Shown: positions 1-64,000 of the stretch, one piece after another | Position numbering within the stretch: the stretch's first letter is position 1 | How the letters are laid out: the number at the start of each line of letters is the position of its first letter | Assembly: GCA_965262715.1 (NCBI GenBank) | Contig: OZ253553.1 | Coordinates: 2,496,001 to 2,560,000 of the forward strand | Length of the DNA stretch: 64,000 nucleotides | Source of the DNA: Bdellovibrionales bacterium | GTDB lineage: Bacteria; Bdellovibrionota; Bdellovibrionia; Bdellovibrionales; JAUICD01 | Reading direction: 5' to 3' | The notes under the pieces: model-generated | Databases searched by the model: none | Told to the model about the DNA's origin: nothing | The model's input: only the letters and a program-made list of their open reading frames with translations | Translations under genes and position numbers: made by a program

Positions 1-65
1 TACAAAACAAGTAATGTACCACTGTGGAATATTTATAAGCTTTTTAAACTGTTATCTGCCGAAAT

Positions 66-94
66 AAAAAAGGCTCTAAATAAAGAGCCTTTTT
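66..94. terminator. Probable bidirectional intrinsic terminator
   Basis: AAAAAGGCTCT...AGAGCCTTTTT hairpin 47 bp downstream of the minus-strand gene ending at 141. Confidence 0.75.
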
Positions 95-140
95 ATCAAA
101 AATATAAGTTAAAATAGCTGATCTAGATGATCCTTATCGC

Positions 141-908
141 CTATCCGAAGAACCAACCAATACCAAGTGTTGCATAAAAAGCATTTAGCTTAAGTTTTTT
201 AGTCTCATCACCAGTGCCAGTAACATTTAAAAGAGTACTTCCATTCGTACATTCTTCTAATGCCCTACCTGCATTACTTGCTGCTTTACACTTTAAGTCG
301 CCAAAAGAAGATAAGTCATAACCAGCCTCTAACTTAACCAAAAAATTATCAGTTACCTTATATCCAAGCTCTAAACCTGCCTGACCAGTGATCTGATTCC
401 ATAAAAATTGATTACTTCTTACCTCAACATTCGTGCCAGTCCCATCTCCTTGATTCATCATAGAAAGCATTAGGGATTTCCAAATATCCAAACCTAAAAC
501 AGGCCCTACAAAAAATTGATCCATATGAAATCTATAATTTAATAAAAGAGCCAATCGATGATGAGTAAATTTATACTTATCATCATCGTCTGGTCTCCCT
601 GTTGTTCCGTTATCATAATCTTTTTCTCCCATAAGTGCTAACCGATACCGTAAACCAACACCAAAACTGCCTGTATCATTCATCATGTGCCTATAAACAG
701 CATCTGCTCCAAAATGAAGTGACATGTTTTTTTGATCTTCCCATCCACTACTTGTACTTCCTACTTCCTTAAGATTCAACTTACTGCCAAATTTCATCCC
801 AAAATGACCTGAAACCTCGGCATTACCTTGAGCAAAGCTGGTAAAGCTTAAGCTCACAAGAAAAACTGCTAAATAAATAAAACTTTTCATTTGATTTAAA
901 CCTAACAT
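141..908 (-). CDS. Outer-membrane beta-barrel protein
   Basis: Sec signal peptide (..TSFA), alternating amphipathic beta strands, aromatic C-terminus (LGIGWFFG), AGGAGG RBS upstream. Confidence 0.7.
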   Translation of the reverse strand: MLGLNQMKSFIYLAVFLVSLSFTSFAQGNAEVSGHFGMKFGSKLNLKEVGSTSSGWEDQKNMSLHFGADAVYRHMMNDTGSFGVGLRYRLALMGEKDYDNGTTGRPDDDDKYKFTHHRLALLLNYRFHMDQFFVGPVLGLDIWKSLMLSMMNQGDGTGTNVEVRSNQFLWNQITGQAGLELGYKVTDNFLVKLEAGYDLSSFGDLKCKAASNAGRALEECTNGSTLLNVTGTGDETKKLKLNAFYATLGIGWFFG

Positions 909-1702
909 AATAAATACCTCCTAAATAAAATTTTTTCATCTCGTAAACAATTATCAATAGTCAATAACTGTTATAATAATTTAATAACTTTATTTTTTAA
1001 GTCAATATCCATAATCATACATATACTTATCACTATGTTGATTATATTATTAACCTTTCACTATCTATGTCATTCACTCATTTGAAACTCCCTTGATTAT
1101 CACTCATTTTATTATTTTTTTACTTATCATGTTTTTTATCTACTCAATACTTAAGCATCTAATGTATAGTCAACTATGTTGAAAAGCTCAATTAATTTTT
1201 CACAATTACAGTTAAAATTGCTTTATTATCAATGTTATGATTTTTTAAGGTTCGATTTTGCTACTAAACGTAAAATAAATACGCTTTTGCTATAAAGTTT
1301 AAGAATGTCAATGATGCTTATTTTTAAGCTAATCTTTTATATTTGATTTGAATATACTTACTACTTCAATACAAATTATATTCATGTTAACATAAGAGTC
1401 AAATATATTATATCAAAGATTCGAAAATAATTAAAAAAAAGCAAATAATACATTTAAATAAGATATTAAAACCATGATGTCAACACTAAATCTAAAATTT
1501 GTACACATAAGATACAATAAAAACAAGCCTATTTTACTTAAAGGTAAACTTTAATGATATAAAATAATACAATTTTACTCAATTTTTATAACTTTAAGAG
1601 GCCTGTTGTTTATTAATTTACCTAAGTTACACGATCATTTAATAGCCGTCTTCCGGACTCCGTAAATCCGGGAACCCGGAAATCTGGCAATCTACCTATT
1701 TA

Positions 1703-1774
1703 TTTTGAACTTTTTCATAATTTTTTTCTCCTTTATCCCCTGGTGGGAGAAAAAAATTATGAAAAAGTTCAAAA
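1703..1774 (+). promoter_or_regulatory. Perfect 29-bp inverted repeat covering RBS and start codon
   Basis: 1703-1731 TTTTGAACTTTTTCATAATTTTTTTCTCC is the exact reverse complement of 1746-1774, which holds GGAG and ATG 1759. Confidence 0.7.
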
Positions 1775-2052
1775 CTTATCAGTTAGCAACTCAGTTTTAT
1801 CGTAAATCTAGCAATTTAAGCTTAAGAGGACCAATAAAGAATCAGTTCCAAAGAGCTATACTTAGTATTGTATTAAATCTAGCTGAAGGATCTGCTAAAT
1901 CCAGTAATAGAGAACGTAGAAAGTTCTATGAGATTAGTTTAGGCTCTCTAAGGGAAGTGCAAGCAATATTAACTCTTATTAATCATCAAAAATTAATAAA
2001 AGAAGCTGATAGATTTGGAGCTTTTCTATATAAACTGTGTAAAAATACTTAA
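1759..2052 (+). CDS. Four-helix bundle protein (TIGR02436 / 23S rRNA IVP-like family)
   Basis: Motifs QFQRAILSIVLNLAEG and FYEISLGSLREVQ; ATG at 1759 preceded by GGAG. Confidence 0.85.
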   Translation: MKKFKTYQLATQFYRKSSNLSLRGPIKNQFQRAILSIVLNLAEGSAKSSNRERRKFYEISLGSLREVQAILTLINHQKLIKEADRFGAFLYKLCKNT

Positions 2053-2145
2053 AACTAAAAGTAATTTCTCTTTTTATTAAAAAGTATTTTGCGTAAGATC
2101 AGTGATTTATCTAAAAAACAGATTTCTAAAACAGCTTTTAAAAAT

Positions 2146-2222
2146 TGGGGTGGCTAACGGGGATTGAACCCGCGACCCCAGGAACCACAATCCTGTGCTC
2201 TACCAACTGAGCTATAGCCACC
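2146..2222 (-). tRNA. tRNA-His (GTG)
   Basis: Reverse complement GGTGGCTATAGCTCAGTTGGTAGAGC...TTGTGGT...TTCAATC...TAGCCACCCCA; cloverleaf, G-1 and encoded CCA. Confidence 0.97.
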
Positions 2223-2230
2223 ATTGCTGT

Positions 2231-2375
2231 TTCACTAAAAATACCTCTTGCCTCTGGCAACTTTCTGACAGTAAGCCTGACGATTTATATCGTTAGCAAG
2301 TAGCTTACTGTCTAGAAAGCCGGACTATTTTTAGGAGAAAGACTCCCCGTGTTCTTTTACTTCATGTTAAGGAAA
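2231..2375 (+). repeat. Family A structured dispersed repeat
   Basis: Starts TTCACTAAAAAT, inner stem GACAGTAAGC/GCTTACTGTC, ends ATGTTAAGGAAA. Confidence 0.8.
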
Positions 2376-2396
2376 CCTCTCCCTTCTTCATTAAAG

Positions 2397-2539
2397 TTCA
2401 CTAAAAATGAACTGGTCTCTGACCATTTTTGGCCAATGAGCACGACGGCTAACGCCCTTGTAAAATGCTTATTGGCTCAAAAACCTGTTCATTTTTAGTA
2501 GGAAGACTCCCTTCGTTGTTTAACACCATGTTAAGGAAA
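2397..2539 (+). repeat. Family A structured dispersed repeat
   Basis: Outer stem CTAAAAATGAAC/GTTCATTTTTAG, inner stem CCAATGAGCA/TGCTTATTGG, ends ATGTTAAGGAAA. Confidence 0.85.
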
Positions 2540-2611
2540 TCGTTTATACCTTACTTCTTACCTTCTCTTCTCCTTACAAATCATATAAATCTTTATAAGT
2601 TAATAAAAGAC

Positions 2612-2703
2612 TTGATGTTTTAAGCCAAAGACAAGATCTTCCGCAGAGTGATCGCTATCCAAGCGATCACTCGAAGACTTCGAGGATTGGCTTAAAATAT
2701 CAA
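2612..2703. repeat. Isolated nested hairpin element
   Basis: Outer IR TTGATGTTTTAAGCCAA/TTGGCTTAAAATATCAA (16/17); inner perfect IR GAGTGATCGCT/AGCGATCACTC. Confidence 0.7.
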
Positions 2704-2734
2704 ATCATTACTTCGAAGATTTTTCCCCTGTTTT

Positions 2735-2884
2735 TTCTAAAAAAACAACCTCTCCACCACCTCTGGCTGTTTTTGGGCAGTCAGCCTGAAGACTTACGTC
2801 TTCAAGAAAATGCTGACTGCCTCAAAAATCCGTTTATTTTTACTAAGCAGATACTCCTCTTTTTTTAGCAAAATGTTAAGGAAA
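2735..2884 (+). repeat. Family A structured dispersed repeat
   Basis: Inner stems GGCAGTCAGC/GCTGACTGCC and TGAAGAC/GTCTTCA, conserved tail. Confidence 0.8.
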
Positions 2885-3166
2885 CCTGTTTATTTTGAGT
2901 AAGCAGATACTCCTCTTTTTTTAGCAAAATGTTAAGGAAACCTGTTTATTTTGAGTAAGCAGATACTCCTCTTTTTTTAGCAAAATGTTAAGGAAACCTG
3001 TTTATTTTGAGTAAGCAGATACTCCTCTTTTTTTAGCAAAATGTTAAGGAAACCTGTTTATTTTGAGTAAGCAGATACTCCTCTTTTTTTAGCAAAATGT
3101 TAAGGAAACCTGTTTATTTTGAGTAAGCAGATACTCCGCGTTCTTTTACTTCATGTTAAGGAAACC
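2832..3166 (+). repeat. 56-bp tandem repeat x6 (amplified 3' tail of family A)
   Basis: Units start at 2832, 2888, 2944, 3000, 3056, 3112; no spacers. Confidence 0.95.
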
Positions 3167-3215
3167 TCTCCCTTTAATAACTATATTATGCAATAAGTCC
3201 TTCAGATTAAAAAGA

Positions 3216-3881
3216 TTATTTTTTTAAGTCAATAAGAGGTGAAAAAGTGGTAGTGGAACTTGTTGAAATTTCTACCTTTTGTAAAGTAGAAACACTTGAA
3301 GAAGACGTTTTATCATCATTTACCGACTTGGAAATAGAAGTGGATGTCGTAGAGCTTGCAGGTGTCGATTTCTTATCAGGTAAGGCTTCTAAGTCTGTTA
3401 CCCCTTCTCTATCTGGTAAAACAGCCTCATCTATCGTATCAGGCTCTTGAGATGTATCTATAGAGCCAGCAGAAGAAATAACGATCGGTTCTGCACTATA
3501 ATCTATGGACTGTTTGTTAATTTGGATTTCTTTAATATCCCAGCTTTTTTGGATATCTTGATCAGTAGGATTTAACAATGCCCACCCTTTAAGTTGTGAT
3601 TGAGTCATTTGATCCTCTAAAGGATGCTTAAAACCATATTCAAAAAAGACTTTTATTTCATCATCTCGGACATAACTAGACCAAAGTGATGTGAATTTAA
3701 TATCCGTTACATCAGGAATGTTTTTTTCAAGATGCTCTACGACAAAAGCTTGCAAGCCAGCCTGAAGCCTTGAATGAAACTCCCAAGACGATATGCCTTC
3801 TCCTCCTCGATACCAATTCCAAGAAAAATAAAGCGCAACCATCCAAAATATGATCATAAATAACGGATTAAAAGATTTCAT
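3216..3881 (-). CDS. Hypothetical membrane-anchored protein with Ser/Thr-rich tail
   Basis: N-terminal TM helix, GAGG RBS, 221-aa ORF. Confidence 0.7.
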   Translation of the reverse strand: MKSFNPLFMIIFWMVALYFSWNWYRGGEGISSWEFHSRLQAGLQAFVVEHLEKNIPDVTDIKFTSLWSSYVRDDEIKVFFEYGFKHPLEDQMTQSQLKGWALLNPTDQDIQKSWDIKEIQINKQSIDYSAEPIVISSAGSIDTSQEPDTIDEAVLPDREGVTDLEALPDKKSTPASSTTSTSISKSVNDDKTSSSSVSTLQKVEISTSSTTTFSPLIDLKK

Positions 3882-4089
3882 TTTACCCTCACTTTATAAT
3901 ATATACAAAATAGCCTATAACATGAACCTCTAATATTTCATTTATATTCCTTCGAGGAAAGATTAAAGACCGCTATTATCCCTCTTTAAACAGTAAATAA
4001 AAAGAATGTGATTTATTATATTTAAAATAGATTTAATGCCTCCAAACTTTTTATTGCTCTCAACATAAATATATAGTTTATTGTTACTT

Positions 4090-5268
4090 ATGCGCATAAA
4101 TAACAATAAACTATATAAACGTGAAATACAATTGGATCATATAGATTCATCTTGTTTTCTCTTCGGCCCAAGGATGACAGGTAAGACCTCTCTTCTAACT
4201 CAATTGTCAGTGAACTCTTATTACAATTTACTAGACCCTCAAGTAGAGTTAAAACTTCGCACAAGACCTCATGAGTTTTGGGAAGAAATCTCTTACTTAA
4301 AACCTGGCGCAACGGTTATTATTGATGAAATACAACGTATACCCGTTTTACTAGATTATGTTCAAATGGGTATTGATCAAAAGCGGATACAATTTCTGCT
4401 GTCTGGTTCAAGTACTCGTAAAATTAAGCGTAATTGCGCAAACTTATTAGGTGGACGCGCGCTACATTTACAATTACATCCTTTGACGTACAAAGAACTA
4501 AGTAACGATTTTGATATTCAAAATGTATTAAGGTTTGGTACGTTGCCTTTAATTGCTTTACTTGTTTCTAATACAAAAACACAAACAGCTAAACGACAGC
4601 TAAAAAGCTATGTCACCACCTATATCAAAGAAGAAATACAAACAGAAGCTCTTGTACGTAATATTGATGCTTTTCATCGTTTTCTAAATATAGCTGCTGC
4701 ATGTAATGGGCAGATGATTGAATTTGCAAATATTTCTAGAGAATGTGCAGTACATGCTAATACTGTCAAAGAACATTACTCCATTTTAGAAGATACACTG
4801 ATCGGTCATTTTGTATGGCCTTTCCACCGCAGTCAGAGAAAAAAAGCTAGACCAAAGTTTTACTTTTTTGATTGCGGAGTTGTCAGAGCTTTGCAATCTC
4901 GCATTACAGAAAACCCTAATGCCCAAGAACTAGGCGTGCTTTTTGAAACTTGGATTGCAAATGAGCTTATAAGAATCCGTGATTATTTAGAATATGAACA
5001 TACTATTTCTCTATGGAGACATGGTAAATGGGAAATAGATTTTATTATAGAATCACCTAGAGGTCCTCTATTTGCTATTGAGTGCAAATCTGGCCAGCAT
5101 ATAAAAAACAAATATGCCATTGATGCTTTTAGGAAATATTTTCCAAAAGTGCCTCTTGTTATTTGTTCACTTCTTGATCAACGCACAAGGCAAATACAAG
5201 AGAATGTATGGATAGAAAATTATACAAAAACAATCCAACGATATCGAAATCTGTCCTTTTCATTATAA
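4090..5268 (+). CDS. AAA+ ATPase (AAA_14 with DUF4143-type C-terminal nuclease-like domain)
   Basis: Walker A GPRMTGKT, Walker B IIDEIQ, LSGSS, KFYFFDCG, EIDFI..AIECK; start uncertain (TTG 4081 or ATG 4090). Confidence 0.85.
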   Translation: MRINNNKLYKREIQLDHIDSSCFLFGPRMTGKTSLLTQLSVNSYYNLLDPQVELKLRTRPHEFWEEISYLKPGATVIIDEIQRIPVLLDYVQMGIDQKRIQFLLSGSSTRKIKRNCANLLGGRALHLQLHPLTYKELSNDFDIQNVLRFGTLPLIALLVSNTKTQTAKRQLKSYVTTYIKEEIQTEALVRNIDAFHRFLNIAAACNGQMIEFANISRECAVHANTVKEHYSILEDTLIGHFVWPFHRSQRKKARPKFYFFDCGVVRALQSRITENPNAQELGVLFETWIANELIRIRDYLEYEHTISLWRHGKWEIDFIIESPRGPLFAIECKSGQHIKNKYAIDAFRKYFPKVPLVICSLLDQRTRQIQENVWIENYTKTIQRYRNLSFSL

Positions 5269-5310
5269 AATAATAATGGTATTTTTCAAAAAATCTTTTA
5301 TGCTTTAAAA

Positions 5311-6984
5311 ATGGATAACTCTTATACACTTCAAAGTAGCATAAAAAGCCAAATCAACACTCAAGATGCAGATTTCCTTGCCAATCAAAATGCTATGCAA
5401 AATCTTGTATCAGATATAAATGCGCATATTGCCGCTGTTCAAAAAGGAGGAGGAGAAAATGCGGTTAAAAGGCACAAAGCTAAAGGCAAACTAACTGCTA
5501 GAGAAAGAATCCAACAACTGATTGATGTCAAAACACGGTTTTTAGAATTTTCTCCTCTAGCAGCCTATAATATGTATGATAACTGCGCGCCTGCTGCAGG
5601 TATTATCACTGGAATTGGTGTGGTACATGAGCAAGAATGTATCATTGTTGCTAATGATGCTACTGTAAAGGGAGGGACATACTTTCCCATCACAGTCAAA
5701 AAACACCTAAGAGCCCAAGAGATTGCTTTAGAAAATCATCTTCCATGTATTTACTTAGTAGATAGCGGAGGAGCCTTTTTACCACTCCAAGCAGAAGTTT
5801 TCCCTGATAAGGATCACTTTGGTCGTATTTTTTATAATCAAGCTCAAATGTCAGCTAAAAATATCTCTCAAATTGCCGTTGTGATGGGTAGCTGTACAGC
5901 TGGCGGAGCTTACGTCCCAGCAATGAGTGATGAAAATATCATTGTCGATAAAAATGGTTATATTTTCCTTGGAGGGCCTCCTCTTGTGAAAGCTGCCACA
6001 GGTGAACAAGTGGATGCACAGTCTCTAGGAGGCAGTAAAGTCCATTGTCAACAAAGTGGAGTGGCAGATCATTATGCTACTAACGACGGACAAGCCATAG
6101 ACCTTTGTCGGCAAATTGTGTCACATCTTAATCTTTATAAATCAGATAGTTTAAAACAGCTTCAAATTGAAGAGCCTCTTTACGACCCTTACGAACTCTA
6201 CGGCATCATTCCTAAAAACGAAAAGCGATCTTTTGACGTAAAAGAAGTCATTGCTCGTATTGTAGATGCTAGCCGCTTTCATGAGTTTAAAGCCAATTAT
6301 GCTAAAACCATCGTAACAGGATTTGCGCATATCTATGGTTTTCCAGTGGGTATTGTTGCAAATAATGGAATCATTTTTTCAGAGAGTGCCTTAAAAGCAA
6401 CTCATTTTATCTCTTTATGTTGCCAAAGAAATATCCCACTGATTTTCCTTCAAAATGTTACAGGATTTATGGTTGGTAAAAAATACGAAAATGCAGGTAT
6501 TGCTAAAGACGGAGCTAAAATGGTGATGGCCGTGAGTAATGCCCACGTTCCTAAATTCACAGTTATGATAGGAGGCTCTTATGGTGCTGGAAACTATGGC
6601 ATGTGTGGACGAGCATATCAACCTAGGCAGCTTTGGATGTGGCCAAATGCAAGAATAAGCGTGATGGGAGGCCAACAAGCTGCAAGCGTACTCACGACAG
6701 TCAAATTAGACCAACTTAAAAGAAAAGCAAAAAAAACAGGCTCATCAGAACAAACTTCACGCCTATCTGAAAAACAAATTTCAGAATTTCAGTCTTCTAT
6801 TTTGAAAAAATATGAAACAGAAAGTTCTGCCTACTATTCTACAGCTAGATTATGGGATGATGGTATTATTGACCCTGTAGATACACGTCATGTATTAGGA
6901 CTTGGCATCCAGGCCAGCCTCAATAATCCATGGCGACAAAGTCAACAAAGCCAACCCCATTCACAAGGTGTTTTCCGTATGTAG
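5311..6984 (+). CDS. mccB: 3-methylcrotonyl-CoA carboxylase beta subunit (carboxyltransferase)
   Basis: [52 protein letters not shown] motifs. Confidence 0.9.
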
Positions 6985-7003
6985 AGAATGAACCTTAAGT
7001 CAC

Positions 7004-7140
7004 TTACTGACCTACCTAAGTTAAACCTTGCTTAATTGCTATCTCTTGAGTCCAAGAACCCCGAGAAACAGGCAATACGGCAGACTGACAATAGTTCCTC
7101 GGAGCCGTTGTCTGTTTACAGATTGCTCGAATGCCAGAAG
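7004..7140 (+). repeat. Family B element without gene (degenerate octamers)
   Basis: TTACTGACCTACCTAAGTTAAACCTTGCTTAATTGCTATCTC matches 11459-11500; followed by CAGGCAAT-type octamers. Confidence 0.65.
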
Positions 7141-7538
7141 AAGTATTTGGTAATATATTGGTAATACAGTTATTTATAACAAATTCATGGTTTCTGAGAT
7201 GACCTCTAGTAACAAAATTTGTTCCTAATTATTTCATAATTCTCATACCATGAAATAATTACCATATCTACTGACCTTTTTTGTTATTTTTTCATGGTTT
7301 TGAAACTTTATATGCCCCTACATCAAAACTTATGCCATAAATCATTCTTCTTTCACCTACTATTCCCTACCTTCAAAAGCTGTCCAACAATTTTTTATGG
7401 ACAACATAAATTATATAGTTATTTCAATATATTATGTATATACATCTACTACATATTTACAAAAAACAAATCTAAGGATTCTTAAAAATATCTCTTTTGA
7501 TATGTAAATTTATCTCATTTTCGAGCGATTTACGATTT

Positions 7539-7555
7539 TTGGTTTCAATTTTGCA
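7539..7555 (+). promoter_or_regulatory. Possible sigma-54 (-24/-12) promoter
   Basis: TTGG-N10-GC spacing ending TTGCA, about 50 bp before ATG 7605; only a partial consensus match. Confidence 0.3.
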
Positions 7556-7604
7556 TAAATATAATTTTAACAAGGATAAAATAATAACAAAGGAGCTAAA
7601 AAAA

Positions 7605-8792
7605 ATGACTTATAACAAAAACTTAATAACTTCTCTTATTAATATGGCGTTTTTACTTACAATTTTTATTGTAAGTATATTCTTCACACATCAAGTTGTG
7701 TGGGGACAAAGTCTTGATAGAATAGTCACTGATGAAATAGATACAGAACTTAACTTATACGAAGGATCAAGAACTATTCCTGTCTATCAAGGAAATGAAG
7801 CAGTTGTAAACGATACTCCTTTAGAACTTGCTGTTCATGGACAATGTGGAACACACCTAAATACATGTGTAAAAGGCGCAGCAGTCAACATAAGAAAAGA
7901 TAAAGGATATAGATGGTCCTGTGAAGGAAAACATGGAGGATCGACTTCTCCTTGTTATATTAAAGAATCCGAAGCAGAAGGAAAGCAACGCAGACAAATC
8001 GAGTTGACAGAAAAAATAGATCAAGAAATATCAGACCAAATTGAAAGTGAGAGATTAAAAGTATTAGAAGATCATGGTCAAGACGCTATAGATCGTTTAG
8101 AAGATGATGATAAAAATAGCTCTAAAGACCAACGTGTATCTGCTGTCCAGAATAATGCTTCTTTGAACACAGTTCATCAAGCTTATCCTGCAATTAAAAA
8201 AACCGAGGATGAAGTAAATGTCTATATCTCTGGTGGAGCAGGTGTTTCCATATTTTCAGGAGTTGATAATATCAGTAATGGATTGAATGCTGGTGTAAGT
8301 GTTGGCGCAAAATTTCCTCAGAATTTTCTTTTTGAAGTCGGGTTTAGTTATTCTGATTTTAAATTAGATAATTACTATGGTTATTATCCTAGAGTTGCGG
8401 CTCCAAATTCAGTTCAATGTGTTGACTGTCGTATTAAAGAATATGCGGGAACATTAAGTGTGAAATATCATCTATTTAATAAAACTCTAAGACCTTTTGG
8501 CGGTGTCTCAGGTATTTATAGATACCGTACCTATACAGATGACTCCTATGGAGGAGCAGTTTATAATAGATACAATTCATCATCTCACGGCCTTGATATG
8601 GGCCCAAATGTTGGAGTAGACTTTGCCCTTAGTTCACAGTTCATGGTAGGAGTAGAGTTAAAGTATATGGTCAATTTAACTAACTCTGTATCAGATTCTC
8701 ACATGATATATAGATACAGATCTCCTGACGAACAGCTATCAGATGACCTTAGTTATTTCACCTTTGGCATTAATGCTAAGTTTTTATTGTAA
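7605..8792 (+). CDS. Outer-membrane beta-barrel protein with N-terminal Cys-rich module
   Basis: AGGAG RBS at 7591, signal peptide, GQCG..C..G..WSCEG..GG..C module, C-terminal barrel ending FGINAKFLL. Confidence 0.75.
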   Translation: MTYNKNLITSLINMAFLLTIFIVSIFFTHQVVWGQSLDRIVTDEIDTELNLYEGSRTIPVYQGNEAVVNDTPLELAVHGQCGTHLNTCVKGAAVNIRKDKGYRWSCEGKHGGSTSPCYIKESEAEGKQRRQIELTEKIDQEISDQIESERLKVLEDHGQDAIDRLEDDDKNSSKDQRVSAVQNNASLNTVHQAYPAIKKTEDEVNVYISGGAGVSIFSGVDNISNGLNAGVSVGAKFPQNFLFEVGFSYSDFKLDNYYGYYPRVAAPNSVQCVDCRIKEYAGTLSVKYHLFNKTLRPFGGVSGIYRYRTYTDDSYGGAVYNRYNSSSHGLDMGPNVGVDFALSSQFMVGVELKYMVNLTNSVSDSHMIYRYRSPDEQLSDDLSYFTFGINAKFLL

Positions 8793-8804
8793 TAAAAAAA
8801 TAAA

Positions 8805-8835
8805 AAAGGAGCCACCTATGTAAGGTGACTCCTTT
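8805..8835. terminator. Intrinsic terminator between convergent genes
   Basis: AAAGGAGCCACCT/AGGTGACTCCTTT hairpin. Confidence 0.7.
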
Positions 8836-8876
8836 GTAGAAATAACTATGCATAACACTTGTATGAGTTGAAGCCC

Positions 8877-9410
8877 TTAATCTAAAATATCCTCATCTTT
8901 TAAAGATTCTTCCTGATCTTTTTGTTTTACTTTTTCCATTTCTTCTTGTTCTAATAATTGAGAATCATTTTTATCCTGCTTTTCTAACATCCATTCGCCA
9001 ATAGGGCTGACAGCTACATCTTCTTGGTTATTAAGTGTGTTTTCTGACTGATGTAAATTCCATGCAAAAATACTTCCTAGAACAAGTAAAAAACTTGCCG
9101 CCATTGCCAATAATTTATTTTTCTGATGCTGCAAAGAGAAGATAGGTGATTGAATAGACTTATGTGATATTTTATCCATAATCCTATTGTATAACTTGTC
9201 ATGATACTCCTGAGAAAAGCTAGATACACTACCTAAGTTTTTGATTTCTGACTTGAGTTTTTTGTACTGAGATGTGACTTCCTGCGCTTCTGGTGAATGA
9301 TTGAGCTGAATATCTAAATCCTGTTTTAAAGAAGGCTCAAGCTCACCCTCTAAATAATTGATCCATAACTCTTCGTTTTCTCTTACTTTTGCTTTTTGAC
9401 CGTTATTCAT
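8877..9410 (-). CDS. Putative membrane anti-sigma factor
   Basis: Directly downstream of an ECF sigma; YLEGEL N-terminal motif; single TM helix. Confidence 0.65.
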   Translation of the reverse strand: MNNGQKAKVRENEELWINYLEGELEPSLKQDLDIQLNHSPEAQEVTSQYKKLKSEIKNLGSVSSFSQEYHDKLYNRIMDKISHKSIQSPIFSLQHQKNKLLAMAASFLLVLGSIFAWNLHQSENTLNNQEDVAVSPIGEWMLEKQDKNDSQLLEQEEMEKVKQKDQEESLKDEDILD

Positions 9411-9458
9411 TACTTATTCCTCTTTATTTATCTTTTATTTTACTAAAGTATTTTTAAT

Positions 9459-10058
9459 TTAATTTGTTTGCAGAGAAAGATCCTTTTGAAAGATCTTTCT
9501 TAACTTCATCAACGCATGTCTATAGTTCGCCTTAGCTGTGTCATAAGGGCATTGCATAATCTGAGCAATTTCTTTAAAACTTAAATCTTCATAAATCCTT
9601 AAAAAAAGTGCTCTTTTTTGTTTATGAGGTAATTTTTCAATTTCTTTCGCTAATAATTCTTTTGTGTCTTTTTGAAACAAACTTGTTTCAGCTTCTGGTG
9701 CTACGGATAAATAAGTTTTTTCAATATCTAAAAATATTTTTTGTTTCACTCTCAATTTATTCTTCCCTGTATTTAAGGCTATTTGATACAACCAACTCTT
9801 AAAAGAACTGCGTTTTTCAAATAGATGAATCTTTTGATAGGCTTTTATAAAGCTTTCCTGTACAACATCTTCTGCCAGTGCCCGGTCTTTTAATAAACGC
9901 ATACATAAATTTAATAAGCTTCTCTGATGCCTTTTAACCAGCTCTGAAAAAACAGCTGTTTCTCCATTTTGTAATAGTTCTACAAGCTGCCTATCTGATC
10001 TAACGAAACCCTTAAGATCTTCCTTTTCACCTGTATTTATGGCATATAATTGACTCAT
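9459..10058 (-). CDS. ECF RNA polymerase sigma factor (RpoE-like)
   Basis: Region 2 AEDVVQESFIKAY..FKSWLYQIALN; region 4 LSFKEIAQIMQCP. Confidence 0.92.
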   Translation of the reverse strand: MSQLYAINTGEKEDLKGFVRSDRQLVELLQNGETAVFSELVKRHQRSLLNLCMRLLKDRALAEDVVQESFIKAYQKIHLFEKRSSFKSWLYQIALNTGKNKLRVKQKIFLDIEKTYLSVAPEAETSLFQKDTKELLAKEIEKLPHKQKRALFLRIYEDLSFKEIAQIMQCPYDTAKANYRHALMKLRKIFQKDLSLQTN

Positions 10059-10134
10059 TGTACTTATGACCTTACTAGCCGTTAAAAAGGTTAAAACAAT
10101 TTTAATCTTTTATAAAAGTATAAAAAATAAGCTT

Positions 10135-11094
10135 TTAACCAACAGAAACCCTGTTTTTTCCACTTCTTTTTGACTGATATACAGCTTTATCGGCTTTTTC
10201 AAAAAGACCTTCCCAACTTTCTATAGTTGGATCTAGAAGGGCTAACCCTATAGAAACAGTAATATTAGGTATAATAGACTCTTGATACTTAAATTCATGA
10301 GATGCGATAATATGACGTATTCTTTCTGCTACTTTAAACACTTCTTGCATATTTTTATTAAAAAATACGATACAGAATTCTTCTCCACCAAACCGTGCAA
10401 AAAAATCCTCAGATCGGATGATTTGATTTTTTACAAGAAAAGCTATCTGTTTTAGTAAAAAATCTCCAGCTAAGTGACCATAAGTATCATTGACGTTCTT
10501 AAAATTATCTAAATCAAAAACAATAACTGCTAAGTCTAAAGATAATTTCTTAGCTTTTTGAAAAGCTTCTTGTCCATTAGAAATAAGAGCTGACTTGTTA
10601 TAAATATTTGTTAAGTCATCCATTTGATTTCTTTTATAAGCCATAACCTCAGGGCTACTTTCTTCGACATATTTAAAGATAGCATTGCCCACTTTGATCT
10701 TATCTTGATCGTTTAATTGATAACTTTCTTGTGGTTCAATCTTTTCTCCATTAATGGCAGTACCATTTGTAGAGTTTAAATCCTCAAGTAAAACTTTTTT
10801 ATCATTACTATTGAGGACCACCTTACAATGTGTATGGCTTATACTTCTTTCACCAATAAAAATATCTGAAGTTATCCCTCGTCCAATAAGCATTTCTGAT
10901 TTACTTAATATCCATTGCCTCCCTATCATCTGTAGAGGACCTATCAGTAATATCAACGCAGGAGACATCATTTTTAATTCTTGAAGCTTACGGTCTAACG
11001 TATGACCTGACATTATAGTTGTAGCTTCAATATCAGAGTTGTCTTCATCTTCTATTGGGTTTTCATCTCTATCATCATCTATCATATCTGACAT
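10135..11094 (-). CDS. dgcB: FHA-GGDEF diguanylate cyclase (DgcB-like)
   Basis: FHA motifs GR..S..H..STNGT, GGEEF with RSED I-site, N-terminal acidic tail with TT; ATG 11094 preferred over TTG 11103 on RBS spacing. Confidence 0.8.
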   Translation of the reverse strand: MSDMIDDDRDENPIEDEDNSDIEATTIMSGHTLDRKLQELKMMSPALILLIGPLQMIGRQWILSKSEMLIGRGITSDIFIGERSISHTHCKVVLNSNDKKVLLEDLNSTNGTAINGEKIEPQESYQLNDQDKIKVGNAIFKYVEESSPEVMAYKRNQMDDLTNIYNKSALISNGQEAFQKAKKLSLDLAVIVFDLDNFKNVNDTYGHLAGDFLLKQIAFLVKNQIIRSEDFFARFGGEEFCIVFFNKNMQEVFKVAERIRHIIASHEFKYQESIIPNITVSIGLALLDPTIESWEGLFEKADKAVYQSKRSGKNRVSVG

Positions 11095-11593
11095 TATACT
11101 CAACCTCGCTTATCAACAGCTTATTTTTGGATTCTTTCTTAAATAATAACACTTTTTTTAAGTTAGGTTCACTAATTTCTTTGAACTTTTTTTATCATAT
11201 CATAGGCTTATTTGTAAATTAAATGAATTAATGTTTTTAAGTTAAGCTTTACCTGGACTTACTTCGGGTTAGTTAGATAGATTGATACTCAAAACTTCTT
11301 CTATATTTTTTATCATTTTGTTACAAAACATAAATTTATTTTCAAGTATAGAACTAGAAATAAAATGGCAGAATTTATCGAATAAACCAATTAGTGGAGC
11401 TTCAGGTTGATTGTATATAATTTACTCATCTTACGCAACTTTTATAATTTTAAGAGGTTTGTTGTTGTTTACTGATTTACCTAAGTTAAACCTTACTGAA
11501 TTGCTATCTCTGTAGTCCGGGAAACCGGGAATCCCGGGAAACTGGCAGTCTGTTTATTTTGAACTTTTCCCTAATTTTTTTCCCCAAGTTGTA

Positions 11594-11736
11594 TCACTAA
11601 AAATAAACTGACCTTCGGTCATTTTTGGATAGTCAGCCTGAAGACTCACATCTTCAAGAAAATGCTGACTACCTCAAAAAGCTGTTTATTTTTAGTAAGG
11701 AGATACTTTTCATTTTTTACATACATGTTAGGGAAA
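11594..11736 (+). repeat. Family A structured dispersed repeat inside cassette 2
   Basis: TCACTAAAAATAAAC...GTTTATTTTTAGT outer stem; tail ATGTTAGGGAAA; absent from cassette 1. Confidence 0.85.
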
Positions 11737-11774
11737 ATGTTTTATTTCTCAACGAGTAAAGGAGAAAAAAAATT

Positions 11775-12072
11775 ATGAAAAAACTCAAAACTTATCATTA
11801 CCATTCAAGTTCAATTCTATCATAAATCTAACAACTTAAATTTAAGAGGCCCTATGAAGAATCAGTTTCAAAGAGCTATGCTCAGCATTGTACTCAATCT
11901 AGCTGAAGGCTCTGCTAAGTCTAGTCATAAAGAACGTAAGAAGTTTTATGAGATTAGTTTAGGTTCTCTGAGGGAAGTACAAGCAATACTAACTCTTGTT
12001 AACCATCAAAAGTTAATAAAAGAATCTGATAAAATAGGGGCCTTTCTATATAAATTGTGTAAAAATACTTGA
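11775..12072 (+). pseudogene. Four-helix bundle protein, frameshifted copy
   Basis: ATG 11775 aligns with ATG 1759 but a net +4 nt after codon 7 gives an early TAA; the downstream frame matches copy 1 closely. Confidence 0.75.
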
Positions 12073-12369
12073 AACTTAAATTAACCTCTCTTTATTGAAG
12101 CGTCTTTGCATAAGGTCAGTAATTCATTGAAAAAATCGCTTATTTTAAAGCTTTTTGTGTTAAAAGTATAATAAATGACTAATAATGGCTTTTCAATCAT
12201 AAAAATAATTCTCTCATCACATAAATGCTGATTTGAAAAACTTCCTTTTACAGTTCACATTAGTTCCTTTATAGAATAAAGTAAGAATTGGGATATTTGC
12301 TTAACAAAGCTTTAATTATTAAAAAGAAATTCATAATAATTAGTATAAATAAAAGCAGGTAAAGATTAA

Positions 12370-13419
12370 ATGCCATTTAATATTAAGTCATATTTTGACA
12401 GATTCTTAGAATTGTTACGCAGGGAAAAAAAACCTCCTAATGATCTTCCTGTAGATCAGCCTTCTATGAACCAAAACCTTTCTGAAACAGTTGATCGTGC
12501 TCATCATGTTTCAATCCACAAACCAAAAAATACTTATAAAAGGCCGCCTTTAGAGTGGCTCTATGCTTATTTATTAGCAATTTTAATAGGTTATTGGTTA
12601 GCTGACTTAGGCGTACTCAGTGTGCGGGATAAGTTTGTAGCGCAATCAGTGGCTCCTATTGCTCCACGGAAAGCCTCTGTTAAAAGACAGCCTTTACGCC
12701 AACAATATGACGTCATCACTGGTCGGAATATTTTTAATGCACAAGGTTTTATCCCCCCTCCATTTTCTGGTAAGAACATTCCAGATGAAGATACAAGTCA
12801 ACCTGTACCTTCCAGGCTGCCTTTAAAGCTTATTGGGACTATTGTACATACTAACCCTTCTAGGTCAGTGGCAACTATTCAAGTTCAAGGTAAGAAAATC
12901 AACCCTTATCTTCCAAAAGATACTCTGGAATCTATAGCCCAATTGATTAAGGTTGAACGTTTCACTGCTATTTTAAGAAATAACCAGAACGGACAACTAG
13001 AATATATTGAGATTAAAGATGATGGAATCAATCTAGCAGTACAAAACACTATGTCTACAAAGAAGTCTACAAACCGGGGTCCTCAAAGACAAGGTAACAA
13101 TTTTTCTTTAACAAGAAATGAGGTTAATAAATATATACAAAATTTACCAGCTCTTTTACAACAAGCAAGAGCCATTCCTGTTATAGAACCTGGTACTGGA
13201 GCCATCAATGGTTTTCGCCTTGTAGAGATACAACCAGGCAGTCTTTATGAAAATTTAGGATTCAAAAGAAATGATGTTATCAAAAATGTTAACGGAGAGG
13301 CTGTTGACAGTCCTGCAAAGGCTATGGAGCTTTATAATAGCCTTAAGACAGACTCTAATGTTTCTATTGATTTTGATAGAAACGGCAGAACGCAAACTTC
13401 TAACTTTTCCATTGAGTAA
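12370..13419 (+). CDS. gspC: Type II secretion system protein C with PDZ domain
   Basis: TM helix, RNIF motif, LKLIGTIV HR domain, C-terminal PDZ (GFRLVEIQPGSLYENLG..DVIKNVNG). Confidence 0.9.
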   Translation: MPFNIKSYFDRFLELLRREKKPPNDLPVDQPSMNQNLSETVDRAHHVSIHKPKNTYKRPPLEWLYAYLLAILIGYWLADLGVLSVRDKFVAQSVAPIAPRKASVKRQPLRQQYDVITGRNIFNAQGFIPPPFSGKNIPDEDTSQPVPSRLPLKLIGTIVHTNPSRSVATIQVQGKKINPYLPKDTLESIAQLIKVERFTAILRNNQNGQLEYIEIKDDGINLAVQNTMSTKKSTNRGPQRQGNNFSLTRNEVNKYIQNLPALLQQARAIPVIEPGTGAINGFRLVEIQPGSLYENLGFKRNDVIKNVNGEAVDSPAKAMELYNSLKTDSNVSIDFDRNGRTQTSNFSIE

Positions 13420-13429
13420 TTTTCTAATA

Positions 13430-14023
13430 GAACCAGCCTCTGTTTCACTAAAAATGAACCAGCCTCTGTTTCACTAAAAATGAACCAGCCTCTAGAGACG
13501 AGCCTCTGGCTGTTTTTGGGCAATCAGCTTGAAGGTTTGCACCTTCAAAAAATGCTGATTGCCTCAAAAATCTGTTCATTTTTAGTAGACAAGATACCTC
13601 TCATTCTTTAACATAATGTTAAGGAAATCGTTTTATTAATTTAGGTACCATCAAAAAAACTGTCTCATTCACTAAAAATGAACCAGCCTCTAGAGGCGAG
13701 CCTCTGGCTGTTTTTGGACAATCAGCTTGAAGGTTTGCACCTTCAAAAAATGCTGATTGCCTCAAAAATCTGTTCATTTTTAGTAGACAAGATACCTCTC
13801 ATTCTTTAACATAATGTTAAGGAAATCGTTTTATTAATTTAGGTACCATCAAAAAAACTGTCTCATTCACTAAAAATGAACCAGCCTCTAGAGGCGAGCC
13901 TCTGGCTGTTTTTGGACAATCAGCTTGAAGGTTTGCACCTTCAAAAAATGCTGATTGCCTCAAAAATCTGTTCATTTTTAGTAGACAAGATACCTCTCAT
14001 TCTTTAACACAATGTTAAGGAAA
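13430..14023 (+). repeat. Three tandem family A copies (198-bp period) preceded by a 26-bp duplication
   Basis: Units start at 13470, 13668, 13866; GAACCAGCCTCTGTTTCACTAAAAAT repeated at 13430 and 13456. Confidence 0.92.
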
Positions 14024-14106
14024 ACTTCCTTCCACTACCTCTCCTTATAAATCACCTAAATCTTTACAGCAAATTATTGCCCCAAAGATTTTCCCCTTGT
14101 TTTTTA

Positions 14107-14163
14107 TCACTCAAAATAGACCAGTGCCTGTCGCACTTTAAAAGAGTCTGTCCATTTTGAGTA
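14107..14163 (+). repeat. Short family A derivative
   Basis: ACTCAAAATAGAC ... GTCCATTTTGAGT outer stem with a small inner hairpin. Confidence 0.55.
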
Positions 14164-14394
14164 AGAAGCCATCTTTAGTTATGTTATGTTTTGCATTTTG
14201 CAATTTGAATTCTTAAATGCTATAAAACTTTACTTTTGAGATAACTTCTAATTGATTCAAATCTAAAAAACCCCCAAACTAAGAAATATTGACATATTGG
14301 ATTTTGAAATTGCGTGTAAAACTTACACTATATTTTCTTTTATATTTTTTCATTCACATATCAAGCTTTTTATAGTAGCTTTACCAGTAATTTT

Positions 14395-15717
14395 TTGAAG
14401 GACATATTCATAGTGGTTTTATTTAGAGACGCAATCTTACTGAGTATTTTATTAGTTCATTCTCTGGCTTTTTCTCAACTTAGAGAACCTCAATCAGAAT
14501 TTCAATTTCCAAGAAGCGCTGTTGACGTATTTGTTGATTTTGCGCTTTCTAAATTAGGTGAAGATCGTATTGATAATGTTATGGGCCCTAATTGGATTGA
14601 TGATATGATAATGCTCTCTCAACATTGGACAATAGATGAAGCTGAACGCTTTTTAAAGCTTCTAACATCTGCTGGAATCTCAAAATACACTATTTTAAAA
14701 GTCCTTCAAACAACTGAACATTTGAATCGAGTCATGTCAATAATGAGGTATATGCAACAAGAAGTTGGTCTTAACGATAATCAAGTGGCAACTGCAATGA
14801 AAAAGAGCTTCGAGGCCTTTACTCAAGGTAATACCACAGAAATGGCCTTGATTCTTAACAAGCTAAAGAAATACTTTCAAATGAATCAAATCAAAAGATT
14901 AGTGATGAAGAACCCCGAGGCTTTTACTCGAGGCAACGCTACACAAATGGATGCGATCATTAACAGGCTCATAGATCGCTTTAATAACCTCGAAATAACA
15001 ACTTTGATAAGGCATAATATTGAAGCCTTCACTCGAGGACATGTTGCAAAAATGGAGGCAATTGAGCAAAAGCTTAAAGCACGTGGTGTCAATAATGATG
15101 GAATAAAAATTAGTGATGATGAAATAACAATTATGATGAAAAACAACATTGAAGCCTTTACTCGAGGAGATATTGCAAAAATGGATGCAGTTGAACAAAA
15201 ACTTAAAGCGCGTGGCATCAATAATGATGGAATAAAAATTAGTGATGATGAAATAACAATTATGATGAAAAACGACCCTGAAGCCTTTACTCGAGGAGAT
15301 ATTGCAAAAATGGAGGCAATTGAGCAAAAGCTTAAAGCACGTGGTGTCAATAATGATGGAATAAAAATTAGTGATGATGAAATAACAATTATGATGAAAA
15401 ACAACATTAAAGCCTTTACTCGAGGAGATATTGCAAAAATGGAGGCGATTGAGCAAAAACTTAAGGAGTATGGCCTTAGTGATGATGAAATAACAATTAT
15501 GATGAAAAACAACATTGAAGCCTTCACTCAAGGAGATGTTAGAAGAATAAATCCACTCGTTAACAAACTTAAAGCGCGTGGCTTTACCCAACCTGCAATA
15601 CAAGAAGCATTAAAAAGACATATTTGGTCTTTTACAAAAATAAGAACTAAAATAGAAGATGTAGTAAAGTATATAGAAAAACAAGAGAGAAGAATATGCG
15701 CCGAAGCCGTATCATAA
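14395..15717 (+). CDS. Secreted helical-repeat protein (mTERF-like 35/43-aa repeats)
   Basis: Signal peptide ..SLA-FS; seven xAFT(R/Q)G repeats with DNA periods 105,105,129,129,129,108 bp; TTG start uncertain. Confidence 0.7.
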   Translation: MKDIFIVVLFRDAILLSILLVHSLAFSQLREPQSEFQFPRSAVDVFVDFALSKLGEDRIDNVMGPNWIDDMIMLSQHWTIDEAERFLKLLTSAGISKYTILKVLQTTEHLNRVMSIMRYMQQEVGLNDNQVATAMKKSFEAFTQGNTTEMALILNKLKKYFQMNQIKRLVMKNPEAFTRGNATQMDAIINRLIDRFNNLEITTLIRHNIEAFTRGHVAKMEAIEQKLKARGVNNDGIKISDDEITIMMKNNIEAFTRGDIAKMDAVEQKLKARGINNDGIKISDDEITIMMKNDPEAFTRGDIAKMEAIEQKLKARGVNNDGIKISDDEITIMMKNNIKAFTRGDIAKMEAIEQKLKEYGLSDDEITIMMKNNIEAFTQGDVRRINPLVNKLKARGFTQPAIQEALKRHIWSFTKIRTKIEDVVKYIEKQERRICAEAVS

Positions 15718-15730
15718 AAACGCATATAAC

Positions 15731-15994
15731 TCTCCGGAATTCTGGCAAACCGGCATGACGGCATGGCTATTCAAGTTCAATTTTTCAATTTACAAACACT
15801 ATAGATAAGTTTTCAAAAGAGAAACTGGTGATAAAAGCCAATGATAAGAATAGACAAGAGTTTGGCCTCAAGGCAGTGATTTTGAAATTTAAGAAATAAA
15901 TTGAAGGCCCAGCTCAATTTAGTCCCGAGAGCCAGAGACTGATTGCCTGACTGCCGGATCCCGGGAAAAAAGGCTGCTTAAGTAATTATGAGCC
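15731..15994. repeat. Family B element (inverted octamer arms, GGCTCATAA end)
   Basis: CCGGAATT-CTGGCAAA-CCGGCATG arm, inverted ATTGCCTG-ACTGCCGG arm, terminal CTTAAGTAATTATGAGCC. Confidence 0.6.
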
Positions 15995-15997
15995 TTT

Positions 15998-17920
15998 TTA
16001 TATCATAGATATTAAAATAATAGAGACAATAGCAACACCCAATAACATATACATTGCATATTGTTGCAAGTTACCACTTTGAAGATGACCTAACGACACA
16101 CCAGATGATCTTATCAAATCTGTAATCCTATAGGTGGTCTTATCAATAAAACCTATATCGATAATCTCCCATAGCTTTCGACTTAAGTAAATAAATGGTT
16201 TCACAATAAGCTTATCGTAACCCTCATCAATCCAATACTTATTTGCAATCAGCTTATGAACTTTTTGGAAACCCACATTTAAACTGAAGTGACCTCGCCT
16301 CTTCACATACATCCAAAAAGCAAGGCTAGCAGACAATAAAGCAACACTGACAGAAATAGTCATCATTAAAAGTTCTATTTTTGTATTTGCAGGTGTCAAT
16401 CCCGGCAAAGGTGTCTCAGGTAACCAATTTTCTAGTAAATGAGGAAAGTGCCCTAAGACATGAGGTATTCCTACATAACCCCCTATAATAGATAGAAATC
16501 CTAATAAAATTAAAGGTAGAGTCATAATAAAAGGAGATTCATGAGGATGACCTTTAAAGTCTTTTGATTTTTCTCCCCAGAATGTCAATGACATAAGTCT
16601 TGTCATATAAAAAGCTGTCAGACCTGCGCCTAAAACACCTAATACCCAGAAAGTTATATCACCTCTAGGACTATGAAATGACATCCATAAAATTTCATCC
16701 TTACTAAAGAAACCAGAGAAAAAAGGAAACCCTATAATAGCCAGCCAACCCATAATAAAAGTACTATGAGTGATTGGCATATCTTTACGCAATCCTCCCA
16801 TTTTACGAATATCTTGCTCACCTTTCATAGAATGGATCACACTACCTGCTCCTAAAAACATCAATGCTTTAAAAAAAGCATGAGTCATTAAGTGGAATAA
16901 AGCTGATGAAAAAGCCCCTACACCAACAGCTAAAAACATATAACCTAACTGCGAAATTGTTGAATATGCCAATATTTTTTTAATATCATTTTGTAAAAGT
17001 CCAATAGATGCAGCAAAGACAGCAGTTGCCACGCCAACCACTGCAATAATAGTCATTGCTAAAGGTGTGACCAAATAAAAAACATTAAGTCTTATGATCA
17101 TATAGACTCCAGCTGTCACCATAGTGGCTGCATGAATTAAAGCCGAGACAGGTGTTGGCCCTGCCATTGCATCTGGAAGCCAAGTATATAAAGGAATTTG
17201 CGCTGACTTACCTGTTGCTCCTATGAACAAGAGCATGGCAGCAATAAACCACCATGAAGATGTTTCCCCCCCATCTTCTAAAAACTGTGTAGCAAAAGCA
17301 TTAATTTCAAGAAACTCTAAGGTACCTATATTTATAAATATTAAAAATATACCTAAAATCAATGCTGCATCACCTATCCGATTCATAATAAAGGCTTTCA
17401 TCCCAGCTGCTGCTTTTTGAGCATCTGAAAACCAAAAACCTATTAGTAAGTAAGAACACAATCCTACTCCTTCCCAACCAATAAACATGACAGGTAAGTT
17501 AGATCCTAAAACCAAAATAAGCATATAAAAAATAAAAAGATTTAAATAAGCAAAATACTGAGACGGCCTATTATCTTCGCTCATATACCCTATACTAAAT
17601 AAGTGAATGAGTGTGCCTACACCTGTGATGATCAAGCCCATAATAATACTGACTTCATCAACTAAGAAAGAAGCATTAATATGAAAATCTCCAATAGAGA
17701 TCCAGTTGAAATAATTAGCTGTAAGTTGTCTTTGGCCAGCGTCTTTTTCTAAAAGCCGAAAAAAAACTAAAATGCAACACACAAAAGAAATAAAAATAGC
17801 CGATGTAGCAATTGTGCCAGAAGTTTTATGACACTTTATCTTTCTACGAAAAGCATTGATTAAAAACCCTATAAAAGGAGATAACAATAAAAGAGCAATT
17901 AGCACTTCGTTTCTAATCAT
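15998..17920 (-). CDS. nuoL: NADH-quinone oxidoreductase subunit L
   Basis: GWEGVGLCSYLLIGFW, GKSAQIPLYTWLPDAMAGPTPVSALIHAATMV. Confidence 0.97.
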   Translation of the reverse strand: MIRNEVLIALLLLSPFIGFLINAFRRKIKCHKTSGTIATSAIFISFVCCILVFFRLLEKDAGQRQLTANYFNWISIGDFHINASFLVDEVSIIMGLIITGVGTLIHLFSIGYMSEDNRPSQYFAYLNLFIFYMLILVLGSNLPVMFIGWEGVGLCSYLLIGFWFSDAQKAAAGMKAFIMNRIGDAALILGIFLIFINIGTLEFLEINAFATQFLEDGGETSSWWFIAAMLLFIGATGKSAQIPLYTWLPDAMAGPTPVSALIHAATMVTAGVYMIIRLNVFYLVTPLAMTIIAVVGVATAVFAASIGLLQNDIKKILAYSTISQLGYMFLAVGVGAFSSALFHLMTHAFFKALMFLGAGSVIHSMKGEQDIRKMGGLRKDMPITHSTFIMGWLAIIGFPFFSGFFSKDEILWMSFHSPRGDITFWVLGVLGAGLTAFYMTRLMSLTFWGEKSKDFKGHPHESPFIMTLPLILLGFLSIIGGYVGIPHVLGHFPHLLENWLPETPLPGLTPANTKIELLMMTISVSVALLSASLAFWMYVKRRGHFSLNVGFQKVHKLIANKYWIDEGYDKLIVKPFIYLSRKLWEIIDIGFIDKTTYRITDLIRSSGVSLGHLQSGNLQQYAMYMLLGVAIVSIILISMI

Positions 17921-18180
17921 TATTTGCTAAACCCCCTCACTCCTATAATTATAATACATAACAATGCAAGACCGACCCAGTAATGAGAAAGATAGAAAAC
18001 TTTCTCACCTTCAATTTCTTCTATATACCAAACGCCATAACGATTAACCAAAGCTATCTCATAACCTTTGAACTTCAATATTATAATTAAAGTACACATT
18101 GATACGAATATTATCCACGCCATGGATGTCTCAAGTTTTTTTAACATTTTGGTTTTAGGTTGTATGATATCTTTTATCAT
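17920..18180 (-). CDS. Small two-TM hypothetical protein between nuoK and nuoL
   Basis: 86-aa ORF with two hydrophobic segments; stop overlaps the nuoL ATG (TAATG). Confidence 0.55.
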   Translation of the reverse strand: MIKDIIQPKTKMLKKLETSMAWIIFVSMCTLIIILKFKGYEIALVNRYGVWYIEEIEGEKVFYLSHYWVGLALLCIIIIGVRGFSK

Positions 18181-18231
18181 TTTTTAACACTCATAACTAC
18201 TTAAGTTTTTCCAACATCAAAGCAAAATAAC

Positions 18232-18552
18232 TTACCCTTTAAGATGTTCAAATAGTCTGATATGAACACCACCTAAACGTTTAAAAACAGAAACTGCAAT
18301 AGCTAAGCCTACAGCAGCCTCTGCTGCCGCAATAGCCATAACAAAAAATACCATGACTTGCCCTTCTAGATTATTCGTGAAGCGACTAAAAGCCACAAAT
18401 GTAAGATTTACAGCATTTAGCATAAGCTCAATAGACATTAAGACGACAAGAGCATTTCTACGAAGTAAAACACCTAAAAAACCAATCACAAAAAGTAAAG
18501 CTGACAAAATAAGATAATGAGAAAGCGTTACCTCTAAAAAGTCATGAAGCAT
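18232..18552 (-). CDS. nuoK: NADH-quinone oxidoreductase subunit K
   Basis: [29 protein letters not shown] 18552 with RBS. Confidence 0.95.
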
Positions 18553-19063
18553 GTGTTCCCCCTTTGCCTTTAGCAATAGCAATAGCTCCAATAAGTACAA
18601 CTAAAAGAAGTATACCTATAACCTCAAATGCAAAAACATATTTTGTAAAAAGCTTGAGTGCTAAACCTTTAGTAGCAATCATAGCTACAGTATTGACTTC
18701 AGTAAGTGGAAAATGAGGCATAGAAGCAAAAAATGCTCCAGTAATAGCAGCTAATAATAATGCGGCTCCAGCAATTTTGAGTATTCCTGTAAAGTTACCC
18801 CTTACAAAGGCCTTTTTTTCATCTTGCAGATTAAATATCATCAATATCATAACAAACATAACAACCACAGCACCTGCATAAATAATCAGCTGAACACCTG
18901 CTATGAAATAAGCTTCTAAAGTAAAAAATAACCCCGCAATGCCTAGCATGCACACAGCTAAAGAAAGAGCGGAAAACACTGGGCTTGGAATAATTACAAC
19001 AGCCATTGCTGACGCCAATGTTACAAAAGCTAAGAGAAAGTATGTTAACTGCAAAAGATTCAT
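18542..19063 (-). CDS. nuoJ: NADH-quinone oxidoreductase subunit J
   Basis: [29 protein letters not shown] motifs. Confidence 0.93.
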
Positions 19064-19065
19064 AT

Positions 19066-20220
19066 TTATTTCATCCAATAGATAAAAACGGCTGTCAATG
19101 AAGTATTAGCAAGTGCCCATGGAAGTAGTGTTTTCCAACCAAAGGTCATTAAGTGGTCATAGCGAAATCGAGGTAATGTCCACCTCACCCAAACGAAAAG
19201 CCACAGTAAAAGCACCATTTTAAATAACAAAACAAGGTGAAAACATAAAGCAACTATGATGTTGATATAAGTGGTACTTTCAATACTCAAAGAGTAAGTG
19301 ATAAACGATCGAAAGGATTCTTCTGTAACAAAAGGAATATTCCAACCTCCTAAAAATAAAATAGAAAAAAGTACACTTGCTACCATCATGTGACCATACT
19401 CTGCCATAAAGAACACTAACATTTTAAATCCACCGTACTCTGTATGAAAACCTGCCACAAGTTCCGCCTCTGCCTCTGGAAGGTCAAATGGAAGACGGTT
19501 TGATTCAGCAAATGCGGCAACTAAAAATAAAATAGCCCCAATAGGTTGAAAAAAAATACCCCATTTAGGCAAAAATCCAATTGAGGCACCTAGCCCTGGT
19601 AAACTTAAGAAGAAAAGACCTTCTTGATGAATCACAATTTCTGTCAGATCAAATGTGGCATATGAAATCAAAACCCCTACAATAGATAAACTTAACACAA
19701 GCTCATAACTGATCATTTGAGCACTTGCTCTCAATGCTCCAAGTAGCGCATATTTATTCCCAGAGCCAAATCCAGCAATTAAAAGCCCATAAGCACCTAA
19801 AGAGCTCACACCTAATATATAAATAACTCCTATATCCATGCTGATGCCACGAAAATCAAAGAGATAAGGCCCCCAAGACCGGCCTAACCATTCGAAAGAT
19901 TCTACATGAATAGGAATGGATAAAGGTAGAGCTGAAAAAGCAAGTGCCACAGGAATGAGAGCTAAAATAGGAGCAGCAAGAAAAAGAGACTTAACAGCAT
20001 TTTGAGGTACAAATGATTCTTTGAATATAAATTTTACAGCATCTGCTAAAAGCTGAGTTAAACCTAAAGGTCCTACCCTATTAGGCCCAAAACGGTTTTG
20101 GATAAAAGCTGAACCTCGTCTTTCAACCCACACTAAGACAGGGACAGCTTGGATCATCATTAGAAAAATAGCAAGAAGCTTAATGATATTAACACTAGCT
20201 TCAAAAATATCTTGCCCCAT
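19066..20220 (-). CDS. nuoH: NADH-quinone oxidoreductase subunit H
   Basis: ERR..Q.R.GPNRVGP, AESNRLPFDLPEAEAELVAG, RWTLPRFRYD. Confidence 0.97.
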   Translation of the reverse strand: MGQDIFEASVNIIKLLAIFLMMIQAVPVLVWVERRGSAFIQNRFGPNRVGPLGLTQLLADAVKFIFKESFVPQNAVKSLFLAAPILALIPVALAFSALPLSIPIHVESFEWLGRSWGPYLFDFRGISMDIGVIYILGVSSLGAYGLLIAGFGSGNKYALLGALRASAQMISYELVLSLSIVGVLISYATFDLTEIVIHQEGLFFLSLPGLGASIGFLPKWGIFFQPIGAILFLVAAFAESNRLPFDLPEAEAELVAGFHTEYGGFKMLVFFMAEYGHMMVASVLFSILFLGGWNIPFVTEESFRSFITYSLSIESTTYINIIVALCFHLVLLFKMVLLLWLFVWVRWTLPRFRYDHLMTFGWKTLLPWALANTSLTAVFIYWMK

Positions 20221-20263
20221 CTCGTCTCTTTTGCCTCTTACAAAAATATTGACTCAAATGATT

Positions 20264-20647
20264 TCAATCCCATTCTAACCCACCTGCCATCCACTCATAA
20301 ATCAATCCATAAACAAGGACTCCCATAAAAAATCCTATCGAAAGCAGTAGCAAACCACCTAATTCTTTTATATTTTCTATAAAAATCAATGCCCACGGGT
20401 AGAGAAAAATAATTTCAATATCAAAAAGAATAAAGGAAATAGCAATAAGATAAAACTTAATAGGGATATTCGTTGTGCCAGAGTCTTCTCCTATAACACC
20501 ACACTCATAAGGCATTTGCTTAACAGGATCTTTTAGAAAAGAGCCTTTTGGCTTTTCTCCCAGTAGTGATACGAGATAAATCAATCCACCTGCAAAGACA
20601 GCAGTTATAACAATTAAAATCAGTACAGGTAAAAGCTGTTGAATCAT
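20264..20647 (-). CDS. nuoA: NADH-quinone oxidoreductase subunit A
   Basis: PYECG, FILFDIEIIFLYPWA, YEW..GGLEWD. Confidence 0.96.
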   Translation of the reverse strand: MIQQLLPVLILIVITAVFAGGLIYLVSLLGEKPKGSFLKDPVKQMPYECGVIGEDSGTTNIPIKFYLIAISFILFDIEIIFLYPWALIFIENIKELGGLLLLSIGFFMGVLVYGLIYEWMAGGLEWD

Positions 20648-20758
20648 AATAGCTCATTTTTTAGTTTTTTTAAAAGTGTATTTCTAATGAGAGCTTCGCA
20701 CAAGAGATATAAATGATTTTTTTTATAACATCAAGGAGCTTTATTGCATAAATATTAA

Positions 20759-20968
20759 GGTTCATAACTACTTAAACATTCTTTTCTTCCGGAAGTCCGG
20801 GAAACAGGCAATCCGGCACACTGGTCCCGGAAGCTGGAGACGGCTTGCCAGATTCCCGATCTCCCGGATTCCCGGGTTCCAGAGATACTCATTAGACAAT
20901 GATGTAACTTTTAGATAAATCAATAACCTATAAAACTCTTAAAGTTATAAAGGTTGCGTAAGATGAGT
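20759..20968 (-). repeat. Family B element without gene
   Basis: Reverse complement begins ACTCATCTTACGCAACCTTTATAACTTTAAGAG like 11424; octamer arms form a hairpin; other end GGTTCATAACTACTTAA. Confidence 0.75.
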
Positions 20969-22845
20969 TAATTAGGCCACTGTCCCACAAGATCGATTCT
21001 TCTTTCTAAATCTTGTATTTCTTGTTCTAAAGCACTCTTCTTTGGACTTTGTGAATCCATTACAGAAGACTCATCTGTACCTCCTCGAAAAAATCTATCA
21101 AAATCTCTTTGCTTATCTTGCAGTTCACTACCTAGAATTCGCAGTTCTTTGTTTTTATCCCGGCCCAATAAATTTTGACGTTCACAGTAGGCTTTTTCCT
21201 CTAAACAACCAGGATTAAACGATGAGTTTTGAAAGCTCAAAGCATCACATTGTCTAAATAATCTCACATCATCTCTATCAGGACAGTTTCCGTAGAGGAT
21301 AGCATTGAAGTGCACAGGATCAATAAGAGAAGTTTCTGTATTTTCAGTAAAAGTACTTTTCCATCTTTCAGCCCATTCAGACATAATACTATTTTTCTGC
21401 ATGACACGACAGTCAAACATTGGCCCTTCAGGAACATAACTTTTCAGCCCTTGTGATAAAAGCTCTGTTAACTTTGATTCATATGTATCACCAAAACCAA
21501 AGATATGGAATATTTCAGGAACATAACTTTTCAGCCCTTGTGATAAAAGCTCTATTAATTTTGATTCGTATGCATCACCAAAACCAAAAAAGTGTGCAAT
21601 TTCATGAAGTATAGCGTCACAGGAAGTAAGACTTATGTCATAATTCATATAAGATGTAGGAATCTTAACATCATGAATTCGAATAGAATATGTAGGATTA
21701 CAAGTGTTAGTTTGTTGAGCATCTTCAATATGAATAACAAGATTTTGCTCATGAGGTCCTCTGAGTTTGGGACCCGCCTGTCTCATGCAACTTCTGATCT
21801 TATCTATATAATATTCATGCACTTGGCCTTTAGGCACAGGCCCATCGTAGTAATTCAAACCCGGAAAAAATTCTAGAGCCACAGAAACCGTATAAGTGTT
21901 CCTTAATGTTCTATGAACTTTATAATGGGATTGCAGCTGAAAGAAAGATTTAGGAAATACATTCATACTTAAAAAAGGTACAGATAAAACCCTTTCTTCT
22001 CCAATTTTGTATTCACTGCAAATATCCTGTTGCTCAAAATCCTCTGTATCATCTGCCGATGAACGTCCGCTTTGCAAAGAAATATATTTTGAAGTATATC
22101 GCTTAGATGTCATATCCTCTAAAGATAAGATGCGTTCTAATATGAGATTTTCTGCTTCTACTAAACCTGAATGATAATGATGACTTCGTGCTGTTTTACT
22201 CTGAAAATTAAACATAAAATCTCTATATTGATTTAACTGCCTTCTCGATGCCCTTAACATAGGCCGAAGACAAGGTTGTCCCCCTCCTTTTAATGTGTTG
22301 ATCACATAATTATATTGAGTTTCTGATCCGTAGAGAAGCAGCTTTGCAACAGAATCATCATAACAGGCGTTTAAACAATCAGTTTGTATTTTTTGAATTG
22401 CCTCTTGCTCTATATATCTTGGCAAATTTCCTATAATACTCTGAGTGTCAGGTATGCGATCAATCCAATCCAAATTATCAGGTGTAGATCTATCTAACAC
22501 TTCCAGACAAATCAATCTTTCTCCATAGGACAAGTTACTACACCACTTGGTCGTCACATCTTGGAACCGTTCTCTGAGAGTTTGTAAAAACTGAGCGTTT
22601 TCACCATAAGATAATCTTAAGGGCTCTTCAGGTAAATAAGAGTATAGAGACATATCTAATGGATTCAGCTTGCGCTCTAAGGACGTGGCAAAATCAGTAC
22701 TCATAGTTGTTGTGCTAGCAGCTAGTTGAGAAGACACAAGAGAAAAAACCAATGTATGAAATAGAAAGAAGAGAAAAAAGATAAGAAAACTGTAAAGTAA
22801 CTTATAATAATTTCTAAGATCCATAGAAGTTTTTACAAACCTCAT
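20968..22845 (-). CDS. Putative exported zinc metalloprotease
   Basis: N-terminal hydrophobic segment, HEIAHFFGFGD (HExxHxxGxxD), downstream SIMS Met-turn-like motif, many Cys. Confidence 0.65.
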   Translation of the reverse strand: MRFVKTSMDLRNYYKLLYSFLIFFLFFLFHTLVFSLVSSQLAASTTTMSTDFATSLERKLNPLDMSLYSYLPEEPLRLSYGENAQFLQTLRERFQDVTTKWCSNLSYGERLICLEVLDRSTPDNLDWIDRIPDTQSIIGNLPRYIEQEAIQKIQTDCLNACYDDSVAKLLLYGSETQYNYVINTLKGGGQPCLRPMLRASRRQLNQYRDFMFNFQSKTARSHHYHSGLVEAENLILERILSLEDMTSKRYTSKYISLQSGRSSADDTEDFEQQDICSEYKIGEERVLSVPFLSMNVFPKSFFQLQSHYKVHRTLRNTYTVSVALEFFPGLNYYDGPVPKGQVHEYYIDKIRSCMRQAGPKLRGPHEQNLVIHIEDAQQTNTCNPTYSIRIHDVKIPTSYMNYDISLTSCDAILHEIAHFFGFGDAYESKLIELLSQGLKSYVPEIFHIFGFGDTYESKLTELLSQGLKSYVPEGPMFDCRVMQKNSIMSEWAERWKSTFTENTETSLIDPVHFNAILYGNCPDRDDVRLFRQCDALSFQNSSFNPGCLEEKAYCERQNLLGRDKNKELRILGSELQDKQRDFDRFFRGGTDESSVMDSQSPKKSALEQEIQDLERRIDLVGQWPN

Positions 22846-22984
22846 CAGTTAAGGATAGGCCTATGATACAAATAAGAATAAATTGATCTTTAATTACAAT
22901 ATTTTGTGACCTATATCCCTAAGTAACAGTTCATCTTGTAATACTTGCAAGAGCAAGTAGAAAAACCATTTCTGTAACTATTTT

Positions 22985-23045
22985 GGTTCATGGCATCTTA
23001 AGTAGTTAATTTTTATGGCTCATAACTAGAAGCCCTCTCAAAAGT
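22985..23045 (+). repeat. Family B terminal motifs
   Basis: GGTTCATGGCATCTTAAGTAGTTAATTTTTA resembles 53614; GGCTCATAACTAGAAGCCCTCTCAAAA resembles 28496. Confidence 0.55.
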
Positions 23046-23183
23046 CTTGTTTGTCCTACAAATAAAGTAAAGCTCAAATAAGACTTAAGTATTTTGATAT
23101 AGCTTATATAAATAAGCTCCTAGTTGATCTGCCTGTTTTGCTAAGTCAACATGGCCTATCATATTCAATATAGCTTGAGCTGT

Positions 23184-23228
23184 TTCACTCAAAATGAACT
23201 AGCCTCTTGAGGCAAACCTCTTTGAGGA
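23184..23228 (+). repeat. Family A 5' fragment
   Basis: TTCACTCAAAATGAACT followed by two CCTCT..GAGG units, truncated 30 bp before the IS3. Confidence 0.6.
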
Positions 23229-23357
23229 TTGTCCATGAAATAAATCTAGGTACTGATCTGGTCTGTACCCCATAAACTGGAGAGTTAAGTGATAAAGTAA
23301 CTCACTTGTGATTCCTGAACTTTAGCTATAAAAAGCTATAAGAGCAGGAGGAAGATC

Positions 23358-23708
23358 ATGGGCAAAGTAAGAAGACGATTTAATGTTGAATTCAAGGAAG
23401 CTATTTGTGAATCGATCAATGAAGACAAATCTTTGTTAGAGATTTGCAAGGAGCATCAACTTCATCGCCAGACAATCTTAGAATGGTTTAACAAGTATCA
23501 ACAAGGGACATCATTGGGAAACTCTTCATCAAGGGAGAGATCTCTAGAGAGACAAGTATATGCTCTTCAGGTAAAGGTAGGACAGCTGAGCCTAGAGAGC
23601 GAGTTTTTAAAAAAGGCCAAAAAGGAGCTTCAGCAGAGGAAAAGCGTGAGATCGTCGGTAATCACTGGAAAGAATTTGGATCAATTTCAAAAACGTGTAA
23701 AGCGTTAG
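23358..23708 (+). CDS. IS3 transposase OrfA (HTH)
   Basis: RRRFNVEFK..HTH..W and coiled coil; AGGAGG RBS; A6G slippery site at 23609-23615. Confidence 0.88.
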   Translation: MGKVRRRFNVEFKEAICESINEDKSLLEICKEHQLHRQTILEWFNKYQQGTSLGNSSSRERSLERQVYALQVKVGQLSLESEFLKKAKKELQQRKSVRSSVITGKNLDQFQKRVKR

Positions 23709-24562
23709 GATTACCTTTAAGCAGCTACTATTACAAGAAGAAGTTTTCGCAGCAAGAGCGAGAGCAAAAGGATTTTGATTTGAAAGAGCAGATTGAGAGG
23801 ATACAGTGTGCATATCCTATGTATGGGATACGGCGCATTCAATTAGAACTTGAGCAAGAGATAGGTATTAAAGCCAACCGCAAGAGGATTGCTCGCATTA
23901 TGCGGAAATACGGTTTAAAGGCTTTGATTTACAAGGGTTTTAGAGTTTCAACCACAGATTCTAAACATTCAAATCGAGTTTATCCGAATTTAACCTTTGG
24001 CATTGAAGTGAATAGGCCAAATCAGCTTTGGGTAACAGATATTACATACATTAGGATTCAAGATGGTTTTGTTTTTTTAGCAGTGATTTTAGGTATTTTT
24101 TCAAGGAAGATTTTAGGGTGGGCTATTTCTAGAGAGATCAACATAGAGCTTTGTTTAGGAGCTTTAGAGATGAGTTTAGAGCAGAGATCAGATGCTAAAG
24201 GATGTATTCATCATAGTGATCAAGGTGTCCAATACACCAGTAAGGATTATACCCACAAGCTTAAAGAAAAAGGCTTTAAGATCAGTATGTCGAGAAAAGC
24301 CAATTGTTGGGATAATGCATTTGTTGAATCTTTCTTTAGCTCTTTAAAAAGAGAAGAAGTTCATCTGTGTGAATATAAAACTTTTGAAGATGTGTTAAGA
24401 AGTATTCCAAAGTTTATCGAAGGTATGTATAATAAAAAAAGGCGACATTCTTCATTAGGTTACTTATCACCTAATGAGTTTGAAGCTAAATGGAAAATAG
24501 GAGAATTAACAACAATGGGAATCTCAGCAGTGAGTAAAATATGGAACGGATCCTCCAAATAA
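23609..24562 (+). CDS. IS3 transposase OrfB (DDE), probably reached by -1 frameshift
   Basis: WVTDITY, HHSDQG, ESFFSSLKRE; the frame is open back to the AAAAAAG site. Confidence 0.88.
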   Translation, partial: KKGQKGASAEEKREIVGNHWKEFGSISKTCKALGLPLSSYYYKKKFSQQEREQKDFDLKEQIERIQCAYPMYGIRRIQLELEQEIGIKANRKRIARIMRKYGLKALIYKGFRVSTTDSKHSNRVYPNLTFGIEVNRPNQLWVTDITYIRIQDGFVFLAVILGIFSRKILGWAISREINIELCLGALEMSLEQRSDAKGCIHHSDQGVQYTSKDYTHKLKEKGFKISMSRKANCWDNAFVESFFSSLKREEVHLCEYKTFEDVLRSIPKFIEGMYNKKRRHSSLGYLSPNEFEAKWKIGELTTMGISAVSKIWNGSSK

Positions 24563-24593
24563 AGGGTACACCTCACTGATGGCAAGAATAAAA

Positions 24594-24764
24594 TTTCCCT
24601 AACATTGTGTTAAGAAACAAGAAGATCCTACTAAAATGCATCAGGCTTTCTAGGTAGTCAGCTATTTGCCGACGGCCGTAAGAGCCGTCGGGCTTACTGC
24701 CAGAAAGTGACCAGAGGCTCGCCTCGAGAGGTTCGCCTCGAGAGGTCAGATGCATTTTAGTGAA
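24594..24764 (-). repeat. Family A structured dispersed repeat, inverted orientation
   Basis: Reverse complement starts TTCACTAAAATGCATC, has two CCTCTCGAGG units, apical stem CCGACGGC/GCCGTCGG, ends ATGTTAGGGAAA. Confidence 0.8.
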
Positions 24765-24798
24765 AAAAAAGCAGTACTGATTATAAGGTATATTTAAG

Positions 24799-25239
24799 AT
24801 GAACTTACTCACTTTTGTAGCAACACTTATAATTTTTATCTTCCTCAATCTTAATTATTTTTCTTTCTCTCAAACACCTAACAACCTCAAAAACACTCCC
24901 ACTACCTACAAGAAGACTGAAGATAACAAAAAATGCACAAGTACAAAAGAAGAACTTTTACAAGAATATCGTGAAAAATATAAAGAAGAGTATAAGGATG
25001 CTGGCTTTCAGTGGTCTAAATGGGCTTACATCATCCGTAGATGTGAACTTAAAAGTCAAAAGTGTGAATGTAAATATGGTAAACGAGAGAAAAGAATCAC
25101 AAATGATCTAATACAACTGAGATCTGAATTCCAACAAAGACATGGAGAACCATTTCGATATGGATCTCAAAGAACCCAATTTGGCAGAATGAAAGCAGAC
25201 ATCGAATTTGAAAATAACTGCGGTTGTCATGGAGAGTAA
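24799..25239 (+). CDS. Small secreted Cys-containing hypothetical protein
   Basis: Signal peptide ..SFS-Q, six Cys, 146 aa. Confidence 0.6.
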   Translation: MNLLTFVATLIIFIFLNLNYFSFSQTPNNLKNTPTTYKKTEDNKKCTSTKEELLQEYREKYKEEYKDAGFQWSKWAYIIRRCELKSQKCECKYGKREKRITNDLIQLRSEFQQRHGEPFRYGSQRTQFGRMKADIEFENNCGCHGE

Positions 25240-25248
25240 AAATAGATG

Positions 25249-26433
25249 CTACGGAATTAAAACTTCTTTTGGAAGAGGATGTGAGTTATAAAAATTAGCC
25301 ATGGAATGACCATAAGCTCCAACATTAAAAATAGCTAAAAGGTCATCCTGTTCTAGCCCTCTAAAAAACCTTGATTTTCCAAGAACATCTGCTGACTCAC
25401 AAATAGGGCCGACAACATCATACACTTTTCCTACACCTTCTTTTTCTCTTAAATTCAATATCTCATGGTAAGCATTATAAAGCACGGGACGTAATAGGTG
25501 ATGCATCCCTGTATCCACCACAGCAAAGTTTCTATAACGTGTGTTTTTAATATATTGAACTTGTGTTAAAAGTATTCCCGAAGGAGCTATAATGACTCTG
25601 CCTGGTTCACACAAAATATGACAACCTAAAGGTTGCAATATATCTCGAACCATCTGGCCATAACTAGCAACATCAGGACTTTGTTGCTTGTGATGATAAG
25701 AAACTCCAAGCCCTCCTCCTATATCAAAACGATCTACTGGAAATCCTAAAAATTGAAAATGTTTATAAACAGGAATGGTTTTTGAAATAGCTTCTTTTAT
25801 CACATTTGCATTTAAAATTTGAGACCCTATATGGAGGGTCACTCCTTTTAAAATTAACTTTTTATGTTTGCTTAATAGCTGTTCTAAATCTGGTAAAAAT
25901 GAGCTATCCATACCAAATTTATTTTCTCTAAAACCAGTTGTGATATGAGGATGCGTGTCTGGACTCACATTAGGGTTATAACGAAAAGCCACAGAAGCTG
26001 ATTTTTGAAGTCTTTGCGCAATGCGCCCAATACGATCAAGCTCTTGAGGGCTTTCTACATTGATTTGTTTGATACCCTTTTCAATAGCAAACTCTAATTC
26101 TTCTACTGTTTTAGCTACTCCAGAGAAAATCACATCTGAAGGTTTAAAACCTGCTAAAAATGCCTTTTTGATTTCTCCAATAGAAACAACATCTACACCC
26201 ACACCTTGTTTTTGTATTAACTGCAGAATTTCATGATTTGAATTGCTTTTTATAGAGAAATAAACGGTTGCTTCATGGTTAAAAGCTTGTAGATAAGTCT
26301 GTAACCGCTCGCAGATCACAGAGGTAGAATAAACATAAAGTGGTGTTTTATGTTGTGTAGCTAACTGACTTAAAAGTGTTCCTTTGAAATAAAGCTCTCC
26401 TTTTTCATAATAAGTGTAGGGCGTGTGCTGCAT
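25249..26433 (-). CDS. lysA: Diaminopimelate decarboxylase
   Basis: TPLYVY, SIKSN PLP lysine, HIGSQ, EPGR, GPICESAD. Confidence 0.95.
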   Translation of the reverse strand: MQHTPYTYYEKGELYFKGTLLSQLATQHKTPLYVYSTSVICERLQTYLQAFNHEATVYFSIKSNSNHEILQLIQKQGVGVDVVSIGEIKKAFLAGFKPSDVIFSGVAKTVEELEFAIEKGIKQINVESPQELDRIGRIAQRLQKSASVAFRYNPNVSPDTHPHITTGFRENKFGMDSSFLPDLEQLLSKHKKLILKGVTLHIGSQILNANVIKEAISKTIPVYKHFQFLGFPVDRFDIGGGLGVSYHHKQQSPDVASYGQMVRDILQPLGCHILCEPGRVIIAPSGILLTQVQYIKNTRYRNFAVVDTGMHHLLRPVLYNAYHEILNLREKEGVGKVYDVVGPICESADVLGKSRFFRGLEQDDLLAIFNVGAYGHSMANFYNSHPLPKEVLIP

Positions 26434-26471
26434 GATTCACTCGTTTATACTTTTTAAGCGATACGTTAACT

Positions 26472-27764
26472 TTATAGCAAAACTTTGTTATCAGATTCAT
26501 TTAAATGTGTTTTTGAGTGATCATCAACTAACTTTATAAGATTTTGATCTTTATCCAGTTGAAAAGCTGAATGCAAATGGTTGATGGCCTTTTTAAGATG
26601 TTTTTGATCAATAATAGCACTGATCTTTATCTCTGATGTTGTGATAAGGTGAATAGATATACCCAATTCAGATAAACTACGGAAAAACTTTGCTGCCACT
26701 CCTGGATGACTTCTCATACCCATACCCACAACACTCACCTTAGATATGTTGTCTAAAATTTCTATTTGAGCCTCTTTATGAAACTCTTTAGCTATTTGAC
26801 AAACTGTTGTTTTATCTTCTGTAGGAATAGAAAAGGCAACTCTTTGTTTTCCTTCTCTATGGCTTTGTGTGATGATATCTATAACAACACCTTTTTGGGC
26901 AAGCTCTTCAAATAAACTTGCTAAGATTTCAGTTCCTAATGGCAGAGGAAAGAGCTTAACAACAATTGTAGCTCTTTCATGCGTGACAGCAGTTACATTT
27001 GGGCTTTCCATACGACTCCTTACTTTTGGTAATATCCATGTTCCTTCCTGTTTTTCAAAGGACGATCGGACATGGATACAAACTTGAAACTTTGAGGCCA
27101 ATTCTACGCTACGTATATTTAAAATACGACAACCTAAAGAGGCCATTTCCATCATTTCTTCAAAATTCAACTCAGAGATTCCACTCGCTTTTGGTACAAG
27201 GCGAGGATCTGCAGAATAAACAGCCGGCATATCTGTGTAAATTTCACATACAGAGCTTTTTAAAGCATAAGCTAAAGCCACCGCTGAAGTGTCAGAACCT
27301 CCACGTCCTAATGTTGTGATATTTCTATCAGCATCTACTCCCTGAAAACCTGCTACAATAGGAATACCTCCAGCATCTATAAAATCTAAGAGCCTTTTTG
27401 TCTCTATTTTTTGTATACGAGCCTTTGAAAAAAGTGAATCTGTTAAGATAGAAAGCTGATAAGCTAAAAAAGGCTTCGCTTTAACTCCCAAGCTATTTAA
27501 AGACATTGAAAGCAGTGCAATAGAAACCTGTTCTCCTGAAGCAAGCAGCATATCATAATCAGGTCCTCTAAAGCCAGGAAAGATAGATTCGGCCATAGTA
27601 ACAAGTCGATTTGTCTCTCCTGACATAGCAGAAGCTACAATAACAGGAAGTTCCCCCTTAGCTCTATCTTCAGATATTCTTTGTGCTATAGATTGTATCT
27701 GTTCTATACTATTTAGAGATGTCCCTCCAAACTTCTTGACACAAATGGCATTTTTAGATTCCAC
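26472..27764 (-). CDS. lysC: Aspartate kinase
   Basis: KFGGTS, TTLGRGGSDTSA, ADPR, two ACT domains (TSEIKIS). Confidence 0.95.
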   Translation of the reverse strand: MESKNAICVKKFGGTSLNSIEQIQSIAQRISEDRAKGELPVIVASAMSGETNRLVTMAESIFPGFRGPDYDMLLASGEQVSIALLSMSLNSLGVKAKPFLAYQLSILTDSLFSKARIQKIETKRLLDFIDAGGIPIVAGFQGVDADRNITTLGRGGSDTSAVALAYALKSSVCEIYTDMPAVYSADPRLVPKASGISELNFEEMMEMASLGCRILNIRSVELASKFQVCIHVRSSFEKQEGTWILPKVRSRMESPNVTAVTHERATIVVKLFPLPLGTEILASLFEELAQKGVVIDIITQSHREGKQRVAFSIPTEDKTTVCQIAKEFHKEAQIEILDNISKVSVVGMGMRSHPGVAAKFFRSLSELGISIHLITTSEIKISAIIDQKHLKKAINHLHSAFQLDKDQNLIKLVDDHSKTHLNESDNKVLL

Positions 27765-27831
27765 TATAATCTCTCTTATTGTTGAATATTTTATAAATAA
27801 TAACGCATTATTGTAATAGAAGAGGTCCTTT

Positions 27832-28485
27832 TTGGAAAGCTTTATTTTTGGTTATACAGAAAATAAACTGCCTATTTTAGGGCACCGGTTTGGCCACATG
27901 AATGAGGGTATACCTCTTTTGATCTTAGGCGGAGTGCATGGGGATGAAATTGAAGGTGTTATAGCTGCACAAGGGCTTCTAAATGCCTTTGCCTTAAAGG
28001 AATTTCCTCATTTATTAGATTTAACTCTTGTACCTGTACTCAATTATGATGGCTTTTTATCTGGAAAACGCTGTAATGCGTCTGGCGTAGACCTTAACAG
28101 AAATCTACCCACAACAGATTGGCAAGCAAAAGCTTTAAAACCTAAATACCATCCAGGGCTAAAACCCAATAGTGAATCAGAAAATCAATCTCTGGTATCT
28201 TATACTAAACAAACAAATCCTAAATATATTATCTCTCTTCATTCATGGAAGCCTCTATTAAATGTGAACGGTGACATAAAGAGTTTAGCAATAAAAATTT
28301 CCCGATATACAAACTATGAAATTGTAGAAGATATTGGTTATGCTACACCAGGTAGCTTAGGCACTTATGGTCAAGAAAACAGCATTCCTGTCTTAACTTA
28401 TGAGATAGAAAGAGGCCTTTCTACAGAAAAGATATTACAAGTTCATGTGCCTGCAATTGTAAATGCTCTCAAAGAAGAATTTTAA
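27832..28485 (+). CDS. mpaA: M14 zinc peptidase, murein peptide amidase A-like
   Basis: GGVHGDE, RCNASGVDLNRN, ISLHS, GYATPGSLG, TYE. Confidence 0.8.
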   Translation: MESFIFGYTENKLPILGHRFGHMNEGIPLLILGGVHGDEIEGVIAAQGLLNAFALKEFPHLLDLTLVPVLNYDGFLSGKRCNASGVDLNRNLPTTDWQAKALKPKYHPGLKPNSESENQSLVSYTKQTNPKYIISLHSWKPLLNVNGDIKSLAIKISRYTNYEIVEDIGYATPGSLGTYGQENSIPVLTYEIERGLSTEKILQVHVPAIVNALKEEF

Positions 28486-28650
28486 TTTAAAATAAGGTTC
28501 ACATAACTAGAAACCCTCTCAAAAATAAAGTCCTGTATTTTGCTTTTGCGAATTACAAAGTTAAAATAACAAATCATTATTATCCCGGGGTCTGGCAATC
28601 AGGCAATCGGTGTCTGGAAACTGGCGTCCATTCTGGAGACTTAGGTTATT
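28413..28650 (+). repeat. 238-bp direct repeat, left copy (long target duplication of IS1634)
   Basis: Matches 30571-30808; abuts the IS terminal IR. Confidence 0.93.
28496..28640 (+). repeat. Family B element
   Basis: GGTTCACATAACTAG end; CTGGCAAT-CAGGCAAT octamers; homologous in inverted orientation to 53685-53814. Confidence 0.65.
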
Positions 28651-30570
28651 CCTGACTTCGACGGTTTAAACTTATAAGTTACTGGGATCATTGGATGATA
28701 CATTACATCATAGGCACTACAATTGATTTTTAGTTATGTATTAAGTGTATTTTTATTCAATAAGATAAGGTGTTGTAGAGTGCTTAAGTCCCATAATCTG
28801 ATAGATTTTCAGAGCTTCCTTACTTATATTTGAAGGTATAGAGTACTTTCTGTTATTGGTTTGATCTACTAATAAACTATGCTGTACATGGATTAAAGCA
28901 TTTCGTATAACTTCCGGTGAACAGGATTGGTATTGTATCTTAATTCTGTAAGCTAAGTGTCTTATACAGACTAAACAGATAAAAGCAATGGCTATGTGTG
29001 CTTTGATCCGATCTGATGTCCAGTGAAATATAGGACGTATTTTTAAATCATGCTTAGCTATCCGGAATGTTTCTTCGACTTGCCATAACCCCTTATATTG
29101 GCTAATAATGTCTAAATCATCCATATCTTTGAGGTTTGTTATGACTCCAAACAAACCATCCCACTTTTGATCTTCTTTGACTCGATTTTCATTGACTGAA
29201 AGCTTTTGTTTCTTGCCTGTGACTTTTAAATACTTCTTATAACCGTAATTGTTTAATAAAGTCTTCACATCTTGAGCCTTTGAGAGTTTCTTAACTAAAC
29301 TATCTATAGTTTGTTGACGATCATGTCGATCTTTCTCCGCTCTCTTATAAGAATAACAAACTATCACTTTCCTCTTATTATCTTTATCTTCTAATGATTG
29401 AATCTTGAAACCTTCTTGTTTACTGACAATTTTGTACTTTGACTTATCTAATACAAGCTCTTGTTTTACTTTTGGTAATTTCTTAAGCTTAGCTCCTACA
29501 ATATAATGAAGATTCTCATCTTCTAGTGCTTTTAAATTATCTTCACTTAACATTCCTCTATCAGCGACATAAATAGCTTGTTCTAAGTTATATTTAGACT
29601 TCATCTCTTTTATCACTGGATTTAAGGTATGACCCTCGAAGATAGCACCCGGGAAAGTCTCGTAACTGACAGGAAAACCTTCTTTGGTCACAACGACTGC
29701 TAAACACACTTGAGATTCTTTAAACTTAGCATCTTTACTGTAACCTCTTTGTCTTAAATCATCTTCAATAATTGATTCAAAATACAGTGTCGTACAATCA
29801 AAAAACAAAACTTTCAAAGGCTCTTTAAAAACCTTTTGTGCCACTTGACCTGCCAGTCTCTTTATCTTATCTATCCTTTTGCTATCTAAACGATCCATCA
29901 TGCGATAAATCTTCTCTAACGAAATATGAACTCCAAAATCCTCTTCTAAAAATCGACTGCTCTCTCTTTTACTTTGAGGATTAGCTATCCGAGCCATCAC
30001 TGTATGAAATAAAACCCAATGTGATGAATGATAACGACTCACTGGTAAAATGCGATCTAAACCTAATTCCTTGTACATAGCTCCATAAACCTCATGAATA
30101 CCTACAATGACTCTTTGATCTTCCCTTAGTTTCTTAAGATCTACTTTTAAGGGTTTATTGCAATGACGAAACTTGGACTCAATCACTTGTTTAGAAATCT
30201 CTTCCGGAGCAAAAAAAGATAATTGATTTTCATTTGTTAGTTTAGCTTTGATGAATTCTCCAAGCTCTTGAAGACGAAATAGCTCATCCTCATCTTGAGC
30301 CACTCCGACATGACGGATGATCTTTTGGCGAACTTTATTGCCATAACGGATAGAATCAACGATCTGAACTGACTGCCTTGGACTGTTTGGTGTGCTTTTG
30401 ATTCTTACAAACATAAAAATAATTTAATGCTTATTAAAAAAAAAGTCAAAATAAAAATAAAAATAATCTGACTTGGTGTGTTACTAGGCACTACATCGAA
30501 AACTTACTCCAAAATCCTATAACCATCAATGTTACAAAACCAATACCGAACATAAACCGTCGAAGTCAGG
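28651..30570 (-). mobile_element. IS1634-family insertion sequence (1920 bp)
   Basis: Perfect 18-bp terminal IR CCTGACTTCGACGGTTTA; single transposase; long flanking direct repeat. Confidence 0.95.
28753..30414 (-). CDS. IS1634-family DDE transposase
   Basis: FFDCTTLYFE, GYSKD, VADRGM, LWQVEETFRIAK..RPIFHW. Confidence 0.95.
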   Translation of the reverse strand: MFVRIKSTPNSPRQSVQIVDSIRYGNKVRQKIIRHVGVAQDEDELFRLQELGEFIKAKLTNENQLSFFAPEEISKQVIESKFRHCNKPLKVDLKKLREDQRVIVGIHEVYGAMYKELGLDRILPVSRYHSSHWVLFHTVMARIANPQSKRESSRFLEEDFGVHISLEKIYRMMDRLDSKRIDKIKRLAGQVAQKVFKEPLKVLFFDCTTLYFESIIEDDLRQRGYSKDAKFKESQVCLAVVVTKEGFPVSYETFPGAIFEGHTLNPVIKEMKSKYNLEQAIYVADRGMLSEDNLKALEDENLHYIVGAKLKKLPKVKQELVLDKSKYKIVSKQEGFKIQSLEDKDNKRKVIVCYSYKRAEKDRHDRQQTIDSLVKKLSKAQDVKTLLNNYGYKKYLKVTGKKQKLSVNENRVKEDQKWDGLFGVITNLKDMDDLDIISQYKGLWQVEETFRIAKHDLKIRPIFHWTSDRIKAHIAIAFICLVCIRHLAYRIKIQYQSCSPEVIRNALIHVQHSLLVDQTNNRKYSIPSNISKEALKIYQIMGLKHSTTPYLIE

Positions 30571-30808
30571 AGGCCTTTCTACAGAAAAGATATTACAAGT
30601 TCATGTGCCTGCAATTGTAAATGCTCTCAAAGAAGAATTTTAATTTAAAATAAGGTTCACATAACTAGAAACCCTCTCAAAAATAAAGTCCTGTATTTTG
30701 CTTTTGCGAATTACAAAGTTAAAATAACAAATCATTATTATCCCGGGGTCTGGCAATCAGGCAATCGGTGTCTGGAAACTGGCGTCCATTCTGGAGACTT
30801 AGGTTATT
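30571..30808 (+). repeat. 238-bp direct repeat, right copy
   Basis: Matches 28413-28650, including the last 73 nt of mpaA. Confidence 0.93.
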
Positions 30809-30937
30809 ATGTCTTAAAATGATGCTTCAATATAATACTCTCTTTATAAACTCACAACCAACTCACAAATTCATGATTATTAATGTCTCTTTTAGAGATA
30901 AGTACTAACCCTTCGTCTTTAGACAAAGCTAAATTTT

Positions 30938-31044
30938 TTACTTAAAAATGAGCCTCTAGAGACGAACCTCTAGAGGCGAGTCTCTCGAGGCGAGCCTCTG
31001 GTCATCTTTAAGAAGGAGATTCCTCTATACTAACATCAAGGAAA
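30938..31044 (+). repeat. Family A derivative lacking the long inner hairpin
   Basis: TTACTTAAAAATG, three 14-bp CCTCT(A/C)GAG(G/A) units, tail ..AAGGAAA. Confidence 0.6.
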
Positions 31045-31336
31045 TCTTTACGATTTTGATATAGAATCGTTTTAGTCAATCTTCAATTGATTCTATTTGA
31101 ATCTCTTATAGTCCAAAATTACTCTGCCAAAACCATCTATATTAAGCTTTCAAGATACAGCAGATTAAATATATTTAAGAACTTTTATCCAGATTCGTTA
31201 TTTTTACTTTATATTTTCAAATCATTAGACCGATATATTTTTATCTACACAATTAAACAATTAATTGTGAGTGAAGTTTTTATGAACTGAATAAAGATAA
31301 TAAAATCAAGAATCACAAAATAAGGAACTGCATTTT

Positions 31337-34300
31337 ATGAAATTCTTTCTTTCTACATTTAGTTTAAAACTCGGACGTTTATGTATTTGTTTGTTGTTTT
31401 TAATGCTTGCAGCTTGCGGAGATGATGAAACTAAAGACTCCACAAGTGTTGGAGTCATAGTAACAGGGCTTGAAGATGATGCAACACCCAGAAAGGCAAA
31501 GACATGGAACTGGGGTTGTGAAGAAGATGGTGAAGAAGTAGATTGTGTTTATCGTCATGCGATCACCACAGCAGCATCCCATGATTTTAAAGATGATGAC
31601 TATGATGGTGAAGATAAAAGCGCAACCACTGATGATGGGCTTGATGGAAAACATTATATTCATGTCCAAGCACAATCTGAGGAGACAGATAATGAGTCAG
31701 AGGTAGAGACAGTTTCTGTGACACTAGATAATACCCTTCCAAATGACCCAGATCCAAATAATTTTGATGCTCCTAGTCCAAGTGCTAGCTCACCAATTCA
31801 GATCACTGTGAAAAATCTTAAGGCAGGAGATATAGTTCGCATTTATGTTGATGGCCCCGATAAAGAAGATACAGAAAATAGCAGTTTTCTTAGCAATGTT
31901 TGGAGCCTTGTTGCTCCTGCTTTAAATTTAAGCTCAACAACAACCTCTTCTGATACCATTTGTGCTGATGCAGATAATAAAGTAGGAGAAGAAACTGTTA
32001 GCAGTGGCCAGACACAGGTCACTGTAGATGTAGATGTAAATGTTAGTGAGCACGAATATTATGCAATAATTGAAGATGCAGCTGGAAACGAAAGTGCTTG
32101 TATAAAAGTGTTTACTTACGAGAATATTTTTGTACCTGAACCTCCTACTCCAACAGCTTGTCCATCCATCAAACCTCATTGGAAGTTTGTTGGCGGACTT
32201 TGTCGTCCTTCCTGTGGAGTTATTGCAGGACATGCAGGCTATGGCAGTGGATCTTATGCTCGTGGAGACGCAGAAACTTGTGAAACCCTGACTGCAAGTG
32301 GACATAGCGACTGGGAGGAATTTGAGATTGAAGATGGAGGTCAGACAATAAGCAGTAATGATGCTCATGAAGTAGAAGAGAGAGACGGCGTATGCTGTAA
32401 AAGAGGAACTGCTAGCAATGCATCTTCTCCACCAGTTGTGACAGGTCTTGATCACGACACTACACCGGGGCTTGAAAAAACTTTTACCTGGGGATGTGAT
32501 AAAAATAATTGTCGGTATAGATATGCCATCAATAAATATAGCTCTCATACCTTTCCTGAAAGTACTGTTTACACAAATACAACAACAATCACTAAACCTC
32601 AGGATAAGAGAACCAAGTATTATCTTCATGTACAAGCTGTTAATACAGACCGAGAATCTGCTGTTAAATCTGTATCATTTATCCTCGTGCCTCCTACTCC
32701 TCCTAAAGTGACAGGATTAGAGGATGATCCTACACCTAAGACAGTTAAAACATGGAGCTGGAATTGTGATAAAGGCTCTTGTACCTATCGTTATGCGATC
32801 AATCAAACTCAAACTCATACTTTTACAAATGAGTCTTATGGGCAAGATACAACAGCTACAAAACAGATCACATCTGCCAGTGAAAATGGAACTTATTATT
32901 TACATGTTCAAGCCATGGATTCAGATAGTAATGAGTCTGAAGTAAAAACAGTCCTTGCTATTCTTGAGCTCTCGGCAAATCAAGACATTCATGTCACTGG
33001 TCTTATGCATGACACCAATGCCGGACGTTCAAAGACTTGGAATTGGGCTTGCGATAGCAGTTCTTGTACCTATCGCCATGCGATCAATCAAAATCTGAAA
33101 CACACATTCACTAATGAGGATCTTTATAATTCAACTCAAAGAGCTGTTAAGACAATCACATCTGCCAGTGAAAATGGAACATACTTTTTACATGTTCAAG
33201 CCAAAGATGCAAATAACAAAGAATCTGAAGTAGAGACAGTCGTTGTTGTTCTTGAAATAGGTACCGTTACCAATGATGTTCGTGTTACAAGTCTTAGCCA
33301 TGATACCAATGCCGGACGTTCAAAGACTTGGAATTGGGGTTGTAATAAGAGCTCTTGTACATATCGTGCTGTGATCAACAAAAATAACACCCACACTTTT
33401 TCTGGCAGCACCACATATAGAGCAGCTACAACAGCTGCAAAGTCGATAAATTCTGCAAATGAAAATGGTATATATTATTTACATGTTCAAGCTAGAGATT
33501 CAAATAACAATGAATCTGAAGTAGAAACAGTCCTTGCTGTTCTTGAAATTCCAACAACTACAAGTGATGTTCAAGTGACAGGACTTGCGCATGATACGAA
33601 TGCCGGAGCTTCAAGAATTTGGAATTGGACTTGTAACAAAGGTTCTTGTACTTATCGCTATGCAGTCAACCAAAGTCAAACCCACACTTTCTCTAGCAGC
33701 TATACCTCAACTCGAACAACTACAAAAGCAATCACATCTGCCAGTGAAAATGGAACTTATTATTTACATGTGCAGGCCAAAGACTCAAATAATAATGAAT
33801 CTGAAGTTAAAACAGTCCTTGCCATTCTTAAGATTTCAACAACTACAACAAGTGATGTTCAAGTGACAGGTCTTCTGCATGATGATGTTCCTAAAACTTC
33901 AAAGACTTGGACTTGGGGTTGTAATAAAGGCTCTTGTACATACCGCTATGCAGTCAATCAAGCTCAGTCTCATACTTTTTCTTCAGGAGGTTATACATCT
34001 ACTCAAAGCGCTGTTAAGGCGATCTCTTCTGCCAATGAAAACGGCGTATATTATTTACATGTACAGGCGAGGGATTCAAACAACAATGAATCTGAAGTGA
34101 AGACAGTGATAGCTATTTTTGAAATTTCAAGTGTTGTAGGGACTGTACAAGTAACAGGACTCTCACATGATACTGATCCTAAACGTTCAAAGGCATGGAA
34201 CTGGGGCTGCGATAAGAGTTCCTGTACCTATCGCTATACAATCAATCAAAGTCAAACTCATACTTTTTCTAATAGTGATAGATATAGATCGACTCAAACA

Positions 34301-37153
34301 GCTACAAAACGGATCACCTCTTCAAGTCAAAATGGAACATATTATTTACATGTTCAAGCAAAAGATGGAGGTAACAATGAATCCCAGATAAGAACAATCC
34401 TTGTTATTCTTAGGTATAGTGGTGGAGTTGTAGGTGATCTTGCAGTCATTGGAGTTGAAGATGATATTATAGCAAAAGATCGTAAAATATGGAGATGGTA
34501 TTGCACCAATAACTCTGGCGCTTGTAGCTACCGTTATGTTGTTAATCAGACTGATACACATACCTTCCCAGACAGCCATAGCTTTGATTCAAGTCAAATG
34601 GCTGAACAGACAGCCGGTACTGATGACAATGGGACATATTATCTGCATGTTCAGGCAAAGGATGGAGCAAATAATCTTTCAGCTGTCAGAAGTGTTGTTG
34701 CTTATCTTACTGAGACCCTTTTTCCATCTTCATTATTAAACTTTATTTGTAATCCCAGTGAAAGTGTTGGAAAAAGCACGCTTTGTTCATGGGGTGTTAG
34801 TGGTGGTGAATACCGTCATATAATCAGTGAAAGCGCGACTCACATTTTTGGAGTTGATGATCTTTATAGCATGACCACTACTTCTGCAATTATTGATGTG
34901 GCCAATGGCAACCGTCATGCTGGTACAACGTATTATTTACATGTACAGGGTAAAGATGCAAATGGTAATCTTTCTGATATAGAGACAAACTTTATCACTT
35001 TAACAGCAAAAGAGATTGTGGTGAAAATTGATGAAGAAGAGAGCAAAAAACTTAATAAAATGAGTCAAAAATGGAAGTGGGAATGTGATGATGACTCTGC
35101 AACTGCAGATGAACCAGCTACTAAGCCCTGCGTATATCGCTATGCAATCACCCAAGAAAGCTCTCATGAATTTGACAATAATGATGGCTATGGAAGTAAT
35201 GAGGAAATTACCAAGACTCTAACACATAAAGATGAGAATGGTACTTATTACCTTCACGTACAGACCAAAGATGCTGATAATAATGTCTCTGCTATTAAGA
35301 GCAGTGATCCTGGAGTAGAATTAGCATTTGAATTGGATCTGACATTAAAAGATCCAGAGCCTCATACAGAGCTAAACAATGATGATGAGGAAGCGCCAAC
35401 ATCACTACAGCTTCATCTAGATAAAACTCCTACCTTTACATTAAGAGGTGTACTGGATAATCATAAGGTGACACTTTACAGCTCATCAGAGTGTACAGAT
35501 GGAAGTAATGATGATAATGGTGACCCTACTAAAGACACTCGAATATCAAGTGAAATCACTATGTCATCAGGACAAGTAGATATCACTATTCCTAATAATA
35601 AGTTTTCTGATTTAACGACATATCCTATCTATGTAGGTGTTAAAGATTCTAATAACGACATAGATTGCTATGCTGCAACAAGCACCTCTAGTGCGACTCC
35701 TGTCATAGCTGATGATACAAATAAAGATACTATTGCACCTCTTTTTGAATACACTCTCTATAATCCTATAGCTGGGGGAGTTGAGAAAACATGTTATCTA
35801 TCTACAACAGGGGATGTCAAGTGTTGGGGTGATGGCACTGAAACACCAGATTCTCTTGACAGCTCGAAAGCTAAGGCTGTGGTTGTAGGTGGTGAGAATA
35901 ATGAATGTCGTATCTTAAGTGATGATACCGCAACTTGTACTGGAAATTTCGTCCCTACAGAAAATAATGATGAAGTTAATGCCATTGCTCTGGGTGCGGA
36001 TCATGCTTGCAGCATTTTAAAGGAAGATAACTCTGTATACTGTTCTGGTGATGACAATGACAAAGGACAACTTGGAACAGGAACTGCATCAAGTGGCGCA
36101 GTTAATTTAGGTTGTGATGGTCCTAGTAATAGTTGTGATCAACTTAAAGCTAAGGACATTGTTGCTGGTGACAATCATACTTGCGTAATTCTTTTAGATG
36201 AGAATGAAAACAATCCAGGTCAGAACTATAATGGCAGAGTTCTCTGTTGGGGACATAATGCCAAAGGACAACTTGGACAAAATGATATATTAAATCATGG
36301 TGCTGAGCCTGATTTAAGTTCTCAAGATACACAACCTAGCCTTGTCAGTCAACTTGACTATGTTAATTTGGGTAGTGGTCGAACTGCTAAATCTATTACA
36401 GCAGGACAAAACCATACATGCGCCCTATTAGATAATAATACAGTGAAATGTTGGGGACATAATATATTAGGTCAACTAGGTCGAAACAATGTCATTGATT
36501 ATGGTACCGATAACAATCAAATGAGCAGCTTAGGTACCATTTCTCTAGGCAGGAGTGCTGCTTCTATTTTCACAGGAGTCGGCTCTAATCATACCTGCGC
36601 TGTTTTAGATAATAATACAGTGAAATGTTGGGGTAATAACTGGAAAGGACAACTTGGACAAAATGATAAAACAAATGTTGATGAAGATGGAGAAATTGGA
36701 AGTGATGATGATCCTGACGATCCCTTCCTTGATGGCAGTAAGATTGTAATTAACAGAAACCATGGTAGTGGTAGAGGCAATGATGTGCCTCTTAAGACTG
36801 GTGAGAGTCGAAGTAATATCCTAACCAAAACTGTATCTAGTCTTTCAACTCTTCAATTTGGTTGTAATAGTGGCACTGATCGTAATGGTGAACCTCTACC
36901 TTGTTCTTCCTCAAATAACTTTAAACTCAAAGTTCCTTATGGCATTGCAGTAGGAAAAGATCATGCCTGTGCTGTCTTAGTGACAGATCAAGAAAGCGAT
37001 AAAGGCAAAGACTTTGTAAAATGCTGGGGATCAAACGATAACAAACAACTTGGCCATGATGAAGACAAGGGTTATGGTAGTAACACAACTGATAGTGTGG
37101 AAAAAGCACCTTTCCTCGAATTTGCAGAGCCAGAGCCAGAGGTGGTGAATTAG
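31337..37153 (+). CDS. Giant repeat lipoprotein (11 repeats of about 97 aa plus RCC1-like C-terminus), paralog 1
   Basis: Lipobox LAAC; repeats W.W.C..C.YR..H.F..G.YYLHVQA; RCC1/BLIP-II-like AG.NHTCA..VKCWG.N..GQLG. Confidence 0.85.
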   Translation: MKFFLSTFSLKLGRLCICLLFLMLAACGDDETKDSTSVGVIVTGLEDDATPRKAKTWNWGCEEDGEEVDCVYRHAITTAASHDFKDDDYDGEDKSATTDDGLDGKHYIHVQAQSEETDNESEVETVSVTLDNTLPNDPDPNNFDAPSPSASSPIQITVKNLKAGDIVRIYVDGPDKEDTENSSFLSNVWSLVAPALNLSSTTTSSDTICADADNKVGEETVSSGQTQVTVDVDVNVSEHEYYAIIEDAAGNESACIKVFTYENIFVPEPPTPTACPSIKPHWKFVGGLCRPSCGVIAGHAGYGSGSYARGDAETCETLTASGHSDWEEFEIEDGGQTISSNDAHEVEERDGVCCKRGTASNASSPPVVTGLDHDTTPGLEKTFTWGCDKNNCRYRYAINKYSSHTFPESTVYTNTTTITKPQDKRTKYYLHVQAVNTDRESAVKSVSFILVPPTPPKVTGLEDDPTPKTVKTWSWNCDKGSCTYRYAINQTQTHTFTNESYGQDTTATKQITSASENGTYYLHVQAMDSDSNESEVKTVLAILELSANQDIHVTGLMHDTNAGRSKTWNWACDSSSCTYRHAINQNLKHTFTNEDLYNSTQRAVKTITSASENGTYFLHVQAKDANNKESEVETVVVVLEIGTVTNDVRVTSLSHDTNAGRSKTWNWGCNKSSCTYRAVINKNNTHTFSGSTTYRAATTAAKSINSANENGIYYLHVQARDSNNNESEVETVLAVLEIPTTTSDVQVTGLAHDTNAGASRIWNWTCNKGSCTYRYAVNQSQTHTFSSSYTSTRTTTKAITSASENGTYYLHVQAKDSNNNESEVKTVLAILKISTTTTSDVQVTGLLHDDVPKTSKTWTWGCNKGSCTYRYAVNQAQSHTFSSGGYTSTQSAVKAISSANENGVYYLHVQARDSNNNESEVKTVIAIFEISSVVGTVQVTGLSHDTDPKRSKAWNWGCDKSSCTYRYTINQSQTHTFSNSDRYRSTQTATKRITSSSQNGTYYLHVQAKDGGNNESQIRTILVILRYSGGVVGDLAVIGVEDDIIAKDRKIWRWYCTNNSGACSYRYVVNQTDTHTFPDSHSFDSSQMAEQTAGTDDNGTYYLHVQAKDGANNLSAVRSVVAYLTETLFPSSLLNFICNPSESVGKSTLCSWGVSGGEYRHIISESATHIFGVDDLYSMTTTSAIIDVANGNRHAGTTYYLHVQGKDANGNLSDIETNFITLTAKEIVVKIDEEESKKLNKMSQKWKWECDDDSATADEPATKPCVYRYAITQESSHEFDNNDGYGSNEEITKTLTHKDENGTYYLHVQTKDADNNVSAIKSSDPGVELAFELDLTLKDPEPHTELNNDDEEAPTSLQLHLDKTPTFTLRGVLDNHKVTLYSSSECTDGSNDDNGDPTKDTRISSEITMSSGQVDITIPNNKFSDLTTYPIYVGVKDSNNDIDCYAATSTSSATPVIADDTNKDTIAPLFEYTLYNPIAGGVEKTCYLSTTGDVKCWGDGTETPDSLDSSKAKAVVVGGENNECRILSDDTATCTGNFVPTENNDEVNAIALGADHACSILKEDNSVYCSGDDNDKGQLGTGTASSGAVNLGCDGPSNSCDQLKAKDIVAGDNHTCVILLDENENNPGQNYNGRVLCWGHNAKGQLGQNDILNHGAEPDLSSQDTQPSLVSQLDYVNLGSGRTAKSITAGQNHTCALLDNNTVKCWGHNILGQLGRNNVIDYGTDNNQMSSLGTISLGRSAASIFTGVGSNHTCAVLDNNTVKCWGNNWKGQLGQNDKTNVDEDGEIGSDDDPDDPFLDGSKIVINRNHGSGRGNDVPLKTGESRSNILTKTVSSLSTLQFGCNSGTDRNGEPLPCSSSNNFKLKVPYGIAVGKDHACAVLVTDQESDKGKDFVKCWGSNDNKQLGHDEDKGYGSNTTDSVEKAPFLEFAEPEPEVVN

Positions 37154-37283
37154 ACTGTATTGATAGATAGGTTAAATTGAAGTTTCAAGTATTTTTACAC
37201 AATTTATATACAAAGGCTCCTATTTTATTACCCTCTTTTATTAACTTTTGATGGTTAACAAGAGTTAGTATTGCTTGATTTGT

Positions 37284-37484
37284 TTCACTCAAAATAAACC
37301 AGCCTCTCGAGGCAAGCCTCTCGAGGCAAGCCTCTCGAGACGAGTCTCTCGAGACAAGTCTTTGGCAATTCTTGGATAGTCAGCCTGAAGGCTTATGCCC
37401 CTTCAGCAAGTAGCTGACACCTCAAAAGTTTGTTCATTTTTAGTAAAGAGATACTCTTTGTTTTTTCATAACATGTTAAGGAAA
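37284..37484 (+). repeat. Family A structured dispersed repeat with four 14-bp palindromic units
   Basis: TTCACTCAAAATAAAC, AGCCTCTCGAGGCA-type unit x4, GTCAGC/GCTGAC stem, tail ATGTTAAGGAAA. Confidence 0.85.
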
Positions 37485-38778
37485 AATTCCTGCTTCTTTT
37501 CATAAGGCACTGGATAAGAGCTAGTTCACAAACCTGCCAAAAGACACTAATAGTACCCAATATAATAAAGTCTATATTTGTGCAGCAAGGTCATTAGGAG
37601 TCAAAGAAACTGTTAATGTTTCATTTAAAATCAAAACTAAAATCATTAGCTCTGCCAGTACTTATGTCTTGAAATAATACCCTCATCTGAAGTTCAATTT
37701 AAAATCCATTATATGAGCATGTCCCACGTTTCGGTGAAATTAAGATTAAGCAGAGCTTAGTGTTTGTTTACGGCTGTTTTTATTGTTAGTCAATAGTTTT
37801 AAATTTTCTTCCATTGTATTTAGATCTTTATATCCTTTAATAGCTCTAAACTTTTTTTCAGCTTCAAGTAAAGAAACAGCAGCCCATCTCATGACCTGAT
37901 CTGAAGAACTTCTCCAGTTCTTAACTCTGCTCACTTTATCTCTTACAATAGAAAAGGCAGACTCAATTGGATTTGTAGAAGATAGAGTTCTTCTTAACAG
38001 TGGAGATACTTTCAATTTAATAGTTGTCAGTGTCTCCATCTCTGCTTCCTTAAGTGAAGTCAATGCTGCATGATTTATCCTACTTAACCAACTCAGTAAA
38101 TTATTGTATTCTCTCTCTGAACAACTATAATCATTAAAGCCATGCAGCATCTTCCAGCGACGCTTAAATTCTAAATGACGTTCTTGAGGCAGATAACTTA
38201 AAACATTCCTCTCCTTGTGATGAATACAGCGTTGAATGGAAGCTCTCTTACCAAAAACTCTATCAATAGCTTTCCTTAAAGATTTGCTTCCATCAATGAC
38301 AAAGAGATAAGGCTTATTTTCACAAAGACCTCTTGCTATCAAACTCTCTAATAAGTCCTTACAAGCTTCCCAATTCTCTGTATGACCTTCTCTAAGACCA
38401 AGAACTAACTTCTTACCTTCAACTGTGATCCCAAGAGCTACAACTACTGTCCTTGAACCAAAAACGACTCCATCAATCATAATTGCTGAAAACTTATTCT
38501 TACTGAGATCACGACCATTTAAAGATTCAAGAGACTTCCTAGATGACTTATTAAAGGCTCTACTTACTGTACTCTTAGAAAGACCGGTACCGCCTACAAT
38601 ATCATCAAGAAGTTCACTGTAATTACGAGAAGATACTCCTCTCATAGCATAGCTCAGAACTCTATCACAAATGATGTCATAGCTTTGAAGCGCTGAATAA
38701 GACTTCAGTTTAATATCAGAACCCCACATCTCCTTCACCCTAGGCTTTCTGACTCGAAGCCTTTGACCTTGTGCAAGA

Positions 38779-38895
38779 ACACTCCCGCGATCACTACCAG
38801 CTCTGTAGTATCTCTTATTAATACCACGAACATGACGCTTACCACACAAAGCTAACAGCTCCTCTTCAAACAGTGCATAGATCATATCAATAATT
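38779..38895 (+). repeat. 117-bp direct repeat, left copy (long target duplication)
   Basis: Matches 40846-40962. Confidence 0.93.
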
Positions 38896-40845
38896 CCTGA
38901 GTTTGGCAGTTGAAAAAACAAAGTTGAGTAATTTTAATTACTTAAGGGCGCATTGGAATTTTGTGCCACTAGGTTTTTGTTTTGTGGTAGAGATTTAAGA
39001 GATTTTTTTTAAGTTTAAGTAGATTCAATTTTAAGTTGTTTTGATGGGATCTTAACTCCTATAGCTTTAAATACATCAGCGTTATTGCCATAAATGTCTG
39101 TTCTTATCCAAATAGTTTTGTTTTTATATTTAACAGGTATAGCTCGTACTTCTTTCAGCTTTGACATAGCTTCTGCCACACTCAATGGCCTTGACTTTAT
39201 TCTCTTTTCTGTAATTGCTTTATCTTTTAATGTGACGTTTCTCTGATGTAACTTCTTTGAAAAATAAGCCTCACATAAGTAAGATAAAAAACACATAACT
39301 AAATGTCCTAATATTCTCTTATCTGTCCAATGAAACATAGGACGTGTCTTTAATGTACCCTTCAATTCTCTAAATGAATTCTCTATTTTCCATAACTGCT
39401 TATAGTTCATTATAATCTCTTCAGAACTTAAATTATCTGTATTTGTAATTATTCCAAAAAAACCATCTGTCCTCTCTGATTGTTCTATGGCTGACTTATT
39501 TAAAGTAGGTTTGCTTTTACTCTTAGGATGAACAATATACTTCTTATAATTACTATTAGATAAAAAAGATCTTGTGCTTATGGACTTCTTTGATAATTGA
39601 GCTTCTATCTTAGATAGAATATCTTCTCTTACTTTCTTATCTCGTTCTGCTCTCTTTCTCGACCAGGTAATTATACAACGATCATTATTATAACTTGTCT
39701 CGTATATAGCTAAATCTTCATTTATAAATTTAAAATTCTTTAAATTGTATATCTCTGCATGACGATCCTTTAATAAACCTAGCTTTAATCCTACTATAAA
39801 TTCATCTCCCTTTGCTTTTACAGATTGTAAATTCTCATTAGAAAATAAACCTCTATCTCCTACTAATATAAATCTTCTGATCTTAAACTTCTTTTTTAGT
39901 TTCTCCATAACTGAAGGTATGGTTTTACCTTCAAAGGTATTTCCAGGATAAACATCAAAGCCTAAGGGCATACCTTCTCTATCTACTAAAAGTCCAAATA
40001 CCACCTGGGTACAATCACTCCTCTTCTCTTTGCTATAACCAAATCTTCGAAGATTATCTAAATCCTCTCGGGTACTCTCAAATCTCAATGTCGTTAAATC
40101 ATACAAAATAACATCACACTCATTGAAAAAACTTAATTGAGACTTACCTTGTGTATAAAGAGTCTTCTCTATATCTTCCTTATGCTTACTTAGAATATCT
40201 AAAGAACGATAAATATCATCGATCTTAAGATCCTTCTCTAAAAAATCAGGGTAAAATAACTTTTGCCAATGAGAATATAACTTTAACTTAGAACATGGCT
40301 CTATGAATCGATTCACAACCAATGTAAAAACTATCTTCATAAAATCAAATGAAACTTTAGGATGCTTCTGCTTCAAATCTGTTAATAATTCATAGAGGTT
40401 TAATTGTTTGAAAATAGTATCTATAATAAGTAAGGGGCCTAATATAAAAGTGTCTTTAACATCAATCTCTTTAGCTATTTCACTGGCAGATACGACATCT
40501 AAATGACGGCCTATAAGATTAAGAAGCTCTTCTAAGCGAGTATCTTTTACTCGGCCTAAAGACATAAGTGTCCTATGTCGACTCTTACCATCTCTGCGAT
40601 AGCTTTCCACAATATGATAATATTTCTGACCTCTGCCGTTTTTAGTCTCTTTTATAAACATAAAATTAGACTACATAGAAAATTTAAAAAATCAAGAAAA
40701 AATAAGCATATGATGCAGAGTGTATAATAAATTGTTTCACTACACTTTTTGATCAAAATGCAAACCCAATAACACCTAACTACTGTAAATAAAGCATTCC
40801 TTAAAAAAAATATCCCGAAAATTCAAATCAACTGCCAAACTCAGG
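38896..40845 (-). mobile_element. IS1634-family insertion sequence (1950 bp)
   Basis: Perfect 18-bp terminal IR CCTGAGTTTGGCAGTTGA; 117-bp flanking direct repeat. Confidence 0.95.
39015..40661 (-). CDS. IS1634-family DDE transposase
   Basis: LYDLTTLRFE, GYSKE, VGDRGL, LWKIENSFRELK..RPMFHW. Confidence 0.95.
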   Translation of the reverse strand: MFIKETKNGRGQKYYHIVESYRRDGKSRHRTLMSLGRVKDTRLEELLNLIGRHLDVVSASEIAKEIDVKDTFILGPLLIIDTIFKQLNLYELLTDLKQKHPKVSFDFMKIVFTLVVNRFIEPCSKLKLYSHWQKLFYPDFLEKDLKIDDIYRSLDILSKHKEDIEKTLYTQGKSQLSFFNECDVILYDLTTLRFESTREDLDNLRRFGYSKEKRSDCTQVVFGLLVDREGMPLGFDVYPGNTFEGKTIPSVMEKLKKKFKIRRFILVGDRGLFSNENLQSVKAKGDEFIVGLKLGLLKDRHAEIYNLKNFKFINEDLAIYETSYNNDRCIITWSRKRAERDKKVREDILSKIEAQLSKKSISTRSFLSNSNYKKYIVHPKSKSKPTLNKSAIEQSERTDGFFGIITNTDNLSSEEIIMNYKQLWKIENSFRELKGTLKTRPMFHWTDKRILGHLVMCFLSYLCEAYFSKKLHQRNVTLKDKAITEKRIKSRPLSVAEAMSKLKEVRAIPVKYKNKTIWIRTDIYGNNADVFKAIGVKIPSKQLKIEST

Positions 40846-40962
40846 ACACTCCCGCGATCACTACCAGCTCTGTAGTATCTCTTATTAATACCACGAACAT
40901 GACGCTTACCACACAAAGCTAACAGCTCCTCTTCAAACAGTGCATAGATCATATCAATAATT
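40846..40962 (+). repeat. 117-bp direct repeat, right copy
   Basis: Matches 38779-38895. Confidence 0.93.
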
Positions 40963-41443
40963 GCATATCTTATGCGACTTTCTATAACTTCTCGAATCTG
41001 ATTTAATTTAGAGGATAAAACTTGAATTGAATAACGATCCTTGATACTTTTCATAATAGCTCCTTTCTGTTATCTATTTCCTGACAAAATAAAAACAGTA
41101 AACAACGGCTAGACCACTTAGGCTAGCCGGGAGCTCTACTTCTTCTAATCTCTATAAGAAAATTTCACCGATCTATGGGACAACCTCCATTATATCTCAT
41201 AACTAATTAAAATCATTGATTAAAAATAAATACAACATGAGCTGCATTCATCAATAATAAACCATTTGTTTAGATTTGTTACATAAGAAATAAATTTTTA
41301 CATTTTCAAATCATTGTACCGATAAAATCATTGTACCGATAAGTTTTTATAAAATTTATTACTACCGAAATGAAATAAATGAAAATGGATAAGAATAATA
41401 AGTTTAATAAAATCAAGAAGCACAAAGTAAGGAACTGCATTTT

Positions 41444-44400
41444 ATGAAATTCTTTCTCTCTACCTTTAGTTTAAAACTTGGACGTTTATGTATTTGTTTA
41501 TTATTTTTAATGCTCGCAGCCTGTGGGGATGATGATGATAGGGGCCCCGCTAGTGTTGGAGTCATAGTAACAGGGCTTGAAAATGATGCAACACCCAGAA
41601 AGGCAAAGACATGGAACTGGGATTGTGAAGAAAATGGTGAAGAAGTAGATTGTGTTTATCGTCATGCGATCACCACAGCAGCATCCCATGATTTTAAAGA
41701 TGATGAATATGATGAATATAAAAGCGCAACCACTCCTGATGAGCTTGATGGAAAACATTATATTCATGTCCAAGCAGAATCTAAGGAGACAGATAATAAG
41801 TCAGAAGTAGAGACAGTTTCTGTGACATTAGATAATACCCTTCCAAATGACCCAGAGCCAAATAATTTTGATGTTCCTAGTTCAAGTAATGATTCACCAA
41901 TTCAAATCACTGTGAAAAATCTTAAGGCAGGAGATATAGTTCGTATTTATGTTGATGATCCTGAGGAAAAAGATACAGAAAATAGCAATTTTCTTAGTAA
42001 TGTTTGGAGCTTTGTTGCTCCTGCTTTAAATTTAAGTTCAACAACCTCTCCTGATACCATCTGTACTAATGATAATAAAGTAGGAGAAAAAACTGTTAGC
42101 AGTGGCCAGACAGAGGTCACTGTAGATGTAGATGCAAATGTCAGTGAGCACGAATATTATGCAACAATTGAAGATGCAGCTGGAAACGAAAGTGCTTGTA
42201 TAAAGGTATTTACTTACGAGAATATTTTTGTACCTGAACCTCCTGCTCCAACAGCTTGTCCATCTATCAAGCGCTCACCTCATTGGAAATTTGTTGACGG
42301 ACTTTGTCGCCCTTCCTGTGGAGCTATTGCAAGCCGCGCAGGCTATGGCAGTGGAACTCATATTCGTGGAGGCTCAGACACTTGCAACAGTCTGACAGCA
42401 AACGGATACAGTGATTGGACTGAATTCTACATTGAAGAGGGTGGTCAGACAATAAGCAGTAATGATGCTTGGGAGATCGCAGAGAGAGGCGGCGTATGCT
42501 GTAAAAGAGGAACTGCTAACAATCCACGTTCTGCACCAGTTGTGACAGGTCTTGATCATGACCTTACACCGGGGCTTGAAAAAACTTTTACCTGGGGCTG
42601 TGATCAAAGTAATTGCCGTTATAGATATGCTATCAATAAATATAGCTCTCATACCTTTCCTGAAAGTACTGTTTACACAAATACAACAACAGTCACTAAA
42701 ACTCATCTGGATAGGAGAACCAAATACTATCTTCATGTCCAAGCTGCCTCTTCATCTCGAGAGTCTGCTGTTAAATCTGTATCATTTATCCTCGTACCTC
42801 CTACTCCTCCTAAAGTGATAGGATTAGATGATGATCCTACACCTAAAGCAGTTAAAGTATGGCGCTGGAATTGTGATAAAGGCTCTTGTACCTATCGCTA
42901 TGCCATCAATCAAAATCAAAATCACACCTTTACGAATGAGTCTTATGGTCAAGATAGGATAGCTACAAAGCAGATCACTAATTCTAATGAAAATGGAACA
43001 TACTATCTACATGTCCAAGCTCAGGACGTAGATGGTAATGAATCTGAAGTAACAACAGTCCTTGCTATTCTTGAGATATCAATAAGTGAAGACATTCGTG
43101 TCACTGGTCTGAGTCATGATACCAATGCTGGAGACTCAAAGACTTGGAATTGGGGTTGTGATAGCAGTTCTTGTACCTATCGCTATGCTATTAACCAAAG
43201 CCAGGGGCACATATTCACTAATGAGGATCTTTATAACTCAACTCAAACAACTACAAAAACAATCACTTCTGCCAGTGATAATGGAGCATATTTTTTACAT
43301 GTTCAAGCGAAAGATGCAAATAACGATGAATCTGAGGTAGAAACAGTCCTTGCTGTTCTTGAAGTTCCAAACACTACAAATGATGTTCAAGTGACAGGCC
43401 TTAACCATGATACCAGTGCAGGAGCTTCCAAGACTTGGAATTGGGGTTGTAATAAGAGTTCTTGTACCTATCGTTATGCAATTAATCAAACTCAGACTCA
43501 TACTTTTTCTGGTTCTGGCGGATATGGATCCACTCAAAGAGCTGTCAAGACAATTTCTTCTGCTAGCGATAATGGAACATATTACTTGCATGTCCAAGCC
43601 AAAGATGCAAACAACAATGAATCTGAGGTAGAAACAGTCCTTGCTGTTCTTGAAATTCCAACAACTGTAAGTGATGTCCGTGTCACAGGACTCTTACATG
43701 ACACCAGTACTGGAACTTCAAAGATTTGGAATTGGGGTTGTAATCAAAGCTCTTGTACTTATCGCTATGCAATCAATCAAGCTCAGGCTCATCATTTTGG
43801 TAATGCTAGTTATGGTTCAACTCAAACAGCTACAAAATCAATCTCTTCTGCTAGTGATAATGGAACTTATTATTTACATGTTCAAGCTAGAGATGCAAAT
43901 AACGATGAATCTGAGGTAGAAACAGTCCTTGCTGTTCTTGAAGTTCCAGACACTACAAGTGATGTTCAAGTGACAGGACTTGCACATGATACTGTTGAAG
44001 GATCTTCAAAGACTTGGAACTGGGGTTGTAATAAAGGTTCTTGTACGTATCGTGCTGTGATCAATCAAAGTCCAAATCATACTTTTTCTAGCCGTTATGG
44101 ATCGACTCAAACAACTACAAAGACAATCACATCTGCCAGTGATAATGGAACTTATTATTTACATGTTCAGGCCAAAGACTCAAATAATAATGAATCTGAA
44201 GTTAAAACAGTCCTTGCCATTCTTAAGATTCCAACAACTACAACAAGTAATGTTCAAGTGACAGGTCTTCTGCATGATGATGTTCCTAAGACCTCAAAGA
44301 CTTGGAATTGGACTTGTAACAAAGGTTCTTGTACTTATCGCTATGTAGTCAATCAAGCTCAGACTCATAATTTCGGTAGCGCTAGCTATGACTCAACTCA

Positions 44401-47400
44401 AACAACTACAAAAGCAATCACATCTGCCAGTGATAATGGAACTTATTATTTACATGTTCAAGCAAAGAATTCAAATAACGATGAATCTGAAGTAGAAACA
44501 GTCCTTGCTGTTCTTGAAGTTCCAGACACTACAAGTGATGTTCAAGTGACAGGACTTGCACATGATACTGTTGAAGGATCTTCAAAAACTTGGAACTGGG
44601 GTTGTAATAAAGGTTCTTGTACGTATCGTGCTGTGATCAATCAAAGCCAAACTCATACTTTTTCTAGCAGTTATGGATCGACTCAAACAACTACAAAGAC
44701 AATCACATCTGCCAGTGAAAATGGAACTTATTATTTACATGTGCAGGCCAAAGACTCAAATAATAATGAATCTGAAGTTAAAACAGTCCTTGCCATTCTT
44801 AAGATTTCAACAACTACAACAAGTAATGTTCAAGTGACAGGTCTTCTGCATGATGATGTTCCTAAGACCTCAAAGACTTGGAATTGGGGTTGTAATCAAG
44901 GCTCTTGTACTTATCGCTATGCAGTCAATCAAACTCAGACTCATAATTTCGGTAGGACTGGATATGGGTCCACCCAAAGAGCTGTTAAGACAATTTCTTC
45001 TGCCAGTGAAAATGGAACTTATTATTTACATGTGCAGGCCAAAGACTCAAATAATAATGAATCTGAAGTTAAAACAGTCCTTGCCATTCTTAAGATTTCA
45101 ACAACTACAACAAGTGATGTTCAAGTGACAGGTCTTCTGCATGATGATGTTCCTAAAACTTCAAAGACTTGGACTTGGAGTTGCAATAAGGGCTCTTGTA
45201 CATACCGCTATGCAGTCAATCAAGCTCAGTCTCATACTTTTTCTTCAGGAGGTTATACATCTACTCAAAGCGCTGTTAAGGCGATCTCTTCTGCCAATGA
45301 AAACGGCGTATATTATTTACATGTACAGGCGAGGGATTCAAACAACAATGAATCTGAAGTGAAGACAGTGATAGCTATTTTTGAAATTTCAAGTGTTGTA
45401 GGGACTGTACAAGTAACAGGACTCTCACATGATACTGATCCTAAACGTTCAAAGGCATGGAACTGGGGCTGCGATAAGAGTTCCTGTACCTATCGCTATA
45501 CAATCAATCAAAGTCAAACTCATACTTTTTCTAATAGTGATAGATATAGATCGACTCAAACAGCTACAAAACGGATCACCTCTTCAAGTCAAAATGGAAC
45601 ATATTATTTACATGTTCAAGCAAAAGATGGAGGTAACAATGAATCCCAGATAAGAACAATCCTTGTTATTCTTAGGTATAGTGGTGGAGTTGTAGGTGAT
45701 CTTGCAGTCATTGGAGTTGAAGATGATATTATAGCAAAAGATCGTAAAATATGGAGATGGTATTGCACCAATAACTCTGGCGCTTGTAGCTACCGTTATG
45801 TTGTTAATCAGACTGATACACATACCTTCCCAGACAGCCATAGCTTTGATTCAAGTCAAATGGCTGAACAGACAGCCGGTACTGATGACAATGGGACATA
45901 TTATCTGCATGTTCAGGCAAAGGATGGAGCAAATAATCTTTCAGCTGTCAGAAGTGTTGTTGCTTATCTTACTGAGACCCTTTTTCCATCTTCATTATTA
46001 AACTTTATTTGTAATCCCAGTGAAAGTGTTGGAAAAAGCACGCTTTGTTCATGGGGTGTTAGTGGTGGTGAATACCGTCATATAATCAGTGAAAGCGCGA
46101 CTCACATTTTTGGAGTTGATGATCTTTATAGCATGACCACTACTTCTGCAATTATTGATGTGGCCAATGGCAACCGTCATGCTGGTACAACGTATTATTT
46201 ACATGTACAGGGTAAAGATGCAAATGGTAATCTTTCTGATATAGAGACAAACTTTATCACTTTAACAGCAAAAGAGATTGTGGTGAAAATTGATGAAGAA
46301 GAGAGCAAAAAACTTAATAAAATGAGTCAAAAATGGAAGTGGGAATGTGATGAAACTCCAGATGCACCTGCTGAGGCAGCTACTCCGGATTGCGTATATC
46401 GCTACGCAGTCACCAAAGATGAATCTCATACATTTGACAATAATGATGGCTATGGAAGTAATGAGGAAATTACCAAGACTCTAACACATAAAGATGAGAA
46501 TGGTACTTATTACCTCCATGTACAAACCAAAGATGCTGATAATAATGTCTCTGCTGTTAAGAGCAGCGATCCTGGAGTAGAATTAGCATTTGAATTAGAC
46601 CTGGCATTAAAAGATCCAGAGCCTCATACAGCGCCAACCAGCGATGGTGGTGAGGAAGAGCCAACATCACTACAACTTCATCTAAATAAAACGCCTACCT
46701 TTACATTAAGAGGTGTATTGGATAATCATAAGGTGACACTTTACAGCTCATCAGAGTGTACAGATGGAAGTAATGATGATAATGGCGATCCTACTAAAGA
46801 CACTCGAATATCAAGTGAAATCACTATGTCATCAGGACAAGTAGATATCACTATTCCTAATAATAAGTTTTCTGATTTAACGACATATCCTATCTATGTA
46901 GGTGTTAAAGATTCTAATAACGACATAGATTGCTATGCTGCAACAAGCACCTCTAGTGCGACTCCTGTCATAGCTGATGATACAAATAAAGATACTATTG
47001 CACCTCTTTTTGAATACACTCTCTATAATCCTATAGCTGGGGGAGTTGAGAAAACATGTTATCTATCTACAACAGGGGATGTCAAGTGTTGGGGTGATGG
47101 CACTGAAACACCAGATTCTCTTGACAGCTCGAAAGCTAAGGCTGTGGTTGTAGGTGGTGAGAATAATGAATGTCGTATCTTAAGTGATGATACCGCAACT
47201 TGTACTGGAAATTTCGTCCCTACAGAAAATAATGATGAAGTTAATGCCATTGCTCTGGGTGCGGATCATGCTTGCAGCATTTTAAAGGAAGATAACTCTG
47301 TATACTGTTCTGGTGATGACAATGACAAAGGACAACTTGGAACAGGAACTGCATCAAGTGGCGCAGTTAATTTAGGTTGTGATGGTCCTAGTAATAGTTG

Positions 47401-48400
47401 TGATCAACTTAAAGCTAAGGACATTGTTGCTGGTGACAATCATACTTGCGTAATTCTTTTAGATGAGAATGAAAACAATCCAGGTCAGAACTATAATGGC
47501 AGAGTTCTCTGTTGGGGACATAATGCCAAAGGACAACTTGGACAAAATGATATATTAAATCATGGTGCTGAGCCTGATTTAAGTTCTCAAGATACACAAC
47601 CTAGCCTTGTCAGTCAACTTGACTATGTTAATTTGGGTAGTGGTCGAACTGCTAAATCTATTACAGCAGGACAAAACCATACATGCGCCCTATTAGATAA
47701 TAATACAGTGAAATGTTGGGGACATAATATATTAGGTCAACTAGGTCGAAACAATGTCATTGATTATGGTACCGATAACAATCAAATGAGCAGCTTAGGT
47801 ACCATTTCTCTAGGCAGGAGTGCTGCTTCTATTTTCACAGGAGTCGGCTCTAATCATACCTGCGCTGTTTTAGATAATAATACAGTGAAATGTTGGGGTA
47901 ATAACTGGAAAGGACAACTTGGACAAAATGATAAAACAAATGTTGATGAAGATGGAGAAATTGGAAGTGATGATGATCCTGACGATCCCTTCCTTGATGG
48001 CAGTAAGATTGTAATTAACAGAAACCATGGTAGTGGTAGAGGCAATGATGTGCCTCTTAAGACTGGTGAGAGTCGAAGTAATATCCTAACCAAAACTGTA
48101 TCTAGTCTTTCAACTCTTCAATTTGGTTGTAATAGTGGCACTGATCGTAATGGTGAACCTCTACCTTGTTCTTCCTCAAATAACTTTAAACTCAAAGTTC
48201 CTTATGGCATTGCAGTAGGAAAAGATCATGCCTGTGCTGTCTTAGTGACAGATCAAGAAAGCGATAAAGGCAAAGACTTTGTAAAATGCTGGGGATCAAA
48301 CGATAAAAAACAACTTGGCCATGATGAAGACAAAAGTTATGGTAGTAGCACAACTGATAGTGTGGAAAAAGCACCTTTCATTGAGTTTCCAAGTGAGTAA
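41444..48400 (+). CDS. Giant repeat lipoprotein (15 repeats of about 97 aa plus RCC1-like C-terminus), paralog 2
   Basis: Same architecture and same signal peptide/lipobox as 31337-37153, with four additional repeats. Confidence 0.85.
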   Translation: MKFFLSTFSLKLGRLCICLLFLMLAACGDDDDRGPASVGVIVTGLENDATPRKAKTWNWDCEENGEEVDCVYRHAITTAASHDFKDDEYDEYKSATTPDELDGKHYIHVQAESKETDNKSEVETVSVTLDNTLPNDPEPNNFDVPSSSNDSPIQITVKNLKAGDIVRIYVDDPEEKDTENSNFLSNVWSFVAPALNLSSTTSPDTICTNDNKVGEKTVSSGQTEVTVDVDANVSEHEYYATIEDAAGNESACIKVFTYENIFVPEPPAPTACPSIKRSPHWKFVDGLCRPSCGAIASRAGYGSGTHIRGGSDTCNSLTANGYSDWTEFYIEEGGQTISSNDAWEIAERGGVCCKRGTANNPRSAPVVTGLDHDLTPGLEKTFTWGCDQSNCRYRYAINKYSSHTFPESTVYTNTTTVTKTHLDRRTKYYLHVQAASSSRESAVKSVSFILVPPTPPKVIGLDDDPTPKAVKVWRWNCDKGSCTYRYAINQNQNHTFTNESYGQDRIATKQITNSNENGTYYLHVQAQDVDGNESEVTTVLAILEISISEDIRVTGLSHDTNAGDSKTWNWGCDSSSCTYRYAINQSQGHIFTNEDLYNSTQTTTKTITSASDNGAYFLHVQAKDANNDESEVETVLAVLEVPNTTNDVQVTGLNHDTSAGASKTWNWGCNKSSCTYRYAINQTQTHTFSGSGGYGSTQRAVKTISSASDNGTYYLHVQAKDANNNESEVETVLAVLEIPTTVSDVRVTGLLHDTSTGTSKIWNWGCNQSSCTYRYAINQAQAHHFGNASYGSTQTATKSISSASDNGTYYLHVQARDANNDESEVETVLAVLEVPDTTSDVQVTGLAHDTVEGSSKTWNWGCNKGSCTYRAVINQSPNHTFSSRYGSTQTTTKTITSASDNGTYYLHVQAKDSNNNESEVKTVLAILKIPTTTTSNVQVTGLLHDDVPKTSKTWNWTCNKGSCTYRYVVNQAQTHNFGSASYDSTQTTTKAITSASDNGTYYLHVQAKNSNNDESEVETVLAVLEVPDTTSDVQVTGLAHDTVEGSSKTWNWGCNKGSCTYRAVINQSQTHTFSSSYGSTQTTTKTITSASENGTYYLHVQAKDSNNNESEVKTVLAILKISTTTTSNVQVTGLLHDDVPKTSKTWNWGCNQGSCTYRYAVNQTQTHNFGRTGYGSTQRAVKTISSASENGTYYLHVQAKDSNNNESEVKTVLAILKISTTTTSDVQVTGLLHDDVPKTSKTWTWSCNKGSCTYRYAVNQAQSHTFSSGGYTSTQSAVKAISSANENGVYYLHVQARDSNNNESEVKTVIAIFEISSVVGTVQVTGLSHDTDPKRSKAWNWGCDKSSCTYRYTINQSQTHTFSNSDRYRSTQTATKRITSSSQNGTYYLHVQAKDGGNNESQIRTILVILRYSGGVVGDLAVIGVEDDIIAKDRKIWRWYCTNNSGACSYRYVVNQTDTHTFPDSHSFDSSQMAEQTAGTDDNGTYYLHVQAKDGANNLSAVRSVVAYLTETLFPSSLLNFICNPSESVGKSTLCSWGVSGGEYRHIISESATHIFGVDDLYSMTTTSAIIDVANGNRHAGTTYYLHVQGKDANGNLSDIETNFITLTAKEIVVKIDEEESKKLNKMSQKWKWECDETPDAPAEAATPDCVYRYAVTKDESHTFDNNDGYGSNEEITKTLTHKDENGTYYLHVQTKDADNNVSAVKSSDPGVELAFELDLALKDPEPHTAPTSDGGEEEPTSLQLHLNKTPTFTLRGVLDNHKVTLYSSSECTDGSNDDNGDPTKDTRISSEITMSSGQVDITIPNNKFSDLTTYPIYVGVKDSNNDIDCYAATSTSSATPVIADDTNKDTIAPLFEYTLYNPIAGGVEKTCYLSTTGDVKCWGDGTETPDSLDSSKAKAVVVGGENNECRILSDDTATCTGNFVPTENNDEVNAIALGADHACSILKEDNSVYCSGDDNDKGQLGTGTASSGAVNLGCDGPSNSCDQLKAKDIVAGDNHTCVILLDENENNPGQNYNGRVLCWGHNAKGQLGQNDILNHGAEPDLSSQDTQPSLVSQLDYVNLGSGRTAKSITAGQNHTCALLDNNTVKCWGHNILGQLGRNNVIDYGTDNNQMSSLGTISLGRSAASIFTGVGSNHTCAVLDNNTVKCWGNNWKGQLGQNDKTNVDEDGEIGSDDDPDDPFLDGSKIVINRNHGSGRGNDVPLKTGESRSNILTKTVSSLSTLQFGCNSGTDRNGEPLPCSSSNNFKLKVPYGIAVGKDHACAVLVTDQESDKGKDFVKCWGSNDKKQLGHDEDKSYGSSTTDSVEKAPFIEFPSE

Positions 48401-48607
48401 TTAGTAACTTATATTATTATCGATTATTATTATCGATGATATAGCAGTTATCTAGCTTTTTCCATCACTCTCAATGTCCCTTTTTCAGAAATTGCGTGGA
48501 TAGTCCTTATAATCCATTGTGGCCTTATTAGGCAAAAGTTGTTCAACCATGCTCACTTTAAGGATGTTTTCTTTGACTATAAAGTAAAGAGGTTATTAAC
48601 TAGTGGT

Positions 48608-50080
48608 ATGGCGTTACAAGTTTTAGTTGCAGATCACAGTGAAAGTATTTCAAAGGCTATTTATCTTTCTCTAGAAGACTTAGCAGTTAAAGTTCAACCA
48701 ATAACCCTTGATAACCTGACTCATCTAAGTGGCACATTGTTACCTTTAAAAAAGGATATAGTACAGATGGTCAATTCCTTTAATCCATCTATTATCTTTT
48801 TAGATACCCTACTTGCTAAAATTAATGGCTATGAGCTAGCTAAAATTCTTAAATCTGATGAAACCATTAAATCTATTCCTATCATACTCATGTACAGCAG
48901 TATTACAGGTATTGATGAAGAAAAGTTTAAAGCCTCTGATGCTGATGATATTTTAGAAAAACCATTTACACAGGAAAAATTAAGATACCTTGTTATAAAA
49001 TATTTGAAGATAGATTCTCCTCCATTAGGTTCAATTGGAGAAGAAGTCGAACTCCCTCTTATTGAAGATTTAAAGGAAGATATTATGAAACAAGTGCAAA
49101 ATTCACCGTCTCATTTAACAAATCGAGCGGATGCAACTTCTAAAACATCACAACCTCCTAATGGAGATAATAGTGCTTTAAAACCTAAAGGATTGATCAG
49201 TAGTGAATTGGAACTTAAGGAATTACAAATGTCTCTATCTGAATTGGATGGAGAAGAGGATTTTCAACAAGTAAACCTTTTTCCTTCATCCACATCAGAA
49301 GAAACAAAACAAGAGAATCATTCTAATGATAACACGCTTGATTTTTCAGATATTGATTTTACCAATACTTCAAATACTTCATCAAAAGAACCTTTAGAAA
49401 ATCAATACCAAACAGATACAGATGATGTTTCAGTTAAAAAGACACCTAAACCTAAGATCTCACCAAGTTTATTTAATAAAAATCTAAGCCAATCAACTCA
49501 TAAGGATAAAGATGAAACCACACACAAAAATCTTCATTTACAAAAAAAGAATACAGATACTTCATTACACTCTAGAGATTCCTCCAAAGATGTAAAAGAA
49601 GATTCTATAACTATTCCAACATCTAATGAAAAAATATCCTTTGCCTCAGATACCTCTGAAGATAACAAGTTAAAAGTAAATACAGAATCATCAACTTCAG
49701 ATAAGCCATTTGAAAGTTTAGCTGACACTGATGATACTTTTCACTTGAATATTACTGCAGAATCTATTGTAGAGGATGAGATTGACCTGCAAAGCTTAGA
49801 ATCTGAAGAAGATACAGATCACATTGACTTTTTAGTAGCTTCAAATGCTCAAATCTCAGAACCTCAACAAACGGATAACCCTGTGAATTTAAAACAAAAC
49901 GAAGAAGCTCAAAGCCAATTAGAGGAATCTTCAAAAGAAGACATAAAGAAGATTATTTATGAAGAGGTTAGAAAGATAACACAAGAGCAAATCCAAAGAA
50001 CTTTAAATAAAGAATTACCTCAGATGGCGAAAAAACTCATCAAAGAGGAAATCACTCGTCTGCTCTCTGAATATAAATGA
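48608..50080 (+). CDS. romR: RomR-like response regulator (REC, long acidic linker, helical C-terminus)
   Basis: MALQVLVAD.. REC domain with INGYEL and LEKPF; low-complexity linker; C-terminal LPQMAKKLIKEEI. Confidence 0.7.
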   Translation: MALQVLVADHSESISKAIYLSLEDLAVKVQPITLDNLTHLSGTLLPLKKDIVQMVNSFNPSIIFLDTLLAKINGYELAKILKSDETIKSIPIILMYSSITGIDEEKFKASDADDILEKPFTQEKLRYLVIKYLKIDSPPLGSIGEEVELPLIEDLKEDIMKQVQNSPSHLTNRADATSKTSQPPNGDNSALKPKGLISSELELKELQMSLSELDGEEDFQQVNLFPSSTSEETKQENHSNDNTLDFSDIDFTNTSNTSSKEPLENQYQTDTDDVSVKKTPKPKISPSLFNKNLSQSTHKDKDETTHKNLHLQKKNTDTSLHSRDSSKDVKEDSITIPTSNEKISFASDTSEDNKLKVNTESSTSDKPFESLADTDDTFHLNITAESIVEDEIDLQSLESEEDTDHIDFLVASNAQISEPQQTDNPVNLKQNEEAQSQLEESSKEDIKKIIYEEVRKITQEQIQRTLNKELPQMAKKLIKEEITRLLSEYK

Positions 50081-50091
50081 ATACAAATAAT

Positions 50092-50378
50092 GGTTCATAA
50101 CTAGGAACTGTTTACCTTTCGAGGTGTTGTTGTAAACGATCTGGTGTTACACAAAATAGACATTTAGAGTTAAAAGCATACAGTAGGCTTCTGAAGTAGG
50201 TCCCCCAGCCAGTGCCTCAAGGAACAAACTTTTCTTAAAGTATTTTATCCATAATAAAATCACAAAATAACAGTAATGCAAGGCACGGGGGCTGCCTGTT
50301 GTCTATAGAAGAAGCCTACTGTATGCTTTTAATTTCAAATATTTATCGCAAAAAGTAAACAGTTCCTAGTTATGAGCC
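50092..50378. mobile_element. MITE-like element (287 bp) with nested inverted repeats
   Basis: 24-bp terminal IR GGTTCATAACTAGGAACTGTTTAC (1 mismatch); perfect 22-bp internal IR 50170-50191/50311-50332; no ORF. Confidence 0.75.
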
Positions 50379-50473
50379 TTAAAAATAATATCTCTTGATT
50401 TTATAGGCAAGTGTAAGTATAAGATGGCTATACCACTCATCTTAAAGAGCAAAGGTTTTGTAAGGAGGCTGAT

Positions 50474-51220
50474 TTGATCTTTTCCGTAATAAACCAAAAG
50501 GGAGGAGTTGCAAAAACCACAACAGCCTTAAATGTTGCAGCTGCTTGGGCCAAAAATGACATTAAAGTCTTATTAATAGACCTAGATCCTCAGTCATCAG
50601 CTACTAGAGCTATCTTTGGAGATAATGAGTTTGAAAAAACAATTTATGATATTTTAGTGAATAAACTACCTTCTGAAGAAGCTATTGTTTCATCAAAGAC
50701 CTTTGGTTTTGACGTTATTCCTTCAGAGATCATGCTTTCGGGTTTAGATATTCAGATTGCAGCTCATTTTGGAAGAGAAAGACTTCTGAAAAAAAAGCTA
50801 GAGTCTATCAAAAGAAAATACCAAGCTATTATTATAGATTGCCCTCCTAGTCTTGGCCTCATCACTGTAAATGCTCTAATGGCTTCTCGAGACATTATTA
50901 TTCCTATTTGCCCAGAATACTTTTCCGTAAAAGGCATCGATTTGATATTAGAAACTGTCAACAGTTTGCGAGCAGGCCTTGGACACAAATTAGGTGTTAG
51001 AGGTATTGTGATCACAAGATATAAGGAGAGAAAAGTTGCAACAAAGATTATACAACAAATTGAAGAAAAATATGGTCTTAAAATTTTTAAAGATTATATT
51101 CCTGACGCTATTGCTGTTGAAGAAGCACACCATGCACACATGCCAATGGTTAATTACCTACCAAATCATAAAGCTTCAAAAGCTTATAGTAAGTTATCAC
51201 AGGAGATATGGTCACAATGA
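50474..51220 (+). CDS. ParA/Soj-family ATPase
   Basis: NQKGGVAKTTT, IDLDPQ, IDCPPSLG; TTG start after AAGGAGG. Confidence 0.9.
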   Translation: MIFSVINQKGGVAKTTTALNVAAAWAKNDIKVLLIDLDPQSSATRAIFGDNEFEKTIYDILVNKLPSEEAIVSSKTFGFDVIPSEIMLSGLDIQIAAHFGRERLLKKKLESIKRKYQAIIIDCPPSLGLITVNALMASRDIIIPICPEYFSVKGIDLILETVNSLRAGLGHKLGVRGIVITRYKERKVATKIIQQIEEKYGLKIFKDYIPDAIAVEEAHHAHMPMVNYLPNHKASKAYSKLSQEIWSQ

Positions 51221-51570
51221 ACAACCCCCTCTTTGTGGATTCTACAAAATTTCGTGGAGAGATGATCTTAGCTGACCTAGAAGCTTATGATGTTAAATTA
51301 CAAGAAGGAGAAACTCTTCACACAAAAGTTATTTTAAAAGATGGAAGAAGTTATTTAGTGAATTTGAATCCTACAATTCCTTGTTATAAAGGGAGTATAA
51401 GACTTGCTTATCAAGAAAACGTGAGCTTTCAACATCTTATTATGAAAGATGATCATATTGTTGCTAAAACTCAAGAGAAGAAGCTATCTGTTAACTACAT
51501 CAATAGGTTTTCATTAAAAGAACTTAGCTTTCAAGAAAGAACTTCTCATCAATCAACAGACATATTGTAA
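51217..51570 (+). CDS. Hypothetical protein
   Basis: ORF overlapping the ParA stop and ending 8 bp before rmuC; start may be 51208 or 51217. Confidence 0.6.
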   Translation: MNNPLFVDSTKFRGEMILADLEAYDVKLQEGETLHTKVILKDGRSYLVNLNPTIPCYKGSIRLAYQENVSFQHLIMKDDHIVAKTQEKKLSVNYINRFSLKELSFQERTSHQSTDIL

Positions 51571-51578
51571 CTTCATTT

Positions 51579-52763
51579 ATGGGATTTATTGTCTTAACCT
51601 TACTTTTTATAGTTATCGTATCTATCATTGTTTATTTAATCGTTAATTTTGTTAGCAATTTTTTTGATAAACTTAGAGAAAATAAAGAATATATAGAAAC
51701 TGCTCTCAGGCAAGAAAACAAATCTAACCGTGAAGAGTACAACAAAAATAATATACACCTAAGACAAGAAATAAGCAACTTTATAACTCATAACAATAAC
51801 AGCTTAAGCAAAACATTAGAAGACAGAATCACTGCGCTTATATCTCAAAACAAAGATGATCAAAACTCCTTGAGGTCTGAAATGACTTCTCAACTAGAAA
51901 AAGTACGTGAAACGGTTAATGAAAAACTGCAAGGGACACTAGAAAAAAGGCTGCACAGTGTATCTAAGCAGGTTGATGATAAACTTTCCCAGTTATACAA
52001 AGAGTTAGGAGAAATACAAGGACTTTCTAATGATGTAAAAGATCTTACAAAACTAATGAGTAACGTAAAAATACGTGGTATTTGGGGAGAACTTCAAGTT
52101 GGTAACATTTTAGAAGATATTTTAACCCAAAACCAATATATCAAAAATGCTCAAGTTAAAAAAGGTAGCAATGAAAGAGTAGAATACGCTATAAAAATGC
52201 CTGGTCGCTCAGATGACAAACAAGACTATGTTTTACTTCCTATTGATTCCAAGTTCCCAGCTGAAGATTATAAAAAATTACTTTCCGCGCAAGAAGAGGC
52301 AAATGTTGAAGATATAAAGCGTTACAGAAAGAGCCTTAAAGATCTTATAAAAAAAGAGGCTCATAATATTATCGACAAATACATCAATCCACCTCTTACA
52401 ACTGATTTTGCAATTTTATTTTTACCTACAGAAAGTCTTTACGCAGAGGTATTAAGTCAAACTGACCTTATTAATGAATTGCAAAAAAAGCAATATAGAA
52501 TTATTGTATCTGGTCCAACAACATTGACGGCTATACTTTCTGGTTTATATGTTGGCTTTCAAACTCTGGCTATTGAAAGAAGATCTACTGAAGTTATAAG
52601 ACTCTTATCTAATGTCAAAACACAATTTGGAATATTTACAGATCTATTAGAAAAAACCGAACAGAAACTCTCTTTGGCTTCAGAAGAGCTAGGGAAAGCA
52701 ACAAAAAAGTCAAAGTCCATTCAAAGCAAACTAGTAGGAATTGAACAAATAGAAAATGTATAA
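51579..52763 (+). CDS. rmuC: DNA recombination protein RmuC
   Basis: N-terminal TM and coiled coil; RGIWGE, PIDSKFP, TDFAILFLPTESLY, GPTTL. Confidence 0.93.
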   Translation: MGFIVLTLLFIVIVSIIVYLIVNFVSNFFDKLRENKEYIETALRQENKSNREEYNKNNIHLRQEISNFITHNNNSLSKTLEDRITALISQNKDDQNSLRSEMTSQLEKVRETVNEKLQGTLEKRLHSVSKQVDDKLSQLYKELGEIQGLSNDVKDLTKLMSNVKIRGIWGELQVGNILEDILTQNQYIKNAQVKKGSNERVEYAIKMPGRSDDKQDYVLLPIDSKFPAEDYKKLLSAQEEANVEDIKRYRKSLKDLIKKEAHNIIDKYINPPLTTDFAILFLPTESLYAEVLSQTDLINELQKKQYRIIVSGPTTLTAILSGLYVGFQTLAIERRSTEVIRLLSNVKTQFGIFTDLLEKTEQKLSLASEELGKATKKSKSIQSKLVGIEQIENV

Positions 52764-52816
52764 GAAATAGGATGGTTGATTATATAGTTTTGATTTTATA
52801 TTATGATATTTAAAAT

Positions 52817-52892
52817 GTGCTCATAGCTCAGTTGGTAGAGCATCACCTTGACGTGGTGGGGGTCAGAGGTTCAAGTCCTCTTGAGCACACCA
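52817..52892 (+). tRNA. tRNA-Val (GAC)
   Basis: GTGCTCA acceptor stem, TAGCTCAGTTGGTAGAGC D arm, loop TTGACGT, GGTTCAAGTCC T arm, CCA. Confidence 0.97.
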
Positions 52893-52936
52893 TTGACTTT
52901 GCTTGGCTTAATAGTAAAAAACAATAAGGTATCTTT

Positions 52937-53611
52937 ATGATTTTAGAGTCTCGATCTTTTATAGGAGATAATTTTACAAGACCAACACCTGAAGTGTTTG
53001 TAGATGAACTAGCTTCCTTTTGTTTAATTGTCACTCCGTGGGGAAATCGATCTGCTATGAAAACTTTTCAGCGGATGATCACTGATTATTATTTATCTGC
53101 AAGTAAAGATTTAGATATCACATCTCCTTATCCTCTTTTACCTTATTTATCAAAGCCTGCCAATGATTTAAGAATAGCGGTTATGTTGGCTGTTGAATGG
53201 CTTTGTCATCAATTTAACAAGGATGAATATCAATGTGGTATAGAGCTTTTTGTGGCAACACAAGTAGAACATGAGCTTTTATGGATAAAGTATGGGAGTC
53301 CTAGCTTGTTTTTCTGTAAAGCAGGTTACAATGTCATTCCTATTGCCCATGATATATCTATCCCCATACAAATGTCAGTAACTCAGACGGCACCATTACC
53401 TACTCACCTTTTAGGCTTTTATCCCAATTCAGATATATCTGTTCAAGGAATAAAGTTTCAAAGTAGTGATAAACTTATTTTAGTCTCTAAACAAAATTTT
53501 GAACCTCAAATTTTACAACTCACATTTGATCAGTGGACATTAGACAATATTTCAAAAGTATTATCCAAAGATAGCAAGGATCCTTTTTGGGCAGGTCTTA
53601 TCACATTGTAA
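52937..53611 (+). CDS. Hypothetical protein (possibly degenerate PP2C-like fold)
   Basis: 224-aa ORF with AAGG RBS; the fold suggestion comes only from pattern resemblance. Confidence 0.6.
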   Translation: MILESRSFIGDNFTRPTPEVFVDELASFCLIVTPWGNRSAMKTFQRMITDYYLSASKDLDITSPYPLLPYLSKPANDLRIAVMLAVEWLCHQFNKDEYQCGIELFVATQVEHELLWIKYGSPSLFFCKAGYNVIPIAHDISIPIQMSVTQTAPLPTHLLGFYPNSDISVQGIKFQSSDKLILVSKQNFEPQILQLTFDQWTLDNISKVLSKDSKDPFWAGLITL

Positions 53612-53613
53612 TA

Positions 53614-53814
53614 GGTTCATGACACTTTAAGATGTTAATTTTTACAGTTAAAAATATTTTTGATTCATCACTACTTTCCGGGATATGGCCTCTGGGGAAC
53701 CGTTTTCCGGGAACCGACTTCGGATTGCCTCGATTGCCGGACTGCCAAATCCCGGTATAATGAGGGTTTGTTATTTTAACTTAAATTGTAAAATATAAAA
53801 CTTTATTTTTAAGA
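53614..53814. repeat. Family B element
   Basis: GGTTCATGAC end; octamers ATTGCCGG-ACTGCCAA-ATCCCGG; right part is an inverted homolog of 28517-28625. Confidence 0.65.
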
Positions 53815-53826
53815 TGGCTATTCATT

Positions 53827-55233
53827 TCAATCTTCTTCTAACTCTTCATCACCTGGGCCGTGGAGGTTATATTTACGAATACGATACCTCATTGAACGAA
53901 ATGTAATACCTAGCAATTTAGCAGCTTTTTTCTTAACCCCATTTGCTTTATGAATAGCCTTTACAATGAGTTCTTTTTCAATATGTCCAATAATATTTTC
54001 TAAATCAACACCCTCATCAGTTATTTCAATATCTCGACTTGAAGCCATTCTTCTCCCAGAAGCAGTCATTACAAAAGGAGGAAGACTTTCTGGTAAAATT
54101 GTTGCCCCACCTTCCAACGCTACTGTACGTTCAATAATATTTTCTAGCTCACGCACATTTCCAGGATAATGATATTTTTTGAGGGACAACATTGCTTCAT
54201 CAGAAATACCTTGAATGTTTTTTATAAGCTTTTCATTGTATTTCTTTAAAAAGAACTCTGCAAGAAGAGGGATATCATCCTTTCTTTCTCTTAACGAAGG
54301 TGCACGGATTAAAATCACATTAAGCCGATAGTAAAGGTCTTCTCTAAATTCACCAGTTTTCACCATATCCTCTAAAACTCTATTAGTTGCCGCTATAATC
54401 CTCACATGTACTTTTAAATCTTGTGTATCTCCTACTTTACGGATTATACGTTCCTGAATAGCTCTTAACAATTTTACCTGAATAGATAGAGGTAATTCTC
54501 CAACTTCATCTAAAAAAAGTGTCCCTCCATCTGCTACTTCAAAAAGTCCTTGTTTATCACAAATAGCTCCAGTGAAAGACCCTTTCTTGTGTCCAAACAT
54601 TTCAGACTCCATGAGAGCTTCAGGAATAGCTCCACAATTGACCGTTACAAAAGGTTTATCTTTAAAAAAACCATTATAGTGAATAGCTTTTGCGATCATT
54701 TCTTTACCTGTACCGCTTTCTCCTGTAATCAAAATATTCGTTGGAGATTGTGACACTCTCTCAACTATGTTATAAACATTATGCATACTTTCTGAATTAC
54801 CCACTAAATTTTGAAAATTAAATTCTTTTTGCAGTTCTCTTTTGAGACTGCGATTTTCTATTTCTAAATGCTTGCTTTTTACAGCGTTTTTGATATTAAG
54901 GCGAACTTCATCAATTTTAAAAGGTTTAGTGAGATAATCATAAGCTCCTTTTTTCATCACTTCCACAGCCGACTCTGTGGTACCAAAAGCCGTGATCACC
55001 ATAAACGTCAAGTCAGGATAATTTAAATTGACATGATGGAGTAATTGAATACCTGTCATGCGAGGCATTTGCAGATCTGAAATAACCATACTAAAAGACT
55101 TCTTTTTCAGAATTTCTACAGCTTGCTGACCATCCTCAGCACATGTGACATCATAACCTTCCTTTTTCAACATGATCTCTAAAAACTCTCGAATAGACGC
55201 TTCATCATCTACGACAAGTATTTTTGTTTTCAC
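53827..55233 (-). CDS. pilR: Sigma-54-dependent response regulator PilR
   Basis: REC domain, GESGTGKE, GSFTGA, PGNVRELEN, C-terminal HTH LLGITFRSMRYR; pil cluster context. Confidence 0.88.
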   Translation of the reverse strand: MKTKILVVDDEASIREFLEIMLKKEGYDVTCAEDGQQAVEILKKKSFSMVISDLQMPRMTGIQLLHHVNLNYPDLTFMVITAFGTTESAVEVMKKGAYDYLTKPFKIDEVRLNIKNAVKSKHLEIENRSLKRELQKEFNFQNLVGNSESMHNVYNIVERVSQSPTNILITGESGTGKEMIAKAIHYNGFFKDKPFVTVNCGAIPEALMESEMFGHKKGSFTGAICDKQGLFEVADGGTLFLDEVGELPLSIQVKLLRAIQERIIRKVGDTQDLKVHVRIIAATNRVLEDMVKTGEFREDLYYRLNVILIRAPSLRERKDDIPLLAEFFLKKYNEKLIKNIQGISDEAMLSLKKYHYPGNVRELENIIERTVALEGGATILPESLPPFVMTASGRRMASSRDIEITDEGVDLENIIGHIEKELIVKAIHKANGVKKKAAKLLGITFRSMRYRIRKYNLHGPGDEELEED

Positions 55234-55251
55234 TGCTTGCTCCTTTCTATT

Positions 55252-55394
55252 TTACTCAAAATAAACTGGTCTCTGACCATTTTTGGACAATCAGCATGAA
55301 GGTTCACACCTTCAATAAAATGCTGACTGCCTCAAAAATCCGTTTATTTTGAGGAGGGAGATATTCCTCGTTACTTAACATCATGTTAAGGAAA
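55252..55394 (+). repeat. Family A structured dispersed repeat between pilS and pilR
   Basis: CTCAAAATAAAC/GTTTATTTTGAG outer stem, TGAAGG/CCTTCA apical stem, tail ATGTTAAGGAAA. Confidence 0.85.
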
Positions 55395-55433
55395 TCCTCT
55401 CACTTCTCCAATATTGATTATCTTTCTTTATAG

Positions 55434-57182
55434 TTAAACTCTTTTCCTCTCTTGTAAATAAATAAGATTATCTTTTCCTTCCTTACTACTATTGTTGTAT
55501 AGACGAGTGAATTCTATTAAGAATTCTACACCCTCACCCTCTTTAGAGGTAACATGAATCCTTGCTCCATGGTTTTCTAGGATTTTATGAGTTGTTGCAA
55601 GTCCTAAACCCGTTCCAGAAGATTTTGTTGTTAAAAAAGGTTCAAATATTCGTTTTTTAATTTCCGGCATTAACCCCGGCCCTGTATCTTTAACAGATAC
55701 ACAAATGCACCCCTGTTTGTTATAAGAACTAACAAATAATTTGGCTGGATGAAAATTTTCCATAGCTTGACAACCATTAATGATTAAATTTAAGAAAACC
55801 TGTTCTAACTTATCTACTCGACCTATAATATCCCCTTTTGCTTGTAGATCCATGCGCTGTTCCACATGTGAAGACAATTTAGTATTTAACTTAATCCTCT
55901 CTACAGTTTCTTTTAAAACACTATTGATATCTACACAATCACTTGGTGTTTCCTCTGGCTTAGCATAATTTAGAAATTCTGAAATCAATAAATTTAAACG
56001 ATCAATTTCTTTTAAAACAATGGCATACAGTCTCTCATTATCGTTACCAGCTTCTCCTTGATCTTGAGGCATTGAAGTTTGAAGGAGTTGAACACTTCCA
56101 CTGATACTTGCCAAAGGATTACGTATTTCATGCGCAATTCCAGCAGCAAGCTGTCCTATGGCAGCCATTGTTTCATTTCTCCTAGCAACTTCTTCTAGCT
56201 TTTTTATATTCGTCAAATCTTGAATAAGTAAAATATGACCTAGAATATTTTCTTTTTGACTCACATCTTTTAAGTGCTTCCATTGCTTTCCACCCTTCTT
56301 TAATGGAGTAAGAGTTAATCCTAATTTCTTTTGATGAGACTTTGTCTTATAACCTTCTTCCCATGACATATAATTTGTTTTTTGATAATCTGGAGATATA
56401 AGATGTTTATTCATATTATCAAATAAAGATGACATCGGTAAATGAAGCAGATTTTTTTCTAAAATATTTTTGGCAGAAATATTAAATTGTATAATATGTC
56501 CTGTAGTATCAAATACAATAAGCCCTGAAGGCATTGTTTCTAAAATTAATGTATTGAGGTCCTGGAGAGTGTGAATATCCTGTGTTTGGTGTTCAATTTT
56601 TTGCCCCATAAATCCCATTTGAGTGCTTAGGTAACTACTCAAGAAAGCTACTGAGAAAAATGCCATATTATTAACACCTAGCGTAAAAGCAAGATTTGTA
56701 TTTACAATATAAGGATCTAAAATAAGCAGAACGCTAAAAAAGAAAGATGTAAGTAAAGCTAGAAAAAATGTCCCCTTCCAAGGAAAGATTAAACTAAATA
56801 AAAGAATATTAACAAGATACAAAAACAAAAAAACAGGCTGTGTGTTTTGGGTGAGATGAACCAAGATAGAGATAAATGCTGTGTCAAAGACAAATAAAAC
56901 AACAACCACTACTAGTAAATATTTAGAATGATGGAAAAAAAGCAGATAAATAGAATTTAACACAAAAGCTACTAGAAGCATTGTATAAAAAGTAGTATTT
57001 AAGTGGGGGATGATAAAAAAATCATTACTTATTTGGAAAATTAAAAAACTTAGAGTCACTAAGGCATAAAAAGTAATACGACAAAGCTCTATAAAAAAAA
57101 GCTTGTCTTTTAAAGTAGAAAGCATCATTAAGGATGGAGTTTTATTATGGAGATTTCTTAGAGTATCAAAGAATTGTGTCAT
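55434..57182 (-). CDS. pilS: Sensor histidine kinase PilS
   Basis: Multiple TM helices, PAS-like region, AHEIRNPL, DTGPG, EPFLTTK..GTGLGL; ATG 57182 just after the pilC stop. Confidence 0.85.
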   Translation of the reverse strand: MTQFFDTLRNLHNKTPSLMMLSTLKDKLFFIELCRITFYALVTLSFLIFQISNDFFIIPHLNTTFYTMLLVAFVLNSIYLLFFHHSKYLLVVVVVLFVFDTAFISILVHLTQNTQPVFLFLYLVNILLFSLIFPWKGTFFLALLTSFFFSVLLILDPYIVNTNLAFTLGVNNMAFFSVAFLSSYLSTQMGFMGQKIEHQTQDIHTLQDLNTLILETMPSGLIVFDTTGHIIQFNISAKNILEKNLLHLPMSSLFDNMNKHLISPDYQKTNYMSWEEGYKTKSHQKKLGLTLTPLKKGGKQWKHLKDVSQKENILGHILLIQDLTNIKKLEEVARRNETMAAIGQLAAGIAHEIRNPLASISGSVQLLQTSMPQDQGEAGNDNERLYAIVLKEIDRLNLLISEFLNYAKPEETPSDCVDINSVLKETVERIKLNTKLSSHVEQRMDLQAKGDIIGRVDKLEQVFLNLIINGCQAMENFHPAKLFVSSYNKQGCICVSVKDTGPGLMPEIKKRIFEPFLTTKSSGTGLGLATTHKILENHGARIHVTSKEGEGVEFLIEFTRLYNNSSKEGKDNLIYLQERKRV

Positions 57183-57186
57183 TCCA

Positions 57187-58407
57187 TTAAAATCCTTCTG
57201 CAATCTGAAATATAGGTAAATAGAGGGCAACAACTATGAACCCTATTATTAAACCTAGAAATACAATCATTAAAGGTTCTATTACGCTTAGCAGAGCAGA
57301 TGTAAGTTGCTCTACCTCTTCTTCATAAAAGTTAGCTAGCTTTGCCATTAAGGTATCAAGAGCTCCTGTTTGCTCTCCAATACCAATCATCTGCACCATC
57401 ATATTAGGGATATATTTATTTTTCGAAAATGGAACTGTCATAGACCCACCTTCAACAATAAAATTCTTAGCATCCCTAAATGCCTTCTGAATCATATAAT
57501 TTCCAGCTGTATCTGCAGATATTTCTAAACAATCCAAAGCAAAGACACCACTAGATAACATACTAGCAAATGTTCGACAACTCCTAGCAAGACAGCCTTT
57601 TTGTATTAAAGGACCAAAAATAGGTAATTGTAAAATACCTGTATCTACTATTTTACGCCCTTTTTCGGATCTATAAAAAGCTATGAAGCTAAAAATAGCC
57701 ACTGCAATACCAAAGATTATAAGATACCAATAATCTACTATAAAATGACTTAAAGTTAACACCATCATTGTCACTGCCGGAAGCTGCATATTAGCTTGTA
57801 GAAAGAGTTCTTCAAATTTGGGAATTACATATACCATCATAACACCAATCACAACAGCAGATAGAAGCACTACAATCACAGGATACCAAAGAGCTGATTT
57901 TATCTTACCCTTAATTTTTTCAGATTTCTCAATATGCATTGCTATATCTTGGAAGGTAACATCTAAAGTTCCTGACTTTTCTCCTGAATGCACCATACTT
58001 ACATAAGAGGAATCAAAAATACGTGGATGAGCAGCTAAAGCATCGCTGAAGTCACTGCCATCTTCAATACGATTGGCAATATCTGATAAGGCATCCTTTA
58101 AATTTTTATTTTGAGTAGAATTCTTAAGTATAGATATTCCACTAAGTATGGGTATACCTGAATTAATCAATGTAGAAAGCTGGCGTGTCATACCTTGCAG
58201 CTCTTTTGCAGGGACACCTTGAAACCATGGCAATGTGATACCTTTTGAGCCTGAACCTGGTATGGCAGATTTTTTTTGAGTGACTTTTATAGGAATTAAA
58301 TGTTGAGTTTTGAGCTTAATTCGCACTTCAATATCATTCTCAGCGTCAATTGTTCCTTTAATAACTTTACCTTGAATAGTTTTAGCTTGAAATGCAAATG
58401 CTGGCAT
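57187..58407 (-). CDS. pilC: Type IV pilus platform protein PilC
   Basis: TRQLSTLINSGIP, GEKSGTLD, GEQTGALD, IEP..ALYLPIF. Confidence 0.93.
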   Translation of the reverse strand: MPAFAFQAKTIQGKVIKGTIDAENDIEVRIKLKTQHLIPIKVTQKKSAIPGSGSKGITLPWFQGVPAKELQGMTRQLSTLINSGIPILSGISILKNSTQNKNLKDALSDIANRIEDGSDFSDALAAHPRIFDSSYVSMVHSGEKSGTLDVTFQDIAMHIEKSEKIKGKIKSALWYPVIVVLLSAVVIGVMMVYVIPKFEELFLQANMQLPAVTMMVLTLSHFIVDYWYLIIFGIAVAIFSFIAFYRSEKGRKIVDTGILQLPIFGPLIQKGCLARSCRTFASMLSSGVFALDCLEISADTAGNYMIQKAFRDAKNFIVEGGSMTVPFSKNKYIPNMMVQMIGIGEQTGALDTLMAKLANFYEEEVEQLTSALLSVIEPLMIVFLGLIIGFIVVALYLPIFQIAEGF

Positions 58408-58409
58408 AA

Positions 58410-59465
58410 TTATATCCCCACTTTCTTTAGTAAATGATCTAGCTCGTTTGGATCTGGACTAATAGAAAATGCTGTCCTAAGCTCTGTTTTTCTTTTAATC
58501 AACGCATTCATCAATGATTGGTTTAAGGTGACCATTCCTGTTCTGTTTTGATCTTTTCTCATAAGATCATAAATGGGATGCAAATCTTGATCTTGAATGA
58601 GCTTTCGTATTTGCATTGTTGGCAATAAGACTTCAGCAATAAGAATAGGTTGTCCTAATTTACCTGGAATAAGACGCTGATGAATAACAGCCTTGAGATG
58701 TGTGCTTAAACGTTTAGCAACCCAAGATGAAGAACCCGTATTTCCTAAGAACTGATCAATACAGTCTACAGCAGATGTTGCAAATGTAGTAGCCACTACA
58801 AGACAGCCACCAGTACACATATCCAAAGTGGATAAATAACCACTATTATTGTAAACATCTGATAAAAAACAAATATCGATATTTTGTTTTAATAATCCTT
58901 CTGTAACAAATTCCCAATCTTTATGAAATTCTCTTTGATGAATAAGGGACTTTTGTGAGGTTATTTGATGTTCTAAAATTCTTTCTAAGGTAACAATGTA
59001 GACATTTCTAGTTTGATTCCAATGTTGTATTAAAGAAGCAGCTGTAGTAGAACGACCACTGCCTGTTGGTCCAGAGATTAAAATTAAACCTTCTGTATAT
59101 GTTGCAATTTCAGCAATATTTTTAGGTAATCCAAGATCATCTATCGTTGGAATAAAGGAAGGTATATGGTGTAAATGAATTTCTATATGATTATCTTCTT
59201 CACGTAAATAGCCTCTATATCTATCATGATTGCACTTTTGATAAGCAAAGAAACCCTGCTTTTTCTTTATAAATTCATTATTTTGCCTCTGCGAGATATG
59301 GGATAGAATGTCTTGTTTCATTTCAAGACACACCTGATGACTTAGAGCAGATTGTCCCTCTACAGGTTTTATCTGTCTATTTTGGCGAACCATAGGTATA
59401 GACTCAGATACAATATATATATCAGATCCTTGTGCAATATCTAAAAGTTCTTTTAATTTACCCAC
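58410..59465 (-). CDS. pilT: PilT-like protein with degenerate ATPase motifs
   Basis: Position between pilB and pilC; GLILISGPTGSGRSTT, IHQRE, QRL, GMVTLNQSL. Confidence 0.75.
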   Translation of the reverse strand: MGKLKELLDIAQGSDIYIVSESIPMVRQNRQIKPVEGQSALSHQVCLEMKQDILSHISQRQNNEFIKKKQGFFAYQKCNHDRYRGYLREEDNHIEIHLHHIPSFIPTIDDLGLPKNIAEIATYTEGLILISGPTGSGRSTTAASLIQHWNQTRNVYIVTLERILEHQITSQKSLIHQREFHKDWEFVTEGLLKQNIDICFLSDVYNNSGYLSTLDMCTGGCLVVATTFATSAVDCIDQFLGNTGSSSWVAKRLSTHLKAVIHQRLIPGKLGQPILIAEVLLPTMQIRKLIQDQDLHPIYDLMRKDQNRTGMVTLNQSLMNALIKRKTELRTAFSISPDPNELDHLLKKVGI

Positions 59466-59721
59466 TGTTTATTTTTTAAAAACCTTATGTGTATTTATAT
59501 TTAAATTATTACATATTTTTTTTCTTAAAGTGGTCTTTATGATTTCTTTTCAAAGATTATTATAAATGGCCTTTTTTTAAGAAGTTCAGCTATTTTTAGA
59601 AAAAAGACAGCTTATTATTTTCTTACCCCATTCTTTTTTCTCAGAGTTCTTTACCTTTTATTTATAGTAACCATTCATATATTTATGAGTCACTATACAT
59701 TTATTCTTTTTATTTCTAGCT

Positions 59722-61581
59722 TCAATCCTTTCTGGTGACATTCATAACTTCTTCTATAGTAGTTAAGCCTTCCTTCATTTTGTTAAGTGCTGATCTTCTC
59801 AGAGATTGCATTCCTGATTTGACAGCAACTTTTTTCAACTCTTCACTAGACACTTTATTTAGGCAAGCCTGTTCAATTTCACTATTCACTTCTAGAGCTT
59901 CAAAGATAGCAATTCGTCCTTTATATCCAATATTATCACATTTACTACAACCACTACTTTTTTTAACTTTAGTCTCTTTGATCTCATCTTCTCTTAATCC
60001 CAAGTCTAAAAGAACCTTGTCTTCAACACTGAGAAGAGTTGCACAGTTAGTGCAGTTTTTTCGTATAAGCCTTTGCGCTACAATGAGATTCGTAGAAGCT
60101 GTAATCATAAAAGGCTTTGCCCCCATATCTATCATTCGATTGAGTGTAGATGGAGCATCATTTGTATGTAAAGTACTTAAAACAAGATGGCCTGTAAGAG
60201 ATGCCTTAATAGCAATTTCGAGAGTTTCAATATCCCGAATCTCTCCCACCATTATAATATCAGGGTCTTGTCTTAAAAAACTTCTCAATACAGCTGTAAA
60301 ATCAACATTGTAACTAGGGTTGACTTGTACTTGATTAATCCCTGAAAGATTAAATTCTACTGGATCCTCTACTGTGCTCAAATTAACATGTATTTTATTC
60401 AGCTCAGCAAGAGCTGAGTAAAGTGTTGTTGTTTTTCCACTACCTGTAGGTCCAGTGACCAATAACATCCCATTAGGTTTCTTAATATTTTCTTTAAATA
60501 TTTGTAATGCATGAGACTCAAATCCCAACCTTGTCATATCCACTTGTAAATTCGATTTATCTAATAATCTAAGAACACATTTTTCTCCAAATACTGTAGG
60601 TAATATGCTCACACGAAAGTCAAGGGTTCCACTATTTTTTGTCGCTGCTTTAAATCTCCCATCTTGTGGCTTTCGTTTTTCAGAAATATCCATTTGACAC
60701 ATGACCTTTAACCGACTGATAAATTGGTTATTTAGAAACTTTGGAAGCTTTATTTCTCGATGGAGGGTGCCATCAAGACGAAACCTTACACGCAGCTCTT
60801 CTTCGTATGGCTCAAAATGGATATCAGACACCTTGCTTTTAATAGCTTTCAAAATAATCATATTTACAAGGCGAACAAGAGGTGTATCTTCATCCTTAGG
60901 CACATTGTCTAGGAACTGCACTTTGTCGTCAACAGCAGCCTTTTCATCCTGATTAAAGAATTGTTGTTCTAATTGTGTTAAAAGATTATCATAACTAAGT
61001 GTTTCTACACCCTCTTCTCGAAACTGTCTTGCAATAGCATCTTCAATCTGCCGCCTTGAAGACTGTATGAAATTTATCTTTTCTTTTATAATACGACTAA
61101 GACTATCTTTAACTGTTGTATCATTTGGATTATTTATAGCCACTACCAAGATATTGCCCATTTTTGAGATAGGCAGCACACAATATCTCAAACAAAGACT
61201 TTTAGGCAAAATATCTAAAACTTCTTTTGAAATATCAAAGCTGGAAAGATCAACAAGCTCAGAACGATCCCGGTGACTAGTAGAGAGCATTTTTGATATT
61301 TGTTCACTACTCACGTATCCTAATGCCAAAAGAGAGTCAACAATAGAAATATCTGAATCTTGCTGATACTTCTTTACCTCTATTAACTGTTTTGAAGTGA
61401 TCAATGATTGAGAGACCAAGCTATGAAGTATATCAGGGTCTTGACTATTCTCCTTGTCTTTAAAAACATTAGCTATATTAGGCTTTTTGGGTTGAAATAC
61501 AGTTAACTTATTTGACACACTTAACGTATTGTTTTTTTTTAAATTCTGGAAGCTTTTGGCTAATTTAACAGGTTTTTTCAT
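59722..61581 (-). CDS. pilB: Type IV pilus assembly ATPase PilB
   Basis: SDIHFEP, GPTGSGKTT, LRQDPDIIMVGEIRD, TGHLVLSTLHTN, two CxxC. Confidence 0.95.
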   Translation of the reverse strand: MKKPVKLAKSFQNLKKNNTLSVSNKLTVFQPKKPNIANVFKDKENSQDPDILHSLVSQSLITSKQLIEVKKYQQDSDISIVDSLLALGYVSSEQISKMLSTSHRDRSELVDLSSFDISKEVLDILPKSLCLRYCVLPISKMGNILVVAINNPNDTTVKDSLSRIIKEKINFIQSSRRQIEDAIARQFREEGVETLSYDNLLTQLEQQFFNQDEKAAVDDKVQFLDNVPKDEDTPLVRLVNMIILKAIKSKVSDIHFEPYEEELRVRFRLDGTLHREIKLPKFLNNQFISRLKVMCQMDISEKRKPQDGRFKAATKNSGTLDFRVSILPTVFGEKCVLRLLDKSNLQVDMTRLGFESHALQIFKENIKKPNGMLLVTGPTGSGKTTTLYSALAELNKIHVNLSTVEDPVEFNLSGINQVQVNPSYNVDFTAVLRSFLRQDPDIIMVGEIRDIETLEIAIKASLTGHLVLSTLHTNDAPSTLNRMIDMGAKPFMITASTNLIVAQRLIRKNCTNCATLLSVEDKVLLDLGLREDEIKETKVKKSSGCSKCDNIGYKGRIAIFEALEVNSEIEQACLNKVSSEELKKVAVKSGMQSLRRSALNKMKEGLTTIEEVMNVTRKD

Positions 61582-61894
61582 TGTCTATATATTCCCTATC
61601 ATTTTTATGCTTTCCACAATCCATTTAAACCTTTTCCAATAAAGATCTATCGGAAAAAACTTTAGAAATTTTTGATATTTCTTACTATCTCCGACTCTAA
61701 AAGAGCTGAGTTTTCTTAAATAAAAATAAATGACTTGATTTTAATCAAATTGACAATATATGTAGAAAATAACCAGCAATTTTGATTATAGTTTATTTTT
61801 TTTAGATTCTATTATATAATTAAGTAAATATAATAATGACTATAAAGGAGTTTATGCATTTGAAATATTTTATTAGGACAAAGAAACGTTCTAT

Positions 61895-63874
61895 ATGATA
61901 AAAATATGTCTTCTCGATCAATCTTTTAAAGAGTTTACATCAAAACCTACCATTTTAGAGGTTGCCAAATCCATAAGCCCTCGTCTTATGAAGGACACAT
62001 TAGGGGGTATTGTCAATAAAGAGCGTCTATGCGACCTACGTGACTATTTATCTGATGGTGATGAACTTGAAATCTTAACTTATAAAAATACAAAGTCTTC
62101 TGCAGTTTATTTGCATTCAGCAGCCCACATCTTAGCACAAGCTGTTCAAGAGCTCTTTTCTGAGACACAAATCACTATTGGTCCTGTCATTAAAGACGGA
62201 TTTTACTATGACTTTTATACCAAAACGCCTTTCACTCCAGATGATCTCATAAAAATTGAAGATCGTATGCAGAAAATTATTTCAGAGAATATATCCATAA
62301 CCAAAAAAACAGTATCTGTAAAAGAAGCTATAGATCTTTTTACAGGTATGGGAGAAGATTTTAAAGTAGAAATTATTAAAGACTTAGAAAAACAAGAAGG
62401 ACTTAAAAAAGTAAGCATTTACCATCAAGGAGATTGGCTTGACCTTTGTCGTGGACCTCACATACAAAGCACAGGTCAATTGAAAGCCTTTAAGTTATTA
62501 TCTGTAGCTGCGGCCTATTTTCGAGGGGATGAAACAAGACAACAACTGCAGCGTATTTATGGGACAGCTTGGCCTGATAAAAAACAACTTGATGCATATC
62601 TTCAAAAGAGAGAAGAGGCAAAGCAGAGAGATCACAGGCAAATTGGTAAGCAACAAGGTCTCTTCTATTTTCATCCTTCTGCCCCTGGAAGTCCTTTCTT
62701 CACATCTAAAGGATGTATCATTTATAGACAATTAATAAAATATCTTCAAGAGCTTTATAGAAAATATGGTTACCAAGAAGTTATCACTCCAGAGATTTTT
62801 AATACACAAATCTATGAAACATCAGGCCATTATGAACATTTTTTAGATAATATGTTTTTTGTAGACCGCTTAAAAAAAGGAGTGCTAGATAAAAATTACG
62901 CTATTAAACCTATGAATTGTCCTGGACATTGTCTTTTATTTAAAATGGAAAACCATTCTTATAAAGATTTACCATTAAGAATAGCAGACTTTGGCAGATT
63001 ACATCGATGGGAACGTAGTGGTGTTCTTCATGGTCTTTTGCGAGTTAGAAGTATGTGCCAAGATGATGCTCATATTTTTTGCACCCCAGATCAAATACGT
63101 TCTGAAGTGAAATCATTTATAAAATTTTTAGATGAAGTCTATACAGTTTTAGGATTAGAAAAGAAGGTCATAAAAATTGCAACTCGACCCAAACAACGTG
63201 TAGGATCAGATGATTTGTGGGATAGAAGCGAAAGAGATCTTAAACAGGCTTTAGAAGAGCTAAATCTTGATTATCATTTAGCTATAGGAGAGGGGGCATT
63301 TTACGGTCCTAAAATTGAGCTGCATGTCATTGATGCAATTGAAAGATCTTGGCAGTTAGGAACAATTCAATTAGATTATTCTATGCCAGATCGTTTTCAA
63401 TTAAAGTATGTAGGACATGATAATGAGGAGCATACACCTGTGATGTTGCATAGGGCTATCTTAGGTACTCTAGAGAGGTTTATTGGAGTTTACTTAGAAC
63501 ACACAAAAGGCAGGCTTCCAACATGGCTTTCTCCTTGTCAAGTGCGTATTCTAAATATAACTATTAACCAAGATGCCTACTGTCAAAAACTAAAAAATGA
63601 ATTAAAAGAATCTATAAAAGAGATTAGAGTTGAGTATGATGACAGAAATGAAAAATTGGGGTATAAAATTAGAAGTGCTCAGATGGATAAAGTACCTTAC
63701 ATTGTTATTGTAGGACAAAAAGAGGCAGCAGAAAATCAAGTTTCAATACGTTCCCATGGAGGTGTTCAAAAAAATGCTATTAGTAAAAAAGAGTTTTTCA
63801 ATATGATAATAAGTGACATTGAAAATAAATCATTTGTCCCTCTTTTTTTAAAAAAGCAAAATGAAATAATTTAA
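61895..63874 (+). CDS. thrS: Threonine--tRNA ligase
   Basis: HSAAH, DLCRGPH, RDHR, KPMNCPGH, AFYGPK, HRAILGTLERF. Confidence 0.98.
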   Translation: MIKICLLDQSFKEFTSKPTILEVAKSISPRLMKDTLGGIVNKERLCDLRDYLSDGDELEILTYKNTKSSAVYLHSAAHILAQAVQELFSETQITIGPVIKDGFYYDFYTKTPFTPDDLIKIEDRMQKIISENISITKKTVSVKEAIDLFTGMGEDFKVEIIKDLEKQEGLKKVSIYHQGDWLDLCRGPHIQSTGQLKAFKLLSVAAAYFRGDETRQQLQRIYGTAWPDKKQLDAYLQKREEAKQRDHRQIGKQQGLFYFHPSAPGSPFFTSKGCIIYRQLIKYLQELYRKYGYQEVITPEIFNTQIYETSGHYEHFLDNMFFVDRLKKGVLDKNYAIKPMNCPGHCLLFKMENHSYKDLPLRIADFGRLHRWERSGVLHGLLRVRSMCQDDAHIFCTPDQIRSEVKSFIKFLDEVYTVLGLEKKVIKIATRPKQRVGSDDLWDRSERDLKQALEELNLDYHLAIGEGAFYGPKIELHVIDAIERSWQLGTIQLDYSMPDRFQLKYVGHDNEEHTPVMLHRAILGTLERFIGVYLEHTKGRLPTWLSPCQVRILNITINQDAYCQKLKNELKESIKEIRVEYDDRNEKLGYKIRSAQMDKVPYIVIVGQKEAAENQVSIRSHGGVQKNAISKKEFFNMIISDIENKSFVPLFLKKQNEII

Positions 63875-63925
63875 ATAGAATAAAGTGTTAAATTAGACTT
63901 TAAACTTTGATAAAGGGAGGTGCTT

Positions 63926-64000
63926 ATCAGACAAAGAAAAGACAACAAAGCTACAAAAGATCGGTTTCGTATCAATAAAGAAATCAAATTAGGGCAAGTT
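63926..64000 (+). CDS. infC: Translation initiation factor IF-3, 5' end (runs off the window)
   Basis: Follows thrS; GGAGG then ATC; reads ..RFRINKEIKLGQV, like the IF-3 RINxxI motif. Confidence 0.8.
   Translation, partial: MRQRKDNKATKDRFRINKEIKLGQV

Follow-up and report, generated by a model that had tools for sequence, protein, structure and literature searches.

A genus-specific interspersed repeat of Bdellovibrionales with a covarying four-helix fold and the likely habits of a one-ended selfish element

Structured repeats between genes may be selfish DNA or functional RNA, and we describe here a non-coding interspersed repeat that likely belongs to the first kind. The unit is about 150 nt long, lies mostly between genes, reaches hundreds of copies per genome and is restricted to one genus of Bdellovibrionales. 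Likely it is a REPIN/BIME-like selfish repeat of an undescribed kind that behaves as a one-ended single-strand transposon. The reading that we prefer, at a probability of about one half, is that the repeat is non-autonomous and that an enzyme, presumed to act in trans, copies it from a fixed 5' start while it is folded as single-stranded DNA. The repeat was recognized in a window of 64,000 nucleotides (contig OZ253553.1); the genome holding this window is termed G000, G001 is a congeneric genome and G003 a genome without the repeat. G000 has 455 matches, 309 of them full, and G001 has 1275, and the repeat makes up 2.1% and 6.0% of the sequence in two single-contig genomes. For 190 of 738 G001 copies a distant copy of at least 98% identity exists. 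In a further genome, G004, copies are confined to small contigs about 90% identical to G000, and these contigs are probably misbinned. A blastn search against phages and plasmids gave no match to the repeat, pattern scans of JGI metagenomes gave 0 matches, the short tail motif has 11 matches in viruses, none of which extends any further, and an Rfam search matched no family.

The window contains ten full copies and three derivatives. The first-pass annotation had counted about 13 copies; 10 of its 13 sites are indeed full, while those at 14107, 23184 and 30938 are derivatives. Three full copies lie on the plus strand at 2229..2378, where the start is 8 nt from the 5' end of a tRNA-His gene on the opposite strand, at 2397..2544, in tandem, and at 2737..2886, with a variant 5' start. 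A tandem array of five 56-nt repeats, each made of the 3' part (P1 3' arm and tail; 2882..3167, plus strand), had escaped the earlier annotation, as had a repeated 5' start, or restart, at 13441..13468 (plus). The latter adjoins three full copies (13468, 13668 and 13866) that stand head to tail with a unit of 198 nt (13468..14027, plus). Another plus-strand copy (11591..11740) is inserted into the leader hairpin of an IVP gene, within the hairpin loop. The copy at 24590..24766 (minus) carries extra 14-nt units in its small hairpin, and that at 37281..37487 (plus) has an expanded small hairpin and is fused to an antisense IVP C-terminal fragment. The copy used as search query (55250..55398, plus) pairs P1 at about 55254-55266 with 55342-55354 and has its tail motif at about 55383-55394. 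Among the derivatives, all on the plus strand, 14107..14165 is a short hairpin with only the 5' start and outer stem, lacking inner helices and tail (weak profile match, E 0.0067). At 23181..23240 only the 5' start is left; it is fused to a C-terminal IVP fragment in antisense, and an IS3-type element comes next. The site at 30938..31043 is a collapsed form with start, repeated small hairpin and shortened tail (no profile match at E<=0.05). The associated four-helix-bundle gene (23S_rRNA_IVP / TIGR02436) at 1747..2052 (plus) is one of 19 matches in G000; a second IVP gene copy with altered 5' part (11775..12072, plus) stands directly behind the 11591 copy. The reported excess of plus-strand copies holds locally in the window but dissolves genome-wide, where 146 plus and 163 minus copies are found among the 309 full ones of G000, which rules out orientation as an argument for RNA. 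With respect to leading and lagging strand (GC skew) there is a modest bias in G000 (p 0.002-0.02) and none in G001.

Full copies have the outer stem, small hairpin, long bulged hairpin and tail ending in ATGTTARGGRAA that had been described before. Together they make up a fold of four helices that includes a three-way junction and an A-rich bulge; the tail motif is invariant, and an extrahelical T nearly so in G000. The stem variants quoted as evidence for kept pairing are present in the sequence; across the window copies two-sided changes occur in 27 of 41 pairs, and their covariation score was reached by 0 of 500 shuffles. The four helices covary strongly genome-wide too, with mutual information in G000 of 0.77-1.45 within pairs versus 0.03-0.40 between helices. 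Pairing is almost purely Watson-Crick: 6199 of 6710 ungapped cells in G000 (112 G·T) and 11177 of 12207 in G001 (182 G·T), or about 92% overall with less than 2% G·T. On the given strand A·C mismatches outnumber G·T about 2:1, both being rare, and this excess suggests that it is the opposite strand that folds. A structured RNA gene, one of the options raised at first, is thus unlikely. The hairpin of the tail showed no covariation, and G·T pairs are tolerated there on the given strand. Whole helices are swapped, such that copies at orthologous sites carry different inner helices; loss of mismatch repair is ruled out as the cause, MutS being present. Fold-back forms occur in 92 of 1145 tails in G001. 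Covariation is no proof of selection on each copy here, because arm-to-arm copying and helix swapping generate it as well.

Comparison of sequences between relatives indicates that the repeat has moved, and recently. Across 361 gene adjacencies conserved between G000 and G001, copies lie in 9 in G000 only, in 12 in G001 only and in 0 in both. Contigs about 90% identical to G000 provide filled and empty sites, at which the 5' start is joined exactly at the homologous position. The junctions are polar: the 5' start meets the target sharply, and the 3' side has a variable flank, deletions or duplications of 13-85 nt. The 3' flank alone is shared by more loci than the 5' flank alone (47 vs 21 of 108; 127 vs 41 of 147), a pattern also obtainable by amplification of few composite units. 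Tandem units consist of the element plus downstream flank, and the spacer matches only the 3' flank of the last copy in 6 of 31 and 17 of 90 arrays, versus only the 5' flank of the first copy in 1 and 0, with most spacers matching neither outer flank (18/31 and 72/90). A 5' restart precedes 36 of the 309 full copies of G000. Flanking duplications of 13-85 nt were found in 11 of 176 arrays (null 11/4000), the other 165 having no abutting duplication, and neither a fixed target duplication nor terminal repeats were found. Starts favor tRNA ends (7/68, expected 0.3) and abut stop codons (24/247 vs 3/237; 43/598 vs 7/521). The element brings its own stop, the source of part of this last excess. 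Before the start, a C at -6 is present in 66% of G000 copies and 18% of those in G001; the 5' junctions of G001 have no conserved CT or tetranucleotide, and target joints show T-rich microhomology only. Insertions are found in IVP genes and in one CRISPR array, where one copy exactly fills a spacer slot between full repeats; the three copies flanked by CRISPR sequence are almost the same and seem to stem from a single event. Other ideas on targeting fell away. Target pairing by the 3' tail, suggested by one IVP insertion, gave no excess (5.40 vs 5.33, 114 non-redundant copies), general insertion at hairpin feet was unsupported (62 isolated copies, p=0.70), with only tRNA ends enriched, and copies were not significantly enriched at synteny breakpoints (p 0.24 and 0.17).

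A mobilizing enzyme for the repeat was identified in neither G000 nor G001. The single Y1 protein of G000 is an IS200-family transposase (NF033573) with its own ends, about 2 kb from the nearest repeat copy, and this resident IS200 has ends unrelated to the repeat and a miniature derivative of its own. No Y1 transposase was detectable in G001 and no RAYT flanked by the repeat in either genome. Searches for Y2 (PF04986) in G000 and for Zn_Tnp_IS91 (PF14319) in seven genomes found none, the control of each search being likewise silent. Of the 1193 proteins common to G000 and G001, 146 were scanned with Pfam, with no HUH-like candidate among them. The window encodes no reverse transcriptase, as already stated in the first-pass annotation, though G000 has three such genes or remnants elsewhere (the RT of a group II intron together with a broken copy of it, and a retron RT), and none of them is linked to the repeat; in G001 no RT was detectable. 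DinB and an AEP polymerase were found in neither genome. GIY-YIG (one UvrC-sized match per genome), Rpn (16 matches also in repeat-free G003), Cas1 (also in G003) and a small tyrosine recombinase (found in 32 of the 41 genomes screened for it, most of which lack the repeat) were dropped as candidates without specific support. A search for an autonomous element, in which left and right halves would enclose a plausible enzyme ORF, found none.

If the repeat is indeed copied one-endedly by an enzyme in trans, in rolling-circle or peel-off style, copying would begin at TGTTTCAC and stop at a variable point, with the fold and the tail motif as probable recognition signals. The copied strand would then be rejoined, often through a short stretch of T-rich microhomology, to the 3' end of the target or to another start. 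Fold-back copying and recombination among copies may keep the arms complementary and would thereby account for part of the "compensatory" change. IVP cassettes would be riding cargo or accessory partners. Against a rolling-circle view, long flanking duplications are not known from IS91-type insertion. There is precedent for such steps, since the part of PMC13023784 drawn on here describes one-ended mobilization from oriIS for IS91/ISCR, and that of PMC3333891 nick-primed tandem amplification for TnpA-REP and BIMEs.

All 14 IVP genes of G001 have a repeat copy downstream on the opposite strand; for 9 of these genes it lies at +378 to +453, counted from where the aligned IVP coding region begins. 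IVP fragments stop where another repeat copy begins and form no random truncation ladder. A family-wide co-occurrence of IVP and repeat was rejected: the G004 copies are probably misbinned, and IVP also spreads without the repeat, with multi-copy cassettes in the main contigs of G004 and in other genera and families. Within the order, 83 of 251 genomes have IVP; no sequence match for it was found in the PDB. Compared with IVP hairpin cassettes the repeat is a separate complex fold, not made of 7-8-mer arms.

Helitrons, like IS91 and ISCR elements, have a fixed start, one-ended mobilization and no terminal inverted repeats. The repeat shares with IS91/ISCR, as far as the consulted sections of PMC13023784 describe them, a fixed start, one-ended capture of adjacent DNA, tandem repeats and the lack of terminal inverted repeats. 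In addition, oriIS lies downstream of and antisense to the transposase gene (PMC13023784), as the repeat start does to IVP in G001. The repeat differs in that no Y2 was found, in searches with silent controls, in having no fixed target tetranucleotide and occasional long duplications, and in a tail that by eye agrees with the quoted ISCR1 oriIS at only 7 of 12 positions. With REPINs and BIMEs, going by excerpts of PMC3116915 and PMC3333891, it has in common intergenic location, hundreds of copies, compensatory hairpins, tandem clusters including flanks, insertion beside existing copies and no fixed duplication; however, it is one asymmetric 150-nt three-way-junction unit with strong 5'/3' polarity and not an inverted REP doublet. 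Non-autonomous IS200/IS605 derivatives likewise use a folded single-strand substrate and make no duplication, but the resident IS200 ends are unrelated to the repeat and G001 lacks the enzyme. The view that this is not a classic MITE was borne out, with no terminal inverted repeats, only a loose 8/11 similarity of the ends (by eye) and no fixed-length duplication. Rickettsia palindromic elements, ERIC and the Correia/RUP MITEs are likewise structured repeats, 100-150 nt long, each confined to particular lineages with AT-rich genomes. The repeat differs from these in having neither terminal inverted repeats nor a TA-type duplication of fixed length, and IS ends that match it were not found.

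Several other explanations have to be weighed. The original comparison to REP/REPIN sequences was apt for the conserved single-stranded fold and the mobile behavior but is not supported as to REP/RAYT identity, no RAYT having been found. It is conceivable, though doubtful, that the repeat is an orphaned REP/REPIN/BIME whose ancestral RAYT-like Y1 nuclease was lost and whose copies are now duplicated and homogenized by host recombination and slippage. Compensatory change and tandem clusters including flanks are on record for REPINs in the sections of PMC3116915 used here, and a portion of PMC3333891 notes E. coli strains that have lost TnpA-REP. Also in its favor are a G[T/G]A[G/A] after P1 and the C before the start in G000, but no covarying hairpin follows the former, a REP doublet or GTAG-footed 20-40-nt palindrome is absent and CT is unconserved at G001 junctions. 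Moreover, no RAYT was found in either genome, while even relatives that are ~90% identical have copies at different positions, and tRNA-end targeting requires an active process. Unlikely is copying free of any transposase, in which the fold and an Avd-like protein encoded next to it would recruit a host polymerase or nuclease that copies the element and its 3' DNA onto free 3' ends (tRNA, gene ends). Still less probable is a SINE-like retroposon with an antisense RNA template, for instance the 3' end of the IVP mRNA, ending at ...GTGAAACA. Here a host 3'-OH (nicked DNA, a tRNA end) would prime at the RNA 3' end with help of the Avd-like IVP protein and yield sharp 5' junctions, truncations and variable duplications. 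The opposite-strand copies behind all G001 IVP genes, the variable duplications, the starts at tRNA ends and stop codons and the A·C excess expected for a folded antisense strand fit this. However, G001 has no detectable RT and neither genome DinB or AEP polymerase, G·U-type pairs are rare on both strands, the truncation ladder is absent, IVP cassettes multiply without the repeat in G004 main contigs and other families, and the element's own stop explains part of the stop-codon excess.

A host-useful structured RNA, such as a 3'-UTR stabilizer or translation-control hairpin selected at gene ends, would explain the enrichment in the same sense just behind stop codons and tRNA ends and the strong RNA folding (z about -7.5). 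It is very improbable: congeners have 0 orthologous positions in common, all four gene contexts carry copies, insertions hit IVP genes and a CRISPR array, and wobble pairs are nearly absent. An equally slim chance is given to a substrate for a tyrosine recombinase (an attC-like or Xer-exploiting folded strand) or for Cas1 (casposon-like). The extrahelical base, the strict stems, the tail, which we take to resemble a XerD half-site, the exactly filled spacer slot and several Cas1 genes in G000 and G001 would suit such enzymes. There are, however, no cassette arrays and no integron integrase but only XerD-like proteins and the widespread small core recombinase; the CRISPR-flanked copies look like one event, Cas1 also occurs in G003, and abutting duplications are missing from nearly all arrays. 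Largely refuted, finally, is a retron msr-msd-like ncRNA that makes msDNA. The topology is loosely alike, as had been remarked, and in G000 one copy has a St85-family retron RT about 0.4 kb away, yet that copy is attached to the 3' end of tRNA-Asp and the same attachment occurs in RT-less G001. With about one repeat match per ~6 kb such proximity is expected by chance, and hundreds of dispersed copies in a genome with no detectable RT speak against a retron.

For RNA-motif discovery the repeat is a caution, as strong covariation here accompanies near-pure Watson-Crick pairing and helix swapping and not an RNA gene. Its hundreds of natural variants allow the required features to be mapped, namely bulges, triloop, tail motif and 5' start. 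Should the mobilizer be a lost RAYT, this would be one further REPIN-like family. If the factor is instead a host enzyme or the IVP/Avd-like protein, the repeat bears on IVP function and on how structured repeats spread without a transposase. If transposase-free copying holds true, the repeat would be the first cis-signal to be defined for the large orphan IVP family. It would then also be a bacterial element with polarity, resembling SINEs or Helitrons, for which no HUH, DDE or RT enzyme is known.

The nested-hairpin repeat of about 150 nt has a defined fold and a polarity, it is mobile, and its helices are exchanged between copies. A profile seeded with seven copies from the window and refined by repeated searches of the source genome G000 (single contig, 2.94 Mb, 33.6% GC, 92.7% complete by markers) returned 482 matches, or 455 once opposite-strand self-matches were dropped, 309 of them full length; the reversed genome gave 0 matches. 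For the window, the first-pass annotation had counted about 13 copies. The iterated profile finds 10 full ones there. Three of the listed sites, 14107, 23184 and 30938, proved to be derivatives, and the earlier list lacked five tail repeats at 2882-3167. The + strand bias of the window is local, because full copies genome-wide split into 146 on + and 163 on -. Rfam gave no described family for the repeat: the window gave no match at gathering level and one copy nothing meaningful at E<=5. Elsewhere in the window, transposase genes lie between two paralogous giant ORFs of about 97-aa tandem modules, at 31337-37153 (1938 aa, RCC1-like repeats by scan) and 41444-48400 (2318 aa). Another dispersed repeat, the third, is about 170 nt long and occurs at L209:3470-3765 and at about 60 G000 sites.

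Among 251 genomes of the order, the tail motif was counted 245 times in G000, 546 times in its congener G001, 6 times in G004 and once in G178, and was not found in the remaining 247; with a longer pattern, G000 was the sole match among 401 genomes of the phylum, a set without G001. The G004 copies sit on three small contigs (C1, C4, C11) about 90% identical to G000, which are probably misbinned; one of these contigs bears an ORF-less miniature of the IS200 element of G000. In G001 (single contig, 90% complete by markers) the profile gave 1275 matches, 738 of them full, and the repeat makes up 6.0% of the genome. Cumulative GC skew in G001 is almost flat, and this genome has a family of 83 small ORFs that look like coiled coils, some inside split repeat copies. 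Viral contigs, JGI metagenomes, phages and plasmids gave no repeat match that extended.

From G000, 198 distinct anchored copies were reduced to 161 at <93% identity (mean identity 71%). The highest covarying column pairs are Watson-Crick partners, and the alignment gives a covarying outer helix of 13 bp (P1), a side hairpin of 5 bp with a TCT loop (P2), a 16-bp helix (P3) with an extrahelical T in 160/161 copies, an A-rich bulge of 6 nt, an apical helix of 8 bp (P4) and, 3' of the fold, a 40-nt tail with a nearly invariant last part, ATGTTARGGRAA. A hairpin tested in the tail shows no covariation, and the tail therefore reads as a sequence-specific site. Compensatory change in the stems, as first proposed, is borne out: when 22 copies taken from three assemblies were aligned independently, both sides changed in 27 of 41 pairs, 0/500 shuffles, a control that ignores relatedness, reach the covariation score, and slid pairings lower the paired fraction to 31-46%. 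Helices reassort almost freely in G000 (mutual information 0.77-1.45 within pairs vs 0.03-0.40 between helices), and in three orthologous copies compared with the ~90% identical relative the inner helices are swapped for other fully paired alleles, with junction and outer parts mostly retained. In G001, 92 of 1145 tails are preceded by the 5' start in exact reverse complement; these fold-back products may derive from few events. The covariation is thus real, yet at least partly made by copying and exchange. The earlier proposal of selection on a single-stranded fold is supported in part.

Genome comparison shows the mobility. G000 and G001 share 1193 orthologs (mean protein identity 63%) and 361 conserved adjacencies; the repeat occupies 9 of these in G000 alone, 12 in G001 alone and 0 in both. 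Two orthologous gaps filled in the ~90% relative are empty in G000. In both, the junction between 5' start and target lies at the homologous position; on the 3' side target is lost and foreign sequence, partly another repeat family, is present. Comparison with paralogous empty sites, among the matches listed, gives the same picture. Repeat ends carry no fixed target duplication, and direct repeats of 13-85 nt abut both ends of 11/176 non-redundant arrays (null 11/4000). Starts lie <=12 nt from 7/68 tRNA gene ends in G000 (expected 0.31) and 10/70 in G001 (expected 1.0), three of these ten resembling chance motif matches, and the targeted tRNAs differ mostly between the two genomes. Same-sense stop codons are adjoined by the start in 24/247 cases vs 3/237 for the 3' end, and in a second comparison in 43/598 vs 7/521, part of the excess arising because the element itself brings a stop. 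A test showed no general preference for hairpin feet.

The two ends also differ in what accompanies them. The 3' flank alone is common to loci in 47 of 108 clean arrays in G000 and 127 of 147 in G001, the 5' flank alone in 21 and 41. Tandem spacers equal only the sequence behind the last copy in 6/31 arrays (G000) and 17/90 (G001), only that before the first copy in 1/31 and 0/90, and in the majority resemble neither outer flank. Behind tRNA-Arg, each unit is made up of the element and 35-66 nt of antisense tRNA, joined again to a new start; antisense IVP fragments have two hotspot end points, at which a repeat start adjoins CT or TGTTT microhomology. A partial 5' restart lies upstream of 36 of the 309 full copies in G000. 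A second dispersed hairpin family with variable centre (TTGATGTTTTAAGCCAA ... TTGGCTTAAAATATCAA; window 2610-2710) is tied to the repeat via a spacer rich in pyrimidines, and the resulting BIME-like mosaics occur throughout the genome.

IVP four-helix-bundle genes (PF05635, TIGR02436), whose products resemble the DGR protein Avd, are multi-copy, with 19 matches in G000, 14 in G001 and 19 in G004, and none in the genomes G002, G003 and G007. In G000, 11/16 clustered IVP ORFs lie <=400 nt from a repeat copy vs 16% of all genes; in G001 all 25 IVP tblastn matches lie <=156 nt from one, and each of the 14 IVP genes is followed downstream by an opposite-strand copy. Against dependence on the repeat count the presence of IVP in 83/251 order genomes and the repeat-free cassettes on G004 main contigs; a search of 30 IVP loci in other families yielded no credible repeat match. 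IVP may be cargo or partner, and a transposase-free copying system assisted by IVP seems distinctly doubtful. In the hairpin formed by the IVP leader (window 1690-1775, 11500-11780), the 5' arm complements the ribosome-binding site together with the start codon, and CCGG-rich 8-mer repeats lie upstream. Several other Bdellovibrionales families carry head-to-head IVP pairs with one central hairpin bearing both ribosome-binding sites (L046, L047, L048, L052, L058 and others), multi-copy per genome and bordered by 6-8-mer repeats.

For the mechanism, we give roughly even odds (about 0.5) to one-ended copying of a folded single DNA strand. Copying would begin at the fixed 5' start and stop at a variable point, and the copied strand would rejoin either another start or the 3' end of a target. 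Circles that contain the element and its flank would, via recombination, account for tandem arrays and flank duplications. One-ended mobilisation of IS91/ISCR (PMC13023784) and the nick-primed amplification model for BIME (PMC3333891) resemble this scheme. The repeat behaves like REPIN/BIME and rolling-circle elements, but departs from them in their defining tests wherever these can be applied. A RAYT, TnpA or RT gene was sought on the earlier suggestion. The single Y1 protein of G000 is an IS200-type transposase whose ends are unrelated to the repeat, and RT matches in this genome number three (a group II intron, its broken copy and an St85 retron); family search plus tblastn detected neither Y1 nor RT in G001, where 190/738 copies have a >=98% identical copy >5 kb away. 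A relic repeat whose RAYT was lost is an unlikely reading, though one to be taken seriously. IS91-type domains gave no match, but the controls were also silent. Of the 1193 shared orthologs, 146 basic soluble proteins were scanned against Pfam, with no HUH or polymerase candidate among them.

Copying through an RNA template is improbable, and the retron msr-msd reading raised at first is extremely unlikely, RT being undetected in G001; the St85-family retron of G000 (L003:1282-3054, -) encodes 590 aa, with an effector fused N-terminally to the RT, and adjoins tRNA-Asp. A host RNA function would fit a paired fold, and we consider it very improbable. Pair cells in G000 comprise 6199 Watson-Crick, 112 G·T, 196 A·C, 203 other and 52 gaps, and in 299 non-redundant G001 copies 11177, 182, 377, 471 and 351; wobbles are scarce whichever strand is read, leaning 2:1 to the antisense strand, in contrast to typical structured RNAs, in which they are not rare. 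The repeat as substrate of a recombinase or Cas1 is likewise highly unlikely. One 155-nt copy exactly fills the terminal spacer slot of a CRISPR array (G000:C1:482091-483079), and two more repeat-element-repeat CRISPR units lie at about 476740 and 490430; as mobilisers, GIY-YIG, Cas1, Rpn, small tyrosine recombinase, DinB and AEP are absent or unspecific. The catalytic-domain-only tyrosine recombinase is single copy, at 47-72% identity, in 32/41 genomes searched including G000, where only one full-length Xer was seen; L014:1459-2016 (-) encodes such a protein of 185 aa. Cas1 genes number several each in G000 and G001, and Rpn (YhgA-like) genes are expanded (19 matches in G000, 16 in G001, 16 in G003). 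The listings and abstract openings consulted, with most subscription journals outside their coverage, contained no published description of the repeat. It is a real, undescribed and genus-specific repeat, probably a selfish element.
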